From a virus: DNA of 64,000 bases. The notes below the pieces were generated by a model that made no database searches, was not told where the DNA came from, and saw only the letters and a list, made by a program, of their open reading frames with translations. The translations under genes and the position numbers were made by a program. Below are positions 1 through 64,000 of the stretch, in pieces (position 1 is the first letter of the stretch; the number at the start of each line of letters is the position of its first letter). Where the stretch lies: the IMG/VR virus record IMGVR_UViG_3300036859_000816, positions 1 to 64,000 of that record; one strand, given 5' to 3'.

Positions 1-12
1 CACGCTTGCCTC

Positions 13-378
13 CTATCGCAGTAGACCGCCCAGTAAGACACCGAGAGCGACGCCAATGCCGCCGACGGCTATGAGAGTGCCCAACGATGGCGTACTCGAT
101 GCCGAACAGAATTTCAGTCCCTCAGCGGCCGCATCCATTGCCTTGGCATCGACCTTGTAGCCATCCCGAATGGCTTGGCAATTCGGCACGGACGAGGGCG
201 CCGTAGTGTTGATGCAATCGCTGAGCTCTTGCGAGTAACACGGCTGGGCTCGCAAAGCGGCCGCGCCAGAGGTCAGCGCCGTTGGTGACCACGTATGCGG
301 ATCGGCGCCGGGCAGCGCTGCGCCAATACCGAGCGGCTGGGCGTACATCGGTAGATTTGGTGCATAGAGCGCGTACAT
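13..378 (-). CDS. Small tail-anchored membrane protein, Cys-containing (putative virion protein)
   Basis: N-terminal PLGIG motif, four Cys, C-terminal hydrophobic helix LIAVGGIGVALGVLLGGLLR; same architecture as the 37-60 kb proteins. Confidence 0.7.
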   Translation of the reverse strand: MYALYAPNLPMYAQPLGIGAALPGADPHTWSPTALTSGAAALRAQPCYSQELSDCINTTAPSSVPNCQAIRDGYKVDAKAMDAAAEGLKFCSASSTPSLGTLIAVGGIGVALGVLLGGLLR

Positions 379-385
379 GCGCCCA

Positions 386-577
386 TCATGGTACCGATGA
401 GACTGGACCGTCGTCCAATTTTTGGATGGATCCGCCTCGGCGCTTCACCCAGTGCTCTATGGTGGCCAAGGGACGCCCGACCATCCACCGTCCAATCGGT
501 GCAGCCGACCACACATGCTCGCCGCGCACGACGATGGAGAACACCGCGTAAGGCAGTTCAATCCGATACCAGCTCAT
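386..577 (-). CDS. Hypothetical protein
   Basis: Fills the gap in a coupled minus-strand run (4-bp overlap with the upstream ORF). Confidence 0.55.
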   Translation of the reverse strand: MSWYRIELPYAVFSIVVRGEHVWSAAPIGRWMVGRPLATIEHWVKRRGGSIQKLDDGPVSSVP

Positions 578-1101
578 CGCAGACCAATCGGCCGCGGTTC
601 ACCCTCGAAGGCCTGAAGCAAGCAGGGTCCGCGGTAGCCGATCGGCACACCCATGACGTGCTCCGCGATAGCATCGGCAGTCAGCTCGACGGTGTCCGTG
701 TCGCGCTCTTTCCAGCCGCTGCGCCACTTGCGCCATTGTTTGACTTGCTGTGGATCCTCCACATCGAAGCGCCGACGCTCGACACGGTCACCTTGCAAGA
801 CAAACTCGCCCGGATAGCAGAAATCGGTAGCGTGACCGAGCTCGTGGGCGAGCATGGCGCAGACGGTATCGTAGCCGAGCTCGGCTAGTTCGGGCGCGAC
901 CACGATCTCGCTACCGTCCTCGAAACATGCGGCAAAGTGACGCGGCGTATTGTGTACCCAGCGCCGGCAGCGCAGCTGCACACTGCGCACGCGGTCTAGA
1001 CCGGCATCGAGAAATTGCTCACGCACGACCAGGAAGTAGGGCTCGATGATTGCATGAGCCTCCTCGGTCGTGAGATCGGTCTCTGTGTCGGCGCAGCCCA
1101 C
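574..1101 (-). CDS. HExxH zincin-like metallopeptidase-domain protein
   Basis: MLAHELGH motif plus downstream VELTAD (third ligand Glu). Confidence 0.6.
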   Translation of the reverse strand: MGCADTETDLTTEEAHAIIEPYFLVVREQFLDAGLDRVRSVQLRCRRWVHNTPRHFAACFEDGSEIVVAPELAELGYDTVCAMLAHELGHATDFCYPGEFVLQGDRVERRRFDVEDPQQVKQWRKWRSGWKERDTDTVELTADAIAEHVMGVPIGYRGPCLLQAFEGEPRPIGLR

Positions 1102-1108
1102 TCACAGC

Positions 1109-1534
1109 TCAGATTTGCGGACCCGGTTTGCTTTGAATGTGCGCGACCGCGCGTTGAACCTGTTCGCGGCTAATGTAGCCCGCTTCAATGCCACCATGCA
1201 GCGCGCGTTCACATTCCTGTGGCGTCAATCCGACGGGCACAACCATCGCGCAGCGTTGGCAGCCAAGATGCGGTCGCATGATGCCGTGCTGACGATCGTG
1301 TTTCCAACCGGGCGGCTCGCGTTTCATCGAAATGTAGGTGAGCTCTTCCCAGTCGGCTTCGATGCCTCCAGGCATGCCGCAATTGTCGCACGTGAACTCG
1401 ACGAAGAGTCCGCGGCCCGTCTGTTGAAAGCCCGTCTTGGCTTTATGCAGCGCGCCGAGGCCTTCGCTGTCTTCGAAAATTCCACCGAGGGCTGTTTCAT
1501 AATGCTTGACATCTGAGAATGCGTCGTCGCTCAT
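1109..1534 (-). CDS. Zinc-ribbon hypothetical protein
   Basis: CDNC...CQRC pairs; overlapping start/stop with neighbour. Confidence 0.65.
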   Translation of the reverse strand: MSDDAFSDVKHYETALGGIFEDSEGLGALHKAKTGFQQTGRGLFVEFTCDNCGMPGGIEADWEELTYISMKREPPGWKHDRQHGIMRPHLGCQRCAMVVPVGLTPQECERALHGGIEAGYISREQVQRAVAHIQSKPGPQI

Positions 1535-1749
1535 TGGATCTTGTCTCCATCTTCAGCACGCCGACCCATCCGGATCAAGCGATCGAGTTGCGCATGGCAG
1601 GCGGTCGTTGCTTCATACTGTTGGTACAGTGCTCGAATGATGTTACCGCGTAGAATCTTTTTACCGGACGCACCGCGCAACGATGGCGGCGATGCAGGTT
1701 CGAGAGGAAATTCTCGAACCACTTGACCTAGGTCCGGCGCGCTGTCCAT
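1531..1749 (-). CDS. Hypothetical protein
   Basis: Coupled ORF in minus-strand run. Confidence 0.5.
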   Translation of the reverse strand: MDSAPDLGQVVREFPLEPASPPSLRGASGKKILRGNIIRALYQQYEATTACHAQLDRLIRMGRRAEDGDKIQ

Positions 1750-2111
1750 GCCTCAAGGACTCCTGTGGCTCTGCCAACTTTCTCGGTCAATCCGTTGATG
1801 TGTGCGGTGCTCTGTGCAGTATAGGCTGCGAACTCTTCGTCTGTCACGCAACGGCGCAGGCGCTCGTCTAAGGCCTTGAGACTCGCCTTGATTTCTTCCA
1901 GTGTTTTCTCGAGATTTTTGAGCGTCTGGACGTCGTCCCGCACCTTCTGGAAGTCGGCCGTCGGCACCGCGGATTCGGCCACCGACTTTTGGACGGCCGG
2001 CGTGACCGAGCTCTGGATGGCGGGCATGACGACCTTGATCCACGCCAGATATGCGGCGCCCACTAACGTGCCGAGACCGGTCCCAATCAGAGCAAACTGA
2101 CTTATATCCAT
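1728..2111 (-). CDS. N-terminal transmembrane plus coiled-coil protein (holin-like candidate)
   Basis: Hydrophobic N-terminal helix followed by heptad-rich segment. Confidence 0.6.
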   Translation of the reverse strand: MDISQFALIGTGLGTLVGAAYLAWIKVVMPAIQSSVTPAVQKSVAESAVPTADFQKVRDDVQTLKNLEKTLEEIKASLKALDERLRRCVTDEEFAAYTAQSTAHINGLTEKVGRATGVLEAWTARRT

Positions 2112-2114
2112 TGG

Positions 2115-2888
2115 TTACACGTTAGCATGAACACGACCGGCTTCGATAAGACTCGGGTCGAAGTGTCGATACGGTTGCACCGGTACCCACCGTTCGGGTT
2201 CGCGCTCACCCGAGACCACGCGATGGCTGAGTAGACCGAGATAGTGACCCTTGCCGCCGCGGTAGATCATGCGGTCGATCGACATGCCGCCGCTCGCGTG
2301 CGCATGTTCGCGCGTGCAGCGACGATATAGGTAATTGTACACGCTCGTATTCCACAAGCGCGCTCCGTTACGCCGCATCTGCATGCACCAGCGAATGTCT
2401 TCGGCAAGTTTCTGAATCGGAAAATCTAGGCTGTCCTCGGACCACGCCGCGAGCGTTCCGCCAGTCAACGAAACAGCGATTCGATTCTGAAGATTTTCGA
2501 GAAAGAGAAACAGATACTGGTCATCGACGGCGATGAAATGTTGGTGCTTGCCGATGACGTCAGCCTTGTCGGCGTTAGCAACGATCTCAGTCAGGTAGTC
2601 GGCGCTGTACCAGTCATCATCATCGAAACTTGCCCAGTATCCGCCGCCATTGATACGCAGTTCCGTGATGCCGGTATTGCGCGCGTGTGATTGATGCGCG
2701 GCGCTCGTGAGCACACGGTCAGCGGGCAAACGTAGGCGTGCCCACGTGCCCACGGCAGGACCGTTCTCAACGATCCAGAGGCGTTTATCCGGGTGCAGCT
2801 GTCGCTGGAAGTTCTCCAATGTCCGCTGCGCATACTCGGGACGCGAGAAGGGTACAATTACCGTTACATTGCTAGGTCGGCGCTTCAT
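2115..2888 (-). CDS. Glycosyltransferase family 2 (GT-A fold)
   Basis: VTVIVP start, IVENG, ARNTG, FDDDD DxD motif, LAED. Confidence 0.85.
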   Translation of the reverse strand: MKRRPSNVTVIVPFSRPEYAQRTLENFQRQLHPDKRLWIVENGPAVGTWARLRLPADRVLTSAAHQSHARNTGITELRINGGGYWASFDDDDWYSADYLTEIVANADKADVIGKHQHFIAVDDQYLFLFLENLQNRIAVSLTGGTLAAWSEDSLDFPIQKLAEDIRWCMQMRRNGARLWNTSVYNYLYRRCTREHAHASGGMSIDRMIYRGGKGHYLGLLSHRVVSGEREPERWVPVQPYRHFDPSLIEAGRVHANV

Positions 2889-4678
2889 CGTTCGGCAGCG
2901 GCCACCACGCGCTTGATGGCGCGGATCTGTTTATCCTTGCCGGTCGTCCGCGCGAAATTACGAGTCAGTGCCGCGGCGAATGATTCGTCGTGATACGTGA
3001 TGCCGTCGGCCATGTGCGTGCATTCATGTACAGCTGAGGCGTACAACCACATAATGTGTTCCCAATCGGCCAGATCGAACAACTCCGCGTTGGACCGCAT
3101 TGGATCGACATTGTGAAACGGATTCAGTAGGAGCCAGTGTTGTCCTTCTTCGTGCAGGTAGGCTGCCGCGGCATAGGTGTCGAATTGAAAGCCGACACCG
3201 AAGGCTAGGCCTGAACCCAGTTGCATGAGTACAAAGCGACAGAGCTCCGCCCAGAAGCGCGCGAGCTTGCGAATGTTGCGCGTCATCGTTGCCGGATAGA
3301 ATTTCTTGGGAACGTGGAAGCCGTCCACCTCATTGATGACATAGAAGTCGGGTTGCCAAGCCAGCTGCTTGATTGCATTCTCGACCTGCGTACTGCCGGC
3401 CAAGTCAACTCCCGACAGTAAGACTTCCGCCAGTTCGCTACTGACGAGCGCAATGGATTGCTCGGCCTCGCTTTCAGTCGGCAGCATGTTGCGCAGTGCG
3501 GATGTGACCGTGGTCACTTGTTCAACGCTGAGATACTGACGACCAGCATGCGTTCGTTGACCCAACGGTTCGAGCGTTCCTAAAGCATCAGACGCGCTGC
3601 TCACGACATCGCGCTGAAGCTCGGCCTTGAATTTGCCGCTACCGACGAATCGCTCACGAATAATGCCCGCTTTCTTTTTGAGCGCACTCACGACGTCGGC
3701 GGCTAACTCGTTGGAAAAGTCGTCGATCTCCCGTTGCAAAGACCGATCTCGAAATCCATCTCGGTTCGCAGTGAGCAGTTCAATACTCGGACGTCGTAGC
3801 TCGATGATGATTTGTCCGGGTACCGAGCTCGTGACATAGCGACCGAACATGTACAAGCCATTGGCTCGCACGAGCATCGCGCCGCGAAACGGTGCATCGC
3901 GCTTGTTGTAATAAAGCTCTGCTTTGCCGCCAAAGTCTCGCACTGACGCGCCCGTGCTCAGGTCCGCGCGAACAGATTTGCCATTGACGGTGAAGCGTAC
4001 GCTCAAATCGCACTTACCGATAAACGAGAGCGCGGCCGCTTCGTGCGTGGTCTGATCGGCTGGCATCGCGACAGTGAGTAGTGTTCCGGATCGGTAGGAC
4101 GCAGGCTCCACCTCGTATTCGATACCGGCACCGCGCACGATGCGGTCGCGCGTATGAATCGTCCAGGACAACCATGGCAGCACAAGCAGTTCTTTCGCTT
4201 TACCAAATCCGCCGGTCGTCGATCCGCTGACCTTCGTCGTGCCACCGAGGACGAGGAACTTGTTGATGAGCACGTCCTCATCCATGCCGCCGCCATTGTC
4301 TTCGACGCTGATGAGGTAACTACCGTCCGCTTGCTGTTCGGCGGTGCAGTCGATGCGGGACGCGCCGGCATCGACCGCATTCTGGATAGCTTCCCGCCAC
4401 CACTTCTCTTGCCAGTCCTCGTAATCCTTGATGGCGCTCGTAAAGAACTCGCGTCCGATACGGATGCTCCCGAGCGCGTTCCGCTCGTAGCTGTCCCGCA
4501 CTTGCACGGCAATGAGCTTTTCGCCATCCTCGGCGTATCGTTCGCCGATTTGTTCGGCGTGCCCTTCGGCGATGAGTGCCTTGAGCACTCCGTATGCGTC
4601 AGCGTCAGCTGACGCTACATATAGACCGGGTTCAAGATCCCGTGCGTCCGCAAAGCTTTCAATGAACTGCGCTGTCAT
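2885..4678 (-). CDS. GHKL (HATPase/Hsp90-like) ATPase with C-terminal HExxH motif
   Basis: REAIQNAVDAG (N-box), VEDNGGGM (G1), GGFGKA (G2); C-terminal VHECTH...HDESF. Confidence 0.85.
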   Translation of the reverse strand: MTAQFIESFADARDLEPGLYVASADADAYGVLKALIAEGHAEQIGERYAEDGEKLIAVQVRDSYERNALGSIRIGREFFTSAIKDYEDWQEKWWREAIQNAVDAGASRIDCTAEQQADGSYLISVEDNGGGMDEDVLINKFLVLGGTTKVSGSTTGGFGKAKELLVLPWLSWTIHTRDRIVRGAGIEYEVEPASYRSGTLLTVAMPADQTTHEAAALSFIGKCDLSVRFTVNGKSVRADLSTGASVRDFGGKAELYYNKRDAPFRGAMLVRANGLYMFGRYVTSSVPGQIIIELRRPSIELLTANRDGFRDRSLQREIDDFSNELAADVVSALKKKAGIIRERFVGSGKFKAELQRDVVSSASDALGTLEPLGQRTHAGRQYLSVEQVTTVTSALRNMLPTESEAEQSIALVSSELAEVLLSGVDLAGSTQVENAIKQLAWQPDFYVINEVDGFHVPKKFYPATMTRNIRKLARFWAELCRFVLMQLGSGLAFGVGFQFDTYAAAAYLHEEGQHWLLLNPFHNVDPMRSNAELFDLADWEHIMWLYASAVHECTHMADGITYHDESFAAALTRNFARTTGKDKQIRAIKRVVAAAER

Positions 4679-4962
4679 GCGGACTCCAAATCCTCAACCG
4701 TCTCGTTGCGTAACGTGGCCGGCGTAACTTTCCCGTCGCGACGATAAATGCGCCGCGCTGCGCGCATCAACGTCGGCAACTCTGACCAATCAAATGCTTC
4801 TACTTCACCCGCGACCGCCCACATGGCCTCAACTGGAATCTTGCGAATGCCCTTCGGATAAAACTGCATACCATTGGTGATCGCTCCATCAGACCAAAAC
4901 AGCACAGTAAAATTGTCAGCCGTCTTACGCTTAGCGACAATCTCTGCTTGGCGCTCAGTCAC
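4675..4962 (-). CDS. Hypothetical protein
   Basis: Coupled to both neighbours by 4-bp overlaps. Confidence 0.6.
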   Translation of the reverse strand: MTERQAEIVAKRKTADNFTVLFWSDGAITNGMQFYPKGIRKIPVEAMWAVAGEVEAFDWSELPTLMRAARRIYRRDGKVTPATLRNETVEDLESA

Positions 4963-5867
4963 GGCGCCGTACCAGTGAAGACGAAGATGCCGACCGTTTC
5001 AATGGGCTGCCGCGTGCCGTTGTTCGTGCCGAACGTATTCGAAAACGATTGGTCTAGGTCCGGATTGGCAAAGTCCCAGGTATCGTTCGGATCACTGACG
5101 TCCACGTCCACGCGGCGCGCGAAGATCAGCATTTCATCGCCCTCGGCATCGAACCAAAACGGATGGTAGACGGGACCACCGGGAATGCCGCCGTTGAAGT
5201 CGGGCGCGGTCGGACCTTCGACAAATGGAAAGACACCCTGCGTAATGATACCGATCTCGGGAGGTCCGGGTCGCGGCGGTGGCAAGAACGGACCTTGCCA
5301 GAGATTACTACCCGTCACGTTGTCGAAACCTTCGGCACCTAGCGGAATGATGAGCTGTCCACGCAAATGGATGACGCCGTTCGCATTGACAAACACGCTC
5401 GTGCTCGGCTCAGGCTGCTCGTAGGCAATGGTTTGAATAGCGCCCGGAATGACGACACGCCTACTAGCCGGGTCCGCCGGATCGTTGGCTACGCCCAGCT
5501 CGCGGCGGCGTAAGTGGTAGTAGGGCATTTGATCTTTTGGCACGTTCTGGTTGAACGCATCGACGAAATCGCCAATGGACCGCAGGCGCCAGATGATTTG
5601 ATACTGGTACGGCGTCGGGACGAAGTAATCAATGAGCGCCGACGGAATCCAGATCATGACGCGCGCACCGATGGGCACAGGGATCCCCGCTATCAGATTC
5701 GGATCGAATCCCTGCACTCCGAGCTCGGCCTCACGATCGATCGTGCCAGGAAATGCTATCGGAACGCTCGCCGGCTGACCCTGGTAGCGCGCCTCGAAGT
5801 TTGGAAACGGTTTAAGGATCCGTGCCATTCCAAACTGTGCATCGACGAGTACGTTCTGACCTGCCAC
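4959..5867 (-). CDS. Pro/Gly- and beta-rich protein, putative virion (jelly-roll-like) protein
   Basis: Alternating hydrophobic strands, terminal IFVFTG strand like the 50-54 kb proteins; fold is inference. Confidence 0.5.
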   Translation of the reverse strand: MAGQNVLVDAQFGMARILKPFPNFEARYQGQPASVPIAFPGTIDREAELGVQGFDPNLIAGIPVPIGARVMIWIPSALIDYFVPTPYQYQIIWRLRSIGDFVDAFNQNVPKDQMPYYHLRRRELGVANDPADPASRRVVIPGAIQTIAYEQPEPSTSVFVNANGVIHLRGQLIIPLGAEGFDNVTGSNLWQGPFLPPPRPGPPEIGIITQGVFPFVEGPTAPDFNGGIPGGPVYHPFWFDAEGDEMLIFARRVDVDVSDPNDTWDFANPDLDQSFSNTFGTNNGTRQPIETVGIFVFTGTAP

Positions 5868-5881
5868 GTTCTTGTTTTCCT

Positions 5882-6379
5882 TTATTCGCGCGAAGAGCGC
5901 GTCGCACGATACGCTAAGTAAGCGCCGATGACACCGCCGACGACGGCCATCGTTGCGCTCTTGGCTGCCTCTTCACGTTCTGCCGGATTGGCGCTCGGCC
6001 ACAGTTCCTGCGCGCGCCAGCCGTTCCGAGCGGCACCGACGAGAATGAATCCGGCACCCGCTCCCCATGCACCGCCGAGTAACCAACCTGCCGCGAGTCC
6101 CGTGCCGGCCAAAACAAGAGCAACACCCGCGCCGCGGCGCACTGCTGCATCAGGCATCGTTTGCTGCATCATTGGTATGGGTGCGGCGCTCGGTAGCTGA
6201 TCCGTGCTTGTCGGCGCGGTCGGAAGGCTCGATTGCTCAGCGGGTAAGAGCGCTGGAGTCGGCTCAGAGGACGAGGCCCAGGTGACGGGAGTTTCTTCGT
6301 CTGTTTGCCCGAACATGCGAGTCGATAGGGTATCGAAGCCCACAGTTAAAGGCAAAAAATATTGCTTGGAGTCGTACAT
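5882..6379 (-). CDS. Membrane protein with Gly/Ala-rich C-terminal helices
   Basis: Pro/Ser linker then two to three hydrophobic helices and basic tail. Confidence 0.7.
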   Translation of the reverse strand: MYDSKQYFLPLTVGFDTLSTRMFGQTDEETPVTWASSSEPTPALLPAEQSSLPTAPTSTDQLPSAAPIPMMQQTMPDAAVRRGAGVALVLAGTGLAAGWLLGGAWGAGAGFILVGAARNGWRAQELWPSANPAEREEAAKSATMAVVGGVIGAYLAYRATRSSRE

Positions 6380-6399
6380 GGAACCTAGTCTGCCCGCCC

Positions 6400-7024
6400 A
6401 TGACGCCCTTTGCCGTTCGAATCCTCGCGACCCTCTTACAGCTCGCTGTGCCTCGCGTCGAACCCGAGACTGCCGAGCACCGGCTTGCTCGCATGCAGCC
6501 CATCGCTGAGGCTATGGCAGACGTGAGCGCTGAGGTGCGCTGCGTTGATCAGCCTGAGACGTGCCGGGTTCAATGGCCGGGACCACGGCGGGAGCTCGCC
6601 ATCGCCTTCATCGCGATTGGCTATCATGAAAGCGGGTTTGCTCCGTATGTCGGCGAAGATCGCTGCCACGATGGTCCCCAAGGGCGCGCGCTGCGATAAC
6701 GGCCGCGCCCTCGGTTACTGGCAGCTACATCGCAACACGTGCGCGGCTGCCTGGGATTCACCACATGCGCCCGGCAGCTATGCGCGGCTGGTCGTCGAGC
6801 TCCGCTGTGTCGTTCGCGCTTTCTCGTCGGCGCACCGTATATGCAACGAGAACGCTATCGATTGGGCGTATGTGTTCGGCAGATACGGAGGCCGGCAGTG
6901 CGCATGGGTGGGTGGAAAGACTCGAGCATTCACGATGCTGCGCGTCAGCAAGCTCTACGAACGCATGAGTCGCCAACCTGCGTCCGCCTTGCCCACGATT
7001 GAGTATCCCAAAATCAACGACTAG
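6400..7024 (+). pseudogene. Lysozyme-like / lytic transglycosylase gene split by a +1 frameshift
   Basis: Frame 1 has hydrophobic N-terminus and catalytic-type YHESGF; the +1 frame continues KGARCDNGRALGYWQLH; junction at CCCC 6676-6679. Confidence 0.65.
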
Positions 7025-7574
7025 TTCTCTTGACTTGGACCAGAAATTCGCAAGCGTTCAGGCTCGGTTTGCGCAGTCGGCAATGTAGTTCATCGACGAC
7101 CGCGCGCTCATTGTAGTGCTTGGCCACGCCCAGCATGATGCCCTTGGCCAGTGCGCAGAGCGAGCGATGCGACGAATAGAAGACTCGCAAGGTTTCGGCA
7201 TCCACGCTTTCGCAGCGTAACGTCGGAGGGCGCGCTCCTTTGATGCGGGCGCGCACGACCTTGTGCAATATCTGATCGGTGTTCTGAAGCAACTCGAGCG
7301 TGCGCCATTTGCGGTCAATGAGCGCTGGGTACGTCTTCACGAGACCGGGCACAATGTACTGACCGAAGCGTTCGAGCACCGTCTCTACCGGCAGCCGCGC
7401 CATCTCGACGCACGCGCCCACAATTGCTTCGATGTCGCTGTCCGGGTACTCGCGAATAGGCAAGTAGACCGTCGTCGGATCAAGCTCGGCGCGTTGAAGG
7501 GCTAGCTGCCAAGCGTCCACACCCAGCGCGTGTTCGACGAAGCCCTTCAATTCGACGAAAATTATTCCGTGCAC
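7014..7574 (-). CDS. H-NOX (heme NO/O2-binding, HNOB) domain protein
   Basis: MHGIIF start, YPD, FG, proximal His in ILHKVV, PP, YSSHR (YxSxR) heme motif, GIMLGVAKHY. Confidence 0.88.
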   Translation of the reverse strand: MHGIIFVELKGFVEHALGVDAWQLALQRAELDPTTVYLPIREYPDSDIEAIVGACVEMARLPVETVLERFGQYIVPGLVKTYPALIDRKWRTLELLQNTDQILHKVVRARIKGARPPTLRCESVDAETLRVFYSSHRSLCALAKGIMLGVAKHYNERAVVDELHCRLRKPSLNACEFLVQVKRTSR

Positions 7575-7619
7575 TTCAAGACGTTAGGGTTCATATGCGC
7601 GCGACGTCAAAAAAACGTC

Positions 7620-7648
7620 TTGCTGTGCAAGCCGGCGCATGCTGCAAT
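7620..7648 (+). promoter_or_regulatory. Sigma70-type promoter for the tRNA
   Basis: TTGCTG - 17 bp - TGCAAT with TGn extension, upstream A-tract, 6 bp before the tRNA 5' end. Confidence 0.55.
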
Positions 7649-7654
7649 ATCGCC

Positions 7655-7729
7655 AGCGGCCTAGAACTCTGGGAGTTCGACAGGCTCATACCCTGTTTTA
7701 GGTCGGTTCGATTCCGACGGCCGCTTCCA
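7655..7729 (+). tRNA. tRNA with CAT anticodon (Met or Ile2)
   Basis: Cloverleaf: AGCGGCC/GGCCGCT acceptor, GAAC/GTTC D stem, ACAGG-CTCATAC-CCTGT anticodon arm, GTCGG-TTCGATT-CCGAC T arm, encoded CCA. Confidence 0.92.
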
Positions 7730-7745
7730 TTCAGGCGATTCGACT

Positions 7746-8099
7746 TTACAGCACCGAACGGCGGTTCCTCAAACGGACCTCGGACGGTTGCTCGGCGCTT
7801 TGTTTGAACTGCTGGCAGCCCTGATGCTCGAACGTGAGAAGCCCGCATCGGTGCGATTTCGGATTCGTGCAGACGAGCCAATCAGCGGACAACTTCTCAT
7901 CCTCCAGCCACTTTGCGTAACGGCAGCCGCACGAACAGTCCGGATACATCTGCTTTGGGTCCGACCAACGCACGACCGTGCCACCGTAGTCGGAGTAGTC
8001 CTTGGACAAAACTTTCAGCATCTTCAGTAATCGCCCGTGCTCGCCCTTCTGTTTGGTGCGCTTCATCAAGTTCGGTCTGTATTTGGCTTTAGCTGGCAT
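7746..8099 (-). CDS. DUF3027-like Cys-rich protein
   Basis: DCSCGC...DWLVCTNPKS...GLLTFEHQGC pattern. Confidence 0.55.
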   Translation of the reverse strand: MPAKAKYRPNLMKRTKQKGEHGRLLKMLKVLSKDYSDYGGTVVRWSDPKQMYPDCSCGCRYAKWLEDEKLSADWLVCTNPKSHRCGLLTFEHQGCQQFKQSAEQPSEVRLRNRRSVL

Positions 8100-8445
8100 T
8101 TCCTGTTCCTGCTTCTTCGGAGATACGTACGAGCGTCTCTTTGGTCAATCCCATTTTACCGAGAACTTCAACGGCATACCGCGCAAGCGCGGCCACGTCA
8201 TCGTGACGAAAATTGCGATCCGTAAATCGAAAGCGGGTCGTGATCTTGTAGCGCGGCACATCAAAAATCAGGTGCTCGCGATCGGAGCCGGCAAACTGAA
8301 CGAAGAATTTGCCCGTTGCAGCGTCCTCGATGATTACGAACGGTCGGTGCTCCTTCGGTTTTTCAAGCAGGCGCAACAGGGCCGCTTGAATGACGCCGTC
8401 GGCGTGTTCCAGTAGCACTACGGTCGGTTCAGCCTTACGAACCAT
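8089..8445 (-). CDS. Hypothetical protein
   Basis: ORF in packed minus-strand run. Confidence 0.6.
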   Translation of the reverse strand: MVRKAEPTVVLLEHADGVIQAALLRLLEKPKEHRPFVIIEDAATGKFFVQFAGSDREHLIFDVPRYKITTRFRFTDRNFRHDDVAALARYAVEVLGKMGLTKETLVRISEEAGTGNAS

Positions 8446-8451
8446 CGCTTC

Positions 8452-8820
8452 TCACTTCACCGCTCGCTTTTGGATCATGCGCATGATGGATCCGAACTCG
8501 ACGAATAGTTCGATCATCCGAATCGCTTCCTTGCGATCGGACTCCTTCTCTTCTTCGCTGAGCTCGGCATAAGGCGTCTCCATCTGCCGCTTCCAACGAT
8601 CAACGAGCGCACTCGGTATGAAGATTGTTCCGGCTCCGTGCATAGATGGATGCGACTTGCTGAACAGGTAGCGCATCCATCCGGACCACTGCTCGTGGGA
8701 GAGCGCCGCTAGCCGCTCGCGCATTTCCGTGGCCGCTTCTTCGATAATGTCACCGGCCACGATCTCGTCGCCCTCGTCGGTTACGATCACAATCGGGTCT
8801 GTCGGTTCATCGTCATCCAT
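8452..8820 (-). CDS. RyR-repeat-like phage protein
   Basis: LAALSHEQW...PYAELSEEEKESDR motif. Confidence 0.55.
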   Translation of the reverse strand: MDDDEPTDPIVIVTDEGDEIVAGDIIEEAATEMRERLAALSHEQWSGWMRYLFSKSHPSMHGAGTIFIPSALVDRWKRQMETPYAELSEEEKESDRKEAIRMIELFVEFGSIMRMIQKRAVK

Positions 8821-8821
8821 G

Positions 8822-9124
8822 TCATTTCTCGGGAAGCTCGGGACGGAGGTGCTTGGGCCGTGTTTCGACGAGCAGCGCCTTACACCGAACTAGATCGCTC
8901 GCATCCATGGTCCATGATGCGTACCGTTTGCCGCCGCGGATTCGTCCGGTTTTCGGGTTTACCTCGTAGTAGCCCGCGGTCGGCCACCAGATGCCGATGA
9001 AATCCCGGGTCACCTGCACCACGTCTACATGGCGCCGGGCGCTGCCGACGTGTACGAAGGTCACCGTGAGCAGACTCGTCGATGCGGTCGGCGTCGAAGA
9101 ACTGAGCAGGCTAGCACTTGTCAT
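8822..9124 (-). CDS. Hypothetical protein
   Basis: ATGA overlap with upstream stop. Confidence 0.5.
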   Translation of the reverse strand: MTSASLLSSSTPTASTSLLTVTFVHVGSARRHVDVVQVTRDFIGIWWPTAGYYEVNPKTGRIRGGKRYASWTMDASDLVRCKALLVETRPKHLRPELPEK

Positions 9125-9417
9125 CGCGACCCCAACTTCTGGATCTCGCGGTCCAAATACCATCGAGCTTTGCGTAGGTCTTCGATGAGCTTATCCGGAT
9201 CCTTCTTTCCCGCGCGCGCAACGTACTTGACGACGTTGCCGAGATTGAAACCGAGCTTCCAGTCCTCGATGGCGTCGATGACTTCGATGTCACCCGTGTT
9301 GTAGTGTGCCGGATGATTGATGGTGTCCCGTCGCGCAGGAGGTGTCTCCGCTGGCGGAATATCACGTAACGAAGCTTCGCGTATGCGTACCGTTGCGTTT
9401 TCCGTTTTCTTTTCCAT
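9121..9417 (-). CDS. DUF3310 family phage protein
   Basis: INHPAHY...EVIDAIE...FNLGNVVKYVARAGKK...EDLRKARWYL. Confidence 0.88.
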   Translation of the reverse strand: MEKKTENATVRIREASLRDIPPAETPPARRDTINHPAHYNTGDIEVIDAIEDWKLGFNLGNVVKYVARAGKKDPDKLIEDLRKARWYLDREIQKLGSR

Positions 9418-9421
9418 ATCG

Positions 9422-11845
9422 TTAGCCTTTGTTCGCGGGTAATCGAATGGGCGATCTCCAGCGTTCCGACACGGCATTGAATTTCTCACATACAGTCTGC
9501 CACAAATCAAGATCGAGTGATGCTGCTAACAAGTCCGCATAGGCCAGTACATCTCCGAGCTCGTCGGCGACAGCCTGAACGGTACCGTCGCCACGTTTGA
9601 GTTTCGTTGCTGCATCGCAGACCTCGCCCACTTCGCCCGCTAGCGCACACGCCCAATCCGTGGCGGTCCAGTCCTTGATCCGAAACCAGACGCTCTCACA
9701 GCGTGTCACAGTCGCACGCCGCAACTGAGCGAACTGATCTGCCGTTTGCTGCTGCAACGCTCGCGCGGAGCGGTGCTCTTCGACCATTGCCGTCATGCGT
9801 GCCTGTAGCTCGGTGACCTGGTTTTTTAAACGATCGTTTTCGGTGACGTACTGGACCAGCCGGCGCTCGTACTGCGCCGCGAGCGGATACGGTTGGATAT
9901 ACGATTGAATCCGTTCTTGATCTTGCTCAGTCATATGGCTACGGCACTCGCTGAGCGCAGTAGCAAAGCGCTCCTCTTCATCGTCCGATAGCGTGCCTTG
10001 CGCTGCGCGCCTAGAGACCAGCTCGTCAACGATTTGCAGGTAACGCCGGAAGGCTCCCGGAGCTTCGGCGAAGCAGGAATCAATCACCCCGGCCTGGCGA
10101 GCAGGCGATCCGTCGGAAGTGCACTCCTTCGGGTTGCCGTTCTGCTCGTCGCTTCCAGGCCGGCCGGATTCGGTTGTGCCACTCGGCCGCTGACGGGCGT
10201 CTGCCCCGCTCGACATGGCGCCTTGTCCGTGGGGTTGCGAATCGCCCGGTGAATCTTGCTCGCGACCCCGCTCGCAGCATGCCCGCACGTGCGCATTGGT
10301 ATTGCACCCACAGAACTGGCAGGTGCGAAAGCCGTCAGCGTCTGGCTCCGGTCCGCAACAGACGTCGATAGCGGCGCGGGCAGCTGCGCGCCAAGGATGA
10401 CGCTGCTCATCGAATCGCAACGGCTCTCGATGCGCGGCATCCTCCATCGCCTTCGCCACCGTATCGACGCCCGGCCTCGGTCGCTCACACGGCAGGAGCT
10501 CGATGGCTCGATCCCAGACGCAGAGCCACCGCTCATCCGGAGGACCATCCCGATATGCGGCCCGCAGTAACATCGCCCCAACTTCGCGCGTGATCGGCGG
10601 TTTCGAGCGCTGCGCGGCGCTCGCTAAAGCATCGGGCAAGAATTCGAGATACCCTGACTCAGTGGTCGAGCTCCCCTCGGCACGCACACCGGTAGCGTGA
10701 TTTATGAAGAACCAGTCCAGTTTTCCCTCTTGATCGATTTCGATGTCCAGCGACCGGTCGCCTGGGTTCCAACCGAAATAGAAGTTGCCTTTTTCGTCCA
10801 ATCCCGCCGTCGGTTTCCTCACACACGGCTCTGCTTTGACGATACGTAGCCAAGTGTCCAGCACGCACTGGCGTTGCTTGGCTGGCAGTGTCTCGTCCGC
10901 ACCAAGGGACCGTAAATACTCCTCCCATTTCTGCTCTTGTGTCGCGTCCGTTTTTTGCTCGACGCTGGTCGGCGGGCGGTACTCCAAGACGCGGTGGTAC
11001 TTTTCCGCTGTATCATGACTGTCCCATATGAGGTCGGAATTGTAGTGCAGATCGCGTAGAAACCATTCTCGTTCCGAATCGTGGATGTGCCAGCTCACCT
11101 GGCCCGTAGGCAGGTCGATGAACACGATAGTGCGCCAATCGTCTTCCCAGTCCGCATTCGGATGCTGACCCAACCAAACGCGGTATCCGAGTCCGAGCGC
11201 CATACGCGCGATCAGCGCCACGCACATGTCGCGTTCCTTGTAGACCGCGTCACTGTTAGTTTTGCTCGTACGGAACGCGGCTCGTATGGATCCGACCGAT
11301 TCCTTGGCACCCTTGACTTGTGCCTCGAGCATTTCGATGCGCGGCCGTGCGCTGTGCAGCTCGGAGCGCAGCCGTTCGATATCACGCTCGGTTTCGTCCT
11401 TCGCCACTTCGCGCAAGTCCACACGCTCGAAGGCAACTGCACCGGATTGACCGTCGACGAGAATGACCGCGGACCCGTCCGCAAGTCGCCATGCTTCGCT
11501 GCGCGTTGTCGTTTCGACCATTCGTCCATCATCGAGCGTGTAAGTAACCGGCGTGCCCGCTGGATAGCGATTGTTCCAATCTTTCAGAATCGGAAGCGGA
11601 GCCAACACGTGGACGCGCTCCAGCGGAAGCTGCCGGCGGCCGGAGTCAGTTTCCGCTAAACCGGCTCTGCGCAGCAGAATCTCAATTTTCGGACCATCGG
11701 CGCCGATGCCGGTGTCGATCCATGCTCCACTATTCGTGACCGCTTGCACGACCGTTCCGTCCTGCAACAAAGCCTTGACGGGCGTACCGGCTGGGTAGCG
11801 TTGGTTCCAGTCGTAGATCACTGTGGCCCCATCTTTAATCGTCAT
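9422..11845 (-). CDS. Mosaic multidomain protein with C-terminal MazG-like NTP pyrophosphohydrolase
   Basis: Duplicated WNxRYPAGTPV module; LPTGQVSWH...WDSH (WDGH-like) domain; C-terminal AGEVGEVCD...DELGDVLAY. Confidence 0.75.
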   Translation of the reverse strand: MTIKDGATVIYDWNQRYPAGTPVKALLQDGTVVQAVTNSGAWIDTGIGADGPKIEILLRRAGLAETDSGRRQLPLERVHVLAPLPILKDWNNRYPAGTPVTYTLDDGRMVETTTRSEAWRLADGSAVILVDGQSGAVAFERVDLREVAKDETERDIERLRSELHSARPRIEMLEAQVKGAKESVGSIRAAFRTSKTNSDAVYKERDMCVALIARMALGLGYRVWLGQHPNADWEDDWRTIVFIDLPTGQVSWHIHDSEREWFLRDLHYNSDLIWDSHDTAEKYHRVLEYRPPTSVEQKTDATQEQKWEEYLRSLGADETLPAKQRQCVLDTWLRIVKAEPCVRKPTAGLDEKGNFYFGWNPGDRSLDIEIDQEGKLDWFFINHATGVRAEGSSTTESGYLEFLPDALASAAQRSKPPITREVGAMLLRAAYRDGPPDERWLCVWDRAIELLPCERPRPGVDTVAKAMEDAAHREPLRFDEQRHPWRAAARAAIDVCCGPEPDADGFRTCQFCGCNTNAHVRACCERGREQDSPGDSQPHGQGAMSSGADARQRPSGTTESGRPGSDEQNGNPKECTSDGSPARQAGVIDSCFAEAPGAFRRYLQIVDELVSRRAAQGTLSDDEEERFATALSECRSHMTEQDQERIQSYIQPYPLAAQYERRLVQYVTENDRLKNQVTELQARMTAMVEEHRSARALQQQTADQFAQLRRATVTRCESVWFRIKDWTATDWACALAGEVGEVCDAATKLKRGDGTVQAVADELGDVLAYADLLAASLDLDLWQTVCEKFNAVSERWRSPIRLPANKG

Positions 11846-12050
11846 TTGAAGCTCCCTTCATCTTTCCAGGGGCGAGGCGCTCCTGCTTTGCTCGATCCCA
11901 CATGAAGCGCACGAATAGCTTGTATATTCGAAACGCCTTGAGCACCTTCTCAAGCGAGAAAATTAGTACTTCCCCGATCGCGTAGAGCGCCAGCAATCCG
12001 AGGACAATCGCGCCGAACGCCGTAACACCTACGTGGAGAATAGCAGTCAC
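11835..12050 (-). CDS. Small membrane protein
   Basis: N-terminal hydrophobic helix, coupled ORF. Confidence 0.55.
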   Translation of the reverse strand: MTAILHVGVTAFGAIVLGLLALYAIGEVLIFSLEKVLKAFRIYKLFVRFMWDRAKQERLAPGKMKGASNDD

Positions 12051-12268
12051 GGCTGCGCCTTTCCGGCGGCGAGGCGTTCACGTAACCAGCCGCGCGACTC
12101 CAATATCTCCCCAGTTAGTCCGCAGTGGCGGCAAGCGTCTCTCAACGGTGACCAGTTGCTCTCTCCGCAATCTGGGCATCTGAACGAAGGCGTCGGCCTA
12201 AAACCGTGTGCGGGTATGAAGCGTGGCATCGGATCGCAACCACCCTCGCGTGTGCGGTACGGATTCAT
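12047..12268 (-). CDS. Small zinc-ribbon protein
   Basis: CPDC...CRHC. Confidence 0.55.
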   Translation of the reverse strand: MNPYRTREGGCDPMPRFIPAHGFRPTPSFRCPDCGESNWSPLRDACRHCGLTGEILESRGWLRERLAAGKAQP

Positions 12269-12813
12269 TTCGCCTCTGCTAGGCGATGCAGCGTGTCTGC
12301 AAACAGTCGCAGGCCCGCCAGAGAATCAATGTGGTACAGATCCACCATCACTCGGACGGCCGAGAGCTTCTTGTCAACCACGAACCGGTGCTTCTCCATG
12401 CTGTCGGCGTCGAGCACTCCGCGCTCCACCATCCTTTGGTACTCCACCGCTTGCGTGCCCAACGGATCGCTTGAGAGAATGTGTCCGTCGGCATCGTAAT
12501 AGGTAGCGCCGTATTCATCGGGCGATGGACAGGCGCAGTGACCGCCTGATCGTATGTCGGTGCGACCGATCGGATCGGCGTACAGCGAGCGCGCCACTTC
12601 GATGGGCACCGCGGCCGATTGCACGGTGGCGTGCGCAACCCAGTAGTACCAGGCGCGGCGAAAGTACCAGCCATGAAGCGTGCCTGTCAGCGACGCGGCG
12701 ACCTCATGGGTGCTGCGCGGCCCCTCAAGGATTTCGATCCGCGCCTTCTCCAGCTCGTCGCGAATGATGCGGTCGCAGTCCTTGTTGCCAGCAAGATTGA
12801 TCACGGGCTTCAC
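12265..12813 (-). CDS. Hypothetical phage protein
   Basis: FRRAWYYWV...GHCAC...YHIDS; coupled ORF. Confidence 0.65.
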   Translation of the reverse strand: MKPVINLAGNKDCDRIIRDELEKARIEILEGPRSTHEVAASLTGTLHGWYFRRAWYYWVAHATVQSAAVPIEVARSLYADPIGRTDIRSGGHCACPSPDEYGATYYDADGHILSSDPLGTQAVEYQRMVERGVLDADSMEKHRFVVDKKLSAVRVMVDLYHIDSLAGLRLFADTLHRLAEAK

Positions 12814-12864
12814 CGCCTTGCTTCGGATGGCCGCCCCGAAGCGTCGAGCGCCGCGCCGAGCTTG

Positions 12865-13140
12865 TCAGCGTTCATTTTTGACATGGATCGTTCTGCCATC
12901 CGGATGCGCCCAACCACCCTGGATGCGTTTTTTCGTCAAACTTTCCTTGCGGAATGCTTCGCTCTTCAACCACGCTGCCAAAGCGTGTGCTTGCGCAGCG
13001 GTCAAATTTACAACGACAGGGACACCTTCACTGATGACTTGAAGGCAAATGTCGGCGCTGCTGTCACTATCGGCGATCAGTTGGTTACAGATTTTGATCT
13101 GACGGTCCGGTTGAAGGGTCTTCGTGGTGAAGCTTGTCAT
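12865..13140 (-). CDS. Hypothetical protein
   Basis: GGAG RBS upstream of ATG 13140. Confidence 0.5.
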   Translation of the reverse strand: MTSFTTKTLQPDRQIKICNQLIADSDSSADICLQVISEGVPVVVNLTAAQAHALAAWLKSEAFRKESLTKKRIQGGWAHPDGRTIHVKNER

Positions 13141-13240
13141 TATTTCTCCGTTCATTTCAGCTGAAACGATGCCATGTGCGTGCCGCCCTGCGCGAGCACG
13201 AACCCAAATACGCAAAAATCGGTCGTTTCGCTTAAGTTTG

Positions 13241-13528
13241 TCATTTGAAGCTCCCTATGACCATTTCGATGCGCCGCTGGGCCTCTTCAATGCGGCGCTC
13301 CGCACTCAGAGCGCGCTCGCGCCAGTACTCTTCATTGCGATTGTGCTGCGCGGCCGTGTCCATCCACGCGCACGCACGCTTCCGTTCTTCGGCGGCGGTC
13401 CCGAGCCGTATCTTCTTCAATTCCTCACTCGGACAGCGGTGACGGCGTTTGCTGTCCAGCGTCATGCCGCATCGGCGGCAGTACGTCGTCGTTTTCTTGC
13501 TCAGCTTTCTTTCCCGTTTTTTGACCAT
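13241..13528 (-). CDS. Hypothetical protein, paralog of 61585-61959
   Basis: CRRC finger plus WMDTAAQHNRNEEYWR segment shared with the 61.6 kb ORF. Confidence 0.7.
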   Translation of the reverse strand: MVKKRERKLSKKTTTYCRRCGMTLDSKRRHRCPSEELKKIRLGTAAEERKRACAWMDTAAQHNRNEEYWRERALSAERRIEEAQRRIEMVIGSFK

Positions 13529-13735
13529 GGACTCCTCGTAATGCAACCCATTTACCCAATCGTTCGACAAACACTCGTCCTTCGCCCCAAGCAAGCACGT
13601 TGCGCGTCAGGTCGCCTGACCACCGCAAGTCTACCGACGCGCGGCGAACCAGCTCAGTGATATCCGCCGGCAACAGCAAGACGAGCTCTTTGGCGCGCTT
13701 GCGCCAGACGGGATGACTGCAAGGCTCCATGCGTG

Positions 13736-14290
13736 TCACTTTGCTTGCTTCCCTTGTGCTAGAGCGGCCGCGAACTGCACGCGCCGCGCGCCGGCTATCG
13801 CCGTCGCACAGGCGTCGGCGCGATGCTCGTCTAATGCTTCCGGACACTGGCGCACTATCGCGCGCACGCAGCGCACGACGCGTTCTTTGCTCGATGCGCG
13901 GTTGGCGCCCACGGCGCGTTTGACGTCGCCAGGCTCAAGCAGCACGACCGGTACGTTCAGACGAAAGCCCCAGCTTGCGGCGAGACCTACGACTGCCATC
14001 ACACGGATAGCTTCAAAGTTTGTTTCTTTCCTGCGCTGCTTGCCGGCAATCACGTAGAGCGGGTCTTCGATCGCTATCCACCTGATCCGCTTTGCATAAA
14101 TTTGTAACAAGTTTTTGAGCTGCTCTTCAATGAAGCGTAGCCGCGCGACAAAGTCATATCCTGGCTTTCGTGGCAGAGCTTGGATAGTCTTGCCGGCACA
14201 ATAGTTCCAACCGTTCGCCTCGTGCGACAGGAACGCGACTCCGCACGCGCGCAGTCCCGGATCGACGCCCATGCCGACGTCCTCGCTCAT
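13736..14290 (-). CDS. ruvC: Holliday junction resolvase RuvC
   Basis: GVDPG, IAIED, VKRAVG, DEHRADA: catalytic acidic residues present. Confidence 0.88.
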   Translation of the reverse strand: MSEDVGMGVDPGLRACGVAFLSHEANGWNYCAGKTIQALPRKPGYDFVARLRFIEEQLKNLLQIYAKRIRWIAIEDPLYVIAGKQRRKETNFEAIRVMAVVGLAASWGFRLNVPVVLLEPGDVKRAVGANRASSKERVVRCVRAIVRQCPEALDEHRADACATAIAGARRVQFAAALAQGKQAK

Positions 14291-14544
14291 TCGTCTTCCT
14301 GACATTCCGGAGGATACAGCTCATCATAGAGACAGTGCATACACGCTCGAACGCAGCGCCCGTCTTCAAAAATTCCGCCTTTTTTCGTCTCCTCTAAAAA
14401 GTCAGGCGGAACGCGCCGACCGCAGTGCTGGCACTTGATGAACTCTGTTTTGTCGATCTTGGCTTTCTTTGGTTCGTTTTGCGGCGCCTCATCTTGAGGC
14501 GGTTCACGGTACGGAGACCGAAACTTCTTTAGTATGCCCATCAC
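14287..14544 (-). CDS. Small zinc-finger protein
   Basis: CQHC...CMHC, AGGAG RBS. Confidence 0.6.
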   Translation of the reverse strand: MMGILKKFRSPYREPPQDEAPQNEPKKAKIDKTEFIKCQHCGRRVPPDFLEETKKGGIFEDGRCVRACMHCLYDELYPPECQEDE

Positions 14545-14560
14545 GTTTCTCCTTTTGTCT

Positions 14561-14776
14561 TCACTTGGGCACCTTGGCTGCTAGTGCGGCTCGCTTCAGA
14601 TCCTCCAAGAATGGCTCGTAGCACTCGCCGCCGACGTCTGCGGTATCGCAGACGCGCAACGCAGCCGTGACCAGAGCTTCTAGCTTGTCTTGCTGCACCA
14701 CGAGCGCGATTCGCAAGATGTCGATCTGTCGCTGGAGCTCGTCGGTGTTAGCGTCACTCATTCCTTCGAGGCTCAT
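14561..14776 (-). CDS. Hypothetical protein
   Basis: Coupled ORF. Confidence 0.55.
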   Translation of the reverse strand: MSLEGMSDANTDELQRQIDILRIALVVQQDKLEALVTAALRVCDTADVGGECYEPFLEDLKRAALAAKVPK

Positions 14777-15237
14777 GGTTCGGGTATTTCGTGGCCAGCT
14801 TGTTCCTCTTTAGCCGTGAGGCTCGATTCTCTGAGCGGAACAGCGATGACAGGTACCATCATGAATTCGCCAAGCAGCTTTAAGTAGCGATCTCGGTTGG
14901 CTCGGCTCGACCACGGCAGACAGCCATCGTTGAAGAAAAAGTAGAACGGATATTCCTCTAAACGCTTGAGTTTAGAGACGCAGGTCTCCCACAGACGCTT
15001 CTTCTTCGGATGTGGACGGATGCCGATCGGATAGTCGGCGTACTTGTAATATCCCTTGGTCGGAAATCCGATCGGCTTGTACTCGCGGTTCAGTACAAGC
15101 CAAGCGCGCTCGCCATCGAGCGCGCCATGCGGTTGCAGACAGTACGGGAAGTGAGAACGCGCTATCAAGTCGCGGCGAAACGTCAATCGTGGTTGATATT
15201 GGTCAGGGTGAATCATCTCATATGGATTTGTTGTCAT
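14773..15237 (-). CDS. Hypothetical protein
   Basis: FPYCLQ...VLNREYKPIG...FFNDGCLPW; ATGA overlap with thyX stop. Confidence 0.65.
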   Translation of the reverse strand: MTTNPYEMIHPDQYQPRLTFRRDLIARSHFPYCLQPHGALDGERAWLVLNREYKPIGFPTKGYYKYADYPIGIRPHPKKKRLWETCVSKLKRLEEYPFYFFFNDGCLPWSSRANRDRYLKLLGEFMMVPVIAVPLRESSLTAKEEQAGHEIPEP

Positions 15238-16058
15238 CGCAGCCCTTCCGTAAACAGTTCCCACGTGCGCGGGAAGCGCTCGGCGATGATGGTCCCGAGC
15301 GCGTTGGCGTACATGCGAATTTCGTACTGCGCGCCCGGAGCCATGCGCAGGGTCAGAAACCCGAGCCAGTTGCGCAGGTTGGCAGACGCTCTCATGCGCG
15401 AGTACCGACCAACGGGCAGATGCACGCGGGCTAGTTCTTTCGGTACACCGGCATTAAGCGCCTTCTCGTACAGATCCTGAGCCTGCGCGTAAATCTGCTC
15501 AAGCTTGGCTCGGAAAATCTTGGCATTCTCTTCCGTCAACGCTTCCGCGCCCTTGATCGTGCCCGCTTGCTTGTTCTTGCCGTCACCGCCGATGAGCAGG
15601 CGTTCCATGCTCGGAACGTAGTTGACGTCGGGCAGCGGCGTGTAACGAGCGCTCAGTTCGTTGAAAGACTGTGTTCTATGTCGGTGCCATTCCCGAAAGA
15701 CGAAGATGGGCGCTTGCACTTCGATAACCATCCCAGCGAACTCGAATGGGCTGGCGTGTTTGTTGTCCCACAGAAACTTGAGCAGTTTTTCGTCGCCCGG
15801 CTTCTGCTCTACATCGCAAGCCGTCCAACAACCACGATGACAGTACTCTGGCGGCATCTCTCCGTCGTCGCTAAGGTATGTCTCGCTCTCGGGTACTTCG
15901 CGATCACACTTGAGGCACCTGAAACGTTTGACGGGACCCCAACCCTTGAAGGCTCCGTCGGTGCTCATTCTTGCGCTTTCGATGATGCGCTCGTCGCTGC
16001 CCCAGCTTTCAATGAGCTCCAAATATCCATAATCAAGGAGCTGAATCTTCTGAGCCAT
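15234..16058 (-). CDS. thyX: FAD-dependent thymidylate synthase
   Basis: HASPFE, APIFVFREWHRHRTQSFNELSARY signature, KELARVHLP, AQYEIR. Confidence 0.95.
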   Translation of the reverse strand: MAQKIQLLDYGYLELIESWGSDERIIESARMSTDGAFKGWGPVKRFRCLKCDREVPESETYLSDDGEMPPEYCHRGCWTACDVEQKPGDEKLLKFLWDNKHASPFEFAGMVIEVQAPIFVFREWHRHRTQSFNELSARYTPLPDVNYVPSMERLLIGGDGKNKQAGTIKGAEALTEENAKIFRAKLEQIYAQAQDLYEKALNAGVPKELARVHLPVGRYSRMRASANLRNWLGFLTLRMAPGAQYEIRMYANALGTIIAERFPRTWELFTEGLR

Positions 16059-16307
16059 TCCTTCTTCCTTCCCGTTGTCGCATCATGCGCCGCGCTTGCC
16101 CGCTAATCCGGTCTCGCATGGATATTGTGGGCGTACCGTCTTCGGCGACGATCTGCTGGTGGTCGCTATCCCAATCGATGCCGGTATCTCGGGTCATTGC
16201 TTGGTGCGCTTCGGCCCACGCTAGCTCGGAGCGCAGTCGTTTGGTGTCGTACAGTGGATCAAGACCGAGTACCTCGCGCACGGCGTTGATGAGCTCCTGG
16301 TTCGGTG

Positions 16308-16808
16308 TCACTGCGCTGCCACATCTTTCTCTGCGTTCGCTTTTTCTGCCGCAATCCGCCGGTCGCGCGCGCGCCAATGCTCGAAGTCCCGCCCGTTGCG
16401 CGACAGGAAACCCCAATCGCCAAAACGCGAGCCGACGATGAAGAGCGTCCACGCACCATTGACAGGATCGAGCAAGTCAACGCGGTGGAAGGTCGTGTCC
16501 GTGATGAAGTTGAAATCGCTCGGGATCAGTATCCGCGAAGTGACTCCAATTCGATCACGCTCCATGCGCTCCTCCCGATAGCCACCGGTCAAAATGATGG
16601 ATACCGCCCAGCGCCACGGATGATTGTGGAGTTCGCGGTCGGAATCGCTGCGAAAGAACCGATGCAGGAAGACTCCGGGTAGCCAATTGCGCCACCAATC
16701 ACGATCCGGTGTCAGGTACACACGCAAGAGGTACGGACCGCCCTCGTCGGTGTAGATGACGCGCTTGCGCAATGGCAAGCGGTCCAGCAAGCGTAGCAGT
16801 GAAGCCAA
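16308..16808 (-). CDS. Cupin-like metal-binding protein
   Basis: FLHRF...LHNHPW...GGYREE...FHRV. Confidence 0.7.
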   Translation of the reverse strand: MASLLRLLDRLPLRKRVIYTDEGGPYLLRVYLTPDRDWWRNWLPGVFLHRFFRSDSDRELHNHPWRWAVSIILTGGYREERMERDRIGVTSRILIPSDFNFITDTTFHRVDLLDPVNGAWTLFIVGSRFGDWGFLSRNGRDFEHWRARDRRIAAEKANAEKDVAAQ

Positions 16809-17050
16809 GATTCAACCCTTTGGTATCCAACCGCGGCCCGCGGCACAGCGGCTACAGACTAAGACGATTTTTTCTGATGGAAGCTCTGGCGGATTGGTGT
16901 GGCAGGCGATGCACAGCAGTTGCCCAAGACGCTCTGGCGTCGCCGGCTCCATGAATGCGACATCGGCACCGTCAATCACGCACGTACACGTCACGTAGCC
17001 GGGTGCCGGCGGGTGCTCGTCGCATTCGACGTTTGGATACTCAGCCACGG

Positions 17051-17305
17051 CTAGTTGCTCTCCTCGGTCTCGGATTTGTCGTCCTTGGCATCGGCTGCCG
17101 GAATCTGATCCCATTCGGCTATCGCCGCGTCAATGGCGCCACCCAGCTCCTCAGCCGAGCCAGGAAAGATGCCGAGCTCGGGATCATCTGCGGCAAAGAG
17201 CCAGACCGTAAACTTGGCCTCGGCCATAGTACGGCCGTACCAGATGGTCATCGAGAGCCCACGCTCTTCAAGTAATTCGCCGATCTCCGCCGTCGTCTTG
17301 GTCAT
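17051..17305 (-). CDS. Hypothetical protein
   Basis: TAATG coupling with upstream ORF. Confidence 0.55.
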   Translation of the reverse strand: MTKTTAEIGELLEERGLSMTIWYGRTMAEAKFTVWLFAADDPELGIFPGSAEELGGAIDAAIAEWDQIPAADAKDDKSETEESN

Positions 17306-17553
17306 TAGTTTGCCGTTGTGCTGTTTGCGTCGGCGCGCTCCGCCTCGATGATATCGCGCAAAATCTCCGCAACACCTTCTGCCGCTTGTAGCGCTGAGCA
17401 GTTCTTGTCTGACCGCACGATGCTCGCAGCGGCATCAAGACAGGCCACGATGGCGATATCTTTGGTCTGTCCGATCAGCGTCGCTACAATGCGCATGGCG
17501 CATTGGTGCACCCTCAGTTCGAGTTCCGCATTCAATTTATCAGGCTGCGCCAT
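17305..17553 (-). CDS. Hypothetical protein
   Basis: GAGGA RBS before MAQPDK. Confidence 0.5.
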   Translation of the reverse strand: MAQPDKLNAELELRVHQCAMRIVATLIGQTKDIAIVACLDAAASIVRSDKNCSALQAAEGVAEILRDIIEAERADANSTTAN

Positions 17554-17848
17554 TATCCTCTTCTTCCGTCTGCGCTTCGCGCCAGGCCTTCTCGAGCTTC
17601 GCAAGCGTCAACGCGCGGGCGTAGGGCGGCAGTTCATCCATGGCGTCACTGAACGCGTACTTGGCCGCCTGTGCTGCATCATGGAGGCTCTTCAGGCGCG
17701 CGAACTGTTCGGCTGGTATGGCTTCGAGCGCGACCCGTTCGGCAAAGTCGCGGATCATCGGATCGGGAATGCGCTTCGGATCGTTGCGCGCGTCGACAAC
17801 AATCTGAACCAGTGCCTGCTCGGCTTCAGAGATCGCTCTGTTGCTCAT
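17540..17848 (-). CDS. Hypothetical protein
   Basis: AAGGA before MSNRAI; ends LAKLEKAW. Confidence 0.55.
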   Translation of the reverse strand: MSNRAISEAEQALVQIVVDARNDPKRIPDPMIRDFAERVALEAIPAEQFARLKSLHDAAQAAKYAFSDAMDELPPYARALTLAKLEKAWREAQTEEEDNGAA

Positions 17849-17969
17849 CCTTACGCCGCTTTCGTTGCACACGCAGTTGATGGACATGCTCGCGGCGCTG
17901 TTGTTCAGCCTGAGCCTTATCGGGTTGCTTGCGCATCCGGCGTGTGAGTTTCAACTTTCGCTTACTCAT
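17826..17969 (-). CDS. Small basic protein (47 aa, MSKRKLKLTRR...), not in ORF track
   Basis: Translated by hand; GGAG RBS inside the 28-bp repeat, TGA at 17828-17826. Confidence 0.5.
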   Translation of the reverse strand: MSKRKLKLTRRMRKQPDKAQAEQQRREHVHQLRVQRKRRKDEQQSDL

Positions 17970-18181
17970 TGATCGTCTCCACGGGACTTACGATGCGCCA
18001 ATTGAACCAGCCGCACGGCCAGCCACCGTCCTGTTCCAGTCGGTACCAAATCCCAGTCTCCGACTCGCGTGTGTCGGTAACCTTTCCGGTTCCCCACTCC
18101 ATCGCGTTTCCTGAATTTACCCTAAGCCGGGTCCCTATTTCGTAGGGCTTGTCCTTTCGCTTACTCATCGATCGTCTCCAC
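17955..18181. repeat. 28-bp direct repeat pair flanking one small gene
   Basis: ctttcgcttactcatYgatcgtctccac at 17955-17982 and 18154-18181, one mismatch. Confidence 0.9.
17962..18168 (-). CDS. Small SH3/Tudor-like protein between the direct repeats
   Basis: YEIGTRLRV...GKVTD...WYRL; starts MSKRK inside the repeat. Confidence 0.6.
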   Translation of the reverse strand: MSKRKDKPYEIGTRLRVNSGNAMEWGTGKVTDTRESETGIWYRLEQDGGWPCGWFNWRIVSPVETINE

Positions 18182-18475
18182 AAATAAGTCGAATTTCTTG
18201 ATCGCGTACACGCCTAGATGCATGCGAACGATTTCTCGGAGCAGTTTCATATCCACGCTTCGAGACGTTACTGCATCCGCCACCTCATCGAGGTCATCCC
18301 GTCCGCCAGTGTAGAACTTCAGCGCTACGTGTTCTTCTTTGGTCATATCCGCGCGGCAGTCATTGAGCCCTACCGCGTAACGCTCCTCTTCGTCGTCGGA
18401 CAACTTGCCCTGCACCGCACGCCGCGAGACCAGCTGCTCCACCAGGTTCAAGTAACGGACCAGCGCGGATGACAT
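18161..18475 (-). CDS. Hypothetical protein, homologous to an internal segment of 9422-11845
   Basis: RYLNLVEQLVSRRAVQGKLSDDEEERY vs RYLQIVDELVSRRAAQGTLSDDEEERF. Confidence 0.7.
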   Translation of the reverse strand: MSSALVRYLNLVEQLVSRRAVQGKLSDDEEERYAVGLNDCRADMTKEEHVALKFYTGGRDDLDEVADAVTSRSVDMKLLREIVRMHLGVYAIKKFDLFVETIDE

Positions 18476-18630
18476 CTACGCTTCGCGTTCTTTGCCGCTT
18501 GTCGCGCAGCGAAAGTTGTTGCCTTCGGGCATAGCGCTCGTGATACCATGGTGCCCGACGATAACGCAAGCCTGACATTTTCTGTCCGCCCGATCCTTGC
18601 GCCCCGCGCAGCCGTTGATCATGATGGCTC

Positions 18631-18671
18631 AAAAAGCAACGGCGCCCGGTGACGGGAACCACCGGGCGCCG
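18631..18671 (-). terminator. Intrinsic terminator
   Basis: 12-bp stem CGGCGCCCGGTG/CACCGGGCGCCG followed on the minus strand by TTGCTTTTT. Confidence 0.7.
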
Positions 18672-18685
18672 CTAACAACGACGCA

Positions 18686-19669
18686 ATGCCCAAGCTAGCT
18701 ACAGTTTTGTCACAGGTCAAGCAACCCTATGAGGTGCTGGCCCACGCCGACGCCGATCGAACGGCATGGCTCGCAGCGCGGCGAGAGCTGATTACAGCGA
18801 GCGAGGTACCTCTCATTTTGGGAATGTATGGGCAATCGCGGCGCATCCGCTACTGGTACGACAAGGCGCAGTTGACCGAACGCGATAACCTGGACGATTT
18901 CGAGGGCGCGCAGATGGGTCAGCGCCTCGAACCCTTGAACGCTGAGTTATTCTCGGAAAAAACGGGCCGACGGCTGCAACGCGAGCAGAAGTTACTGCGC
19001 AGCCTTCGTTACCCCTGGCTCGGTGCGACGCTGGACTACACGCAGTACATCCAACGCAAAGATCCGGGAGCACCCGTGGAGCTCAAGAGCTCGGGCAAAA
19101 AGCACAATTGGCCCGAAACCGAAGCCGACATTGAGTACCCGGACGTCGAATTCGTGGGCGAGCCGAGCCTGCGCTACCAGGCTCAACTCCAGGCTCAGCT
19201 CCTGGTGTACGGAGCCGACTGGGGATCTGTGAGCGTGTTGCTCGGGACGCCTTACATGCACCACCGTTGGCGGGACTTTCCGATCCACCCGAGCTTTAGT
19301 CAGCTAATTATTGAGAAATCCTACGCTTTTTGGCAATCGATCCGTACCGGTACGCCGCCCGAGCCCGATGACAGCGATCTCGTCCACTCCACCTTAAAGG
19401 AGCGAGCACTCCACGCTCGGGCCGGCGCGAGCGTTCGGTTGCCGGCCGCCGCCGCCGACTGGGATCGGCGCTTACAAGCCGCGCGCGCGGAGCGCATCGA
19501 TGCCGAAAAGGAAATCAACCACCTCGAGAGCCTCATCATGACCGCGCTGGGTGACGCTGAGCAGGGCATTCTACCCGACGGTGATTCTTATGTGGTCCAG
19601 CGCTCACCCCGCAAAGGTTACTCGGTCGCACCAACGACCGCTGTCACGTTAAGGAGAATCCGTTCATGA
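18686..19669 (+). CDS. YqaJ-like viral recombinase exonuclease
   Basis: WLAARR..ITASE, GQRLEP, LGATLD, VELKS, YQAQLQAQL. Confidence 0.92.
   Translation: MPKLATVLSQVKQPYEVLAHADADRTAWLAARRELITASEVPLILGMYGQSRRIRYWYDKAQLTERDNLDDFEGAQMGQRLEPLNAELFSEKTGRRLQREQKLLRSLRYPWLGATLDYTQYIQRKDPGAPVELKSSGKKHNWPETEADIEYPDVEFVGEPSLRYQAQLQAQLLVYGADWGSVSVLLGTPYMHHRWRDFPIHPSFSQLIIEKSYAFWQSIRTGTPPEPDDSDLVHSTLKERALHARAGASVRLPAAAADWDRRLQAARAERIDAEKEINHLESLIMTALGDAEQGILPDGDSYVVQRSPRKGYSVAPTTAVTLRRIRS
18692..18720 (-). promoter_or_regulatory. Leftward sigma70-type promoter
   Basis: TTGACC - 17 bp - TAGCTT on the minus strand. Confidence 0.55.
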
Positions 19670-20763
19670 AAGTCATCGTCAATCGCACACAACTGCTACG
19701 TCTGCTCGACCGTTGTGCCGACGCTACGAAGGACGGCAGCTTAACGCATGGTCGGTCCGTGTTGCTCTCGGCAGAGCAACAACCTGACCAGCTGCGCATG
19801 TCTGCCATCAGCGTCAACCTCGCTGTGGATACCTGTCATCTTGGCAAAGTCGATCGTGCCGGTGACTTACTCGTTAACGCGCCACGCTTGCAATCGCTCG
19901 TGCAGGCAATGCCGGACGGAACCGATGTCACGCTCGCTTTCAGCGGCGAACGTCTCCAGGTCACTGCAGCCAATCGCCGCTACAGCATTGCCACTCTGCA
20001 ACGTGATTTGTTTCCCCCTATTCCCGATAGTCCCGAGAATAAAATTCCGTTACTCATTCCGACCGATGCGCTCGGCAACGCCATGGAGTACACGGAGTTT
20101 GCTGTCGATAATTCGCCGACGCATGAGCATCTGTTTGGCGTCCAGCTTCGATTAAGTCGTGGGCTCTTGGAGGGCACGGCTTTCAACGGCCACTGCGCCG
20201 TTCGGACGTCTACAAAATGCGACGTCGTCGGCCAAGGCGAGCTGTTCGTCCCACATCCAATGCAGCGTACTTTGAAGGCATTGTGCAATGAAAACAAGTC
20301 GCTGCGCTGCGACAAAGATGAGCGCCGCTTGTACGTGGAAACGGACGAAACGCTGCTAAGTGTCCTATTGCCACCGACTGCCTTCCCTAACTCTGAGCAC
20401 GTCTTCGGAATGTTCTGCGATCCCGTCTGCGCCGTTGACGGTGATCTTCTCGCGCGCGCGCTTAAAGCGATGCTCACGGTCGCTCCGAAGGCGGACATTA
20501 CGCTGGAGCTTGCGCCGCCCGTGCTCAAACTGAGTCTCACTGATGTCGACGATGGGTGCAGCGGCGATGAACAGTTGGACGCGCAGGTGTCGTCTGCTGA
20601 CGCGCACTTTCGCGTAATGCTCAACGGTAGCTATCTCGCAAGCGCGGTCCGCGCTTGCAACATCGTCGAACTTGGTATTCAAGACCCGACCAAGGATCCG
20701 CTCTGGGTACGCTCTCAGGACCGAACCTTCGTTGCTGCCATCATGCCCATCGTGCACAAGTAA
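19666..20763 (+). CDS. dnaN: DNA polymerase III beta sliding clamp homolog
   Basis: 365 aa, MKVIVNR start, DLFP, LFGV, AFNGH, AFPN, LNGSYL, C-terminal IMP. Confidence 0.85.
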   Translation: MKVIVNRTQLLRLLDRCADATKDGSLTHGRSVLLSAEQQPDQLRMSAISVNLAVDTCHLGKVDRAGDLLVNAPRLQSLVQAMPDGTDVTLAFSGERLQVTAANRRYSIATLQRDLFPPIPDSPENKIPLLIPTDALGNAMEYTEFAVDNSPTHEHLFGVQLRLSRGLLEGTAFNGHCAVRTSTKCDVVGQGELFVPHPMQRTLKALCNENKSLRCDKDERRLYVETDETLLSVLLPPTAFPNSEHVFGMFCDPVCAVDGDLLARALKAMLTVAPKADITLELAPPVLKLSLTDVDDGCSGDEQLDAQVSSADAHFRVMLNGSYLASAVRACNIVELGIQDPTKDPLWVRSQDRTFVAAIMPIVHK

Positions 20764-20781
20764 ACAGAAAGGGAACCGCCA

Positions 20782-21876
20782 ATGTCACAACCCAATCCCA
20801 TTCCGCCGCCGACCGCTCACACTGACACGAAGAAAAAACCGAAGACCGAGTTCCAGCTACGGCTCGAAAGTTTTCAGAGCTTCATCGATCAGCCGCGCGT
20901 AACCGATCAGCTAGCGCGCGTCTTGCCCGACAACATGGAAGTGAAGCGCCAGAAAGTGCTGCTCATCAACTCGCTACGGCGCACACCGAAGGTCTTGTTA
21001 GCGACGCGCGAGAGTCTTGTCGCAGCCGTCGTGCAAACCTTTGAACTCGGTCTGAGTCCCGTCCCCGCCCTCGGTCACGCCTACTTTGTTCCCTTCGAGA
21101 CGAAGGGGCGGCTGCTCTGCCAGCTCATCATCGGCTACCGCGGGCTCATTGAGCTCGCTCGGCGCAGTGGCCTCGTGGCCAACATCAGCGCCGAGGTCGT
21201 CCGGTGCGGAGACTACTTTTACTACGAGTTGGGTGATACCCCTAGGCTGGAGCACACACCTAGGGAAGTCCTTGAGTTCGCGCCTCCTGAGCGACAGCAA
21301 GCTGTAGCGCGAATGCTAGCCGGTCGTCCGGCCGATGGAAAGCTCTTGATGGCCTACTCGGTCGTCCTCCTGAAGGACGGAACTAAGGTTCGGCGTGTAG
21401 TTAGCGAAGAATTCATCAGTCGCATCAAAAAGGCTTCGCGCGGGAGTAATCATCCGGACAGCCCATGGCAGAACTGGACCGATCAGATGTGGGCTAAGAC
21501 CGCCATTCGCCAAGCGTTGAAATTTGTGCCGCTTTCCCCCGAGGACCGCCTAAGCAAAGGGTTGGAAATCGACGAATCTACGTTCACGGATATCGGCAAG
21601 CCCATCATCGAGACGACGGCTGTTGCAGTTTCCGAGAGCAACGGAGCTTCAGAAATGTCCAGCATTGACGAGGGCTTGTCCGTGGAGAGCGAAAGTAACG
21701 CTGAACAGACCGGCATGGATGCTTTCGTGCACCAACAGCAGGCGCCCGCGAGTAACCCGGTGGAGACCGACGAGAGTGCTGCAGAACCGGAAGCCGACAA
21801 GCCGGCTACGGACAAGCCAAGTGAACCAACGGCCGACGCGCCTCGAGCGCAGCGCCGACGACGCTCGCCCACGTGA
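20782..21876 (+). CDS. recT: RecT single-strand annealing protein
   Basis: LGLSP..LGHAYFVPF, QLIIGYRGLIELARRSG, PW..W.DQMWAKTAIR. Confidence 0.93.
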   Translation: MSQPNPIPPPTAHTDTKKKPKTEFQLRLESFQSFIDQPRVTDQLARVLPDNMEVKRQKVLLINSLRRTPKVLLATRESLVAAVVQTFELGLSPVPALGHAYFVPFETKGRLLCQLIIGYRGLIELARRSGLVANISAEVVRCGDYFYYELGDTPRLEHTPREVLEFAPPERQQAVARMLAGRPADGKLLMAYSVVLLKDGTKVRRVVSEEFISRIKKASRGSNHPDSPWQNWTDQMWAKTAIRQALKFVPLSPEDRLSKGLEIDESTFTDIGKPIIETTAVAVSESNGASEMSSIDEGLSVESESNAEQTGMDAFVHQQQAPASNPVETDESAAEPEADKPATDKPSEPTADAPRAQRRRRSPT

Positions 21877-22055
21877 ACTTTTGTTCGTAACGATCTTGCC
21901 CGTCTGGTCGCTGAGGTTGTAGGTTGGCTTTCCTGCGCCAAGATCCGCTTGGCGTCAGCAGTCGTTAACGGGAAGCAATGACGCTTGCGGATTCTTCAAC
22001 GACGCGCGCAAAAAATTCAGGAGGATCGAATGCTGCCAGCATGCTGGGTTGAGCT

Positions 22056-23003
22056 ATGACGTGGGCTCGGCTTGACGACGACATTTTGATGCACCCGAAG
22101 TGGTGGGCGCTCTCTGCGCAGGCTTTTCAGCTGGGAATTAGGCTGATTGTCTGGGCAAACAAGTACAGTCTCGAGACGGGCAGTGTTAGCTGGGGCGTCA
22201 TTCGCGAGATGGCGGGCGGCAGCACTCGCCGCGCGAAGCGGCTCATCACTGAGCTCGTGGATGCCGGCAAACCGATCAAAGAGACCGGCATCCTGGAACC
22301 GCTCGCCGACGGTGCGTGGAAGATCCACGACTTCGAACGCTACCGCGCTCCCGTGAAGGCGGTTGACTCGTCGCAAGTCAGTAATGCCAGAGCCGAGGCG
22401 GGACGCGCAGGCGGTCAGCGCTCGGCGGCACGCCGTCAGGAGCAATACGGAACGGCTCAACCGAGTGCTCACCCCGAAGCAAACTCCCGAAGCAAACCCG
22501 AAGCAAACGCCGAAGCAAACTCCCGAAGCAAAAATGGTTTTGCTTCGAAGCAAAACGGCGCTCCCGATCCCGATCCCGGAGAAGAGTTCCTACCTGCAGA
22601 AGCAGCAGCTAAAGACCTGACAGGAGGCGCGCGCGTAGGCAGCCCGGCAGTTGCTGCTGCTGCACCGGCTTCGCCGGATAATTCGGAAAAAGTGAGTTGT
22701 CCTAAAGACTTACAGCTATCGGACGACCATAAGACACAGCTCCGCGCAGCCGGCGTACCGGATTACGCCATCGTGGCCGGCGTCACGCGGTTTCTGGGCA
22801 AAGCCTCAGGTGATGCTTATGGGCATCGTACTCTGTCGGCGTGGCGTAATTCGATGTACGCGGCAGTACACGGCATGTGGAACGATCCGCGTCAGCGTCC
22901 TAACCCACCGGAATCATTCGATAAACCAGGACCCGTTAAAGCCAAAGCGGCCGCTGAAATACACACGTACACCATGCCAGACGGCCGGCAGGTGCGCGCT
23001 TAA
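22056..23003 (+). CDS. Phage replication initiator (lambda O-like)
   Basis: MTWARLDD..HPK, WKIHDFERY N-terminal domain; internal iterons; upstream of primase and helicase. Confidence 0.75.
   Translation: MTWARLDDDILMHPKWWALSAQAFQLGIRLIVWANKYSLETGSVSWGVIREMAGGSTRRAKRLITELVDAGKPIKETGILEPLADGAWKIHDFERYRAPVKAVDSSQVSNARAEAGRAGGQRSAARRQEQYGTAQPSAHPEANSRSKPEANAEANSRSKNGFASKQNGAPDPDPGEEFLPAEAAAKDLTGGARVGSPAVAAAAPASPDNSEKVSCPKDLQLSDDHKTQLRAAGVPDYAIVAGVTRFLGKASGDAYGHRTLSAWRNSMYAAVHGMWNDPRQRPNPPESFDKPGPVKAKAAAEIHTYTMPDGRQVRA
22475..22555 (+). repeat. Iteron array (putative origin) inside the initiator gene
   Basis: CGAAGCAAA at 22475, 22488, 22499, 22511, 22524 then palindrome TTTTGCTTCGAAGCAAAA 22538-22555. 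Confidence 0.85.
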
Positions 23004-23013
23004 TCATGTCCCC

Positions 23014-23060
23014 CGAAGCAAACCCGAAGCAAACGCCGAAGCAAAACCAGTTTTGCTTCG
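23014..23060 (+). repeat. Second iteron array, intergenic
   Basis: CGAAGCAAA at 23014, 23025, 23037 and inverted copy 23052-23060. Confidence 0.85.
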
Positions 23061-23122
23061 GCACCGTAACCACCGGGACAATGACCCCACAGAGTCGTAA
23101 ACCAGTGTAACCACAGAGAAGT

Positions 23123-24184
23123 TTGACGATGGGCAAGTACGGGAACATTGCTCAAGAGGTTCGAAATGTGCTCACTGATGCACGCGCATTGTGTGAACAA
23201 CTTGGCCTCACCAACGGCGCAAAGAAGCAACGCACTGGACTGCTGATCTGCTGTCCGGCACACGGCGAAAAGAACCCGTCCTGCAGCGTGACGTTGGCGC
23301 CGAGCGGCACCATTCGGGTCAAATGCTTCAGCTGCGACTGGAGCGGCGATGCGCTGACGTTGGTGGCCAAGGTCCACGATCTGGACCTCAAGAGCCAGTT
23401 CCGGGAGGTGCTTATTACGGCGGCCGGGCTGGCTGGGCGCAGCGACCTGGCGGACGCGCTGCAAAACAACGAGGCGTACGAACCGAAGCCGGCACCGGTG
23501 CGTCCCGCGCCCGCCGAACCCGAGTACCCCAACCAGCACGAGCTCACGGCGCTTTGGGCCGCTGCTCATTCCGTAACGACGGATGCCGAGACGGTAGCGC
23601 ATCTAACGTTCCGCACGATTGATGTCGCTGCCGTCGCGCAATTCGATCTAGCTCGCGTGCTGCCGCCGCTCGCGCTGCTACCGCGCTGGGCAAGTTACCA
23701 TGGCGACCCGTGGACGCAGACGGGCCATCGGTTGCTGCTACCGGTCTACGATGTCGATGGCGTCTTCCGCTCGGTTCGCGCGTGGCGAATCATCGATGGT
23801 GAGACACCGAAGCGACTACCGCCGGGCGGACATAAGGCAGCCGAGCTCGTGCTCGCCAATGCGCACGCGCTCGCGTGGTTGCGACACTCCGATGCGCTGC
23901 CGTATACGGCGCCTCCGTTCAGTCTCATGATCGTTGAAGGTGAGCCGGATTTTCTCGTGCGCGCGACGCTCAACAATGACGAGGCTATCGTGGGTTTGAT
24001 GAGCGGCAGCTGGCACCAGGGTTTCGCGGATAAGCTGCCGCATGGATCTGAAATACTTCTGCGTACGCACTTGGATCGCGCAGGAGACAAGTACGCGGCC
24101 GACGTCACGCACAGCGTACGGAACTGCGGCGTGCAAGTGCATCGTATTGAAGTGAACAGCATCGCGACAGCAAAGGTCAGCTGA
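23123..24184 (+). CDS. DnaG-type primase (CHC2 zinc finger plus TOPRIM)
   Basis: CPAHGEKNPSC...KCFSC...GDA; IVEGEPD; LDRAG. Confidence 0.85.
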   Translation: MTMGKYGNIAQEVRNVLTDARALCEQLGLTNGAKKQRTGLLICCPAHGEKNPSCSVTLAPSGTIRVKCFSCDWSGDALTLVAKVHDLDLKSQFREVLITAAGLAGRSDLADALQNNEAYEPKPAPVRPAPAEPEYPNQHELTALWAAAHSVTTDAETVAHLTFRTIDVAAVAQFDLARVLPPLALLPRWASYHGDPWTQTGHRLLLPVYDVDGVFRSVRAWRIIDGETPKRLPPGGHKAAELVLANAHALAWLRHSDALPYTAPPFSLMIVEGEPDFLVRATLNNDEAIVGLMSGSWHQGFADKLPHGSEILLRTHLDRAGDKYAADVTHSVRNCGVQVHRIEVNSIATAKVS

Positions 24185-24420
24185 TGAAATCATACGAACA
24201 ACTGATTGACGAAGCCCGCACAAGGAATCGACAACGCGATCGAGATGAGCGCAAGGGCAAGTACGCAGCTCCATCTGATTGCCCTCTTGATATTCAGGTG
24301 GCCACAGCGATGGCGGCTATTAAGTGTGCAATCATCGCAGAGGATTGGAGCACCGTAGCGGAAGCATACGCTCTGCTCGAAGATACGTTGGGTCAGTTGC
24401 CCCGAACGAAATCGCAATGA
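24184..24420 (+). CDS. Hypothetical protein
   Basis: Coupled on both sides. Confidence 0.6.
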   Translation: MKSYEQLIDEARTRNRQRDRDERKGKYAAPSDCPLDIQVATAMAAIKCAIIAEDWSTVAEAYALLEDTLGQLPRTKSQ

Positions 24421-25517
24421 GCGGATTGGTTATAGCTCCTAAGCCCGGCGCCTTGACCGTGGAGAAGGCGCGCGTGATGCTCGCTCATGCGACGCGCACC
24501 GACGAAGTCAAAAAAATTCGCGACGTCGCCGTGGCGATGAAGGCGTATGCGCGCACGCAGCAGGCTGGCAAGGAGATCGCTTTGGACGCAGGCGAAATCA
24601 TCATTCGCGCTGAGGCACGCTTAGGCGAACTAGCGAAGAACTTGCCGAGGGCGCCAAACGACGGAAGCCGCGGCAACCAGGCAGGTCCGGCACGCGGACC
24701 AGCCAAACGCGACGCCCTGGCATCGGTCGGCGTCAGCAAGCAGCGGGCTGCAGAATTCGAGACGGTAGCCAGCCTGCCCTCCAAGGATCTAGACGCCTAC
24801 GTATCGGCCGAGCGCAAAGCGGGACGAGCGCCCTCAACGAGCGGAGCGGTCGCGTTGGCCAAGCTGCCGCAGCGCGAACGCAAGAAAGCAATCTCCAAGC
24901 TCGATGAAGACACAACCATCCGTCAGGTATTGACAGACGTTCGCCGCGACGTTCGCGTTGATCGGCTCGCCGAAATCAGCAAAGGCAACACCAAGCTCAA
25001 GGTCGCGCAACGATTTCCCGTGGTGCTCGCGGATCCACCGTGGCGTTACGAGCACGTCAAGACCGAGAGCCGCGCGATCGAGAATCAGTATCCGACGCTC
25101 GCGCTGCGAGCGATCTGCGATCTACCCGTCGCAAAACTTTGCACGCCGGATTGCGTGCTGTTTCTCTGGTCGCCGTCGCCGAAGCTAGCCGAAGCTCTTG
25201 AAGTGATTACGGCGTGGGGATTTACGTACCGCACGAACATGATCTGGATGAAAGACAAAATTGGAATGGGCTACTACGCGCGCCAGCAGCATGAGCTGTT
25301 GCTCATCGCTACGCGCGGCGATCCACCGACGCCGCCGCCCGCAGCACGGCCGCCATCGGTGATCAAAGCCAAGCGCGGCCGTCACAGCGAGAAGCCGGAG
25401 CAGTTTTATGCGATCATCGAAAAAATGTATCCGAAGTTCGCGCGAATGGAACTGTTCAGTCGAACGGCTCGCAAAGGCTGGACCGCATGGGGAAATGAGG
25501 CGCCCAATGGACAATGA
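24417..25517 (+). CDS. MT-A70 family adenine methyltransferase
   Basis: ADPPW, LFLW, WGFTY, HSEKP, ELFSR..GW..WGNE; start set at ATGA overlap. Confidence 0.93.
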   Translation: MSGLVIAPKPGALTVEKARVMLAHATRTDEVKKIRDVAVAMKAYARTQQAGKEIALDAGEIIIRAEARLGELAKNLPRAPNDGSRGNQAGPARGPAKRDALASVGVSKQRAAEFETVASLPSKDLDAYVSAERKAGRAPSTSGAVALAKLPQRERKKAISKLDEDTTIRQVLTDVRRDVRVDRLAEISKGNTKLKVAQRFPVVLADPPWRYEHVKTESRAIENQYPTLALRAICDLPVAKLCTPDCVLFLWSPSPKLAEALEVITAWGFTYRTNMIWMKDKIGMGYYARQQHELLLIATRGDPPTPPPAARPPSVIKAKRGRHSEKPEQFYAIIEKMYPKFARMELFSRTARKGWTAWGNEAPNGQ

Positions 25518-25545
25518 CAGCGATGAATTCGAAGAAGAGTAAAAC

Positions 25546-26598
25546 ATGACCGACGGCAACGGCGCACCGCATCCTGATGAAAACGATCGTCTCAAGGACG
25601 GCACTCTACCGAAAGATCCGAAGGCCGATACAAAGCAGACCGCGGGCCAAGACGTGCCGCGTGTGCTCACGGTTCAACAGATCCTCAAGGCGTCGATGCT
25701 GCGCGCCGAATCCGCGAAGACGCGCGCTTTCTGTACGACCGGTAACTGGTTCATCGATGACGCCACGGGCGGCATGCAACCGGGTGATTGTTGGCTCTTT
25801 GGTGCCGACACATCTTGGGGCAAGAGCAGTTGGGCCATCATGATCGTCGACGTGAACCTGCACGCGGGTAAGCGCGTGCTCATCGTCTCGAGCGAGGACG
25901 GCGAGGAGCTCTACGGCGATCGACTCATGTGCCGGCGTGCCGGCGTCGACGCCAAGCTCTACCGCAACGGAACGCTCAGTGAAGCAGAGTGGAAGGCAGT
26001 ACGTGAGACAGTTGCCAAAGGTGAGCCGGTGCCCGTGTTCGTCGATGCTCGTGCGCACAAGATTGAAAAACTCGCGCCGCATCTGGACAAGATCATTCAG
26101 CAGCAAGCCATCGATATGATCATCTTCGACTACCTGCAGGAGTTTCAGTCGGGGCGCCGGCACCAAGATGAGCGGATCAAGTTCAAGGAAATCGCGGCCG
26201 TGATGCGCAAGGTCGTGAAGCTCAACAAGAAGACCGGCATCATCATGAGCCAGTTGACGATCACGAGCACCAAAAAGTATCCGGACCGCAACAGCATTCG
26301 CGAGTCCCGCGACGTATCCAACGCTGCTGAGACCATCCTGATCGGCTACATGCCGGAAGAACACATCTACGCCAAAGATGACGACAATAAAGATACGGAA
26401 GAAATCCTGATCGAAAAAGGAACTCGGGTGACGCTGATCGATAAATGCAAAAAGGGTCCGCGTGGAGGCAAGTTCCCAATGCCATGGGATGACCGGACCG
26501 CCGCGTTCAAGGAAGTCAAAGAACCGGAGCAACAACGCATCGACAATATGGCCGACCAATATGCCGGCATCGCGGACAATGACAATGAAGATGAATAG
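25546..26598 (+). CDS. dnaB: DnaB-like SF4 replicative helicase (C-terminal domain only)
   Basis: GADTSWGKSS Walker A, SSED, IFDYLQ Walker B, MSQL, RESRD. Confidence 0.88.
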   Translation: MTDGNGAPHPDENDRLKDGTLPKDPKADTKQTAGQDVPRVLTVQQILKASMLRAESAKTRAFCTTGNWFIDDATGGMQPGDCWLFGADTSWGKSSWAIMIVDVNLHAGKRVLIVSSEDGEELYGDRLMCRRAGVDAKLYRNGTLSEAEWKAVRETVAKGEPVPVFVDARAHKIEKLAPHLDKIIQQQAIDMIIFDYLQEFQSGRRHQDERIKFKEIAAVMRKVVKLNKKTGIIMSQLTITSTKKYPDRNSIRESRDVSNAAETILIGYMPEEHIYAKDDDNKDTEEILIEKGTRVTLIDKCKKGPRGGKFPMPWDDRTAAFKEVKEPEQQRIDNMADQYAGIADNDNEDE

Positions 26599-27022
26599 TG
26601 AGGAGGCGCAAGCTCCGAGCGCGTGTCGCATCTGCGGCGCGCGGAATGGTCAACTGGTCTGGCGACTGAAGGCTAACTGGCGGCTGTACTGTCCGGGTCC
26701 AGTGGAAGGCAGTAAGGATCACAAGCAAGCGCGCGAACGCGAGGCCGATGCGCAGAGCTTCATCAAAGCATCGGGCTTGTATCACGAGCGAATGGAAAAG
26801 ATCGAGGTCGGCGCGACTGGTCTATGCGCCTCGTGCACGCGCAATGTTAAGAGTGAACCCGACTACCCGTGCCCGCGATGCAAGCCAACGGCACCGCCAT
26901 GGCTAAAACTGCCGTGCGAGCTATGTAGTGGCAAGGGTGTGTTGACCGGCGCACAATCGCTGAACGACGTCGTGCATATGATCGAGACGGCACTGCGTGA
27001 AGGACGAAGCACAACACGATGA
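26591..27022 (+). CDS. Cys-rich zinc-finger protein
   Basis: CRIC, CASC, CPRC, CELCSGKG. Confidence 0.6.
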   Translation: MNSEEAQAPSACRICGARNGQLVWRLKANWRLYCPGPVEGSKDHKQAREREADAQSFIKASGLYHERMEKIEVGATGLCASCTRNVKSEPDYPCPRCKPTAPPWLKLPCELCSGKGVLTGAQSLNDVVHMIETALREGRSTTR

Positions 27023-28071
27023 CGTTGCGTGCGATAGAACTGTTCAGTGCATCCGGCGGACTCGCGTTAGGCTTTCGTCGTGCTGGCATCGACTTCACGT
27101 TGACGATCGAAAAGGATCCGAACGCATGCGAGAGCTACGAGCGCAATCTTCGTGTGCGTCCGTTGCAAGTTGATGTGCAGGACTTTGTGACGATGGTGCG
27201 TACTGGTTGGCGGCCAACCGAACGCTACGATTTGCTTGTCGCCGATCCGCCCTGTACGCCATGGAGTCGCGCGGGTAAGCGGCGAGGCTTAGATGATCCG
27301 CGTGACTTGATTGCCGAAACGATAGAGCTCATTCGTGAACTGCGACCGCGTGCGTTTCTGATCGGTAACGTGCCAGGACTCGACGACAGCAGTAACGAGG
27401 ACGCGGTGCGAGCGACGTTGGGTTCGCTCTGGTCGCACGGATACGAGATTAGCTTCACCCGACTCGACGCTGCGCACTATGGCGTTCCGCAGTTTCGGGC
27501 GCGTCCATTTTGGTTCGGTCGGCCGCGCGGCAGTTTAGACATTCGTTGGCCGCAGCGAACGCATGACGAAGACACCCGTCAGAAGAGCCTACCGGGCTGC
27601 GAACTTGCGCCGTTCGTCACGTGTCGTCAGGCCCTCGGTCACCTCAAGCCGAAAGATGTGGGTCGGCCACTGCGGCAGCGAGCGAACAAGAAACACCGGA
27701 CAAGCAAAGCCGACCGGTCCGGGCATGTTGTCACCGCCAACGGATCGCGCCATCAGGTCAATACGCTCGAGTGGCCGTGGGACCGACCGGCAACCAGCGT
27801 CGCCTGCGACCCGCGCATCCTGCCTCCCGGTCATAACGACAACGGATACAGGGCGCGCTGCGCGCCCAACGCGATAGCGCTCAGCGAGCGCGCGGCGGCA
27901 ATTTTGCAGGGATTTCCAGAAGCTTGGGTCTTCGCCGGCAAGAGTAAGATTGCGCGCTGGCGACAAATCGGCCAAGCCGTCCCGCCGCCACTGGCGGAAG
28001 CAATTGGTCGCTCCATCGTAGACTGGTTCAGTCGTGCCGATCCGGAGCAAGCCGTTTCACGTGCAACGTGA
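27019..28071 (+). CDS. dcm: C5-cytosine DNA methyltransferase (atypical motifs)
   Basis: ELFSASGG, PPCTPWS, GNV in place of ENV, PQFRAR, LQGFP, QIGQAV. Confidence 0.88.
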   Translation: MTLRAIELFSASGGLALGFRRAGIDFTLTIEKDPNACESYERNLRVRPLQVDVQDFVTMVRTGWRPTERYDLLVADPPCTPWSRAGKRRGLDDPRDLIAETIELIRELRPRAFLIGNVPGLDDSSNEDAVRATLGSLWSHGYEISFTRLDAAHYGVPQFRARPFWFGRPRGSLDIRWPQRTHDEDTRQKSLPGCELAPFVTCRQALGHLKPKDVGRPLRQRANKKHRTSKADRSGHVVTANGSRHQVNTLEWPWDRPATSVACDPRILPPGHNDNGYRARCAPNAIALSERAAAILQGFPEAWVFAGKSKIARWRQIGQAVPPPLAEAIGRSIVDWFSRADPEQAVSRAT

Positions 28072-28099
28072 GCGGAATAGCTCAACAACAGAAGATAAC

Positions 28100-28579
28100 A
28101 TGGCGGAAACACAGAAGATTTCTCGCGTAATGGTCCTATGGATCATGTACCGCCAGCGCCCGTGGCTGCGCTGGGCATACGTGCTCGGCAGGTGGTTTCG
28201 TGGCGCGCGGCGCCTCAAGAACGAAGGGCTAGATGGGACGCAGGGGGCTCTCTATGAAGCCGGCATCGAGATCGACTGGAGCGGCGCATGTCCGGTTCAA
28301 GGCGAAGGAATCATCGACGATTACCCTTGCTACTACCGCAGCCGCGGCGAATGCTGGGAATTCGAAGTCTTTCCGCTCGGTACTGACTTGAAGCAACATC
28401 CGTGGCCGGAGTCGATTTGGTACTACGATGAGTGCCCGTACATTTGGCCGGATGGCGGCTGGGTGACCGCGAAAGTATCAGAGCAGTGCATTCGCAAAGC
28501 AGCGCGTATGTTCCGAGATCGCGATCTTCCTCGAGACAGTTACGGGCCAGCTTTCGGTGGAAACGTTGCGAAAATTTGA
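28100..28579 (+). CDS. Hypothetical phage protein
   Basis: GACPVQGEG...YYRSR motif. Confidence 0.65.
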   Translation: MAETQKISRVMVLWIMYRQRPWLRWAYVLGRWFRGARRLKNEGLDGTQGALYEAGIEIDWSGACPVQGEGIIDDYPCYYRSRGECWEFEVFPLGTDLKQHPWPESIWYYDECPYIWPDGGWVTAKVSEQCIRKAARMFRDRDLPRDSYGPAFGGNVAKI

Positions 28580-28624
28580 CAAGCAATACGCTCGCAGCCT
28601 TAGCCTTGGCGCACAGCGCGCTCT

Positions 28625-29206
28625 ATGGTCGCGAGTCCAGCATTCACACCGAGTCCATTTGATCCGAAGCGGCGCGGCTGGTTCGTGGTGCTCGGTATTG
28701 CTCCCGGATTGAGCGCGGTCGGCTATTGCGTGCTCGATATCGACGCGCGCGGAGTAGGCCATTGCCTGGATTACGACGTGCTCATGGGTAACCGCGCCGC
28801 GCAGCTTGGCCGTGCGAATGCCGATTTGAGCCTGGCGACGCTCGCACAGCTCATCCATCGGTTCAGGGTTCACCGAATGATCATCGAAGTCGTCTGCGAA
28901 CGGCACTATCCGTGCGTGCTCGCCATCGGACCGGCTGCGCTCAGCCGGGAGCCGCCGGAATTCATCGTCGCGGCACGTAAGGCGTTGACCGACATGGCAG
29001 GTTTCTTCGGTTTGCGCGTCGTTGATGTGACCAAACACGCCCTTCGAGAGACATTTCCGGGTGAAAAGCTACCCGGACTCGTCCAAGATCGCCTCGCTGC
29101 GCCCATCGGTTCGCGGGATCGGCGCGTGCTGCGCGCCGCCGGAGCGGCGCTTGTCGCCGCTAGCGAGGTCCGCGCTGAAAAAATGTGCTTGCCAGCATCG
29201 GGCTGA
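28625..29206 (+). CDS. Degenerate RuvC / RNase H-fold protein
   Basis: VLGIAPGLSAVGYCVL resembles the RuvC N-terminus with Asp replaced by Ala. Confidence 0.6.
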   Translation: MVASPAFTPSPFDPKRRGWFVVLGIAPGLSAVGYCVLDIDARGVGHCLDYDVLMGNRAAQLGRANADLSLATLAQLIHRFRVHRMIIEVVCERHYPCVLAIGPAALSREPPEFIVAARKALTDMAGFFGLRVVDVTKHALRETFPGEKLPGLVQDRLAAPIGSRDRRVLRAAGAALVAASEVRAEKMCLPASG

Positions 29207-29994
29207 CCGCCGCAGTATCGGCGTCAGTCGTGCGCGCGCAGGAGCTGATCCAGTGCCCGATCGAGCGCATTGATCGCGGCCACAATCCACGAGAATACTT
29301 CGATCCTCAGCTGATCGAAGCCTTGGCGCACTCCATCGGCGCGCACGGCGTCATCGATCCCATCGTCGTGCGCCGCCGGCCTCACGAGCGCTACGATCTC
29401 GTTGCCGGCGAGAGGCGCTGGTTGGCCGCACAGAAAGCGGGACTCCGTGAACTGCCGGCAATCATTGTGCAAATCGACGAGGAGGAGCTCGATTTCCTAC
29501 AGTTCGACGAGCAGCATCATCGCCAGGACTGGAACGAAATCGAGTACGCGAAGTGGATGCAGCGCATGCTCGAAAAGCACAACCTGACTCAAGAGCAGCT
29601 CGCCGGCCGTATTCGCAAAAATCCGTCGCACGTTTCCGTGTTTCTCGCACTGCTCAAGTCACCCGAAGCAGTCCAGGAAATGCTCAAAACGGGGCAACTG
29701 TCGTCAACTCAGGCGCTCCTCATTGCAAAACGGCCAGCGGGTGAGCAACTCTCACTGGCACAACGGGCGGTCAGTGAAGGTTTAAATACCATCGAGCTGC
29801 GCCGCAAAGTGCGAAAAAACAAGGACAAATCGGCGCAAATTCGCGACCTAGAGCGACGTTTTCAGCGCAGATATGGTCTGCGAGTTCAGGTCGCCCTTGG
29901 CCGCAAGCAAGGTAGCGGCGAGGTCAGATTGCGGTTTGGAAACCTGGACGAACTCGACCGATTGATTGAGCTCGCGCTACCGAGCGAAGTATAG
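29185..29994 (+). CDS. parB: ParB/Spo0J family protein
   Basis: NPREYF, GVIDPIVVR, LVAGERRWLAA, HTH TQEQLA, C-terminal dimerisation segment. Confidence 0.92.
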   Translation: MLASIGLTAAVSASVVRAQELIQCPIERIDRGHNPREYFDPQLIEALAHSIGAHGVIDPIVVRRRPHERYDLVAGERRWLAAQKAGLRELPAIIVQIDEEELDFLQFDEQHHRQDWNEIEYAKWMQRMLEKHNLTQEQLAGRIRKNPSHVSVFLALLKSPEAVQEMLKTGQLSSTQALLIAKRPAGEQLSLAQRAVSEGLNTIELRRKVRKNKDKSAQIRDLERRFQRRYGLRVQVALGRKQGSGEVRLRFGNLDELDRLIELALPSEV

Positions 29995-30006
29995 GATTGC
30001 GCAAGT

Positions 30007-30513
30007 ATGTACATCTTCACAGCATTGCTCGCCATTTCTGTCTTAGCGAACCTGGCCTTGGGGCTGCGGTTACGTCGCATGCGGCGGTTCATTCCCGATG
30101 CGATTGTCCAGCTAAAATCCCTGCATGAAGAGCGCGTTAACGCAACGCGCAATCTGAATGCTGGGCTTACAGTGGAGACGGAACAACTGCGGAAAAAGTG
30201 CGCGGATTACTTCGAGACCATCGACTCAGCGTGCAATCAGCGCGATTTTTGGCGCAACTGGTACTATCGGCAGGCTTCCGAGCATTCCAATGCCCAGAGT
30301 TACCTCTTGCGCTGCGTTGAAGAACTGATCTCGCAATATCGCAAGGAAACGGGTAAAGCACTTCAAGTCGATCCGGTGGCTCAGTCGCTCGTGGAGGTCT
30401 TCAAGGACAGCCACCCGCGTTTGGCTGACGCCGGACAGAGCGCCAACCAGCCAAATCTGGCCCTGGAACCTACTAAGGCCAGCCTCGAAACAGGACCGCA
30501 AGCGCACGGGTAA
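30007..30513 (+). CDS. N-terminal transmembrane plus coiled-coil protein
   Basis: Hydrophobic first 20 aa then helical heptads. Confidence 0.7.
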   Translation: MYIFTALLAISVLANLALGLRLRRMRRFIPDAIVQLKSLHEERVNATRNLNAGLTVETEQLRKKCADYFETIDSACNQRDFWRNWYYRQASEHSNAQSYLLRCVEELISQYRKETGKALQVDPVAQSLVEVFKDSHPRLADAGQSANQPNLALEPTKASLETGPQAHG

Positions 30514-30514
30514 A

Positions 30515-31708
30515 ATGGACGAGTTACCGGTAACCGTTCCGCATGAGGTCGCCCGCATCGGCAAAGAAGACGCGCCGCGGCTGGACCAGGAGCTGTATCG
30601 CCACCGCGAACAGCCACCGGCCTACGGTTTCGATCCGCAGGATGGCTTGCCGCGCGTCGTTCCCGAATCGAGCTACGAGGAGACCTACGTACCGCCGCTC
30701 GATCCAACGACGTTCATCTGCATGGCGGACACCACGGAATTTCGTTTGCTGTCCGGTGCGACCATCTTGGCGCGGTTCACTGCAGATGAAGTTCAACGCC
30801 AGTCCGACGGTCGCTACTACGTGAGCTATGAGCTGGCGCTCAGTAGGACCGAACGCAGTCTGCATCACCACGTGCTCATGCACGTCGGTTCGGCGTTGAC
30901 ACCTGTCGAGCCCATTCGTCGAGCGTGTAAGCATTACGTCCGGCAGATGATTGATCTTGCAGGGCATCGCGACCGGCGCGTAGTGACGCGCTTCTGTACG
31001 GCACTGCGTGACGAGAACGGCGAGTTTCAATCGCTGCGCGACGGGCTCGTGTACGCCTGTGAACTGCGCGATCCGCGCGAGCCCGTGAGCGAAGGACAGC
31101 TCGACGATTTCGATCGGCGCAAGATTACCGAAGGCCGTGAACGCCGTGAAAATGACGAAGGCGAATTCGATGTCGACGCGGAACTGCGAATCATCCACGG
31201 CCAGAAAATTCCCATCGTCGGTCAACTGCTGGGTTACTGGTTCCAAGATGATGCATGGCCAGACAAACCACCACGCTACCCGCCCGTGACCGCTCTACTG
31301 CTCTCGAAAACTGGTGACGAAGCGCTTACTCTGGTGAACGTAGAGGACACGTGGTGCGTACTGTCCGCGAGTGCAGCGGCAACGTATTCGCACAGTAGGC
31401 GATGGTTTACGGGCAACTACCGTCACGGTTGGGACGCTGATCTCGGCGCAGACTGGAAGCCAGTGTCGAGCACAGAAAGTTTTCTGACGACGGATCCGGA
31501 TGTGAACTGGAGAGACGCGCTATACAGCGACCCCGAACAGTTTCATCCGGAACATTGGCGACAATTCGAAGTGGTCGCCATCAAAGCTATCGAACACCAA
31601 GACATTGCGGCTCGTTTTGGTGACGCAGCGGCTGCCGCCGCGCGCTCTGATCAACAAAGCATCCTGTTGCGCGTAGCCGAGCGCGCCGCAGAAGGTTCAA
31701 TCCCATGA
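30515..31708 (+). CDS. Hypothetical protein
   Basis: 397-aa ORF in coupled run; CKHY...FCTA...ACE Cys cluster. Confidence 0.75.
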   Translation: MDELPVTVPHEVARIGKEDAPRLDQELYRHREQPPAYGFDPQDGLPRVVPESSYEETYVPPLDPTTFICMADTTEFRLLSGATILARFTADEVQRQSDGRYYVSYELALSRTERSLHHHVLMHVGSALTPVEPIRRACKHYVRQMIDLAGHRDRRVVTRFCTALRDENGEFQSLRDGLVYACELRDPREPVSEGQLDDFDRRKITEGRERRENDEGEFDVDAELRIIHGQKIPIVGQLLGYWFQDDAWPDKPPRYPPVTALLLSKTGDEALTLVNVEDTWCVLSASAAATYSHSRRWFTGNYRHGWDADLGADWKPVSSTESFLTTDPDVNWRDALYSDPEQFHPEHWRQFEVVAIKAIEHQDIAARFGDAAAAAARSDQQSILLRVAERAAEGSIP

Positions 31709-32229
31709 CTGACATAACGACGACCGACAATGAACCGAATCTGCTTCGAGATATTCAGGTACTGCAAGCGGAGATGATGGAACACGTCAACCGCATCAAG
31801 GGGCTGAGCCGGCAGGGTAAGCTCGATCACGAAACGCTGACGAGCGAGTTTGCGGAAACGTTCCTGCCGCTGCTGCAAGACACGGTCGATAAGATGTTCC
31901 AGGTTCAGTACCTGGCGCAACGCTTCGGTGACGACGTTGCTGCCAAGCTCTGGCCGGACGGCGAAGAAGATCCGAGTGGTCTCTGGCCGGAAGATGCGGA
32001 AGTTTTTAAGGCGCTGCTCACGGACTACAAACACGTCGTCTCAGCATCACTCGAGCATTTGGACGGTGTTGCAAAAAAGGAAAGCGAAAAAAAGATTGCT
32101 CTGATCGACAAAGCGCTCGTGCGCATTAACGAGCTGACGCTCAGCGAAGATGCGCCTCCGGATGAGCATGAAGATGAAGAGGACGACAATGAGGACGACG
32201 AGGAAGAGGACGTCGACAAATCGAACTGA
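31705..32229 (+). CDS. Acidic helical protein
   Basis: Coupled ORF with D/E tail. Confidence 0.75.
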   Translation: MTDITTTDNEPNLLRDIQVLQAEMMEHVNRIKGLSRQGKLDHETLTSEFAETFLPLLQDTVDKMFQVQYLAQRFGDDVAAKLWPDGEEDPSGLWPEDAEVFKALLTDYKHVVSASLEHLDGVAKKESEKKIALIDKALVRINELTLSEDAPPDEHEDEEDDNEDDEEEDVDKSN

Positions 32230-34715
32230 TGACTACGCCCGCCGACATTGCACGACCCGCTGATGAATCGAATGATGACGGGCAGAAGTTAAGCGGGCCC
32301 TTTTCATCGACGGACCTGGCGGCAAAGAAGCGTCGAAAAACAGACCCGGAAGAGAACGCCGCTTTTCTTAGCGAACATCTCGACGCAACCCTGCCTCGCA
32401 AAGATGAACAAACCGCTCGGGAAGCGGCTCCCGCCATCGTGAGTACGGGAACGGCGGAAGCGACGCCGCCAGCCGAGATCAATCGTCAGCTGCGCGACCA
32501 ACCGACCGTCGATGCCGTCGTCGATCTAGATGAAGAAAAGCTCGACAAGTTCTGTAAAAATTTTCAGGATCTGTTTAAGAAACAAATCGACGGCGAGAAC
32601 TTCTACATCGATGTCATTCGTCGCAAGCCGGCGAGCTGGCAAGGTATTACGACTAAGGGTTCGCAGCATCGCATCGAACGACCGATGACCATCGAGGAGT
32701 TTGCACAGCTCTACGGTGGCGAGGAGTACGTGCTGCAGGTCTATGGCAAGTCGAAGAGGGGACCCGTACTCAAAGACGTGAACGGTAAGCTCATCGGCAT
32801 TGCGCGCACGACTCCGGTTATCGTCAACATACCGGGAAGAGACCCAAATCCGTATACTGCCGTCGGCTACGCCGAACATGGAAGCGATGACATGACCAAT
32901 CCAAGCATTCCACTTGTAACGGCTCCCATGGCTCGCGTACGCGACTCAGAGCTCAAACACGAAGAGGTCATGGACGAACGGCGCGATCAGCGTGAGCAGC
33001 GCGCCGACGAGCGTCGCCGCCGAGAACTCGACAAGGTACGCGAAGAAGAGCGCGGCAAGATGGACGTCAGTCTGCAAATCCTCATGAAGCAGATGGACGA
33101 AAAGAGTGCGCAGATCGCGACCCTTACAAAGAAGCTCGAAGACCGCGGTGAGGATCGCAAAGCGGACATGCAGGGCATCGCGGCGGTGATTTCGGCGACG
33201 AGACCTGCGCACGATCCGCAGGAATCCAAGACACTCCAAGAGCTACAGAACAAACTGAGCGAGCAGCATAAAGACGAGATCAAGACGCTCATGGCGTCGC
33301 ATGCCACCGAGCTCAAAGCGGTGCAGGATCTACAAGTCAAGCTCAGTGAACAGCACACTGCCGAGATTACTCGGTTGCGCGAAGGGTACGCGGCCGAGTT
33401 GACGCGGCTACGCGAGGAACAGGGCAAAGAGCTCAGGCGCGTCGATGAATTGCGCGCGGAACAACGCAAGGACTCGGACAAGGCAATCAAAGAATCCGAA
33501 GAACGGATGGCGCAGCGAATCAAGGATGTCGAAGAGCGCGCGCGTCAGGACGTCGCCGCTGCGCGAGCGGACGTCGCCGACGCCAAGTCCGATGGCGATC
33601 GACGAGTCAACGACATAAAGGATCGCTTCGAGGATCGTATCAAGGATCTGGACCGCAATCACAAGCGCGAGATCGATGGCAGTCGAGAGCGGTGGGAGTT
33701 GCAGCTCTCCAACGAAAAGACTGCGCTCGAGACGCGCCTCGCTATCAAGGACCAAGAAATCCTACGTCTACAGGAAGAGCTCGAAACCGCTCGCGAGGAA
33801 GCGAAGAAGCCACTGACCGACCGCATCAATGAAGTCGCCGCCGCCGCCGAGGCGCTCGGGTACGGCAAGAACGAACCGGAGCAAAAAGACTGGAAACAGA
33901 TGGCGCTCGAGGTCGGCGGCAACCTCGTGTCGAATCTACCGGAGCTGCTACGCTCCGCTGGCGATACGATTACAAAAATGCGCCAGCAGCCGACGCCGCA
34001 ACAGATGGTTGCTTACACACAAGCTCAACAAGCGCAGATGCAGACGGCAGCCGGCGCACGTGCCGTGCAGTTGGCCGGCACGGCCTTGCCGCCACCGTTG
34101 CGAGGACCCGCAGGCGCATTGGCGGGGCCGCGTGGCGGCTTCGCTACCGAAGACGGACCGGAATTCGAAGGCGCGCGCGGGATGCGGTCGCCGATCATGC
34201 CGGCAGATGCGAGCGTGCCGACCATGGGCCGCGTACCAGCACCCCAGCCGCCTACGGCACCGGCGCCGCGGGCGGCGATGCCCTACGCAATGCAACAGCA
34301 CGTCCAGCCCATGCAGCCGGCGCGCATGCCAGTTCAACCGATGCAACCGGTCCAACCGGCACCGGTCGCCGCGGCCGTCCCTCAACCGGCAGAGCCGCCC
34401 GCTCCGACCGAAGCGCCAGCCAGCGAACCCGGACAACCCGGCACACTGCGATTCACCAATGAACAAGTGCTCGAATTTCGTCCACTCTTCGAAGCCGCTC
34501 TCAAGCAGGGCGCATCGCCTACGGAAGTCGCTGACTATCTCGTGCGCACGTACAATCGTGAACGCGTCGCCAAGGTTCTGCCTTTCATCGAACCGGGTTA
34601 TTTGCTGAACGTACTGCAGGAGAACGGCTTCGATCGTAGCCCGCTCTGTCGCCGCGACGGCCAGAAGTTTCTGCGGGAAACGTACGCGGTACTCCAACAG
34701 CGCTGCGCAGGATAG
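32229..34715 (+). CDS. Large coiled-coil protein with Pro/Gln-rich linker
   Basis: Long charged heptad region, PQ-rich linker, small C-terminal helical domain. Confidence 0.8.
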   Translation: MTTPADIARPADESNDDGQKLSGPFSSTDLAAKKRRKTDPEENAAFLSEHLDATLPRKDEQTAREAAPAIVSTGTAEATPPAEINRQLRDQPTVDAVVDLDEEKLDKFCKNFQDLFKKQIDGENFYIDVIRRKPASWQGITTKGSQHRIERPMTIEEFAQLYGGEEYVLQVYGKSKRGPVLKDVNGKLIGIARTTPVIVNIPGRDPNPYTAVGYAEHGSDDMTNPSIPLVTAPMARVRDSELKHEEVMDERRDQREQRADERRRRELDKVREEERGKMDVSLQILMKQMDEKSAQIATLTKKLEDRGEDRKADMQGIAAVISATRPAHDPQESKTLQELQNKLSEQHKDEIKTLMASHATELKAVQDLQVKLSEQHTAEITRLREGYAAELTRLREEQGKELRRVDELRAEQRKDSDKAIKESEERMAQRIKDVEERARQDVAAARADVADAKSDGDRRVNDIKDRFEDRIKDLDRNHKREIDGSRERWELQLSNEKTALETRLAIKDQEILRLQEELETAREEAKKPLTDRINEVAAAAEALGYGKNEPEQKDWKQMALEVGGNLVSNLPELLRSAGDTITKMRQQPTPQQMVAYTQAQQAQMQTAAGARAVQLAGTALPPPLRGPAGALAGPRGGFATEDGPEFEGARGMRSPIMPADASVPTMGRVPAPQPPTAPAPRAAMPYAMQQHVQPMQPARMPVQPMQPVQPAPVAAAVPQPAEPPAPTEAPASEPGQPGTLRFTNEQVLEFRPLFEAALKQGASPTEVADYLVRTYNRERVAKVLPFIEPGYLLNVLQENGFDRSPLCRRDGQKFLRETYAVLQQRCAG

Positions 34716-34724
34716 GTTGTTGTC

Positions 34725-35009
34725 ATGTACTTGAGCCGTTATGTCCTTGAACAGATTGAACTGAACCTCAGTCTACGGTTTCGAGTGCAAACCGATCCGC
34801 CGGAGCTCGCCCAGCAGATTGTGTCCAGCTATGGCGCAGATTTCATGCGTACGTTCGTGGAGGAAACCACGCCGGCAGGCTTGATCGAATCCTTCAAAGA
34901 AACGCACAAGACCGATAGCGTGTTCTACACGGACGACGGACGACGATTCATCGAAGAGCTGTATGTCGAAGTGCGCAAACTTGCACCGCCCGCGGAGACT
35001 ACGTCGTAA
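34725..35009 (+). CDS. Small protein resembling the C-terminal domain of 32229-34715
   Basis: PPELAQQIVSSYG...DDGRRFIEELY vs PTEVADYLVRTYN...RDGQKFLRETY. Confidence 0.65.
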   Translation: MYLSRYVLEQIELNLSLRFRVQTDPPELAQQIVSSYGADFMRTFVEETTPAGLIESFKETHKTDSVFYTDDGRRFIEELYVEVRKLAPPAETTS

Positions 35010-35733
35010 CCAGCATCTGCCAGTAGTCACCGGGCTCGTTCGTTCGATAGATGGGAACGAGCTGTCGATTGCGGATTTCATACAAACGCAAAGGATCGGG
35101 GTGGTGCGCGACGCTCGCGGCAGTGTAGACCTGACCCAAGTCGAGCGCGCGATGGTCATGACCGCAGCAGATGGAGACGTGCGGACCGCGTTGCAATAGA
35201 GCATTGATCTGGTTACGGTTCGTTAGACCTTCAAACAATTGCAGAGGATGCAGTTGCGGTCCGTGATGCATTGCAATGACGATGGACCGATTCGGCGCAG
35301 TGCCAGGATGAGTCAAGGCGTCAAGCAGTCCCAGTTGCGGCGCATCGACGTTGCCCAGAGCCCAGAACAATGGCGGGCGGCGCGAGAGAGTCGTATCGAT
35401 CGGGACGAGTAGCGCGTCCCCGAAGTCGAGGACCTTTCCCGGCCAGCTCGTGGCGCAAAAGCGGCGCAGTGGTCCGCGCAGCATTTTTCGCCAGCGCTCC
35501 GGCCCTCCATCGTGGTTGCCGGCGACGAGCGTCACGGATTCACTCGGCCAATCCGATAGCGCGCACGCCAGTTCGACAAACTGATGATGTTTGCCCCAAG
35601 CAGTGAGGTCGCCGGTGAGCAGCAGATGGTCGCAGCCGCTATATCGCGCTTGATCGAGCGCACGCAGAAACCGGTGATGCCGTTCGGGATTACCGTTTAA
35701 ATGCACGTCCGACAGTTGTGCAAAGCGCGTCAT
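34999..35733 (-). CDS. Calcineurin-like metallophosphoesterase
   Basis: SDVH, TGDL, GNHD, MHH, GHDH motifs. Confidence 0.92.
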   Translation of the reverse strand: MTRFAQLSDVHLNGNPERHHRFLRALDQARYSGCDHLLLTGDLTAWGKHHQFVELACALSDWPSESVTLVAGNHDGGPERWRKMLRGPLRRFCATSWPGKVLDFGDALLVPIDTTLSRRPPLFWALGNVDAPQLGLLDALTHPGTAPNRSIVIAMHHGPQLHPLQLFEGLTNRNQINALLQRGPHVSICCGHDHRALDLGQVYTAASVAHHPDPLRLYEIRNRQLVPIYRTNEPGDYWQMLVTT

Positions 35734-36794
35734 GAGCAGACCTCAGCAAGAGCCTGTCGAACCGAATGCAAAAGTTCGCGGTTGTCATCATGTTGAAAAG
35801 TACTCAATCGCGCTCGATACATCGGCAACCGCCATAGAAACCGGCGTAAGCGATCAGCTGTCAGTTGGGCGCACCGTTCACCGAAGCCGAGGCGTGCCAA
35901 GTAGTTCGCGTTTAGGATCTGTTCGAAGTGACCGGCGAACGGTACCGCGAGCATCGGTTTACCGAGATAGATGGCCTCGGTCATGACCGTAAATCCGGCA
36001 CCAGCAATCACCGCTTGCGCACTTGCAACATCAGCAATGAAGGCTGCGTCGGAGAACGGACAGAGTGTCACATTGCGACTCTGAATCGGTTGCGTCAGAC
36101 CCTGCATACCGTAGGCGCGACATGGCACGCCGACTTGATGCATGACATCGGTCAGCTGAGCATGATCGGCCTTGGCATTGAAGTAAGTGATGACGTGGTT
36201 GCCCGGCAGAGCTGCACGCGCACGGAGAATCTCAGGGCGCAGAATCGGTAAATGCAGACTCGTTTGATCGCGACACACGGGCGCGTAGGCGAAGGTCGTC
36301 ACAAGGTAACGTTGAGCATACGGCACAAGATTGTCGACAATGGGATACATCAGTGCGGCCGCAGCTCGATCGTGCATCGTCACCTCATGCGGATGCGTGC
36401 AGCGATTCATGAAGTGAATGTTGTCGACAGCAATCAAGGGTATGCCCGTTAGATGGGCATAGCGTGCCGACCAGGGCTCGAAGTCACTGATGACGACGTC
36501 GGGTTGCACCGCTAACGAAGCATTAAGTAGCGCAAGAAAATTCAGTGGAGCTGCAACAAGCGACTTTACTGAGTTCATGAACAAGGTCGCTTCAGGACAC
36601 ACCTTGTTCTGTTTGATGACCGCGCCCAAACCCATGACGGGAAACGCAGGCCAGCGGCGCTTGAGATAACGGAGTGCGGGACCCGATGAAGCGAACGTAA
36701 CCGAGTGGCCGAGCGTCTGCAGATGCTCGGCGACAACATCCGAACGCATGGCGTGGCCCATGCCTTCACCGCATGCGCCGTACAGAATTTTCAT
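35730..36794 (-). CDS. GT-B glycosyltransferase (MJ1255/GT28-like)
   Basis: MKILYGACGEGMGHAMRS, VISDFEP, AGFTVMTEAIYLGKP, HFEQILNA. Confidence 0.9.
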   Translation of the reverse strand: MKILYGACGEGMGHAMRSDVVAEHLQTLGHSVTFASSGPALRYLKRRWPAFPVMGLGAVIKQNKVCPEATLFMNSVKSLVAAPLNFLALLNASLAVQPDVVISDFEPWSARYAHLTGIPLIAVDNIHFMNRCTHPHEVTMHDRAAAALMYPIVDNLVPYAQRYLVTTFAYAPVCRDQTSLHLPILRPEILRARAALPGNHVITYFNAKADHAQLTDVMHQVGVPCRAYGMQGLTQPIQSRNVTLCPFSDAAFIADVASAQAVIAGAGFTVMTEAIYLGKPMLAVPFAGHFEQILNANYLARLGFGERCAQLTADRLRRFLWRLPMYRARLSTFQHDDNRELLHSVRQALAEVCS

Positions 36795-37048
36795 TGCCTC
36801 GCCGAACGTCGGTTCACGTAGCTGTAGCCAATGATGGCGACGAGTCCGAGTAGCCCAGCCACTCCGGTTGCCACCGCTCCGCCGACAGCATAACCGAAGC
36901 GCTGACGATCAGTCGGAGCGGCGAAGTAGCCGGCAGCGGCACCGAGTGTGCCATCAACCAAAAATGATCCTGTCGATTGCGTGATGCCACGCAAGGCTAT
37001 GCCGGACAGACCATCAGGCGGAACCGTTACGAGCTGCGTTGTAACCAC
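36791..37048 (-). CDS. Small glycine-zipper membrane protein
   Basis: GLSG then GAAAGY...GGAVATGVAGLLGLV. Confidence 0.65.
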   Translation of the reverse strand: MVTTQLVTVPPDGLSGIALRGITQSTGSFLVDGTLGAAAGYFAAPTDRQRFGYAVGGAVATGVAGLLGLVAIIGYSYVNRRSARQ

Positions 37049-37323
37049 TGTTTCAAATCCTCGCCTATTCGGTAACCAAAGGCGCCGCCGATCAGAATGC
37101 CCGCGAGAGCTCCATTGCGAGCCCAGATCATGGTGCGCGGCGAATCGGTCACATAGCCCGCGGCGCCGCCGATTAGAGCGCCCGAGATCAATCCATACAC
37201 GGCTCCGATGCCACTGAGGCTCGCTGTTGGTGCTGACACAGCCGCATCGGCAAGTGGCCCAAGACCCGACCTAGCGGGAAGCGGCGGCGGAACGCGAGTG
37301 GGGACCAATGCGGACGGAACCAT
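37027..37323 (-). CDS. Small glycine-zipper membrane protein
   Basis: SGLG and LSGIG motifs then two Gly-rich helices. Confidence 0.65.
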   Translation of the reverse strand: MVPSALVPTRVPPPLPARSGLGPLADAAVSAPTASLSGIGAVYGLISGALIGGAAGYVTDSPRTMIWARNGALAGILIGGAFGYRIGEDLKQWLQRSS

Positions 37324-37333
37324 CTAGGCGATC

Positions 37334-37409
37334 AGAATAGCGGCGCCACCAAGAGTCGCGCAACTATTCGAGCTGAAATTTGCCCGAGCGCGGCCTGCGC
37401 CTGTAACGT
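37334..37409. promoter_or_regulatory. Divergent promoter pair
   Basis: Minus strand TTGCGC-18-TATTCT (37363-37334); plus strand TTGCCC-18-TAACGT (37380-37409). Confidence 0.55.
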
Positions 37410-37415
37410 AGCAGC

Positions 37416-37961
37416 GTGGTCGCCATTGCCGCACAACCCATCGCCGATGCGCCGCCATTCGTGCGGTCACGCTTCGGAGGACCGGTTCATACGATTCAGG
37501 TCATGCAGCAGATGTGTGTGGGCCCACGTGGCGAGCGGTCGATGTTGCTGCATTCGCTCCGCAACTACATCGTGCGAGAGCTCCAGCCCAAGGATTACCT
37601 GAGCGAGATTTTAGCCGTCCGGAACTTCGCCAGTGAGCACATTCGCTACTCCAACGATCCGCTGACCGAAGAGCAAGTGCAGGATCCCGAACGCATTACC
37701 GAACAGATCATCAAGTTCGGCAAAGCAGCAGGGGACTGCGACGACCTGGCTCTATGGATTGCAGCAATCTCTCGTCAGCTCGGTCGTGAGGCGCAATTCG
37801 TGACCGTCGGCTTCGAAGCGCCCGGACGCTACAGTCACGTCTTTACGCGCGTAAAGGAACCCAAGAGCGGACAATGGATCGTCTGCGATCCAGTAGCGGG
37901 TTCGAATGAAGCGGCGATGCTGCGCCGTGTGAAGACCTTTCATGTTTGGGATATTCGCTAA
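37416..37961 (+). CDS. Transglutaminase-like cysteine protease (putative maturation protease)
   Basis: GDCDD (Cys), YSHVF (His), WIVCDP (Asp) triad. Confidence 0.85.
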   Translation: MVAIAAQPIADAPPFVRSRFGGPVHTIQVMQQMCVGPRGERSMLLHSLRNYIVRELQPKDYLSEILAVRNFASEHIRYSNDPLTEEQVQDPERITEQIIKFGKAAGDCDDLALWIAAISRQLGREAQFVTVGFEAPGRYSHVFTRVKEPKSGQWIVCDPVAGSNEAAMLRRVKTFHVWDIR

Positions 37962-38845
37962 TGGCATACATTTCGACACTCATTCCGGTTACATTCGTGC
38001 GATCGATCCAAGGCTTGGGCGTAACGCAGAGCGAATACAATGCGTGCCTGGCGGCGCAAGCTGCGTACCAAAGGGATCTTTCTGCTTGGAACACTGAGCA
38101 AGCGGCATACACCGCTGCCGTTTTGCAACGGCAGATAACCATTGCGGCGCAGACGGCGACATACAACGCAGCCTACGCGGCGTATGTGAGCGCGCACGAC
38201 CGATGGGTGAAAGCGAAGGCCACGTGGAACAGTTACTTGTCACAGCTCGCGAGTATTGCGGCCGGCTACGCAATGACGACCGCTCAGGTGACGGCAAAGT
38301 ACGGACAGATACTAAGCGGAACGCCGACATGCGTGCCGAAAGACTGGCACACCAAGCTCGCCAACGAATGTTACAACTACAGCAACCCGGTCAAGGGACT
38401 CGGCGCCTTTGATTGGCGCCAATACGAAACGCGCGAGCTCGCCTGCTTTGGTGCCGCACTGCCGACTTGTGTCGATCCGCCGCTGGCTCCGCCGCAACCG
38501 GGACCAGAGCCGATGCCGCCAGTCAAAGCGACGCCGCCTCCAGATGTGCTGCCGTTGCGACCCAAACCGACTGCGCCCTCCTCTTGCATTGCGCCTACGC
38601 CTGTAGCAGTGCCGGCGCCAGTAGTAGCAGTGCCGGCGCCAGTAGCAGTACCAGTCGTAATACCCAAGGCTCAGCCTGATGAAGGAATTAGGGTTGTCGC
38701 GCCAGCCGCGGAAGAAGCCGCTATGGCGCCAGCGGTTCCTATCGAAGCAAAAGCCGGCGGCGGTCTGCTCGTCGCGGGACTGCTGGTGCTCGCTGTAGGC
38801 GGTGGAATCTACCTCATGAGCCGCCGTCGTCCCGCAACAACGTGA
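37961..38845 (+). CDS. Tail-anchored putative virion protein
   Basis: Two GLG motifs, Pro-rich linker, C-terminal TM plus RRR; TAATG-coupled to the protease gene. Confidence 0.75.
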   Translation: MAYISTLIPVTFVRSIQGLGVTQSEYNACLAAQAAYQRDLSAWNTEQAAYTAAVLQRQITIAAQTATYNAAYAAYVSAHDRWVKAKATWNSYLSQLASIAAGYAMTTAQVTAKYGQILSGTPTCVPKDWHTKLANECYNYSNPVKGLGAFDWRQYETRELACFGAALPTCVDPPLAPPQPGPEPMPPVKATPPPDVLPLRPKPTAPSSCIAPTPVAVPAPVVAVPAPVAVPVVIPKAQPDEGIRVVAPAAEEAAMAPAVPIEAKAGGGLLVAGLLVLAVGGGIYLMSRRRPATT

Positions 38846-38893
38846 TTTTTTGCGCCTCAGAGCATCGGCGCCGTATGATCGAGGCGAAAGAAC

Positions 38894-39568
38894 ATGGGTC
38901 CGACCTACCCGAACTACCCGAGTCAGCCGTACCGCGGAGGACAGCTCCCGACGATGGAACAAGTCGGGCCGCCCGACACTCGCTACAGTTCCGGTACAGC
39001 ACCCTTCTATGAAAGCGGGATCGTTGGCATGTACGGACGGAACCTTGCGGGCACTGATGAGGGCGTTCAGGACGAAAAAGCGGAACCGGCCTGGGCATCC
39101 AATGAGCTCGAAATGTACGCGCGCCAGGACGACGTCCAGGGCAACGGCATTTTCGATCCGCCCGGCTCGCACCCTAACATTCATCCGGACGCGGGCGTGT
39201 TCTCCGTGAACTATTCGCTGCCGGGCTATCACGCGCGCGAGCGTCCGTTCTCGGAAACAGAGGTGCTGGACGTTACAACGGGTCGGCCGATTCGAGCCGT
39301 ACCGAGCGGAGCAGTGGCGATGGACAGCGCAGCGCAGATAGCATTTATCGAACGCGGATTGTATGCGCCGCCCTCGCCCATCGTCCGCGCGTCGTATCGC
39401 CAGCCCATGTACAGCGCATCGATCGCTAACGTCATGCAGAATGCCGTGCCCGTAGCCATGGGAGCGACGGAAACGGCGCAGAATCTTATTCCTGTGCTCA
39501 TCACCGCAGCATTGGCCGGTGGCGCGCTCGGCGCACTGATCGGTTGGATGACGCGAGGTAAGGCGTGA
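38894..39568 (+). CDS. Tail-anchored putative virion protein
   Basis: C-terminal TM LITAALAGGALGALIGW plus basic tail. Confidence 0.75.
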   Translation: MGPTYPNYPSQPYRGGQLPTMEQVGPPDTRYSSGTAPFYESGIVGMYGRNLAGTDEGVQDEKAEPAWASNELEMYARQDDVQGNGIFDPPGSHPNIHPDAGVFSVNYSLPGYHARERPFSETEVLDVTTGRPIRAVPSGAVAMDSAAQIAFIERGLYAPPSPIVRASYRQPMYSASIANVMQNAVPVAMGATETAQNLIPVLITAALAGGALGALIGWMTRGKA

Positions 39569-40011
39569 AGCTATCGGCTTACGAACTTGGCCCCGTAGTG
39601 GAGTGGCCGATGAGTGGAGTCCATCCCGAGCTCGTACAGGCTTCGCTCTTGCCCCTGCGTTCGACGCCGCCCGCGCGGCCGATGGACGGATGGAATGGTA
39701 TGTCCGCTTACGAGCTTTGGCCGGCGTACGGTTTCGGTGCGCGCCGTCTGCGCCGCGCTTGGCCGCTCTATGGTGTTGGCGCAGAAGAGCCACCGCCGGG
39801 TGCTCCAGCTGAGCCCGCGCGTGAGGCCGCTCCGATCGGCAAAGGATTGTTCATCGGTGCGGCGTACGGCATTGCTATCGGCATGGTCGCAAGTGAGTTT
39901 GTGATGCGTAAGCCCGATGCCACGCAACAGCTCAAGCAAAACCATCAACTCGTGATGTTTGGCGCGCTGTTCGGTGCGGCCGTCGGCGCCTTTGGAGCGG
40001 TGCAAGCGTGA
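39565..40011 (+). CDS. Membrane protein
   Basis: SAYEL repeated twice, YGFG and YGVG motifs, two TM helices. Confidence 0.7.
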   Translation: MKLSAYELGPVVEWPMSGVHPELVQASLLPLRSTPPARPMDGWNGMSAYELWPAYGFGARRLRRAWPLYGVGAEEPPPGAPAEPAREAAPIGKGLFIGAAYGIAIGMVASEFVMRKPDATQQLKQNHQLVMFGALFGAAVGAFGAVQA

Positions 40012-40394
40012 AAGACCCGAACCTGCAACGCATCTTCGGTCTTGGCGATAATCCCGATGGATTGGGCCAGAACTACGCGACGAGGGAAACCAGTGGACCG
40101 GGTTCCGGACTCGAGCACGTGCCGCTATATTCGCGTGGAGCGCCGACGCTGATCAATCACGGCGCTGCCAAGGTACTTGGTCAAGACGATACCACCGAAG
40201 GATTGGTTGCGGGACTGACCGGCTTAGTCGTGCGCGCAGGAGGCGGAGCCATCGTTGGAATGGCTCTCGCTCCGAGTAAGGACAAGTGGACGGTTTATGG
40301 AATCACTGGCGCGGTTCTAGGCGCGGTGTTCGGCACGCTCGGTATGATGGGTCAAGCGACATACGTTTTGTTGACGCGAGAAGGTCGACAATGA
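40008..40394 (+). CDS. Glycine-zipper membrane protein
   Basis: Two GLG motifs; TM region similar to 36791-37048. Confidence 0.7.
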   Translation: MKDPNLQRIFGLGDNPDGLGQNYATRETSGPGSGLEHVPLYSRGAPTLINHGAAKVLGQDDTTEGLVAGLTGLVVRAGGGAIVGMALAPSKDKWTVYGITGAVLGAVFGTLGMMGQATYVLLTREGRQ

Positions 40395-41416
40395 CGATGA
40401 ACCTACGCCGCAATTTGATGGGACCGTATCAGCGCGGTGTGCCCAGTCAATACGTCGTCCACTATCATCCGTGGCCAACGCGCTTCCATGGTCCGCTGTA
40501 TCAGCGTCCCGTTTTCAATTTCCCATGGATGAGCTCGCCGCAGAACGTCTTCAAGCCTGGTGATTTCTATCCCGGAGAACTCACCGAGGAGCAAATGTCA
40601 GTGCAAGGACTCGGAGCAGACAGTCGTTATCAAACTGGCCAAGAGGCGATGGCTTACAACGTAGGTCGCGGCATCTTCAAGCCGGGCGGTTACGGCGGCG
40701 GCATCTTTGATGGTAATCTATCCGGCGACAAAGTCGCTCGACCGCTCGGCACGCCGCAGCGTCGTCGACGGCGTCGTCGCGGCATGAGTGGCTTGGGTGC
40801 TGCAACGGGACCAGTGCCGTCGACATGCTGGGACAGCCAAGCGTTCAAAGATTGCCAAGCGCGCGTCTTTGCAAAAGCGCAAGGTGACTGTCCCAAGACG
40901 GGTTACCCGAATGCGGCATATCCGAGCTACGACGATTGCGTAAAGGATCTGGCTGCAACGTATGTAGGTCCATCAGCAGAATCGCTCACCTGCGTTTCGC
41001 AGTATTGCGGTGGTGCCGCAGCAAAAACTGCAACGGGCGCATATCCGTGGGGCACATACAGCGCGGAGACGTTACGAATTCAAAAGGAAACGAACACTGC
41101 GCTTGCGCTCAAGGGTTTCTGTCCCATTGTAGCTGACGGTAAACTTGGACCCGCCACATGCGGCGCACGCAAAGCGCTGAGCGACCTTGGTCTGAGTTTT
41201 CCTGTTCCTTCAACCTGCCAAAAATTCACGGCACCGACTAAACCGCCATGTCCAGGTGGAGCGCCGGGACCAGTATTCGAGCCGGGGAAAGGCATCACTA
41301 CGGCATCGATGCTGCCCGGTGCCGGTCCTGACTGGACGATGATCGCGGCATTCGGTGTCGGTGCCGTCGCAGTGCTCGGCATCGGATACTTTCTACTGAC
41401 TCGAAAGGAGCAATAA
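40391..41416 (+). CDS. Tail-anchored protein with peptidoglycan-binding-like domain
   Basis: RIQKETNTAL...ADGKLGPATCGA; two GLG motifs; poly-Arg run; C-terminal TM. Confidence 0.75.
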   Translation: MTMNLRRNLMGPYQRGVPSQYVVHYHPWPTRFHGPLYQRPVFNFPWMSSPQNVFKPGDFYPGELTEEQMSVQGLGADSRYQTGQEAMAYNVGRGIFKPGGYGGGIFDGNLSGDKVARPLGTPQRRRRRRRGMSGLGAATGPVPSTCWDSQAFKDCQARVFAKAQGDCPKTGYPNAAYPSYDDCVKDLAATYVGPSAESLTCVSQYCGGAAAKTATGAYPWGTYSAETLRIQKETNTALALKGFCPIVADGKLGPATCGARKALSDLGLSFPVPSTCQKFTAPTKPPCPGGAPGPVFEPGKGITTASMLPGAGPDWTMIAAFGVGAVAVLGIGYFLLTRKEQ

Positions 41417-41417
41417 G

Positions 41418-42602
41418 ATGCCCAAAGGAGGCGGCGGCGGTGGTGGCCGTGGTGGAGGGGGAGGCGCGCGTGGAGGCGGTGGCATGCGCATGGGAGGCGG
41501 TTTTCGAGGCGGCCGCGGTGGCATGCGCATGGGCGGCGGCGGCTTTCGTCACCGTTTTCCACGACGGTTTTTCGGTGGCGGCGGAGCCTTCTTTGCGCCC
41601 GGCGGCGGTTGGTGGGGCGACGGTTATCCTTGGTACTGGAACGACTGGGATTACCCGCTCTATCTAATTGAAGACGAAGAAGAACGCGAAGAAGCGCGCA
41701 AGTGGCGTGAATTTCTCGCGATGCAAGCGGCACAGCAAGCGGCTACCCAAGCCGCTCAACTAGCCGTGCAACAAGTCGTCAAGGCGAAGTCGACGAAAGG
41801 TCTGGGTCTAGGTCTCGGCATCTTTCGGCCGAACGATAAGACAGCGCGTCCACTCGGACAGATGATGCCACATTCATGGAATGCACTCGGCGTCATCTTT
41901 GGAAACACGACGGCAGATCCCAAGGTTACGGAAACGCAGAAGTGGCTGAACGGTTACCTGAGCAAGCTTGGCTTCACGACGCTGACGGTCGATGGCAAAC
42001 TCGGAGCTAAGACGTGCGGCGCATGCGCCTGGTCGTTCGGTAATACACCCGACGTCGACATTTCGACCGCGCCACAGGCGTTCTTCGAAGTGTGGAACGT
42101 TTGCGCAAGCTCGTCGCAAACGGCACCGACTCCGCTTACGCAAGCTGCCAAAACTAGCGCGTACACGACCGGCGTCACCGCTATGCAAGCGAAGGTCGTG
42201 GACCCGAAATTGGTCGCGGACACTCAGACTGCATTGAATGTCGGCTTACTTGCGAACGGCATGTGCGCTCTCAGCGTGGATGGCAAAGCAGGGCCGGCTA
42301 CATGCGGAGCACAAGTTTGGTTGATAGCGCATGCCGGTGGTGATGGGCTCACACAAGCGCAACGTGATGCCATTTATCCCGTGTGCTCGGCTGGGTCTAA
42401 AGTAGCGCCCTCGGCGTGTCCGCCCGTGACGGCGGTTGCGCCCGTGGACATTACTAAGAAAGAACCGTCACCCGAAGCGGCGCTCGTTGCCCCAGCGAAA
42501 CCGGCATTTACCGGCGCGACCATGCTTGCCGGTCTAGGCATTGCTGCAGCGCTCGGTGCGCTCTGGTACGTTTACAGTCAGAAGAAGGCTGCCGGCGCAT
42601 GA
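41418..42602 (+). CDS. RGG-rich N-terminus, two peptidoglycan-binding-like domains, C-terminal TM
   Basis: VDGKLGAKTCGA and VDGKAGPATCGA; GLGLGLG linker. Confidence 0.78.
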   Translation: MPKGGGGGGGRGGGGGARGGGGMRMGGGFRGGRGGMRMGGGGFRHRFPRRFFGGGGAFFAPGGGWWGDGYPWYWNDWDYPLYLIEDEEEREEARKWREFLAMQAAQQAATQAAQLAVQQVVKAKSTKGLGLGLGIFRPNDKTARPLGQMMPHSWNALGVIFGNTTADPKVTETQKWLNGYLSKLGFTTLTVDGKLGAKTCGACAWSFGNTPDVDISTAPQAFFEVWNVCASSSQTAPTPLTQAAKTSAYTTGVTAMQAKVVDPKLVADTQTALNVGLLANGMCALSVDGKAGPATCGAQVWLIAHAGGDGLTQAQRDAIYPVCSAGSKVAPSACPPVTAVAPVDITKKEPSPEAALVAPAKPAFTGATMLAGLGIAAALGALWYVYSQKKAAGA

Positions 42603-43147
42603 GACGAGCTTACATTTCCATCGAGGATTTTCGTGCTCCGTTCGATCCCATTCCGTTTCAAGGATTGGGTCAGGACCCGTACGGCGATCCGCGTTGGCAT
42701 GTTCCGGCGCCGCCGCGTCGTTGGCCACGCGGCCGTAGCTATTGGGAGACCGCTCTCTTTCGTGCGCCGTATCGCAAGGGCTACTATCAGGACAACAGCC
42801 TGTTCGGTTTAGGCGCAACTGCGGCGACCGTCAGCGTCCAGGAAGTCCAGAAGGCGGTCGGTGCAGCTCAAACGGGGCAATGGGACGCCGCGACCGTGTC
42901 CGCAGTGCGCAAAAAGCAGAAGCAACTCGGATTGCCCGAAACCGGCGCTCCCGATTTCCCGCTGCTCGCTGCACTCGGCCTGGCTCAAGCTGAAGCGCCG
43001 ACGGTTACACCGGCGGACAGCTTTTTTCGCGACGCTCGTACAGCTCTGAACCAAGTGCCGCAGTGGGCGTACTTGGTGGGCGGCGGATTGCTCATGTTTT
43101 TGGCTTGGAACGGTTACCAGAGCTGGCGGCGGCAACCGGGTACGTAA
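42599..43147 (+). CDS. Peptidoglycan-binding domain membrane protein
   Basis: VQKAVGAAQTGQWDAATVSAVRKKQKQLGLPETG; two GLG motifs; C-terminal TM. Confidence 0.78.
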   Translation: MRRAYISIEDFRAPFDPIPFQGLGQDPYGDPRWHVPAPPRRWPRGRSYWETALFRAPYRKGYYQDNSLFGLGATAATVSVQEVQKAVGAAQTGQWDAATVSAVRKKQKQLGLPETGAPDFPLLAALGLAQAEAPTVTPADSFFRDARTALNQVPQWAYLVGGGLLMFLAWNGYQSWRRQPGT

Positions 43148-43150
43148 GCG

Positions 43151-44086
43151 ATGACGATCGAGGAAACGTTCAACGATCTGACGGCGCGTGCCGAAACGAT
43201 TACCAAGGGCATTCCTTGGGCTCGGCTCGAAGCGGAAGGTAAAGTCGGAAACTACGTTGTAGACTACATTGCGCCCGCGTTCTCAGCAGCCACCGATGTC
43301 ATGAATACGCTGTACTACGATATCGTTCTGTACAACAAAGCGCAGACGGAAAGCGCGGTCAAACAAATTGCTGAGAACATGTACGACGGTATCAAGAATC
43401 AACTTTCCGACATGCTCCACGGCAATATTAGTGGATTTCTCAAAAATGGTGTTGCGTTGCAGGTGCGCAACTTGCGGGATCTAGTTTCCTTGGCATACGG
43501 CACAGCGTTCTTTGGAGCACGTCTGCACTCCAGTGCAACGGACTATGCGGCGATTGCGAGCTTGCCATACAATGATGTCAAGGCGCACGCGGACAAGGTT
43601 GTGCGAATTTTAGAGGGCATAAAAATCCTAGATGACCTCGGCGTGCTGACGTTCATGAAATGGGACAGCTCGTTCATGGAGGATCTGCGCATCGAACAAG
43701 GCTATCCGCCCAATACACCAAACCCACCAAACCCGATGAAGGGATTGGGAGCGGTGCCGGTTCTGGGAATTGTGATAGCGATCATTGCCGGCATTGTCAT
43801 TATCGCCGGCATTTGGATTTGGGCTCGATCCGCCAGTGAATACAATCGGCAGGCACTCGCGACTCTCGAAAAGCTATGCTCTGATCCAAGTCAATCCGAA
43901 AAGATCAAAACTCAGTGCGTCAAGGCGTTAAGCGAACCACAAGCGGGATTTGCGGCCGTGGTGCAGAAACTCGGTACGACCGCACTGACCTACGTATTCA
44001 TTGGTGCTCTGATTGTCGGGGCTATCTACTTGGCGCCTCGCATAGTGCGTTCATTCCGTGAAGCTCAAGCCGAAGCGAGGGCGTAG
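43151..44086 (+). CDS. Membrane protein with two C-terminal TM helices
   Basis: MKGLG immediately before TM1. Confidence 0.78.
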   Translation: MTIEETFNDLTARAETITKGIPWARLEAEGKVGNYVVDYIAPAFSAATDVMNTLYYDIVLYNKAQTESAVKQIAENMYDGIKNQLSDMLHGNISGFLKNGVALQVRNLRDLVSLAYGTAFFGARLHSSATDYAAIASLPYNDVKAHADKVVRILEGIKILDDLGVLTFMKWDSSFMEDLRIEQGYPPNTPNPPNPMKGLGAVPVLGIVIAIIAGIVIIAGIWIWARSASEYNRQALATLEKLCSDPSQSEKIKTQCVKALSEPQAGFAAVVQKLGTTALTYVFIGALIVGAIYLAPRIVRSFREAQAEARA

Positions 44087-44088
44087 CC

Positions 44089-44415
44089 GTGATCTATTCG
44101 CGTTGGCGTCCCGATGGCGGCTACGATTACTATCAGACTGCGGAAAGACGTGGACTTGGCGACGATCTACCGACGCCGCACATGACAAGCATTGGAGGCA
44201 TTGGTGTAGCGAGCACCGATGCGGGTCGCCGTATGCCGAGCAGCAGTCGCTATGTCGGTAGCGGTCCGGTTGCGCGCGGTAGCGTTGCTCCACTTGATCG
44301 ACGCGGACTGAGTCTGGGAGCAGTAAGTCCGACCGTCAGCAATCTCGGGTTTCTACTTGTCGCTGCATTGTTGGGGTGGTGGCTGCGCGGTCAGCTGAAC
44401 AAGGAGGCGCGTTGA
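44089..44415 (+). CDS. Small tail-anchored protein
   Basis: YDYYQ, GLGD, C-terminal TM. Confidence 0.7.
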   Translation: MIYSRWRPDGGYDYYQTAERRGLGDDLPTPHMTSIGGIGVASTDAGRRMPSSSRYVGSGPVARGSVAPLDRRGLSLGAVSPTVSNLGFLLVAALLGWWLRGQLNKEAR

Positions 44416-44993
44416 TGCGCCGTCGCATGTATCAGCCGAACGAACCCGCACGCGAGATCGCGCGCAACATTCGCGAGACGTTCGTCGATCGTCCCGTCGA
44501 ACATGAGATAGCGGTTCCGTGGCGCTGGCCGCGAGGGCTACGTGAAGTCGGCGCATGTCAATCGGTCATGTATGCGAGCGACAAATGGCAAAAACGTCGC
44601 GATAATATCGTCGATTACAAACACGTCGCTGAAGGTCCGCAGTGGGTGCTCGCCCGACCCGGATTTCTGGTGCACTACGATCGACCCGACCGCAAGCTGC
44701 CAGTGGTGGGTCCAATGGTCGAGCTCGGACCGATGCCCGACAGTTTTGCCGTACTGGCGGATATTCTTGGCGTACAGGTGCGATTGTATGAACCGACCGA
44801 AGATGGCGGTTACGCCATTCCATCGGACCCGAACGAAGGATTCTACGAAGTCACGATCGCGCGAGCCAAACTTGGCGCCGCCCGCTTTCCGGACACACAC
44901 GACGCGTTCTTGATCGTTTACACGTCAGCGGGCGTCGATCTACTCATCGTGGGCGAACAGCTCGATGTCCAAAAGGACGGGATTGTCGGGTGA
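44415..44993 (+). CDS. Hypothetical protein with MRRR leader
   Basis: AAGGAGG RBS, TGATG coupling; YASDKW...YKH. Confidence 0.75.
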   Translation: MRRRMYQPNEPAREIARNIRETFVDRPVEHEIAVPWRWPRGLREVGACQSVMYASDKWQKRRDNIVDYKHVAEGPQWVLARPGFLVHYDRPDRKLPVVGPMVELGPMPDSFAVLADILGVQVRLYEPTEDGGYAIPSDPNEGFYEVTIARAKLGAARFPDTHDAFLIVYTSAGVDLLIVGEQLDVQKDGIVG

Positions 44994-44996
44994 ACC

Positions 44997-46031
44997 ATGC
45001 GACGACGCTATCTGCGCCGCAATCCAGCCTTCGAAATGACACCTGCTCGCGGATTGCCGGAACAAACGCGACCAGACCTCTCCGGGCTCGTCTTTATGGG
45101 TCTCGTCATCAACCCGAAGACCAAGCGGCCGGTCTTGGCAACAACAGATGGAGACTACGTAGGTATCCGCAGCATTGAGCAAGCTAATGTTCTTGAACAA
45201 CTTGGTCGTGGCTACCATTCGAGCAGTTACGAAGCAGCAGAAAAAGCGACAGGATATCCGCGCGTGCATACGCCCGAAGGCGTAGGTAAGAAGGGTCAAG
45301 GCTACGGCACGACGCTCTACACGGCACTGTGTTTAGGAGCAGAGTTAGCATGGGAGGAAAAGATCGAGATTTCGATGACTGGCAGCGGTCGCGGCATTTC
45401 GTCGGATTCGGAAGATCGTTCGGCAGCAGCGAGCCGATGGTGGGAAGCTGCACATGATCGCGGTCTGACGGATCAAGAGGTCGTCGAAGGTGAATCAGAG
45501 AGGGAAGAATACGTTAAACTCGATGTGAGCCCGAGCGAGTTAGAGGGATGCTTGACCGGTGTCGAAGGAGAAATCACCTATGTCAACGAAGTCAATGTCG
45601 ACATTGAAAAGCCCGCCGAGGATCGTACATTCGATTACTATACGTACAAGAGCGCGACCGAGCATAAGTTGATACCGCTATCGTTTGCTCTGGAAATTCC
45701 GCGGATGCCAAGTGGCGCCGAACTCAGGTATGTGTGGAAGGAAATCTTCGATGATCCTGACCGGTTAATCAGTTACGACTGGACCGCATTACTAGCTCTC
45801 GACGTTCGCGACCTGGATATCGATATCGTTAACTTGTTGTCGCTCGCATATATTGCTGCGGGTGGACGCGACAAAGATGTCGATGACCTCTGGTATCGGT
45901 GGAAACATGGCCTCGATCCGGACGTCGTCTCGCCGCAGGAGCGACTGTTTCGAGCCAATGCGGCGGGACTCGTGAGCGTGGCGGACGCGCGCGATGAGGC
46001 TGGCTGGACAGCGCTATCCGGTCTTCCTTGA
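44997..46031 (+). CDS. Acidic protein with GNAT-like motif and MRRRYLRRNP leader
   Basis: KGQGYGTTLY resembles acetyl-CoA-binding motif A; SD..RSAAASRWW. Confidence 0.6.
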   Translation: MRRRYLRRNPAFEMTPARGLPEQTRPDLSGLVFMGLVINPKTKRPVLATTDGDYVGIRSIEQANVLEQLGRGYHSSSYEAAEKATGYPRVHTPEGVGKKGQGYGTTLYTALCLGAELAWEEKIEISMTGSGRGISSDSEDRSAAASRWWEAAHDRGLTDQEVVEGESEREEYVKLDVSPSELEGCLTGVEGEITYVNEVNVDIEKPAEDRTFDYYTYKSATEHKLIPLSFALEIPRMPSGAELRYVWKEIFDDPDRLISYDWTALLALDVRDLDIDIVNLLSLAYIAAGGRDKDVDDLWYRWKHGLDPDVVSPQERLFRANAAGLVSVADARDEAGWTALSGLP

Positions 46032-47716
46032 GGTTTTTTGCGTTACGTGGCTCAAGACCGGTAAGCTACGGAGACCCAGTGAGTTACGCCAGATACACAC
46101 CGCACTATCCAGCGCTTCCGTCCGGGCCGCACTATCGGGCATTACCGTCGGGGCTGGGCGATGCTCAGGCGGATTTCAGTACGTACCTGAGCGCCGATCA
46201 AGCGGCGAATACGCAATCTCAAGGCTCAACCGACAGCTTAGTTGCGTACGCCAAAGAGGCCCAAGCGATCAAATCGTACTACGACGACATCAAAAAGTAC
46301 GGACCGAAGCGATGGCCCCGCAACTTCAAGGACGGCGCGAAAATGGCCGCCGATGGTCTGTACCGGTATTCGAAGGATTACGCCAAGGGTTGGGCCAAAA
46401 AGGAGATGGACGAGCTCGCGTCGAGTTACGGCTTCCAAGGTTGCGTACCCGACCATCTTCCGCGCAGCACGAAGGAAGCCTTTCATACTGGCGCGGACAT
46501 TGCCGCAGCGGGCGCATGCTATTCGATGGGAATTGAGCCGAAGCTCGGCGTGACGACGGTAGACTCGCTGTGGGACGGCCGCATTTCAGCCGAGGAGTGC
46601 GAAGCTATTGGCGCCGTTGCGGGCGCCGCCGCGGCCGCCGCTGTCGGTCAAATGTTCGGAATTCCGGCACCGATTGGAGCATTCATTGGCGGCAAAGTGG
46701 GAGGACTCGTCGGTAAAGGCATCGCGAAACTGTTCGGCTTGAGCAGTGATGCGCGACGAAAGTGGCTTGCCGAACAGAGAAAAATAGTCAAGCAAATCCA
46801 AGCGCAGGCTGATCAGCAGTGTTACCAAATTCGTCAAGCTTATTGGCAGATGTTCGACAAGCTTTTGGTCGAGATCGAAGCGCAGTGGGAACACTGGGAG
46901 CTGACTGTCGGCGCGAAGTTTGACCTGCGTTGGTTCGATCCGACGCCCGGCTTCTATGCCTGGATTCAGCAACAGTCCGCGCAATACAAAAGCTTCGTTG
47001 ATGGACCGTACTGTCAGCTCACGTGCGACAGCACGGTCATCTATAAAGGCGACCCGTATCTTAAAACGCATACGCAGGCACAACTCGATGCACTGATCAA
47101 ATCCAAGTGTGCCGCGACCGCTCAGAGTTCCGGAGAATTGTGTGCATACGGATGTGCTGTCGAATTCGGTTGTCTCTATCCGCGTTTCGCTACATGGAAG
47201 AAATCGAACACGCCGACGGACAAGCGACTGTTCGGTAGCACGCAGCGAGTCATCGATGCATTTCTCGCTCACGGATTCGAATGGATGCCGCCACCAACCG
47301 GCGTAAAATTGGTTGGATCAATTGGCGGACAAGCGCCGATATACGCTTCAAAACAGGGCGAACGTATTCTGGTGTGTGATTTGCCGGCAGCAACGAAGAA
47401 GGACGTTGAGAAGACGAAGTACCGCGATATATGGATCAAGATGCTCGAAACATTGGTGAACCATGAGGTCACCAAAGCGAACAATCTGCATACGGTTCAG
47501 GTACGCATACTCAACGATCTCATCAAAACGGCTTCGATAGCGCAGGCACAAGTTGAAATTGCAAAAATTGTCGAGCGCCAGAAGAAGGAACAGGCAGCAC
47601 TAGTAACGCGCGTCGCACCGAAGCTCATCACCGATCCCGGAAGATTGCGTAATCAAGTCATCAACACTGGTGCGCTCGTAGGCGGCAGCGGACTCTTACT
47701 GTGGAGTCTACTGTGA
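46028..47716 (+). CDS. Large putative virion membrane / entry protein
   Basis: GLGD after N-terminal leader, central Gly/Ala hydrophobic hairpin, Cys-rich part, hydrophobic C-terminus. Confidence 0.75.
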   Translation: MRFFALRGSRPVSYGDPVSYARYTPHYPALPSGPHYRALPSGLGDAQADFSTYLSADQAANTQSQGSTDSLVAYAKEAQAIKSYYDDIKKYGPKRWPRNFKDGAKMAADGLYRYSKDYAKGWAKKEMDELASSYGFQGCVPDHLPRSTKEAFHTGADIAAAGACYSMGIEPKLGVTTVDSLWDGRISAEECEAIGAVAGAAAAAAVGQMFGIPAPIGAFIGGKVGGLVGKGIAKLFGLSSDARRKWLAEQRKIVKQIQAQADQQCYQIRQAYWQMFDKLLVEIEAQWEHWELTVGAKFDLRWFDPTPGFYAWIQQQSAQYKSFVDGPYCQLTCDSTVIYKGDPYLKTHTQAQLDALIKSKCAATAQSSGELCAYGCAVEFGCLYPRFATWKKSNTPTDKRLFGSTQRVIDAFLAHGFEWMPPPTGVKLVGSIGGQAPIYASKQGERILVCDLPAATKKDVEKTKYRDIWIKMLETLVNHEVTKANNLHTVQVRILNDLIKTASIAQAQVEIAKIVERQKKEQAALVTRVAPKLITDPGRLRNQVINTGALVGGSGLLLWSLL

Positions 47717-48351
47717 GACGACAGAGACATCTAGGTCAAGCTCCCAGCGCTGCGGATCTCCAACGCATGGGCGAACAGCGAGCTAAGGAAGCCGCTGCGA
47801 CAGCAACCAAAGAAGCGCAAGCGGCTGCGCTAACAAAGTACGTGTACACGCCGACGCGCTACGCGAAGCTATCGACGATTCCGTATCCGCCACCGGCGCC
47901 TCCGTTAACACAGCTCGCGGTGGCTGCTGCGGATCTGGCGATTGCGTCAGCGGCAAAGGTGCGCAGCGCCAAGACCCTCGATGCGGCGCAGAAGGGCGCC
48001 GGAGAAACCGCGGTGGCGACTGCCGCGGCTTTACGCAAAGCGGCTGGTGTCTCGGAGGATCCGACGGCAATCGCAGCCGTCTCGCGAGCCAAAAAAGCGA
48101 TGGGCGATGCGGCAACAGCGCTCGCCGTCTGGACCAAACAGGACCCAAAGCAGCTCGCCGACGGACTCATCAAACAGGCCGACGCCTTGCTGACGCAGGA
48201 TACCGACCAAAAGGTCAATGCGACCCAAACCGTCGTTGCGGACTCCGTTGCGACGCTGCCCGAAGGCGCGATTCGGCTGGATTGGCAATTTTGGGCCGGT
48301 TTAGCCGCAGCGGGCGTCGGAGTTGTCCTGCTCGCGCGCCGCGGTGATTGA
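47713..48351 (+). CDS. Ala-rich tail-anchored protein
   Basis: GTGA coupling, HLGQ motif, C-terminal TM plus RR. Confidence 0.75.
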   Translation: MRRQRHLGQAPSAADLQRMGEQRAKEAAATATKEAQAAALTKYVYTPTRYAKLSTIPYPPPAPPLTQLAVAAADLAIASAAKVRSAKTLDAAQKGAGETAVATAAALRKAAGVSEDPTAIAAVSRAKKAMGDAATALAVWTKQDPKQLADGLIKQADALLTQDTDQKVNATQTVVADSVATLPEGAIRLDWQFWAGLAAAGVGVVLLARRGD

Positions 48352-48487
48352 GCGCTTCAACCACCAAAAAGCGCAAAAATTTGCGCAACCTATCCCCCTC
48401 TGCGTAGGCTTGCCCTACCGCATCGTCCTAAGTGGCTCTCCGGACCGCTAGGCGCTCCCTGCAGTGACGCAGGATTGCGACCTGAAG

Positions 48488-50365
48488 ATGGCCCGACCGC
48501 TTGGCAAAACCTACCCGATTCGACCGCGTGATGTACGGACGTACGACTATACGGCGCCGCCTGGACGGCTGCGCGCGAATCCGGCGGTTACCACGATTGC
48601 TGCCATCAACGGTCCCGGTGCGTACCGAGGTCGACGCAGCGCACGCGCATCGATGGCGGGATTGAGCTCAAAGCATCGGGTCAACCGTGCCCGCACGCAG
48701 TTGAGCGCAGCACAACGAGACGCTTTTGCTCGAAAAGTCAGTGCAGCCCGTTCGGCTGCAACACCGAATCATCGGAGGAACGAAATGCAAACGAATGCAC
48801 GCAGGCGCCGTCGGCGCCGTTATGACGACAATCGTCGCCGCCGAGCGCGCCACCCGAGCGCCGCTACTACGACTACTCGTCGCCGTCGAACGCGCCGAGC
48901 AGCGAGCCCGGTCCGCCGTCGTCGCCGAGTGCGTCGAGCAGCGAGCCCGATTCGCCGTCGTAGAACCCGTCGTACCCGTCGGCATGTGCGGAATGCGTTC
49001 GTGGAAAATCGCCGTCGTCGCCGAACGCGTAAGAGCCCGGTTCGCCGTCGCCGAGTGCGTCGAGCAGCGAGCCCGGTCCGCCGTCGCCGTCGAACGCGCC
49101 GAGCAGCGAGCCCGGTCCGCCGTCGCCGTCGAACGCGCCGAGCAGCGAGCCCGGTCCGCCGTCGTCGCCGAACGCGCCACCTGACTGCCAATGTTCGCCG
49201 TCGCCGTCGTGGAACGCGGCGTTATGATGACAATGCTCGTCGCCGTCGCCGTCGAACGCGGCATCTGAGTGCCAACGTTCGCCGTCGCCGTCGTGGAACG
49301 CGGCGTTATGATGACAATGCTCGTCGCCGTCGCCGTCGAACGCGGCATCTGAGTGCCAACGTTCGCCGTCGCCGTCGTCACGTGCGCCGCGCGAGCCCGG
49401 TCCGCCGTCGCCGTCGCCGCTATAGCACCAACGCTCACCGTCGCCGTCACTACCGTCGCAACCAAGGCCTGTTCATGGAGGTCTTGCAGACCGGCGGTCT
49501 GATCACGGCGGGCATCGTCGGCCAGAAGCTACTCGCGGGCATCATCCGCAGTCAGATTCTGGATCGCGTGTTTCCGGCTGCGGCAGCTCCGGCTGCCGCT
49601 CCAGCGGCCGGATTGGGCGGCATCGAAGAGTACAACCCACTCATTGCCGGCGCACTGGCAGTAGCAGGCGGCATGTTCGTTACGAACATGGTTGTCAAAG
49701 ATACCAAAACGAAGACGCTCATCATGGGCGGCTTCGGCGCTGGGTTCATTCACAGCGCGTTGATCTTCCTGCTCGACAAGCTCAATCAGCCCGCCATTGC
49801 CGACATGTTGGCTGGTGAAGGTACCGCGGCTCGCATCTCTGCGATGTATGGCCTCGGCGCTGGAGTCAGCTTGCAACCGCATTACGCGCCCATGGGCGAG
49901 TACTTCAGTGAAGGCATGAGCGGTCTCGGAGCAGCGCCGGCACTGTATCAAGCAGCAGCTGGGATGGGTGCATACGGAGCGAATCCGGACATCTATCAGG
50001 CGGCCGCCGGATACGGCGATACGGATACGAGCTACGGCTTCGGTAACCACGTTAGCCCCTCTAGCGATCTCGAGCGTGAGCTCACCATCGCCGAAGCGGC
50101 GGCGGGTGTCGGTGCTGTGCAATCGTACGAAGCTTCGGCCGGAACCGGTGAGTACTTCTCGGCAACGGGTGAGTACTTTTCGGAACCGGGTGTGAGTGGC
50201 CTCGGTGCCATTCAGACGACGCCGGCAGCTGATACCTGGGTTCCGGGTATGGCGAATCCGCAGCTCTGGGCAGGCGTCAAGAGCGTCGGTGAGCCGCAGT
50301 CGGAGCACATGATGCTGCCCGCAGGCGTGCTCGAAACTGCAGGAGGCGCGGGCATCTTCGGGTAA
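48488..50365 (+). CDS. Arg-rich protamine-like DNA-condensing core protein with membrane domain
   Basis: Long poly-Arg repeat region, three hydrophobic helices, four GLG motifs, GEYF repeats; directly upstream of the capsid candidate. Confidence 0.75.
   Translation: MARPLGKTYPIRPRDVRTYDYTAPPGRLRANPAVTTIAAINGPGAYRGRRSARASMAGLSSKHRVNRARTQLSAAQRDAFARKVSAARSAATPNHRRNEMQTNARRRRRRRYDDNRRRRARHPSAATTTTRRRRTRRAASPVRRRRRVRRAASPIRRRRTRRTRRHVRNAFVENRRRRRTRKSPVRRRRVRRAASPVRRRRRTRRAASPVRRRRRTRRAASPVRRRRRTRHLTANVRRRRRGTRRYDDNARRRRRRTRHLSANVRRRRRGTRRYDDNARRRRRRTRHLSANVRRRRRHVRRASPVRRRRRRYSTNAHRRRHYRRNQGLFMEVLQTGGLITAGIVGQKLLAGIIRSQILDRVFPAAAAPAAAPAAGLGGIEEYNPLIAGALAVAGGMFVTNMVVKDTKTKTLIMGGFGAGFIHSALIFLLDKLNQPAIADMLAGEGTAARISAMYGLGAGVSLQPHYAPMGEYFSEGMSGLGAAPALYQAAAGMGAYGANPDIYQAAAGYGDTDTSYGFGNHVSPSSDLERELTIAEAAAGVGAVQSYEASAGTGEYFSATGEYFSEPGVSGLGAIQTTPAADTWVPGMANPQLWAGVKSVGEPQSEHMMLPAGVLETAGGAGIFG
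48785..49465 (+). repeat. Tandem coding repeats (39-bp RRAASPVRRRRRT and 84-bp RHLxANVRRRRRGTRRYDDNARRRRRRT units)
   Basis: Near-identical DNA units visible at about 49060-49380. Confidence 0.9.
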
Positions 50366-50380
50366 CCGAAGTTCACGCAA

Positions 50381-50422
50381 TCAAGCCCGGGATGTCGTGG
50401 AAAACCACGGCACCGGGCTTGA
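50381..50422 (+). promoter_or_regulatory. Long RNA hairpin upstream of the capsid candidate
   Basis: TCAAGCCCGG-GA-TGTCGTGG-AAAA-CCACGGCA-CCGGGCTTGA; no U-tract. Confidence 0.7.
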
Positions 50423-50492
50423 GGCGTTGCAAGGGCCGAGAGGAACCAGGCCTCACAAATCACGGTAGCCCGCGCACAGGAGTTCTAAAACC

Positions 50493-51248
50493 ATGGCTAA
50501 AGTTGTTACGATTCGCGAGCGCGTTCATCAGCCGTTCTGGGACACACTCGTACGCACCGCCGGTCTCGTACCCGGCACCCTCAACGATACCACCACTCTG
50601 TTCACTTCGAACGGTTCCCGTTCGGAGGCAACAACCAACCTGCAGAACGGCAGCACGTTGCCGTCGGATCAGAGTCACGTTGTGCTCGCCTTGCGCGTGT
50701 TCACGTGGTTCCGCAATCCGATTCTGCGCATTGCGGGTCAACCGGCGGGCGCGGTCGCGTTCAACGGCGACTTTAGCGAATTGGCGCCATGGGTGACGCC
50801 TGGTAGTCCGGCCTTCGGTCAGGCTCCGGGTCAAATCCAGGACGTTTACCGTCTGCACTGGCAGGCGGAAGAGCAGCTGCACTGGGACTTCGGTACCGGT
50901 CTCAAGGACTCGATCTTCAACATGCCCACCTGGTACTTCCCGGCGGGCGGTGGAATTTCGGGCGACATGGGCGGCGCGACCGACCTGATCCACTGGCAAA
51001 ACAGTGGCTGGGATGGTCACTCCGGCATCCTGCGCCTCGCGCGCGCAATCCTGCTCCCTCCGCGTCAGAACATCATCACGCGAGCGAAAATCTTCCCGCT
51101 CGAGGCCAACGGCCAAGCGATGACGTTCGGCACGACCCAGGGTTCGCGCAACATGTTGTCGCTCAAAGACAACATCAACACCGTCGACGCGATTCAGAAG
51201 GTCATTACCTTCACCTTTGACGGATTGTTCAGTCGCGACGTCCAGTAG
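50493..51248 (+). CDS. Candidate major capsid protein (single jelly-roll-like)
   Basis: QPFWDT...LF...TNLQNGSTLP, beta-rich, terminal FTFDGL; CAGGAG RBS; fold is inference. Confidence 0.6.
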   Translation: MAKVVTIRERVHQPFWDTLVRTAGLVPGTLNDTTTLFTSNGSRSEATTNLQNGSTLPSDQSHVVLALRVFTWFRNPILRIAGQPAGAVAFNGDFSELAPWVTPGSPAFGQAPGQIQDVYRLHWQAEEQLHWDFGTGLKDSIFNMPTWYFPAGGGISGDMGGATDLIHWQNSGWDGHSGILRLARAILLPPRQNIITRAKIFPLEANGQAMTFGTTQGSRNMLSLKDNINTVDAIQKVITFTFDGLFSRDVQ

Positions 51249-51304
51249 CGCCCCCGAATAAATGGTGGTGCACGGAATTATGTAGGTCGGCTATCCTTTC
51301 CGTT

Positions 51305-52690
51305 GTGAGTAATTGCAACGGAAAGGATGGGTCGATTGGCAGAAAATCAGCACGGGCATTTGAAGTTGGGGCGCGTATAGGGGAGTGGGAAGTCGTAGCA
51401 GCGATCGTTCGCGACGCTACGGACGCACAGAAGAGGAATGGACAGAAGCAGGAACAGTGCTCCGTAGTGCGTTGTCGCTGCGGTCGAGAGCGCACACTAC
51501 CAAATGGATACTTGCGCGCTGGACGCAGTCTAGGTTGCGGTTGCCGTCGTGCTGAGGGCTGGAAGAATAGGAGCCGATCTCACGGCAAGAGCCGCACACC
51601 ATTGTATCGACTTTGGGCGTCTGTTAAGCACAGGCTGATCAGAGATCGCACATACGAAGGCATTCGAATGTACGCGCCTTGGCAGCACGACTTCGAGACG
51701 TTCGAAGCATTCATTCTGAGTCTTGGCCCGAAACCCACGCCGCAACACACGCTAGATCGAATCGATCCACGCGGAGATTACGTACCCGAAAATCTGCGGT
51801 GGGCTGACAAGGCTATGCAAGCCATCAATCGTCGCCCATTTGCTACTATTCAACAGCTGAGTCATAGGTCTGGACGGACGCTAATCCATGGCCACACCGG
51901 TAGTGAATTGCACAAACATTGGTGCCACATCAAGTACCGCATCAAGAACGAAAAATCATACTCCGGAATTCGAATGTACGAGCCATGGTTGAAGGATTTT
52001 TCAGCTTTTAATGCGTACATCGAGAGCCTTGGCCCGAAACCTACACCGCAGCATTCTCTGGACCGCATCGATCCAACAGGTGACTACGCACCAGGAAATC
52101 TGCGGTGGGCGGACAAGACGACGCAGTCCGAAAATCGCCGCAATAACAAGAGTCGGCAACTCCAGACCAAGAGCATCGTCAGTGTCGGCCAGAAGTACGA
52201 CATGCTGACTGTACTGGAGCTCGTCATCTTAGAAAAGCACGGCGTCACTTGGTACGGTGCGAAGGTGCAGTGCGAGTGCGGTACGATCAAGACCGTTTAC
52301 CAGAAGCAACTGCTATCGGCACGGACGAAGTCGTGCGGATGCTTCAAAAACACGAACCTGCGGTTGGGTCACAAGGCGCTCGAAAAGCCGATTACCGTCG
52401 ATGGTGAAATGTTGAGTTTGCGCGCTTGGTCGCGCCGTCAAGGAATTTCTCCGCAAGTCATCTGGACTCGCATCCACAGGCTGGGTTGGGATCCGGCAGA
52501 AGCCGTGAAGCGCCCGCTGCGAGAGGTTAAGCAGATCGAAGTCAAGGGCGAAAAACTGAACGCAGAAGAATGGTCGGCGCGGCATGGCGTGCCGGCGCAT
52601 GTGATCGTGAAGCGGCTGGAGCGGTTCGGTTGGGATCCAGAACGAGCCGTCACGCAGCCGGTTCGTGGCTGGCGCCGAAAGGCCGCGTAG
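51305..52690 (+). CDS. Free-standing HNH-type homing endonuclease with internal duplication
   Basis: Two LDRIDP.GDY.P.NLRWAD modules, two CxCG...CGC modules, two C-terminal GWDP HTH-like repeats. Confidence 0.85.
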   Translation: MSNCNGKDGSIGRKSARAFEVGARIGEWEVVAAIVRDATDAQKRNGQKQEQCSVVRCRCGRERTLPNGYLRAGRSLGCGCRRAEGWKNRSRSHGKSRTPLYRLWASVKHRLIRDRTYEGIRMYAPWQHDFETFEAFILSLGPKPTPQHTLDRIDPRGDYVPENLRWADKAMQAINRRPFATIQQLSHRSGRTLIHGHTGSELHKHWCHIKYRIKNEKSYSGIRMYEPWLKDFSAFNAYIESLGPKPTPQHSLDRIDPTGDYAPGNLRWADKTTQSENRRNNKSRQLQTKSIVSVGQKYDMLTVLELVILEKHGVTWYGAKVQCECGTIKTVYQKQLLSARTKSCGCFKNTNLRLGHKALEKPITVDGEMLSLRAWSRRQGISPQVIWTRIHRLGWDPAEAVKRPLREVKQIEVKGEKLNAEEWSARHGVPAHVIVKRLERFGWDPERAVTQPVRGWRRKAA

Positions 52691-52838
52691 GCCCATAAAT
52701 TCACGGCGAATCCGAAACGTGCGGATTTTTTGACGGCATCCGCCGCGGGGTGACAGACTGTCAGCGCACGGAAAAAATCGTCGATTCCGATACGGCGCTC
52801 CACTGGACTGCCGATACTCCTCAGGAGACACGGACAAC

Positions 52839-53807
52839 ATGCAGCAAATCGATCTCGGTCAACTAGTCCAAGGCGTTGCCTCGGCGAACGCGAACGCGCA
52901 ACGCGCACTCAAGGCCGTCAACGAATTCTCGCAGGCAGCAGGTCCCGATCTCAAGGCGGCTCGTGGCGAAATTCGCCGTCTCATTGAGGACACAGCGGTC
53001 CTCAAGGAGGCGATGACCAAGCTCGAAGCGCAGCGCACGGGCAACCCGAAAATCCAGTACGTCGAAAATATCCCGGGTCGACGCATTCCATTTGACGCGC
53101 TCGTGGACATTCCCATCGGCGCGGGCATAACGAGCACGCAGCAAGGCACGATCACGATCTCGCAGGAAGGTCCGTTCGTGGCCGTGGCGCGCTTCGTGAC
53201 GTTGCAGTCGCAGTTCCAGTTTCAGTTCGTTGATCCCGTGACACTGGCGAAGATCAGCTTCATGGGGCGCAGCTTTGGTCGCTACCGTCCAGTGCACTCG
53301 GCATGGGATCTGTCCGATGGTCGACCCGTCGATCAAGTGTCGATGGTCGTCGGCTTTCCTGGCTCGGGTGCGCCGCACGTCATCAGCCCGAGCAATGAAT
53401 CGCCGTGGCGCAGTATGGAAGGCGACTTCCGCATTCTCTTCGTCGAAGCCGGCTCGAGCTATCCGCGCAGCAACATTGAAGTGCCGAGTCCGTTTTGGAC
53501 GACGCAGATCAATTCGCCCTTTCAGCTCGGAGCTCTGGACGTTTTTGAACGCGGCGAAGTGCTGACGTTCAAGGTGCTGCCGACGCACGAGAACAATCCG
53601 CCGTTCGGTAACATCTTCGGCTTTGGCGCACCCAACCCGAATTTCCCGTTCGTCACGAGCGGCTGGGACGCCGTCGAAGGCATCAGCGACCCAAACCGAC
53701 TGGATGCCGGAAATACCGATCCAATTACGCGGCTACCCAACGCGATCATGACCATCGGCTTCCACGGCTATCGCATTATTCAGCCGCCGGGCGGTGGTCC
53801 GTACTGA
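52839..53807 (+). CDS. Candidate capsid / minor capsid protein (N-terminal coiled coil plus beta-sandwich)
   Basis: ITISQEGPFVAV, FERGEVLTFKV, terminal IGFHGYRI; AGGAG RBS. Confidence 0.55.
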   Translation: MQQIDLGQLVQGVASANANAQRALKAVNEFSQAAGPDLKAARGEIRRLIEDTAVLKEAMTKLEAQRTGNPKIQYVENIPGRRIPFDALVDIPIGAGITSTQQGTITISQEGPFVAVARFVTLQSQFQFQFVDPVTLAKISFMGRSFGRYRPVHSAWDLSDGRPVDQVSMVVGFPGSGAPHVISPSNESPWRSMEGDFRILFVEAGSSYPRSNIEVPSPFWTTQINSPFQLGALDVFERGEVLTFKVLPTHENNPPFGNIFGFGAPNPNFPFVTSGWDAVEGISDPNRLDAGNTDPITRLPNAIMTIGFHGYRIIQPPGGGPY

Positions 53808-54616
53808 TGGCTGCCGCTGAGATTCAGACTTGGCTGCGTCAGCAGGGTATACCGGCGCAACCGGTCGCTAGCGTACTCGATCGATTTGCGAAGGTGCCGA
53901 GCGAATGCGGATCGCTACGTGTGCAATTTTCCGGTAGTTGGTTGCTGCAACTCGCAAACCATCCGACCACAACTCCATTCGAGCACAGCTTTCGCAAGCT
54001 ACCGCAGGATGGCATCTTCGCTGCCACACCCGAGCGGCCGAATATCATCGAGCTCGGATCGTTTACTGTGCCCGCAAGCATGGTGTTGCTCGTTCTGGAT
54101 TGGCGGTTTGATATTTATCGACCGAATGGCGCCATCGTCGGCGACGTCGTACCCATCGAAGAACGACGGCTCGCTCTGCAAATCGGTTGGGACGTGGTGT
54201 TCAGCGCGAAGCGGACCGCCAACCTCGAATACGAAATCACACCCGCGCCACCTACGACCGGCGGTCTGTCCGCATATAAGGCGAATCCCAACGCTGGCAT
54301 CATTCCGGACAACTTTGGCATCGCGCTGCCGCCCGCGTCACAGGTCGAATTTGATCGCATACGCTTCCTGCAGACGCAGGAGCCGAGCGGCTTAGGCGCA
54401 TCAATGCTCCCACAGCGACATCGGCGGGACGTCCAACCGCAAATGCCGTTTACGTACATTCTCGAGGAAAATCAGACCATTCAGTTTTTGAACATTGCCT
54501 TTCAGCCCGTGCCCATCCCGCTCGCCTTCTTTGAGGTGGAATTCAGCGGGCTGCTTTTGGGCTCCAATGCGTTCAAAGAGTTCATCAAGGGCTCGAATCC
54601 TTGCGTGGGCTACTGA
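53807..54616 (+). CDS. Candidate minor capsid protein (beta-sandwich)
   Basis: LGSFTVPASMVLLV, terminal VEFSGLL; TGATG coupling. Confidence 0.5.
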   Translation: MAAAEIQTWLRQQGIPAQPVASVLDRFAKVPSECGSLRVQFSGSWLLQLANHPTTTPFEHSFRKLPQDGIFAATPERPNIIELGSFTVPASMVLLVLDWRFDIYRPNGAIVGDVVPIEERRLALQIGWDVVFSAKRTANLEYEITPAPPTTGGLSAYKANPNAGIIPDNFGIALPPASQVEFDRIRFLQTQEPSGLGASMLPQRHRRDVQPQMPFTYILEENQTIQFLNIAFQPVPIPLAFFEVEFSGLLLGSNAFKEFIKGSNPCVGY

Positions 54617-54753
54617 GCCGTGAGAACCTTTCTGGAGTCGTCCGTGTCCCTCAAACGTCGAAATTGCAACGTAGTGGATCGGCAAAACTGCTACGCGCAC
54701 GTTCGCATCCGGAGTGAGGGCGCGGCCGGCTCCGGGATATATCAAGGTGAGCT

Positions 54754-55551
54754 ATGACCGCACTCGGCGCTTACTACGCGACCAAAACACTGGAACCGAT
54801 TGCCGGCTTGGGTCACCTGGGTCAAGCGCCCGAGCAGACCATGTCGGCGCTGGCCGCCAATACGATGCAGAGCTTTCTGCAGTCGATTCAGCCGCTCGGT
54901 ATCTACATTCCCTGGGCCGACCAGGTAGGCGAACACGACTGGAAGGTCGTTTCACCCGATCAGCGGTACGCCCTATATCCCGTAACGGCGGACATCTTGT
55001 CGTCCGCGGAACGGGCATCGTTCGGGCAACCCGTCGGCTTCGTTACGGTGTTGTCGGCGCATCAGCTCACTCTCGCTGATGCGGCACGTCTATTTGATGG
55101 CACGCCGTTCGAGTACTTCTCGACGGATGCATCGTACCGTGATGACGATCACAAATCCGCGCCAACGATTTACTTCGTCTACTGGGGTCGGTTGCGCGAC
55201 ACGGCGCAGACCGTCGGCAACTACAAGACGCTCGAGAGCCAAGCCAAAGCGATGGGTGTTCAGCTCGCGTTTCCCGTGTACGTCAACGTACCGGCCGACG
55301 CGACGCAACCCGCGATCGATTTCAATCTTGCGCTCAAAGCTCAACAGCTCGCGCCGACGACCGCGGCCATGCCAACGGCGATTGCGCCAACGCCAGTCGC
55401 ACCTACGGCGATAGCGCCCGCGGCTGCCGTAACGCAGAAATCATCCGGCATCCCTTCGTTGCTGTTGATTCTGGCCGTTGGCGGAGTGGCCGCTTACGCC
55501 GGCTACCGCATCATGCACGGCGGTCGTCGCAGAGCCGCCACTGTGTCGTAA
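54754..55551 (+). CDS. Tail-anchored putative virion protein
   Basis: IAGLGHLGQ, PTA-rich linker, C-terminal TM plus RRR. Confidence 0.75.
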   Translation: MTALGAYYATKTLEPIAGLGHLGQAPEQTMSALAANTMQSFLQSIQPLGIYIPWADQVGEHDWKVVSPDQRYALYPVTADILSSAERASFGQPVGFVTVLSAHQLTLADAARLFDGTPFEYFSTDASYRDDDHKSAPTIYFVYWGRLRDTAQTVGNYKTLESQAKAMGVQLAFPVYVNVPADATQPAIDFNLALKAQQLAPTTAAMPTAIAPTPVAPTAIAPAAAVTQKSSGIPSLLLILAVGGVAAYAGYRIMHGGRRRAATVS

Positions 55552-56192
55552 TGCTGCCGATCATAGCGGTATCGGGATTAGGTGCGACGCAGGCGGATCA
55601 ATCTTCTGTGCGCTGCCGAACGCGAGCGCGCCCATGGGGTGCAACCCAATCATCCGAGCCTAGCTGTCAACCGCGGCCGCAACCCTGGTCGTGGATGCTC
55701 CCACCAGCGCCACCCGCTATCTCTACACCACCGAAGGTAGCCGTTGTCCGTGCTCCGGTTGTAGTCGCCAAGCCGCCGCCGGTCGTAAAAGCAAAGCCTG
55801 CACCCGTTGTAACAGTCAAGCCTGCTCCGACCGTAGTAAAATGCGAACCGGGAATGAAAGACTGCGCATGCAGAGCAGATAGCACGTGCGACCGCGGTTC
55901 GCGTTGTGTGGCGCACACGTGTGTGCCATGCAAACTGGGTACGCATAAATGCCAATGCGATGACAATGGAAAATGTCCGGGGCGCACAAGCAAAACCGGG
56001 AAGCTCTATTGCAAGTCGGGCATCTGCAAAAAGAGAGTGCACCACGGCATCTGGCCATTTTCTTCAACGAGCTACGAAGGACTCGGTGAAGAGCCGGCCG
56101 CACCGCTTTGGGCTTGGGCTGGTATCATCGGTTTGACGGGATTCATCTTTTGGTCGACGCTCCGTCCGCCGCGCCTACCGATAGGACGCTGA
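55551..56192 (+). CDS. Cys-rich tail-anchored protein
   Basis: Two six-Cys repeats between two GLG motifs, C-terminal TM. Confidence 0.75.
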   Translation: MLPIIAVSGLGATQADQSSVRCRTRARPWGATQSSEPSCQPRPQPWSWMLPPAPPAISTPPKVAVVRAPVVVAKPPPVVKAKPAPVVTVKPAPTVVKCEPGMKDCACRADSTCDRGSRCVAHTCVPCKLGTHKCQCDDNGKCPGRTSKTGKLYCKSGICKKRVHHGIWPFSSTSYEGLGEEPAAPLWAWAGIIGLTGFIFWSTLRPPRLPIGR

Positions 56193-56193
56193 T

Positions 56194-56436
56194 ATGGCTG
56201 AACCGCAACTGGTCGTCAGTCCCCAGGACATCGAGAAGGTACTGAAAGGGGCCAAAGCGATCGGTAACCCGATGGCCATCGTTCAACGCTTTGCCGGCCT
56301 GGGCGAAGCGGAACAGCAGGCGGGTATACCGGGATGGGCTTGGTTGTCGCTGGCCGTGGGCGTCGGTGTCGTAGTGGGCATGCAACTACGGCCCGCAGTG
56401 GATGATTTTTTGCAGAACCGCGGCTTCCGCCGCTAA
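56194..56436 (+). CDS. Small tail-anchored protein
   Basis: FAGLGE then TM. Confidence 0.7.
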   Translation: MAEPQLVVSPQDIEKVLKGAKAIGNPMAIVQRFAGLGEAEQQAGIPGWAWLSLAVGVGVVVGMQLRPAVDDFLQNRGFRR

Positions 56437-56448
56437 ACTGGAGCGGCA

Positions 56449-57948
56449 ATGGCGTACAACCACATGTCGGCATATCAGGAAGGCATTCTCGGCGCTTTAA
56501 TGCGTCAGCCCGGCTCCGTGCACGAAGGCAGCCTGGGCGTGCTCATGCGTCAGCCCGGGTCTGTACACGAGGGCAGTCTGGGCATTCTGATGCGTCAGCC
56601 GGGCTCCGTGCACGAAGGCAGCCTTGGCGTGCTCATGCGCCAGCCTGGGTCTGTACACGAGGGTAGTTTGGGCGCACTCATGCGTCAGCCGGGATCCGTT
56701 CACGAAGGCAGCTTAGGCGTGACGCCGCGCCGTCGCATTTGGACAGCCGCATCACCGCTCTTGCAAGGGATCGGTCTGGCGCCTGCACCAATGACCGCTC
56801 CGGGAACGTCCGTCATGATGGCTCCGCGCGTTGCGGGTATGCCCGCGTACGCGCGCGCGGCGGCGGAACGAGCTCGCGCCCGCGCGGAATGTCAAGCGCG
56901 CTGCTATGCGCTGCCGACAGCAAAGCGCCCGGGCTGTCTGTCGGGTTGTTCCCGATCCTATCCCGTGAGCGGCCTCGGAGCTCTGATGGCGCCGCCTGGT
57001 GCGGCCGTCATGATGCGGCCACCAACGCGGGCAATGCCCGCATCGGCGCGTGCTGCCATGGAGCGCGCCCGGGATCGCGCGGAATGCCGCTCGCGCTGCT
57101 ATGCGCTGCCGTCGGCGTCGCGTACGCCGTGTCTATCGACGTGTTTAGCAACGTACCCCTTGACCGGTCTCGGAGCGGATGGAGATGCAGCCGCAGCGGC
57201 CGCACGCGAAGCCGCCGAACACGCAACGACCCGTGTGTCGTCTGAACAGGCGGCTTCAGCTGCAACGATCAAAGCTTCGCAGGCAGCGGCTCAGGCTGCT
57301 GCGGCGACGCATCCGATCGAACGAGCGGCGGCTGAGAGTGCAGCGTCCGCGGCAGCAGCCGCTGCTGCACAACATACCCAACAAGCGCAAGCGGCTCGGG
57401 CTGCTGAGATCAGTGCCGTCGCTAGAATGCGGATGATTGCGGCATCGCCACATCGTCCGCACTATCCGCCCTGGGCCGCAGCGGCAGCCATTGTGCCGCC
57501 TGGTCAGCGCGTACGCAGGCGCGCTACGCCGTGGTTTGGACAGTACGGTCGGGCAGCGAAAACCATTGGCAAGGGATTCTCGAAGGTTCAGCACTACGCG
57601 GAAACGCCCGAGCGATACATACAAAAGGTGCCCGTTGTGGGCACTGCGGCGAAAGCGGCGAAGACTGTTATCGAGGCTCCCATCAAAGCCATTACGTCAC
57701 TTTTCGGTCTGGGCGCGGCGCCGCAAACGGTTGCCGCCAAAATGGCTTCCGCGACGGCACGCGCGGTTTGTCTCAAGAACTGTGAAAAGCGTCCGGGAGC
57801 CGCATTCGCTCCATGCGTGAGTAGCTGCTTGAATCAGTATCCCTTGCATGGTCTGGGCGCCGAAACACCGGCCGGGGATACGAGCTGGCTCTGGATCGTG
57901 GGAGGCGTGGCACTGCTCGGCGCAGTCGTAGTAATGGCGTCGCGGTGA
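56449..57948 (+). CDS. Repeat-built polyprotein with C-terminal TM
   Basis: Five 15-aa repeats, three CX3CX10CX3C modules, four GLG motifs. Confidence 0.8.
   Translation: MAYNHMSAYQEGILGALMRQPGSVHEGSLGVLMRQPGSVHEGSLGILMRQPGSVHEGSLGVLMRQPGSVHEGSLGALMRQPGSVHEGSLGVTPRRRIWTAASPLLQGIGLAPAPMTAPGTSVMMAPRVAGMPAYARAAAERARARAECQARCYALPTAKRPGCLSGCSRSYPVSGLGALMAPPGAAVMMRPPTRAMPASARAAMERARDRAECRSRCYALPSASRTPCLSTCLATYPLTGLGADGDAAAAAAREAAEHATTRVSSEQAASAATIKASQAAAQAAAATHPIERAAAESAASAAAAAAAQHTQQAQAARAAEISAVARMRMIAASPHRPHYPPWAAAAAIVPPGQRVRRRATPWFGQYGRAAKTIGKGFSKVQHYAETPERYIQKVPVVGTAAKAAKTVIEAPIKAITSLFGLGAAPQTVAAKMASATARAVCLKNCEKRPGAAFAPCVSSCLNQYPLHGLGAETPAGDTSWLWIVGGVALLGAVVVMASR
56494..56718 (+). repeat. Five tandem 45-bp coding repeats
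   Basis: xLMRQPGSVHEGSLG five times with synonymous variation. Confidence 0.95.
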
Positions 57949-58544
57949 ATCCAACCGGCATCGACGGATTTTTGCATCGGCTCGGCGAAGTCCTCGGAAC
58001 ACTGCAAGCCGCGCCGGGTCCCGTCCATCGGCGCATCTGGATCGAGCTCGGTCCCTGGCTTCGAACACTGACGGTTGAGGCCGCGCCGAAGTGGCTCGGG
58101 CGGCTCGCCGCCGAGTTGCCATGTCATGTTGCAGCGATCGAACATGATGGCGCGCGCAAGTGTCCTCGGCATGCCGTCGCGCTCTGCATGCTCTGCGGTG
58201 GCGCAACGTGCCTCGAGCACGCGTTCATCGATATCCACGGCGAATCGATCTGTTACGTATGTGCGACGAAAGCGTTACACGGTCATGTGCACCACGCGCC
58301 GCCGCCAAAGGTACCGCGAGACGTGCAGTCACCGCGCGATGTCGCCTGGGCTTGCCGGCAGCTCAAAGTAGACAGCGACGTGACCGCGGCCGAGTTACAT
58401 ACTGCGCACCGCAAGTTAAGCGCACACTGGCATCCGGACCGCTATCGTACTGAGCAACAGAAGGCAAACGCAGAGCGACGCTTCAAGGACGTTCAACGAG
58501 CTTTCGATATCTTGCAGAAGCATCTGCAACGTAGTGCTGCATGA
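57945..58544 (+). CDS. J-domain (DnaJ-like) protein with B-box-like zinc finger
   Basis: HRKLSAHWHPDR...AERRFKDVQRAFDIL; CMLCGGATCLEH...CYVC. Confidence 0.88.
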   Translation: MNPTGIDGFLHRLGEVLGTLQAAPGPVHRRIWIELGPWLRTLTVEAAPKWLGRLAAELPCHVAAIEHDGARKCPRHAVALCMLCGGATCLEHAFIDIHGESICYVCATKALHGHVHHAPPPKVPRDVQSPRDVAWACRQLKVDSDVTAAELHTAHRKLSAHWHPDRYRTEQQKANAERRFKDVQRAFDILQKHLQRSAA

Positions 58545-58588
58545 GGGAGTAAAATCTGACTGAGCTGAATAAGCTGAGCGATGCGACC

Positions 58589-58816
58589 GTGCATCAGCAC
58601 GCTGTGATAGCGCTACGTGAAGCGACCAAACAATTGGTGGATGCGCAAGCGGATCTAGCCTTGGGCAGCATTCTCCGATCGACGATCGATATGGCGTTGA
58701 AGAGCGTAGAAGACGCGCGCGAGGCAGTGTACGAACTGCGCCGTCGAGCCGGCGCGACAACGCGCCTGCGATCTCAGTTGCCGCGTGACGACGATGATCC
58801 GCATGCCAAACGCTAA
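58589..58816 (+). CDS. Small helical hypothetical protein
   Basis: ORF filling the gap. Confidence 0.5.
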   Translation: MHQHAVIALREATKQLVDAQADLALGSILRSTIDMALKSVEDAREAVYELRRRAGATTRLRSQLPRDDDDPHAKR

Positions 58817-58858
58817 AAATTGGACAATTGCGGCGCGTTGGCGGCAAAATCTGTGGTT

Positions 58859-59662
58859 GTGACTGATCGACTAGCTGCTACCGCTCTCCGCATACTCGCT
58901 CCGCGAGCCGTCGTGTTTGGATTCGGCAATCCGGACAGCTTGCAGAATGTCATCACGACCGACCTGCCGAACGGCGCCGAGTGCTTCGTTATCGAGGACC
59001 GGACGCTGTATCGGCTGAACAAAACGCTGACGGTTACACCGCCCGGCGGAATTCAACCGGTCGGTGGTCCGGGACGCTGGGTTCCCGATTTCGGTCCAAC
59101 CGGCCCAACGGGACCCACCGGAACGAGCGGAAGTACGGGACCGACCGGAGTCGGCACGACGGGTGCGACCGGTACAAGCGGCGCAGCAACCTTCGGACGC
59201 GCCTCGATGCAATTCGATCCGAGTGTGTTCGGAACCGATGGTGTGTTCGACGTTGCCGCACAAAATAATTGGATAGGAGCCGATAGCACGCAGGTTGCCT
59301 ACGTTGTTCAAACGACACTGAGTGCCGATTGGTCACTGAATGGAACTACTGGCGTGCTGACGTACTCCGGCGTGGATGCATTCTACGCGTTCGTCGGATC
59401 CGTCAATCTGAACTCTCAGGATGGCGTTGCGCGTAATATCGAGGTCGCGTTTACCAAAAATGGTGCATTCATCGGTTCGCCAACCGCTATCTTGAATGCT
59501 ACCGGCGGCTTCACCAATGCGCTCAACTTCATGCCGTATAATCCCACTGCGATGTTCGCCGTATCCGCGACCGATACGATTCAAATGATCGCGCGTAACG
59601 TCGATGCGAACGCAAACCTCGAATACAACCGCCTGAGCGCCATTGGCTGGCGCGTCGGTTAA
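58859..59662 (+). CDS. Collagen-like fibre/spike protein with beta-rich head
   Basis: GPT/GAT Gly-X-Thr triplets then C1q/BclA-like beta-rich C-terminus; start uncertain. Confidence 0.7.
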   Translation: MTDRLAATALRILAPRAVVFGFGNPDSLQNVITTDLPNGAECFVIEDRTLYRLNKTLTVTPPGGIQPVGGPGRWVPDFGPTGPTGPTGTSGSTGPTGVGTTGATGTSGAATFGRASMQFDPSVFGTDGVFDVAAQNNWIGADSTQVAYVVQTTLSADWSLNGTTGVLTYSGVDAFYAFVGSVNLNSQDGVARNIEVAFTKNGAFIGSPTAILNATGGFTNALNFMPYNPTAMFAVSATDTIQMIARNVDANANLEYNRLSAIGWRVG

Positions 59663-59763
59663 GCGTGATGCGGCCTGAACCACGGAAGCGACGTAAATCG
59701 GTATTTTTTGGCGGTAAATCGCGAAAATTCGCCAAACCGGCGAGGACCGGTTAGAAAGACAAC

Positions 59764-60117
59764 ATGAGCTACGCGGGCCTCGGCGCTCATCCCATCCACC
59801 GAAGCCGAGTGGTCACAAGTTCGACCAGCTACGCACGCTTGCATCCGAGTTACTGGCAGGCATTGCAGCCCGACGGACCGTGGGAAGCGGGAGCGCCCGG
59901 CTGGTACACTGCTCCGTATGTCGGCTGGGGCCAGAATCCCGATCGGCACTTGCCTCCCATTCTCGCCAATGATGGCTGCTGCAGTGGATGCGGCGGCTGC
60001 GGCAGTACAGGACAGACCGAAGACGTCTTCCTGAAGCCGCCCATTTGGCCGATCTTTGTCCTACTCGGCGTTGCGGGCCTGGGCATGTTGGCTGTCTACA
60101 AGCTCGCGCAAGATTGA
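59764..60117 (+). CDS. Small tail-anchored protein
   Basis: MSYAGLGA, CCSGCGGCG, C-terminal TM. Confidence 0.72.
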   Translation: MSYAGLGAHPIHRSRVVTSSTSYARLHPSYWQALQPDGPWEAGAPGWYTAPYVGWGQNPDRHLPPILANDGCCSGCGGCGSTGQTEDVFLKPPIWPIFVLLGVAGLGMLAVYKLAQD

Positions 60118-60182
60118 TGGGGTTGACGGATTACCGTCGGCGTGGCCAAGATAGCCTCGTTCCAGAACGAAAGGATCGAACC

Positions 60183-60455
60183 ATGCCGCCTCCCAAACTG
60201 GTCGAAATAATCACTGGCGTTCAGATGTCGGTTCCGCCATTGCCTCCCGGTGTTGCTGCCGAAGGAAGCGTTGCCGTGCCGCAGGTTCAGGCCGGCGACT
60301 TTGCCGTCGTGAATTTCGAGAATGCGCTACCGGATCAGGTCGTCGATTCTCCGCCGCGGGCCAGTGCAGGTCAGCTGCACTTCCGTTTCATCAACGGCGG
60401 TTCCGTCGCTACCGAATCAGTGCTCATTTTCATCGATATTCTGCTCGCTCGCTAA
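60183..60455 (+). CDS. Small beta-rich protein
   Basis: AAGGA RBS; VQAGDFAVVN. Confidence 0.6.
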   Translation: MPPPKLVEIITGVQMSVPPLPPGVAAEGSVAVPQVQAGDFAVVNFENALPDQVVDSPPRASAGQLHFRFINGGSVATESVLIFIDILLAR

Positions 60456-60500
60456 CGTAGACTTGACGTAGGCAGCGTGTAGCGACATGATGCGTGCCCA

Positions 60501-60686
60501 ATGGCATCGGCACGCACGAAAGTTGATCGCAAAGACGTCTTGATACGCGTTCGCGTGACGGAAGCGCAGCGGCGCGTATTTTTCAAGGCGGCCAACCAGG
60601 CTGGCCTCGATTTATCGAGCTGGCTGCGCACGATCGCACTCGACGCCGTGGAACGTCGCCGACCCTTTGCGGAAGGTCGGGGGTAG
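60501..60686 (+). CDS. Ribbon-helix-helix DNA-binding protein (DUF1778/MobC-like)
   Basis: IRVRVTEAQR...AANQAGLDLSSWLR; own TTGACG-17-CATGAT promoter. Confidence 0.8.
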   Translation: MASARTKVDRKDVLIRVRVTEAQRRVFFKAANQAGLDLSSWLRTIALDAVERRRPFAEGRG

Positions 60687-60689
60687 CGC

Positions 60690-61310
60690 ATGGCCGACGA
60701 CGAGAAGTCCAAGCAACTCGAAGCGCCGATGGCCGTTTGGGTGAAGGGCGGCACGACGTCAATGCAGCATGATGTCGAGCAGCAACGTCAGGCGGCTGAG
60801 GCCGAAGCTCGACGTGATGTCGAGGCGGAGCGTCACCGTATTGCGCTCGCAAATCCGATGGAAGCGCGCATGCACACGATGTCGCTCAGTAATCGGCAGC
60901 GCGACGCCATGGTTGTGCTCGGCTTCAAACACGCCAAGGACAACAAAATCGACAATTGGATGACGTGCGAGCTCTACCGCATTGGCGACGCTGAGCACGA
61001 GCGGCTCGTCCTACAAATCTGCTGCCCGTACTGCGTGAGCAAACACGGTCGTTCACTCGGCCAGTCGCAGTACCACATTCATCAGGACCACCGTGACTTC
61101 AGTCTGGATCAGCGTACGCGAGAGCAGCGTAAGGAGCACTCACTTGGTGTTCCCGTTGCTGGCGACATCTGGATCAATCCGGAGAACGTCGAGGAAGTCA
61201 TCAAAGTGGCGGGCACAATTACAACGCATGGTTGGATCCGCTGCGACGGTCTCGGCTGCACGTGGTCGTTTCGCATTGATGACAGCGTCATCATTACGAG
61301 GTCGACGTGA
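60690..61310 (+). CDS. Hypothetical zinc-binding protein
   Basis: CPYC...CDGLGC. Confidence 0.7.
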   Translation: MADDEKSKQLEAPMAVWVKGGTTSMQHDVEQQRQAAEAEARRDVEAERHRIALANPMEARMHTMSLSNRQRDAMVVLGFKHAKDNKIDNWMTCELYRIGDAEHERLVLQICCPYCVSKHGRSLGQSQYHIHQDHRDFSLDQRTREQRKEHSLGVPVAGDIWINPENVEEVIKVAGTITTHGWIRCDGLGCTWSFRIDDSVIITRST

Positions 61311-61588
61311 GCCGCAAGTGGAAGCCTGAAGTCATCATCGGCGGCGGTGAGCCTAAGCCGCAAGATCCCAATCCGATGACGAGCGACTTCGGCCATGCCG
61401 TCGATCAGTTCGTTGCCGGTTGGTACAAGCGCCACCCACAGCTCGACCAGGATGCAGCGCTGATTGTCCTAATGCAATACGTGGCCGGTTTAGCCGTAAC
61501 CCGCGGCTGTCCGGAAATCGATTACGTACGCTGCTCAACGGACCTCTATCAGATGGAGGCGCAGGCACGGAACAAAGACGGCGCATGA
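61307..61588 (+). CDS. Hypothetical protein
   Basis: Coupled on both sides. Confidence 0.6.
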   Translation: MSRKWKPEVIIGGGEPKPQDPNPMTSDFGHAVDQFVAGWYKRHPQLDQDAALIVLMQYVAGLAVTRGCPEIDYVRCSTDLYQMEAQARNKDGA

Positions 61589-61959
61589 GCGAAGCGTTCA
61601 TCGAATTGTGCGAACTGATTCGCCAGGCTGGTCTCGAGCTGCGACTGTACGGGCGTCCCGTCACCAAACAGCAGGTGCTCGAGTACGCACAACAGCATTC
61701 AATGATGAGGATAGCGACGATGAGCAACTCGAATACGGACACAAATTGGAAATTTTCGGATGAGCTCGACGGATTGAAATTGGGCACGGCCGAAGAAGAG
61801 CGGCACCGGGCGAAGCTCTGGATGGACACGGCTGCGCAGCATGGGCGTAACGAAGAGTACTGGCGCAATCGCTGTCGCAAAGCCGAAGAAGTCATCAACG
61901 AATTCGTCAAACAGGCCGGCAAAGCGGGCTATACGATCAGCGCTAAAAGCGATGACTAG
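61585..61959 (+). CDS. Hypothetical protein, paralog of 13241-13528
   Basis: WMDTAAQHGRNEEYWR. Confidence 0.7.
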   Translation: MSEAFIELCELIRQAGLELRLYGRPVTKQQVLEYAQQHSMMRIATMSNSNTDTNWKFSDELDGLKLGTAEEERHRAKLWMDTAAQHGRNEEYWRNRCRKAEEVINEFVKQAGKAGYTISAKSDD

Positions 61960-63292
61960 CGAGCGTATGGATGAAACGGCCGCGCGAGCACCCGTCGAAG
62001 GGCAGCTCGAACGCGAACGACCGTACTTTGCACCGGGTCAAACAGCGGAGCACCTATTCAGTGTGCTCTATCAAGGCGAATACGAGACGCTCGGGGACGG
62101 TACCGCTATTGCCGTCCGCCGGCATGCGACGGCCTTGGCAGCAAGTGGTATTCCCGTACAGCTGCGGAGCTTTTCGAACATCGTCGTCAATCGCTACGGT
62201 GTGCGCGAGCCGGCGCACCTCGGCATTCCGGCACCCGTCGAAGCTGAAGTCGGTGCGCTGCGCAAGACATCGGTTCAAGCGCTCATTCCTGTCATCAAGC
62301 ATGCGGTCATCGCCAGCGCGGAACACGCGCGCAACATCCTAATTCCTCATGGCGCCATCGGTACCGATACGATGGCAACCGTCGAGCTGCGGCGCTCGAT
62401 TTGCCAAAATACGATCTTGTACACGGTCTGGGAGCGCAGCCGCATCGATGAAACGTTGGCGCGTGAACTTGACCGCGCGGCGCAGCTCTGGGTGCCGTGT
62501 GTACAGAACGCGCAAATGTTGGAGTCCAGCGGCATCGCTAAACACAAGATTCACGTCGTGCCGCACCCGTATCGGCCTGATGATGATCTCACCAAACTGC
62601 TCGATCGCAAACCGACGGACTGGCGTCTGTTCTATTCGATCGGCCGCTGGGAACCGCGCAAGGCTTACGCGGAGCTAATTACAGCGTTTCTGCGTGCGTT
62701 TACGCCGAGCGACAAGGTCATGTTGACGATCAAGTACTCGGGCAATGGCAATTGGCAAGGCTACCCGACGCCAGCACAGGCTTTATACATGGCTCTCGAT
62801 TCGACCGTCAGGAAACATTGGACGGAAGAGCAAGCACGCCAACGTATCCGGTTCATCGACAAGCACCTCAGTGCTTCAGGAATCATTGAACTGCATTTCC
62901 GCAATAACATTTACGTCTCGTGTTCGCATGGCGAAGCGTGGAACTTCGGCGCATTTGACGCGATACAAGCCGGCAACTCTCTCGTGTACGTGCCATGGGG
63001 CGGCGTAGTGGATTACGCTTCACCGAACGACACCAGAGTGCCGTTACGCGGCATGCAGCCAGTACATGCCAGTTATGGATGGGCCGAAAGCGAATGGGCA
63101 GGATTTGAAATCGACGACTTGGCGCTCGCTCTGCGCTCCACTCCAGTGCGCAGCGCGTACGGGCGGCCGCTGCATTTTAGTCACTTCAGCGCGCCGGTAG
63201 TTGGCCGACAAATGCGCGATCTTGTGCTCCAGCTCGCCGACGAACGAGCGCCAGCTGCAGCTGCGTACTATCGAGGAAAGGTCGATGGCTAA
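61952..63292 (+). CDS. Glycosyltransferase family 4-like (GT-B)
   Basis: YTVWE, WVPC, FYSIGRWEPRK, YVSCSHGEAWN. Confidence 0.88.
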   Translation: MTSERMDETAARAPVEGQLERERPYFAPGQTAEHLFSVLYQGEYETLGDGTAIAVRRHATALAASGIPVQLRSFSNIVVNRYGVREPAHLGIPAPVEAEVGALRKTSVQALIPVIKHAVIASAEHARNILIPHGAIGTDTMATVELRRSICQNTILYTVWERSRIDETLARELDRAAQLWVPCVQNAQMLESSGIAKHKIHVVPHPYRPDDDLTKLLDRKPTDWRLFYSIGRWEPRKAYAELITAFLRAFTPSDKVMLTIKYSGNGNWQGYPTPAQALYMALDSTVRKHWTEEQARQRIRFIDKHLSASGIIELHFRNNIYVSCSHGEAWNFGAFDAIQAGNSLVYVPWGGVVDYASPNDTRVPLRGMQPVHASYGWAESEWAGFEIDDLALALRSTPVRSAYGRPLHFSHFSAPVVGRQMRDLVLQLADERAPAAAAYYRGKVDG

Positions 63293-64000
63293 TCTACTTT
63301 ACGAAACCTGCGCACACTGTGCGGAACAGCGTGCACATTTCGATATCAAAGCGTTGCACTGTTCGTGGTGTCGCGGCACGGGATTTATTCTGAAGTCGTA
63401 TGTGTGCAATGTATGTGGCGACGCCGTACGTCTGGACATGTACGGCGAGCTGGGTCTGCCTGATTTGAAGATTACAGGCAGCTATGGTTCGATGTACTTA
63501 AACGATTACCATACCTATTTCTTCGCACTGTGCGAGCGCTGCCTGCGCAATCTGTTCGAGCACATGGAAGTTCCGCCGGAAGTTCGCGACGTACACGACG
63601 GAGACGTCTTGTACAAAGGAGATCGAGAGACGTACGTTCGGATGTTGTGGCTGCGCACTGGCGCAGAGCAGCGCAAGTTGAAGCTTACGCAAGGCTTATG
63701 CACATACACCGAATTCTGCCGCAATGAAGCCCACTGGCGCGTATTTTACTCGGCGTCAGTGAGCGACGAAGCGCTGTGCGACTCACACAAGTCGAGCGTG
63801 GACCATTGCGCGAATGCGACAGTTGTGCCCGCAGAGCCGTTGCAACATGTACCGGTCGACGTGAAAGATCAAACGGAAGAGCAACGGTGGCTCGTTGCAT
63901 CGGAGTGGCTACGAGCGCAGCCCAAGCAAGCATGGCAGTACATGCCTGAGTGTCTCAAGCCACTAACTAACGCTCCAGATGCGACATCGACGTGGTGGTT
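63285..64000 (+). CDS. Cys-rich hypothetical protein, truncated by the window end (not in ORF track)
   Basis: Translated by hand from ATG 63285: CAHC, CSWC, CNVC, GSYGS...LCERCL; no stop before 64000. Confidence 0.7.
   Translation, partial: MANLLYETCAHCAEQRAHFDIKALHCSWCRGTGFILKSYVCNVCGDAVRLDMYGELGLPDLKITGSYGSMYLNDYHTYFFALCERCLRNLFEHMEVPPEVRDVHDGDVLYKGDRETYVRMLWLRTGAEQRKLKLTQGLCTYTEFCRNEAHWRVFYSASVSDEALCDSHKSSVDHCANATVVPAEPLQHVPVDVKDQTEEQRWLVASEWLRAQPKQAWQYMPECLKPLTNAPDATSTWW

Follow-up and report, generated by a model that had tools for sequence, protein, structure and literature searches.

The first 64,000 nucleotides of the IMG/VR record IMGVR_UViG_3300036859_000816 (hereafter the window) raise the question of what kind of particle, if any, is built by a genome that combines phage-type replication genes and many membrane proteins with no recognisable head or tail gene. 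An earlier note on this DNA had proposed an undescribed tailless, membrane-containing lineage of at least 64 kb. We contend, at a probability of roughly 0.6 for the reading as a whole, that it is a tailless bacterial virus in which a jelly-roll shell overlies a membrane, with no phage head or tail and with motor-free assembly, and that it belongs to a widespread clade of uncultured bacterial viruses with terminal-repeat records of 112-179 kb.

Genome extent and tailed-phage hallmark genes

The window is the beginning of a 131,132-bp viral contig whose left end (1-4365) is repeated at its right end (126786-131132) in the same orientation, with 80.4% identity over 4393 bp (blastn). The genes in this overlap are single-copy in complete relatives. 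Since the overlap is consistent with a full turn of roughly 126.8 kb, the genome is probably complete at about 127 kb and the window would be its left half. Terminal repeats, re-measured here, are also carried by the records of seven relatives (111,584-179,401 bp). The size of the proposed lineage is thereby raised to about 127 kb, around three times that of the largest tailless membrane phage named in the cited literature, and we found no published description of such a large tailless jelly-roll virus.

A PHROGs analysis of 171 ORFs of the contig revealed no terminase, portal or major head family and no tail tube, sheath or baseplate family among the matches listed (25 of 35 families in one batch); the scans covered ORFs of at least 60 aa other than 63201-64133, 83950-84402 and 103855-104592, which straddle locus cuts. 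Pfam searches of the 20 largest ORFs were likewise negative for terminase, portal, head and tail-tube families, and six-frame searches with TerL_ATPase, Phage_portal, Phage_capsid and FtsK_SpoIIIE matched none of five records, the present contig included. Terminase_6N, also searched in six frames, matched none of 15 relatives, a weak negative given that the control recovered the terminase in just two of five known tailed phages (found in T5 and G; missed in phiKZ, N4 and crAss001). A canonical Walker A scan of the contig returned DnaB and a methylase and no others, and a looser P-loop scan added SNF2 alone; applied to SSIP-1, a membrane phage in culture, the canonical scan does recover the P-loop protein gp40. 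Additional AAA-type P-loop proteins are present in the relatives G003 (93868-95070) and G007 (72944-74107), but not here. The absence of terminase, portal, HK97 capsid and tail genes that had been noted for the window therefore extends across the 131-kb contig, bar weak tail-type matches: the flanks contain no recognisable hallmark gene, and neither a terminase nor an A32/FtsK-HerA packaging ATPase was found there by the FtsK_SpoIIIE and Walker A searches.

These weak matches comprise a tape-measure-like stretch inside 46028-47716 (PHROGs, 2.2e-6), which is Gly-rich, tail-fibre and tail-collar matches in a 30-ORF PHROGs batch (6.2e-6 to 3.2e-4) and, outside the window, an "internal virion protein with endolysin domain" (3e-7), a "lytic tail protein" (4.5e-4; both PHROGs) and a faint tail-protein match of 82910-83968 (phrog_1346, 0.0095, no stretch passing alone). 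Together with the phage-typical replication and recombination genes and a Pfam model that misses three of five known terminases, they would fit a tailed phage in which the terminase, portal, HK97-fold capsid and tail have diverged too far to be recognised by the profiles used, as would the Uroviricota label that the ESM Atlas clusters of the shell protein described below bear wherever they are labelled, although this label is probably automatic. We consider such a phage very improbable, because the apparently complete genome leaves no P-loop protein to serve as terminase, and PHROGs, which holds very divergent terminases, gave none in the 171 ORFs among the matches listed. Moreover, the protein of highest conservation (251 aa) is modelled as a jelly roll rather than an HK97 fold, and two thirds of the block around it consists of membrane proteins, unlike the head and tail modules of tailed phages.

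A conserved, predicted jelly-roll protein and its surrounding gene block

The candidate major shell protein (50493-51248, plus strand; 251 aa) is encoded by what is by far the most conserved gene in the clade, with 658 metagenomic homologues at E<=1e-3 on contigs of up to 138 kb, the best 120 sharing 70-100% identity, and 114 clusters at 50% identity. AlphaFold2 predicts a single jelly roll (pLDDT 82.2, pTM 0.81), compared with a pLDDT of 50 for an earlier fold from a shallow alignment. In VIA-align, the best match of this model is the shell protein of Sulfolobus polyhedral virus 1 (SPV1; 6oj0_T, Z 8.2, rmsd 3.7, 135 aligned), followed by P23-77 VP17 (Z 7.3), HCIV-1 (6.3) and HHIV-2 (6.0), scores that are middling, since models that lack a clear relative also typically have a best Z of 7-8. 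Jelly rolls from outside the viruses are near, namely nucleoplasmin (Z 6.4) and the endospore appendage proteins (Ena, Z 5.1-5.5), as are a viral spike (PRD1 P5, Z 4.9) and a viral turret (HFTV1, Z 6.2). Foldseek places SPV1 in the top PDB row (E 0.036, probability 0.95), whereas in BFVD the two best rows reach probabilities of 1.00 and 0.99 and SPV1 VP4 ranks 33rd; all E-values in both databases exceed 0.001. Profile searches of PDB sequences found nothing real, and an ESM Atlas feature search gave PRD1 P2 and P3 as the nearest named clusters (0.75-0.77), which is a lead only. Three copies of the protein are predicted to self-associate with a median of 0.79 against 0.00 for the best control; among proteins of solved structure, this mark is attained by 20 of 30 that were solved as pairs and by one of 23 single chains. 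The runs agree in at least 79% of contacts, the partner pLDDT is at least 78, and the predicted interface forms an open head-to-tail arc. A capsid candidate of another fold would have spoken against the earlier note; of its beta-rich candidates, that at 50493-51248 is borne out, being a predicted jelly roll that matches the shell proteins of membrane-containing viruses.

The gene order around this protein is stable: the Arg-rich gene, the shell gene and the genes for two soluble conserved proteins of 322 and 269 aa (52839-54616, plus strand), which always adjoin the shell gene, are present in 19, 21, 20 and 20 of 21 relatives, respectively. The latter two are candidates for second shell or penton proteins. 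They have no profile similarity to each other, and neither they nor the soluble conserved 205-aa protein at 44376-44993 (plus strand), beta-rich by eye and a candidate minor shell or vertex protein, have profile similarity to the shell protein. A homing-type HNH endonuclease (51305-52690, plus strand) is inserted between the shell genes and is missing at the corresponding site in all 21 relatives. Directly upstream of the shell gene lies an Arg-rich repeat protein (48464-50365, plus strand; 21% R) that has two membrane helices and ends in an acidic, Gly-rich tail; the Arg-rich protein claimed earlier is thus real, and its DNA-condensing core role is a candidate one. In the relatives, an Arg-rich protein of DNA-binding type is fused to membrane helices and adjoins the shell gene, with the basic block kept in 19 of the 19 that have the homologue and always in the same directly upstream position.

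The virion block is headed by a transglutaminase-like (papain-fold) enzyme (37416-37961, plus strand; Pfam Transglut_core, 8.8e-8), kept in G001, G003 and G007, which is a candidate maturation protease. It is followed by mostly tail-anchored membrane proteins with Gly-Leu-Gly motifs (37946-48351, plus strand), among which 41418-42602 has weak peptidoglycan-binding matches (Pfam), and by a further conserved protein (44997-46031). More membrane-anchored Gly-Leu-Gly proteins, one of them of 499 aa with internal repeats, lie at 54754-57948 (plus strand). When a membrane segment is defined as a 19-mer with a Kyte-Doolittle mean >=1.5, such segments occur in 16 of 25 proteins in the 37.9-60.2 kb block versus 27 of 169 elsewhere, and 13 of the roughly 16 small membrane proteins of the block are tail-anchored. 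Within the window, where approximately 20 membrane proteins had been counted previously, 29 of 93 ORFs have such a segment. Gly-Leu-Gly motifs number 30 in the block as against 4.9 +/- 2.1 in shuffles.

Downstream, on the plus strand, are a clade-conserved DnaJ-domain protein (57945-58544), a protein that reads as a collagen-like Gly-X-Y fibre with a beta-rich C-terminal domain (58820-59662), which is a candidate receptor-binding spike and probably the source of the weak tail-fibre matches, and a conserved glycosyltransferase (61841-63292), with a second one just beyond the window (64416-65486). Upstream, three conserved proteins of 397, 174 and 828 aa (30515-34715, plus strand) belong to no Pfam or PHROG family, and tblastn against phages gave no match. 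G001, G003 and G007 keep the 397- and 828-aa proteins, while the 174-aa protein was matched in G001 only. The 828-aa protein has a long charged middle, probably a coiled coil, and might at a guess be a scaffold or size ruler.

An abundance of membrane proteins, no packaging motor and a candidate Arg-rich nucleoprotein would equally suit an enveloped, pleomorphic or spindle-like virus with its membrane proteins in an outer envelope and the jelly roll as nucleocapsid, spike or matrix protein, and jelly rolls do act as spikes and turrets, as the PRD1 P5 and HFTV1 matches recall. This is the most plausible of the alternatives, yet an unlikely one: the best structure matches are shell proteins and not spikes, the jelly-roll gene surpasses all others of the clade in conservation, its product is predicted to form head-to-tail arcs, and an endolysin and transglycosylases suggest lytic release.

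Replication module and accessory genes

All genes named in the earlier note are present. The replication and recombination module (18686-28071, plus strand; PHROGs) comprises a RecE/YqaJ-like exonuclease (18686-19669; phrog_434, 5.5e-47), a clamp (19666-20763; 8.7e-36), RecT (20782-21876; 1.6e-52), an initiator (22056-23003; 3.5e-12), a primase (23123-24184; 3.3e-11) and DnaB (25546-26598; 7.9e-32), all on the plus strand, its order ending in methylase, DnaB, methylase. Iteron-like 12-nt CCGAAGCAAA repeats lie within and just past the initiator gene (22471-22547 and 23012-23061), both clusters ending in an inverted repeat. A ParB-like protein (29185-29994, plus strand; phrog_4715, 1.8e-32 in the 30-ORF batch) was assigned to its ORF by translation. 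The minus-strand arm at 13-18475 is devoted to nucleotide metabolism and accessory functions, its families being placed within the arm and not per ORF: ThyX (Thy1, 2.1e-40), DUF3310 (6.9e-19), RuvC (1.5e-10), a weak MazG (3e-4, below the Pfam cut-off), a nucleotide kinase, a haem-NO-binding domain and a GHKL ATPase. A tRNA-Met (CAT) is located at 7655-7729 (plus strand).

The tailed-phage-like replication machinery is thus real, but the clade does not keep it throughout: in G003, a distant relative with a complete genome, no homologue of the exonuclease, RecT, clamp, primase or DnaB could be detected, which argues for an exchangeable module and against a defining clade trait. The suggestion of a plasmid prophage draws on ParB and the iteron-like repeats and is weakened by a tyrosine integrase outside the window (79378-80502; phrog_1, 3e-44); no ParA-type P-loop protein was seen in the Walker A and looser P-loop scans. 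The encoded endolysin and transglycosylases, with the weak peptidoglycan-binding matches, suggest that the host is bacterial and the exit lytic. Outside the window, repeat arrays adjoin a Cas12f/TnpB-like gene.

ParB, the initiator with its iterons, the integrase and the Cas12f/TnpB-like gene could also belong to a large plasmid-like or integrative element whose block uses a jelly-roll subunit and membrane proteins to build a cell-envelope or surface structure. The pilus and appendage jelly rolls among the structure matches (Ena, Z 5.1-5.5) accord with this, as does the element being known here from its genes, and all six matches in species-representative genomes lie on MAG contigs, but the taxon labels of these matches are inconsistent, as in mis-binned free elements. 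We regard such a non-viral element as quite unlikely: P-loop proteins are confined to DnaB and SNF2, so that no ATPase for conjugation or secretion is left, an endolysin and genes of lysis type are encoded, relatives carry the membrane-fused Arg-rich protein beside the shell gene, and the transglutaminase-like protein is similar to gp34, a protein from the virion of the cultured membrane phage SSIP-1.

Proposed particle and relation to known viruses

For the tailless virus that we favour, the particle module (~30.5-60 kb, plus strand) would provide an outer shell of the 251-aa single jelly roll, built by head-to-tail ring assembly, with two more conserved soluble proteins encoded beside it. 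Gene content suggests an internal membrane, in which about 16 small membrane proteins would sit beneath the shell, and the Arg-rich membrane-anchored protein would condense the DNA. The recurring Gly-Leu-Gly motif may be where the transglutaminase-like cysteine enzyme processes proteins, and the module would also supply the collagen-like fibre, the DnaJ-domain protein and the glycosyltransferases. Given that no packaging NTPase was found, the shell would most likely assemble around a pre-condensed core of nucleoprotein and membrane, a mode suggested by the virion architecture of SPV1, and a preformed shell would not have DNA pumped into it. Replication would depend on the exchangeable module of initiator with iterons, DnaB, primase, clamp and RecET-type recombination. 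The virus is known here from its genes.

Viruses of the sphaerolipovirus type (Thermus phage P23-77 with VP16/VP17; haloarchaeal SH1, HHIV-2 and HCIV-1) also have single jelly-roll shells over an internal membrane. Their genomes measure 17-31 kb, and an FtsK/HerA-type packaging ATPase is their hallmark. No such ATPase was found here by the Walker A, looser P-loop and FtsK_SpoIIIE searches, and a jelly-roll fold is predicted here for one shell protein. PRD1 P5 carries a collagen-like spike motif, to which the collagen-like fibre here would correspond. The Tectiviridae and PRD1 are similar in being tailless, with an internal membrane (suggested here by the genes) and virion-borne lytic enzymes, but PRD1-type viruses have a double jelly roll, against one in the 251-aa model, and an A32/FtsK-type ATPase that has no detected counterpart here. 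The PRD1 genome is, in one account, linear and 15 kb long (PMC6260650).

SSIP-1, a bacterial tailless membrane-containing phage, is said in one account to encode two types of shell protein (PMC6356626). The 37416-37961 protein (E 4e-8) and those of two relatives (1.6e-8 and 6e-4; 352-ORF database) are similar to gp34, a virion protein of this phage, and in both genomes the transglutaminase-like gene lies upstream of the shell genes. The BFVD matches of the shell model include I1ZBH9 (211 aa, top) and I1ZBI0 (256 aa), whose lengths equal those of gp46 and gp47, adjacent structural proteins of SSIP-1 with which they may be identical. A search of SSIP-1 with profiles of the four conserved soluble proteins gave no match (best E 0.042). 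Compared with the ~127 kb here, the SSIP-1 genome is three times smaller, its Walker A structural protein gp40 is without counterpart in this clade, and its structural block has neither an Arg-rich protein nor Gly-Leu-Gly enrichment.

The best match of the 251-aa protein, SPV1 (Portogloboviridae; shell proteins VP4 and VP10; PDB 6oj0), is a 20-kb virus of hyperthermophilic archaea without replication genes of its own, in contrast to the ~127-kb genome with its replication module described here, whose peptidoglycan-directed enzymes point to a bacterial host. The two share no sequence similarity, the link being one of fold, at a middling Z, and of build. SPV1 has a single jelly-roll shell, an inner lipid layer, sub-capsomer membrane proteins and a nucleoprotein core, no packaging ATPase among its nine assigned genes, and a glycosyltransferase, a methyltransferase and virus-borne CRISPR arrays (PMC8459092). 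Like SPV1, the present genome combines a candidate Arg-rich core protein, many membrane proteins and glycosyltransferases with no detected packaging NTPase, and the repeat arrays beside its Cas12f/TnpB-like gene are a further SPV1-like trait.

Extent of the genome and genes outside the putative particle block

The contig (the whole IMG/VR record, G000; 131,132 bp, G+C 55-64% across the record, one tRNA-Met) is classed by IMG/VR as linear and 85% complete. Its two ends are collinear copies (9-4365 and 126786-131132, 80.4% identity over 4393 bp), and the genes of this overlap are single-copy in three complete relatives, G001 (179,401 bp), G003 (143,727 bp) and G007 (125,036 bp), all of which carry assembly-type terminal repeats. 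From the sequence, we read this as an assembly that completed one turn of a circle of about 126.8 kb before continuing into a co-occurring strain variant. The CheckV figure of 85% is not trustworthy here, given that G007, whose terminal repeat was re-measured at 127 bp, is rated only 80% complete by the same tool. Based on the end overlap, the single occurrence of the overlap genes in the complete relatives and the unreliable completeness figure, little if anything of the genome should therefore be absent from the contig, and the proposal that structural genes are hidden in a missing 15% was rejected, because the ends overlap and the estimate is unreliable for this clade. The size of at least 64 kb claimed in the earlier note is thus borne out by a genome of about 126.8 kb. 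G007 was also considered as a close collinear reference; it has homologues for only 50 of the 198 G000 genes, and the comparison bore out the core block and the presence of the end genes in one copy, without confirming collinearity over the full length. The overlapping ends (2885-4678 and 129652-131052) encode a GHKL-type ATPase (HATPase_c_3, 2.6e-7) that is kept in G001 and G007, not in G003.

The genes listed in the earlier note (YqaJ, RecT, clamp, initiator, primase, DnaB, RuvC, ThyX, MazG and DUF3310) were all recovered, MazG weakly. The replication module (18.7-28.1 kb) comprises a RecE/YqaJ-like exonuclease, clamp, RecT, initiator, primase, DnaB and two methylases, while ThyX, DUF3310, RuvC and the weak MazG are found in the left arm of the window. 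This module is wholly absent from G003 and is not part of the shared core. Two left-arm ORFs (within 13-18475) carry accessory functions that are unusual for a virus, one a haem-NO-binding HNOB domain (1.7e-34) and the other a cysteine dioxygenase family match (5.4e-31). A tyrosine integrase (79378-80502) is encoded in the second half of the contig, along with an SNF2 helicase, a Cas12f/TnpB-like protein, an endolysin, glycosyltransferases, a sulfatase-family membrane enzyme and a collagen-repeat protein. The interval 97753-102999 codes for a protein of 707 aa that carries a Cas12f1-like TNB domain (Pfam 6.2e-6; PHROGs transposase 4e-11), and the internally repeated DNA adjoining its gene (97753-98298 and 99145-100827) probably represents CRISPR-like arrays.

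With regard to lifestyle, a ParB gene (29185-29994; a PHROGs match assigned to the ORF from its translation), iteron-like 12-nt repeats in and after the initiator gene, and the initiator itself would fit plasmid-like maintenance, and the integrase, which has no homologue in G001, G003 or G007, would fit integration. The suggestion of a plasmid prophage without an integrase is therefore correct in its second part for the window but not for the whole contig, and the plasmid idea, although ParB, iterons and initiator agree with it, is weakened by the integrase outside the window. A search of 185,579 species-representative genomes yielded only six loci, all on MAG contigs, labelled Pirellulales (two), Pseudomonadales, Pseudomonadota, Gemmatimonadota and Methanomicrobiales, that is, four bacterial lineages and one archaeal lineage. 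The endolysin, weak peptidoglycan-binding matches, DnaB and a sigma factor point to a bacterial host.

The conserved, putative particle block and its candidate shell protein

Comparison of G000 with G001, G003 and G007 defines a common core, a plus-strand block at about 30.5-66 kb. It opens with three proteins of undefined role (30515-34715), two of which belong to the core, the 174-aa middle one being matched in G001 only, and continues with a transglutaminase-like enzyme (37416-37961; Pfam 8.8e-8), several small membrane proteins, a soluble 205-aa protein (44376-44993), a 251-aa protein (50493-51248) followed by proteins of 322 aa (52839-53807) and 269 aa (53807-54616), a DnaJ-domain protein and two glycosyltransferases. 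An Arg-rich protein (48464-50365) is a member of the block by position; homologues are present in G001 and G007, and none was detected in G003 (blastp, E<=1e-5). Among 21 IMG/VR relatives, the Arg-rich, 251-aa, 322-aa and 269-aa proteins are kept in this order in 19, 21, 20 and 20, respectively. The Arg-rich protein contains 21% Arg, with 55% Arg+Lys in its densest 100 residues, after which two membrane helices follow, and a basic block of 39-60% Arg+Lys recurs in each of the 19 relatives with a homologue. Membrane segments are found in 16 of the 25 proteins encoded at 37.9-60.2 kb (at the extreme C-terminus in 13), against 27 of 169 elsewhere, and the block holds 30 Gly-Leu-Gly motifs against 4.9 +/- 2.1 (maximum 13) in 1000 shuffles.

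Several further features of this region were observed. An HNH endonuclease gene with three repeated HNH-type stretches (51305-52690; phrog_3377, 2.4e-55) separates the 251-aa gene from its conserved neighbour, and since none of the 21 relatives has a homologue at the corresponding locus, a homing endonuclease seems to have been inserted here recently. The first part of the collagen-like fibre gene contains 280 bp (58842-59122) that recur inverted at 116734-117013 with 76% identity, and three ORFs at 103855-106531 match a fibre-like gene of G007, which together suggest that the fibre genes form an exchangeable family. A 499-aa membrane-anchored protein (56449-57948) has four Gly-Leu-Gly motifs and opens with a unit of about 15 aa that, counted from the translation, is repeated in tandem five to six times almost without change and corresponds to a DNA repeat at 56476-56721 (86% identity). 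A profile search of the 322-aa protein against PDB sequences returned nothing real, in the ESM Atlas it falls into unnamed clusters only, and an 828-aa protein had no match in cultured phages by tblastn.

Of all the gene products of the clade, the 251-aa one is conserved best. It has 658 metagenomic homologues at E<=1e-3, the best 120 of which share 70-100% identity and lie on contigs of up to 137,959 bp, and clustering the family at 50% identity gives 114 groups, among which are shorter versions of about 200 aa. No Pfam, PHROGs or PDB-sequence match was obtained for it, 54 members of the family matched no PHROGs family, and tblastn against cultured phages gave a single chance match (E=3). AlphaFold2 failed to yield a fold with 38 close homologues (pLDDT 50); with 54 diverse sequences, distant clusters added, it predicted an eight-strand sandwich to which one helix and two inserted loops are added (pLDDT 82.2, pTM 0.81).

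The best structural matches of this model are viral jelly rolls. The top match of VIA-align over 48,161 chains was to SPV1, Sulfolobus polyhedral virus 1 (6oj0_T; Z 8.2, a range that the tool describes as common, rmsd 3.7, 135 residues aligned), with P23-77 VP17 (Z 7.3), STIV A223 (6.5), HCIV-1 (6.3) and HHIV-2 (6.0) further down and non-viral jelly rolls close in score (nucleoplasmin, 6.4). Foldseek against PDB likewise ranked SPV1 first (E 0.036, probability 0.95) ahead of many jelly-roll capsid proteins, all at E >=0.001, with double jelly-roll proteins appearing only as weak partial matches (PBCV-1, E 0.1). Against BFVD, the two highest-ranking entries are unnamed viral proteins (E 0.002 and 0.0044; probabilities 1.00 and 0.99) and SPV1 VP4 comes 33rd. 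The leading BFVD entry (211 aa) and one lower down whose accession is adjacent (256 aa) agree exactly in length with gp46 and gp47, neighbouring structural proteins of the cultured tailless membrane-containing phage SSIP-1, and we think, going by length only, that they are these proteins.

The candidate shell protein is also predicted to bind itself. Three copies gave a median binding score of 0.79 against 0.00 for the best control, read against a calibration that used two copies and the tool's own alignments, in which 20 of the 30 proteins solved as pairs attained the mark, as did one of the 23 solved as single chains. The three-copy runs agreed in at least 79% of contacts, with a partner pLDDT of at least 78; one copy makes contact by one face only, another by the opposite face only and the middle copy by both. 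Our reading of these models is an open head-to-tail arc, the arrangement that a lattice or a ring with four or more subunits would give, and not a closed trimer. Three paralogous jelly rolls were also considered, and profile comparison gives no support to this idea, as neither the 322-aa nor the 269-aa neighbour shows profile similarity to the shell candidate.

Tailed-phage hallmarks and packaging

We searched the contig for the genes by which tailed phages are recognized. The PHROGs scan covered 171 ORFs of the whole contig (10, 10, 10, 30, 33, 38 and 40), with ORFs shorter than 60 aa and three ORFs across locus cuts left out and with one batch represented by the best 25 of 35 families, and the Pfam scan covered the 20 largest ORFs, ten core proteins and the left arm. 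Neither the Pfam results nor the PHROGs matches listed for these ORFs include a terminase, portal, head, tube, sheath or baseplate family. Six-frame Pfam searches of five records, G000 included, were negative in all five for TerL_ATPase, for Phage_capsid (with one protein folded, a divergent HK97 fold may still lie among the unassigned proteins) and for Phage_portal, the one portal family used. Terminase_6N found nothing in 15 relatives; these negatives are weak, as the same profile detected the terminase in T5 and G and missed it in phiKZ, N4 and crAss001 (sensitivity 2/5 among the tailed-phage controls).

The remaining PHROGs matches of this kind are weak. They consist of a stretch of a Gly-rich membrane protein that resembles a tape measure (2.2e-6), tail-fibre and tail-collar matches (6.2e-6 to 3.2e-4) for which the collagen-like protein at 58820-59662 is the probable source, a faint tail-protein match in an ORF outside the window (0.0095) and, also outside it, a 'lytic tail protein' (4.5e-4) together with other lysin-type families. 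Apart from these, the earlier observation that 64 kb contain no terminase, portal, HK97 capsid or tail gene extends, by these profile searches, to the whole contig, the remainder of which likewise holds no recognized gene of these classes.

A packaging motor was sought by motif as well. Canonical Walker A motifs in G000 are confined to DnaB and one methylase, the latter probably by chance, and a less strict scan brings in just the SNF2 helicase; as a positive control, the canonical scan detects gp40, the P-loop structural protein of SSIP-1. These scans leave no P-loop protein over for a terminase role, and together with the FtsK_SpoIIIE profile (0/5 records including G000, six-frame Pfam) they revealed no FtsK/HerA-type packaging ATPase in G000. 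A stricter heuristic combining Walker A and Walker B was dropped as uninformative, having missed even DnaB and gp40. The SNF2-type helicase (94230-96449) is the only non-replication NTPase kept in G001, G003 and G007, and that such a DNA translocase serves as an alternative motor is a long shot. An AAA-type P-loop protein of about 390-400 aa occurs in G003 (93868-95070) and G007 (72944-74107) and is absent from G000.

Taken together, the gene set is what would be expected of a tailless particle in which a jelly-roll shell covers a protein-studded lipid layer and a core of condensed nucleoprotein, and this is the most likely reading. We put the probability of a tailless, membrane-containing jelly-roll virus at roughly 60%. 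The remainder is shared by a tailed phage in disguise, to which the weak tail-type matches could belong and against which the absence of recognized terminase, portal, head and tail families stands, by another form of virion and by a non-viral element. The tailless, membrane-containing virus proposed at the outset is thus supported as far as sequence and predicted structure reach. In such a virus, the Arg-rich protein would condense the DNA and the particle would assemble round it without a motor, the transglutaminase-like enzyme may cleave at Gly-Leu-Gly, membrane-borne peptidoglycan-binding and lytic proteins would mediate entry, and the collagen-like fibre would bind the receptor.

A wider and more tentative proposal, which we hold to be somewhat less probable than its opposite, is that of a widespread undescribed clade of bacterial viruses of 112-179 kb with an SPV1-like particle, a protamine-like membrane-anchored DNA condenser, motor-free assembly and maturation at Gly-Leu-Gly by a protease of transglutaminase fold. 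No published description of such a clade was found in the literature, supplements being outside the scope of the search. The clade, whose candidate shell protein family is abundant in metagenomes, has probably been misfiled in current virome surveys, considering that the ESM Atlas clusters of the shell protein automatically carry a tailed-phage phylum label and that completeness is under-rated (80% for the terminal-repeat record, 85% for G000).

Comparison with known viruses

Large prokaryotic virus genomes are generally assumed to depend on the terminase-portal machinery that tailed phages use. The jelly-roll-capsid bacterial phages in the table of one review have genomes of 9-44 kb (PMC6260650). 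A clade of 112-179 kb with a jelly-roll shell protein, a membrane-rich module and no detectable packaging NTPase would break this size limit, carry an architecture known from one 20-kb archaeal virus over to bacteria and make the enclosure of a genome above 100 kb without a motor testable. If true, these viruses would be several times larger than the tailless prokaryotic viruses named in the literature examined, would be the first bacterial example of a genome above 100 kb assembled into a particle without a motor and would possibly form a lineage at high taxonomic rank.

SPV1 (Portogloboviridae) is the published virus nearest in build. Its particle consists of hexamers of the single jelly-roll VP4, pentamers of VP10, sub-capsomer membrane proteins, a lipid layer on the inside and a core of nucleoprotein, its nine assigned genes include a glycosyltransferase and a methyltransferase and no ATPase, and it carries virus-borne CRISPR arrays (PMC8459092). 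A likeness would lie in the single jelly roll predicted here, for which SPV1 is the top structural match without sequence similarity, and in genes that would fit such a build, namely those of the 16 membrane proteins among 25 and of the Arg-rich protein, for a putative lipid layer and core. Candidates for a second, penton-forming jelly-roll protein like VP10 are the proteins at 52839-53807, 53807-54616 and 44376-44993. SPV1 differs in being an archaeal virus of a hyperthermophilic host with a circular genome of about 20 kb, whereas the present genome is about 126.8 kb and has genes that point to bacteria. Sphaerolipovirus-type viruses (P23-77, SH1, HCIV-1) have an FtsK/HerA-type packaging ATPase, in contrast to its absence from our searches, and two single jelly-roll shell proteins; one is predicted here, from the one protein folded, and its neighbours show no profile similarity to it. 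PRD1-type viruses have a double jelly roll; our model of the 251-aa protein, the one protein folded, shows a single eight-strand sandwich.

Among bacterial viruses, the nearest is SSIP-1, given as 44 kb, 100 nm and T=49 in one source (PMC6260650) and with two shell-protein types in another (PMC6356626). It differs in its P-loop structural protein gp40, which has no counterpart in this clade, and four of our profiles found nothing in it. The one sequence link is its virion protein gp34, which resembles the transglutaminase-like protein of the conserved block (E 4e-8); beyond it, hmmsearch and hhalign detected no kinship.

What the first reader, a model, noticed from the sequence alone, without database searches (positions are those of the whole stretch)
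37027..60117. Protease plus shared GLG motif: candidate adenovirus-style virion maturation system in a bacterial virus
Seen: by hand count about 27 non-TM G-L-G sites occur in 16 ORFs of this block (e.g. IQGLGV, VKGLGA, IFGLGD, MSGLGA, FQGLGQ, LFGLGA, MKGLGA, MYGLGA, VSGLGA, YEGLGE, LTGLGA, LHGLGA). About 20 have a hydrophobic residue two positions before the first Gly. Variants YGVG, QGIG, GSLG and HLGQ also occur. I found no GLG in the replication proteins at 18.7-34.7 kb. The sites sit at domain boundaries, and the first plus-strand gene of the block is a Cys-His-Asp transglutaminase-like enzyme. Established: adenovirus protease cuts (M/I/L)xGx/G, but it is a different protease clan from transglutaminase-like enzymes. 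Inference: the 37416 enzyme cleaves or transpeptidates most virion proteins at this motif, a convergent maturation code.
Basis: partly seen in the sequence, partly recalled or inferred. Interest (0 to 1): 0.92.

Follow-up and report, generated by a model that had tools for sequence, protein, structure and literature searches.

The report
Shared Gly-Leu-Gly tag beside viral protease
Most particle-building proteins of a large, undescribed bacterial virus carry the same short Gly-Leu-Gly signal at their leaders and domain ends, next to a conserved cysteine-protease-like enzyme, which looks like a cut-to-mature system as in adenovirus or phage T4, although no cutting has been shown.

Summary
In 28 ORFs at 35.7-60.1 kb there are 32 G-L-G sites in 17 ORFs, against 5.5 in composition-matched shuffles (0 of 2000 shuffles reach 32). 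The extended form [VMLIF]-x-G-L-G-A occurs 14 times against 0.16. Codons vary and only the coding frame shows the motif, so selection acts on the protein.

The first plus-strand gene (37416-37961) is a transglutaminase-fold enzyme with an invariant Cys-His-Asp. It occurs once in each of 19 relatives searched. G-hydrophobic-G is enriched in the relatives' blocks and only downstream of this gene.

Sites lie in short N-terminal leaders, at the ends of repeated Cys modules, just before membrane anchors, and in tandem in the tail of an Arg-rich core protein. The conserved 251-aa protein folds as a jelly roll most like capsid proteins of membrane-containing viruses, at middling scores.

Best reading (0.45): a leader and cleavage code cut by this protease during particle maturation. 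This is like adenovirus or T4 in logic, not in ancestry. Cleavage itself, and the enzyme-motif link, remain inferred. The scan noted the same pattern before on other DNA.

The parts
37416..37961 (+). Transglutaminase-fold Cys-His-Asp enzyme (181 aa), the candidate maturation protease and first plus-strand gene of the block. It has no GLG of its own.
   Evidence: Pfam PF01841, E 8.8e-8, above cut-off. 424 homologues. D107-C108-D109, H141 and D158 are invariant in 16 sequences. It aligns to the PNGase catalytic core at E 0.59, which is weak. 6 of the 16 aligned homologues carry an N-terminal extension; it ends in G-L-G or G-F-G in 4, A-L-G in 1 and G-L-A in 1, just before the conserved PIADAPP core.
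37946..38845 (+). Membrane protein with two predicted helices. Sites are IQGLGV at residue 23 and PVKGLGA at residue 151.
40008..40394 (+). Small membrane protein. Leader sites are IFGLGD (residue 11) and DGLGQ (residue 18).
40391..41416 (+). C-terminally anchored Cys-rich protein. Sites are SVQGLGA and, after an RRRRRR run, GMSGLGA directly before the Cys-rich domain.
   Evidence: The second site is kept as A/S-G-L-G in 8 of 10 aligned relatives.
41418..42602 (+). Gly-rich, C-terminally anchored protein with a weak peptidoglycan-binding match. It has GLGLGLG at residues 128-134 and one GLG inside the membrane helix.
42599..43147 (+). Peptidoglycan-binding-domain protein. Sites are PFQGLGQ (residue 22) and SLFGLGA (residue 70), the second directly before the PG_binding_1 domain.
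   Evidence: Pfam PF01471, E 2.5e-6. Both sites are conserved in 3 of 3 relatives that have this N-terminal part. In L019 and L024 the domain is a separate ORF whose Met aligns within a few residues after the aligned GLGA.
43151..44086 (+). Membrane protein with PMKGLGA at residue 198, at the edge of a predicted helix.
44089..44415 (+). Small membrane protein with RRGLGDD at residue 22. This is probably not a functional site.
   Evidence: The aligned position reads NIN in 5 of 8 relatives.
46028..47716 (+). 562-aa protein with a tape-measure-like or ejection-protein-like segment and one helix. Site LPSGLGDA is at residue 42.
   Evidence: PHROG 167, E 2.2e-6. The site is not conserved in 11 relatives.
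48464..50365 (+). Arg-rich 'core' protein. It has a conserved N-terminal domain, about 220 aa of Arg runs, two helices and an acidic Gly-rich tail with four GLG sites (residues 383, 463, 487, 579).
   Evidence: Alignment A5 of 14 orthologues. G463/G465 and G487/G489 are invariant or nearly so. Relatives carry tandem GLGEYF, GMGEYF and AAAGxG units.
50493..51248 (+). Highly conserved 251-aa jelly-roll protein, the probable major capsid protein. It has no GLG.
   Evidence: 658 homologues, many 70-86% identical. 170 clusters at 50% identity. AlphaFold2 pLDDT 85.4. Best structural matches: SPV1 capsid protein Z 7.6 (136 aligned residues) and P23-77 VP17 Z 6.9. All Z values are under 8.
51305..52690 (+). 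HNH-type homing-endonuclease-like gene inserted between the two capsid-like genes. It is not part of the system.
   Evidence: PHROG 3377, E 2.4e-55. In G001 the two flanking genes are adjacent.
52839..53807 (+). Second conserved capsid-module protein (322 aa). It has no GLG.
   Evidence: Orthologues in 22 loci. The fold was not determined.
53807..54616 (+). Conserved protein with PSGLGAS at residue 195. The site lies in a Gly/Ala/Ser loop and is only loosely conserved.
54754..55551 (+). C-terminally anchored protein whose leader is MTALGAYY...EPIAGLGH.
   Evidence: The aligned position is [G/S/H/A]-L-G in 13 of 14 sequences, inside an otherwise gap-rich leader.
55551..56192 (+). Cys-rich protein with AVSGLGA at residue 9. 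A second site, SYEGLGE at residue 177, lies directly before a C-terminal hydrophobic stretch read by eye as the anchor; the scan flagged no helix in this ORF.
56194..56436 (+). 80-aa membrane protein with FAGLGEA at residue 35, just before the helix.
   Evidence: Kept as GLG[AE] in 5 of 6 aligned sequences.
56449..57948 (+). Polyprotein-like, C-terminally anchored protein. It has five HEGSLG(V/I/A)LMRQPGSV repeats and three CX3C...CX3C modules, each ending in YPxxGLG|A. An Ala-rich segment ends in SLFGLG|A. The last GLG lies 6 residues before the anchor.
   Evidence: Sites are at residues 175, 240, 420 and 468 (DNA 56971, 57166, 57706 and 57850).
57945..58544 (+). Membrane protein with a C-terminal J domain. 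It has no GLG and could recruit host Hsp70 during assembly.
   Evidence: Pfam DnaJ, E 1.8e-10. Orthologues in 16 loci.
59764..60117 (+). Small C-terminally anchored protein that starts MSYAGLGA. It has a second GLG inside the helix.
   Evidence: Relatives' orthologues start 21 residues further in, so they lack this leader.

Best explanation
The block at 37.4-60.1 kb is the particle-building module of a large bacterial virus. The virus has a jelly-roll shell protein and many membrane-anchored minor proteins. More than a dozen of these proteins, otherwise unrelated, carry the short linear signal Pro-hydrophobic-x-Gly-Leu-Gly followed by Ala, Glu, Asp or Gln.

The signal sits at the end of a short N-terminal leader (often M-S/A/T-Y/F...G-L-G), between modules, just before a C-terminal membrane anchor, or in tandem in the tail of the Arg-rich core protein.

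The proposal is that the transglutaminase-fold Cys-His-Asp enzyme encoded by the first gene acts as a cysteine protease during or after assembly. It would cut at or next to this signal. That would trim leaders, separate polyprotein modules, free domains from their anchors and chop the tail of the core or scaffold-like protein.

Shown: the motif, its enrichment, its conservation, its positions, the enzyme's fold family and its invariant triad, and its universal presence in the group. Inferred: that the block makes virions, that the motif is cut, where the bond is, and that this enzyme does the cutting.
For: 1. Enrichment and protein-level selection of the motif.

2. It is a trait of the lineage. 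In 29 related loci GLG, GMG, GVG, GIG and GFG exceed expectation, for example L017 GLG 25 against 6.1 and L007 20 against 4.0. The controls GAG and GSG do not.

3. The enrichment starts at the enzyme gene. In 6 relatives, G[LMVIF]G is 19 observed against 24.8 expected in the 10 kb upstream and 88 against 41.3 in the 10 kb downstream.

4. The enzyme matches Pfam Transglut_core above the cut-off and has an invariant C108, H141 and D158. There is one copy in 14 of 14 main-clade records and 5 of 5 distant-clade records searched. It is also in G001 and 4 further contigs that hold the capsid gene. It usually lies 11-18 kb upstream of the capsid gene on the same strand.

5. Site anatomy. 11 of 30 non-membrane GLG lie in the first 45 residues (background 0.166, p 0.007). 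In relatives the figure is 156 of 612 (p 4.5e-8). 62 of 744 plus-strand ORFs of the structural loci start M-[STA]-[YF]. 29 of those 62 have x-hydrophobic-G within the next 16 residues, against 109 of 682 other ORFs (orthologues are not independent).

6. In 56449, three Cys modules and an Ala-rich segment each end in GLG|A, and the last site abuts the anchor. In 42599, the peptidoglycan-binding domain that follows GLGA is a stand-alone ORF in two relatives.

7. Sites are conserved islands within gap-rich linkers: 48464 residues 463 and 487, 54754 residue 18, 56194 residue 35, 40391 residue 134, and 42599 residues 22 and 70.

8. 6 of 16 aligned enzyme homologues carry an N-terminal leader directly before the conserved core: G-L-G or G-F-G in 4, A-L-G in 1, G-L-A in 1. 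This is what a packaged, self-trimming protease would look like.

9. No other protease-like family was found in the block. Outside it, the 30 larger proteins scanned gave only an M15 peptidase.

10. Precedents, read as passages. A transglutaminase-like cysteine protease, LapG, cuts at a small-residue di-alanine motif (PMC10990149). T4 internal proteins carry a 10-residue N-terminal capsid targeting sequence, and giant-phage propeptides hold several redundant cleavage sites (PMC9026906). The adenovirus protease processes shell, core and scaffold proteins (PMC4246237).
Against: No cleavage product was seen and no proteome data were available.

Every relative has both enzyme and motif, so co-occurrence does not test the link.

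In the distant clade (75-104 kb genomes) the enzyme is present in 5 of 5 records. Yet G[LMVIF]G is close to expectation there, with observed/expected of 17/12.3, 23/13.6, 22/13.3, 16/11.8, 12/10.1, 17/14.5, 17/18.9, 12/17.5, 8/10.5 and 13/10.6. That clade shows E-L-G repeats instead. So either specificity has drifted or the link is wrong.

Gene-split points do not fall after the motif more often than chance: 8 of 74 against 5.6.

The residues after the motif (E-Y-F) are conserved in tandem units. That fits a binding motif at least as well as a cut site.

Some sites are not conserved (44089 residue 22, 46028 residue 42, 53807 residue 195).

The window's own enzyme has no leader. So do most IMG/VR relatives.

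The fold family also includes non-protease enzymes such as transglutaminases and PNGase.

The capsid assignment rests on structural matches with Z under 8.
Confidence: 0.45

Rival explanations
1. The motif is a docking or loading tag that is not cut. In this reading the short G-L-G(-E-Y-F) peptide, with its M-S-Y leader, binds a common partner such as the jelly-roll shell protein, the core protein or the membrane. Unrelated proteins would thereby be recruited into the assembling particle. The transglutaminase-fold enzyme would have another job.
For: Tandem GLGEYF, GMGEYF and AAAGxG units have conserved residues after the Gly (E490, F492 and Y495 nearly invariant). That is typical of multivalent binding motifs. 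The shared M-[STA]-[YF] leader looks like a targeting sequence. The motif is an isolated conserved island, the mark of a short linear motif in general. Gene-split points show no link to the motif.
Against: A pure binding tag would not be expected at the end of every module of 56449, nor directly before membrane anchors. In known systems (the T4 capsid targeting sequence, adenovirus pVI; passages in PMC9026906 and PMC4246237) such tags are also cut. A conserved catalytically intact cysteine enzyme heads the operon.
Confidence: 0.25
2. The motif is a processing site, but a host protease or an unrecognised viral one does the cutting. The 37416 enzyme would do something else, such as cell-wall or host-protein cleavage at entry or lysis, or deglycosylation or deamidation.
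For: The distant clade keeps the enzyme while G-hydrophobic-G is barely enriched. The block also holds peptidoglycan-binding proteins without a recognised catalytic domain, so a papain-fold wall peptidase would fit. Most block proteins have no known family, so another protease could be hidden among them.
Against: The enzyme matches Transglut_core, not NlpC/P60 or CHAP. Some homologues carry the same kind of leader as the virion proteins. An M15 peptidase elsewhere in the genome can account for lysis. The enrichment begins exactly at this gene.
Confidence: 0.12
3. The motif has no specific function. It would be a by-product of Gly-rich flexible linkers and of tandem-repeat expansion in low-complexity tails.
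For: Some sites lie in Gly/Ala/Ser loops and are not conserved (53807 residue 195, 44089 residue 22). GLGLGLG and the tandem tail units are repeats. GxG overall is also raised, 113 against 71.
Against: Shuffles that keep each protein's composition never reach the observed counts. The flanks are specific at positions -3, -2 and +1. GAG and GSG are not enriched in 29 loci. Sites recur in 17 unrelated ORFs with varied codons and are conserved across 30-60% identical orthologues.
Confidence: 0.08
4. The enzyme works as a transglutaminase or transpeptidase. It would cross-link or ligate virion proteins at the motif.
For: The fold family includes true transglutaminases. In the G001 clade the residue after the motif is often Gln, as in GMGQ and GLGQ.
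Against: In the window the residue after the motif is Ala in 16 of 32 sites and Gln in 2. No Lys or Gln is a fixed part of the motif. Nothing here tests ligation.
Confidence: 0.05

Closest known systems
Adenovirus protease (adenain) and its cleavage code on shell, core and scaffold precursors
   Same: One virus-encoded cysteine protease is proposed to process many virion proteins at a short Gly-containing consensus with a hydrophobic residue upstream. The substrates include basic DNA-condensing core proteins and a scaffold-like protein with several sites. This matches the logic described in passages of PMC4246237. The consensus (M/I/L)XGX-G and (M/I/L)XGG-X is recalled; the passages I saw show only Met-Arg-Gly-Gly as a consensus substrate and QRGF|G as a non-consensus site.
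   Different: The enzyme here has a transglutaminase fold with Cys-His-Asp in that order. It gave no Peptidase_C5 match in the Pfam scan. The host is bacterial. The position of the cut bond is unknown. No cleavage has been shown.
Phage T4 capsid targeting sequence with prohead protease gp21, and the phiKZ/SPN3US gp175-type proteases
   Same: Short N-terminal leaders are shared by unrelated internal head proteins. They are removed at a short motif, with several redundant sites per propeptide and a scaffold chopped into pieces (passages in PMC9026906). Here, M-[STA]-[YF]...G-L-G leaders occur on many ORFs.
   Different: Those proteases are serine enzymes that cut after Glu in HK97-fold tailed phages. 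Here there is a Cys enzyme, a Gly-Leu-Gly motif and a jelly-roll shell protein. No terminase, portal or HK97 family was found among the proteins scanned.
LapG/DvhG, bacterial transglutaminase-like cysteine proteinases (BTLCP)
   Same: They share the broad fold class and the Cys-His-Asp chemistry. They are sequence-specific endoproteases that cut at a motif of small residues, the di-alanine site, to release a protein from its anchor (passages in PMC10990149).
   Different: LapG is a periplasmic, calcium-dependent regulator of one adhesin. No Peptidase_C93 match was listed for the 37416 protein at E up to 0.1. The motif differs, and here there would be many substrates.
Capsid proteins of membrane-containing jelly-roll viruses (SPV1, P23-77 VP16/VP17, HHIV-2, HCIV-1)
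   Same: These are the best structural matches of the 251-aa conserved protein: Z 7.6, 6.9, 6.4 and 6.0. Two adjacent conserved capsid-like genes and many membrane proteins recall that virion plan.
   Different: All Z values are under 8, there is no sequence match, and these genomes are 75-182 kb. From memory, those viruses have genomes of tens of kb and no known maturation protease.

Membership tests
Transglutaminase-like superfamily (Pfam PF01841, papain-like clan) | Profile match above the curated cut-off | tested here: met
   E 8.8e-8, 32.8 bits against a cut-off of 23, residues 58-159. Most of the listed homologues carry PF01841.
Transglutaminase-like superfamily (Pfam PF01841, papain-like clan) | Catalytic Cys, His and Asp, in that order, conserved | tested here: met
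   C108, H141 and D158 are invariant in 16 sequences down to 37% identity. They align with the Cys, His and Asp stretch of PNGase 2f4m, but only at E 0.59.
BTLCP / LapG (Peptidase_C93) | Profile match to the family | tested here: not met
   The Pfam scan at E up to 0.1 lists only Transglut_core and a weak CEP76 peptidase-like hit.
BTLCP / LapG (Peptidase_C93) | Endoproteolytic activity at a defined motif | not testable with these tools
   This needs an enzyme assay.
Adenain (Peptidase_C5, clan CE) | Profile match and His-Glu/Asp-Cys order of the catalytic residues | tested here: not met
   No such Pfam hit. The order here is Cys-His-Asp.
Tailed-phage prohead proteases (HK97 gp4, T4 gp21, ClpP/S49, phiKZ gp175 types) | Profile match of any block protein | tested here: not met
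   No such family in Pfam scans of 30 block and flanking proteins, nor in PHROG scans of 20 of them.
Virion maturation protease system (functional class) | Substrates are virion proteins | tested here: inconclusive
   Jelly-roll model with pLDDT 85.4. The best matches are capsid proteins but all have Z under 8 or Foldseek E above 0.01. Also present: a tape-measure-like segment, tail-fibre-like matches and many membrane proteins. No particle data.
Virion maturation protease system (functional class) | Precursors are cut at the motif in particles | not testable with these tools
   This needs proteomics or co-expression.
Vertical jelly-roll capsid proteins of membrane-containing viruses | Jelly-roll fold of the conserved 251-aa protein | tested here: inconclusive
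   VIA-align: SPV1 Z 7.6 (136 aligned residues), P23-77 VP17 Z 6.9, HHIV-2 Z 6.4, HCIV-1 Z 6.0. Atlas leads to PM2 P2 and PRD1 P3 clusters score only 0.75-0.77. The profile search of PDB sequences found nothing.

The most novel reading that the evidence does not exclude
A widespread, undescribed group of 75-180 kb bacterial viruses has jelly-roll shells, inner membranes and a protamine-like core protein. In this reading the group matures its particles with a transglutaminase-fold cysteine protease. The protease reads a Pro-hydrophobic-x-Gly-Leu-Gly code on more than fifteen virion proteins, including its own leader in some lineages. That would be an independent invention, on a different protease fold, of the leader-plus-cleavage logic of adenovirus, ASFV and T4. 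It would also be the first maturation protease in a prokaryotic jelly-roll virus.
Probability: 0.4. Interest if true: 0.85.

Novelty: new variant of a known kind. Interest (0 to 1): 0.7.

Why it matters
From memory, proteolytic maturation is a hallmark of tailed phages, herpesviruses, adenoviruses and large eukaryotic DNA viruses. It is not described for bacterial or archaeal jelly-roll, membrane-containing viruses.

My searches of the held library for a transglutaminase-like maturation protease in a phage, or for large tailless jelly-roll phages, found no such description.

If the reading is right, three things follow. It would show convergent evolution of a virion 'cleavage code' on a third protease fold. 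The motif could be used to predict virion proteins and mature termini in a large dark virus group: 658 homologues of the capsid protein and 424 of the enzyme in public data. And a short leader might load cargo into these particles, as the T4 targeting sequence does.

All of this is directly testable with two or three recombinant proteins.

Tried and rejected
DNA-level explanation (a repeat or a site in the DNA): rejected. Codons vary and the other five frames lack the motif.

Composition artefact: rejected by within-protein shuffles and by the GAG and GSG controls.

Avoidance of the motif outside the block: not seen, 17 observed against 14.1 expected.

Gene fission at the motif: tested systematically and not supported, 8 of 74 boundaries against 5.6 expected. 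Many boundaries there come from over-long ORF starts or locus edges. Only the 42599 / L019, L024 case stands.

Natural experiment: I looked for a relative with the capsid gene but without the enzyme. None was found, since 19 of 19 records searched have it. The link therefore stays untested.

Tat signal reading of the RRxFLQGLG leaders on some enzyme homologues: rejected by eye, because no hydrophobic stretch follows.

Complex prediction of the enzyme with residues 452-511 of the 48464 tail: no verdict, score 0.00, controls not run. This is no evidence either way.

The first structure job on an 11-row alignment failed with pLDDT 35.7. The second, on 75 rows, gave 85.4.

Foldseek against the PDB and BFVD gave no match at E up to 0.001. 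The profile search of PDB sequences with the capsid family gave nothing.

A single-protein scan for relatives of 56449 found none. The pattern scan with the enzyme alignment found only 6 loci, so I used record-wide searches instead.

A Walker A search found no packaging ATPase candidate in the block; the only two hits are in the replication region. The second Atlas call, on 52839, gave only unnamed clusters.

Supplementary files of papers were not opened. They do not bear on the claims made here.

Full report
WHAT IS THERE. The window is the first 64 kb of a 131,132-bp IMG/VR virus record rated 85% complete. From 37.4 to 60.1 kb runs a plus-strand block of about 26 ORFs. It is preceded by a few minus-strand genes, including a GT1 glycosyltransferase at 35730-36794.

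Across 28 ORFs (7,684 aa) from 35730 to 60117 I count 32 G-L-G sites in 17 ORFs. Twenty-nine of the 32 lie outside predicted membrane helices.

IS IT MORE THAN CHANCE. In 2000 shuffles that keep each protein's composition, GLG averages 5.48 with a maximum of 15, against 32 observed. GLGA is 16 against 0.68. [VMLIF]xGLGA is 14 against 0.16. After the Arg runs, GLG and GLGA are the most over-represented 3-mer and 4-mer of the block.

The flanks are specific:
- hydrophobic at -2 in 21 of 32 sites (background 0.24);
- Pro at -3 in 9 of 32 (background 0.07);
- Ala after the motif in 16 of 32 (background 0.13).

The codons used for G, L and G differ from site to site. The coding frame holds 30 GLG and 15 GLGA, while the other five frames hold 2-5 and 0-1. 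The signal is therefore selected in the protein, not in the DNA.

No ORF from 18686 to 34715 has GLG. With an independent automatic gene call, the block has 17 GLG against 3.8 expected and the rest of the genome 17 against 14.1.

THE ENZYME. The first plus-strand gene, 37416-37961 (181 aa), matches Pfam Transglut_core above its cut-off: E 8.8e-8, 32.8 bits against 23. It has 424 homologues in the public protein collection.

In an alignment of 16 sequences reaching down to 37% identity, D107-C108-D109, H141 and D158 are invariant. These residues align with the catalytic stretch of peptide N-glycanase, though only at E 0.59. There is no match to adenain, LapG-type or tailed-phage prohead protease families.

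Six of the 16 aligned homologues have an N-terminal extension directly before the conserved PIADAPP core. It ends in G-L-G or G-F-G in 4, A-L-G in 1 and G-L-A in 1. The window's own protein, and most IMG/VR relatives, lack such an extension.

WHAT KIND OF VIRUS. Nearly all block proteins are unknown to Pfam and PHROGs. The exceptions are:
- PG_binding_1 in 42599;
- a J domain in 57945;
- a tape-measure-like segment in 46028;
- weak tail-fibre-like matches in 58820;
- an HNH-type endonuclease gene at 51305-52690, which is absent from the same position in a relative.

Most block proteins have a predicted membrane helix, often at the C-terminus.

The 251-aa protein at 50493-51248 is extremely conserved. 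It has 658 homologues, many 70-86% identical, and 170 clusters at 50% identity. With a 75-row alignment AlphaFold2 gives pLDDT 85.4.

The model is a beta jelly roll. Its best matches are capsid proteins of membrane-containing viruses:
- SPV1, Z 7.6 over 136 residues;
- P23-77 VP17, Z 6.9;
- the STIV turret protein, Z 6.7;
- HHIV-2, Z 6.4;
- HCIV-1, Z 6.0.

All Z values are under 8, a range the tool calls middling, so the capsid assignment is probable rather than shown. Foldseek gave nothing at E up to 0.001. Atlas leads point to PM2 P2 and PRD1 P3 clusters at only 0.75-0.77.

No terminase, portal or HK97-type family appeared in any protein scanned. The rest of the genome holds replication genes, many glycosyltransferases, collagen-like proteins, an integrase and a Cas12f-like protein.

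RELATIVES. A scan with the capsid-like family gave 29 IMG/VR loci. Those whose full-length records were searched are 111-182 kb, several with terminal repeats and rated complete.

In all of these loci G-hydrophobic-G (GLG, GMG, GVG, GIG, GFG) tends to exceed expectation, while GAG and GSG do not. In six loci centred on the enzyme gene, the 10 kb upstream have 19 sites against 24.8 expected and the 10 kb downstream 88 against 41.3.

The enzyme occurs once in each of 14 main-clade records searched. It is also in G001 and in four further capsid-bearing contigs.

A more distant clade has genomes of 75-104 kb and a roughly 200-aa capsid-like protein. It has the enzyme in 5 of 5 records. There G-hydrophobic-G is close to expectation. 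Its core-protein tail instead carries EEELG repeats, and some leaders still end in GLG. The common core across clades is therefore x-Leu/Met-Gly. This is also seen in 54754, where the aligned position reads G, S, H or A before L-G in 13 of 14 sequences.

WHERE THE SITES SIT.

(a) Leaders. Eleven of 30 non-membrane sites lie in the first 45 residues (p 0.007). In relatives the figure is 156 of 612 (p 4.5e-8).

Many unrelated ORFs start M-S/A/T-Y/F and reach x-hydrophobic-G within 16 residues. Examples are MSYAGLGA in the window and MSFSGLGG, MSYVGLGN and MTYRSMTGLG in relatives. The count is 29 of 62 such ORFs against 109 of 682 others. Orthologues are counted more than once, so this is descriptive only.

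(b) Module ends. 56449 has five HEGSLG repeats, then two CX3C...CX3C modules each ending YPxxGLG|A. An Ala-rich stretch follows, ending SLFGLG|A, and then a third module ending YPLHGLG|A six residues before the C-terminal helix.

In 55551 a site lies directly before the C-terminal hydrophobic stretch, which I read by eye as the anchor; the scan flagged no helix there. In 40391 and 42599 a site lies directly before a folded domain. The PG-binding domain of 42599 is a separate ORF in L019 and L024, whose Met aligns within a few residues after the aligned GLGA.

(c) The core protein. 48464 has a conserved N-domain, about 220 aa of Arg runs, two helices and a tail. In the tail G463/G465 and G487/G489 are invariant or nearly so. 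Relatives carry tandem GLGEYF, GMGEYF and AAAGxG units there.

(d) Conservation. Several sites are conserved islands in gap-rich linkers, while others are not conserved (44089 residue 22, 46028 residue 42, 53807 residue 195).

HOW IT MOST LIKELY WORKS. The anatomy matches the known logic of proteolytic particle maturation in four respects:
- leaders shared by unrelated proteins;
- redundant sites;
- a basic core or scaffold-like protein with many sites;
- a conserved protease gene.

Passages I read describe this for T4 and the giant phages: a 10-residue capsid targeting sequence, and propeptides with several sites (PMC9026906). They describe it also for adenovirus, where shell, core and scaffold proteins are all substrates (PMC4246237). 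A transglutaminase-like cysteine protease that cuts at a small-residue motif to free a protein from its anchor is known in LapG/DvhG (passages in PMC10990149).

I therefore put 0.45 on the reading that the 37416 enzyme cuts at or beside the motif during assembly. The cut bond (Leu|Gly as in one adenovirus site type, or Gly|Ala) cannot be told from sequence.

WHAT SPEAKS AGAINST.
- Nothing here shows cleavage.
- Enzyme and motif are both universal in the group, so their co-occurrence is uninformative.
- The distant clade weakens a simple one-enzyme, one-motif link.
- Gene-split points are not enriched after the motif.
- The conserved E-Y-F after tandem sites fits a docking motif.

A docking tag that is never cut (0.25), cutting by another protease (0.12), a functionless linker feature (0.08) and cross-linking (0.05) remain as rivals.

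COMPARISON AND NOVELTY. The system works like the adenovirus protease or T4 gp21 systems, but it belongs to neither family. The enzyme is a member of the transglutaminase-like superfamily, with both tested features met. Membership in the LapG family was tested and not met.

Four literature searches found no description of a transglutaminase-fold maturation protease in a phage, nor of such large tailless jelly-roll phages. I class the finding as a new variant of a known kind.

The same pattern was noted earlier by this scan on other genomes, with similar verdicts. Those are unchecked AI notes, and I formed my reading from my own calls before seeing them.

Noticed in passing
window 51305-52690: An HNH-type homing-endonuclease-like gene (PHROG 3377, E 2.4e-55) sits between the two conserved capsid-module genes. 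In the relative G001 those two genes are adjacent, so this looks like a recent mobile insertion.
   Followed up: partly
window 48464-50365: An Arg-rich, protamine-like protein with a conserved 90-aa N-domain, two membrane helices and a conserved acidic tail ending in TW(I/V)PG...LWAG...PAG(I/V)L...G(V/I)FG. It is conserved in 14 aligned viruses. It may be a DNA-condensing core protein tied to the membrane.
   Followed up: partly
window 50493-51248 and 52839-53807; whole record: A very large family (658 homologues) of a jelly-roll capsid-like protein occurs in 75-182 kb virus records. No terminase, portal or HK97-type family was found among the proteins scanned. The only Walker A motifs lie in the replication region (25546, 27019). 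This points to an undescribed group of large tailless, membrane-containing bacterial viruses.
   Followed up: partly
window 57945-58544: A membrane protein with a C-terminal J domain (DnaJ, E 1.8e-10) is conserved in 16 related loci within the structural block.
   Followed up: no
window 56449-57948: Five tandem HEGSLG(V/I/A)LMRQPGSV repeats, followed by three CX3C-X10-CX3C mini-modules. Only one related locus has a partial homologue.
   Followed up: partly
L036-L039 (genome 64-131 kb): At least six glycosyltransferase-like genes, two collagen-repeat proteins, a sulfatase, a tyrosine integrase, an SNF2 helicase, an M15 peptidase and a 707-aa protein with a Cas12f-like TNB domain.
   Followed up: no
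L061-L066, L068-L070, L072: A sister clade of 75-104 kb viruses with a roughly 200-aa capsid-like protein. Enriched peptides there are RRNP (23 against 0.7), EELG (22 against 0.7) and N-terminal MSY (19 against 1.6). These are pooled over 10 related loci, so orthologues inflate the counts.
   Followed up: partly
window 38312-39793 (minus strand): A 493-aa minus-strand ORF overlaps the plus-strand genes 38894-39568 and 39565-40011. The plus-strand 38894 ORF has homologues in 3 related loci, so the long minus-strand ORF is probably a high-GC artefact.
   Followed up: partly
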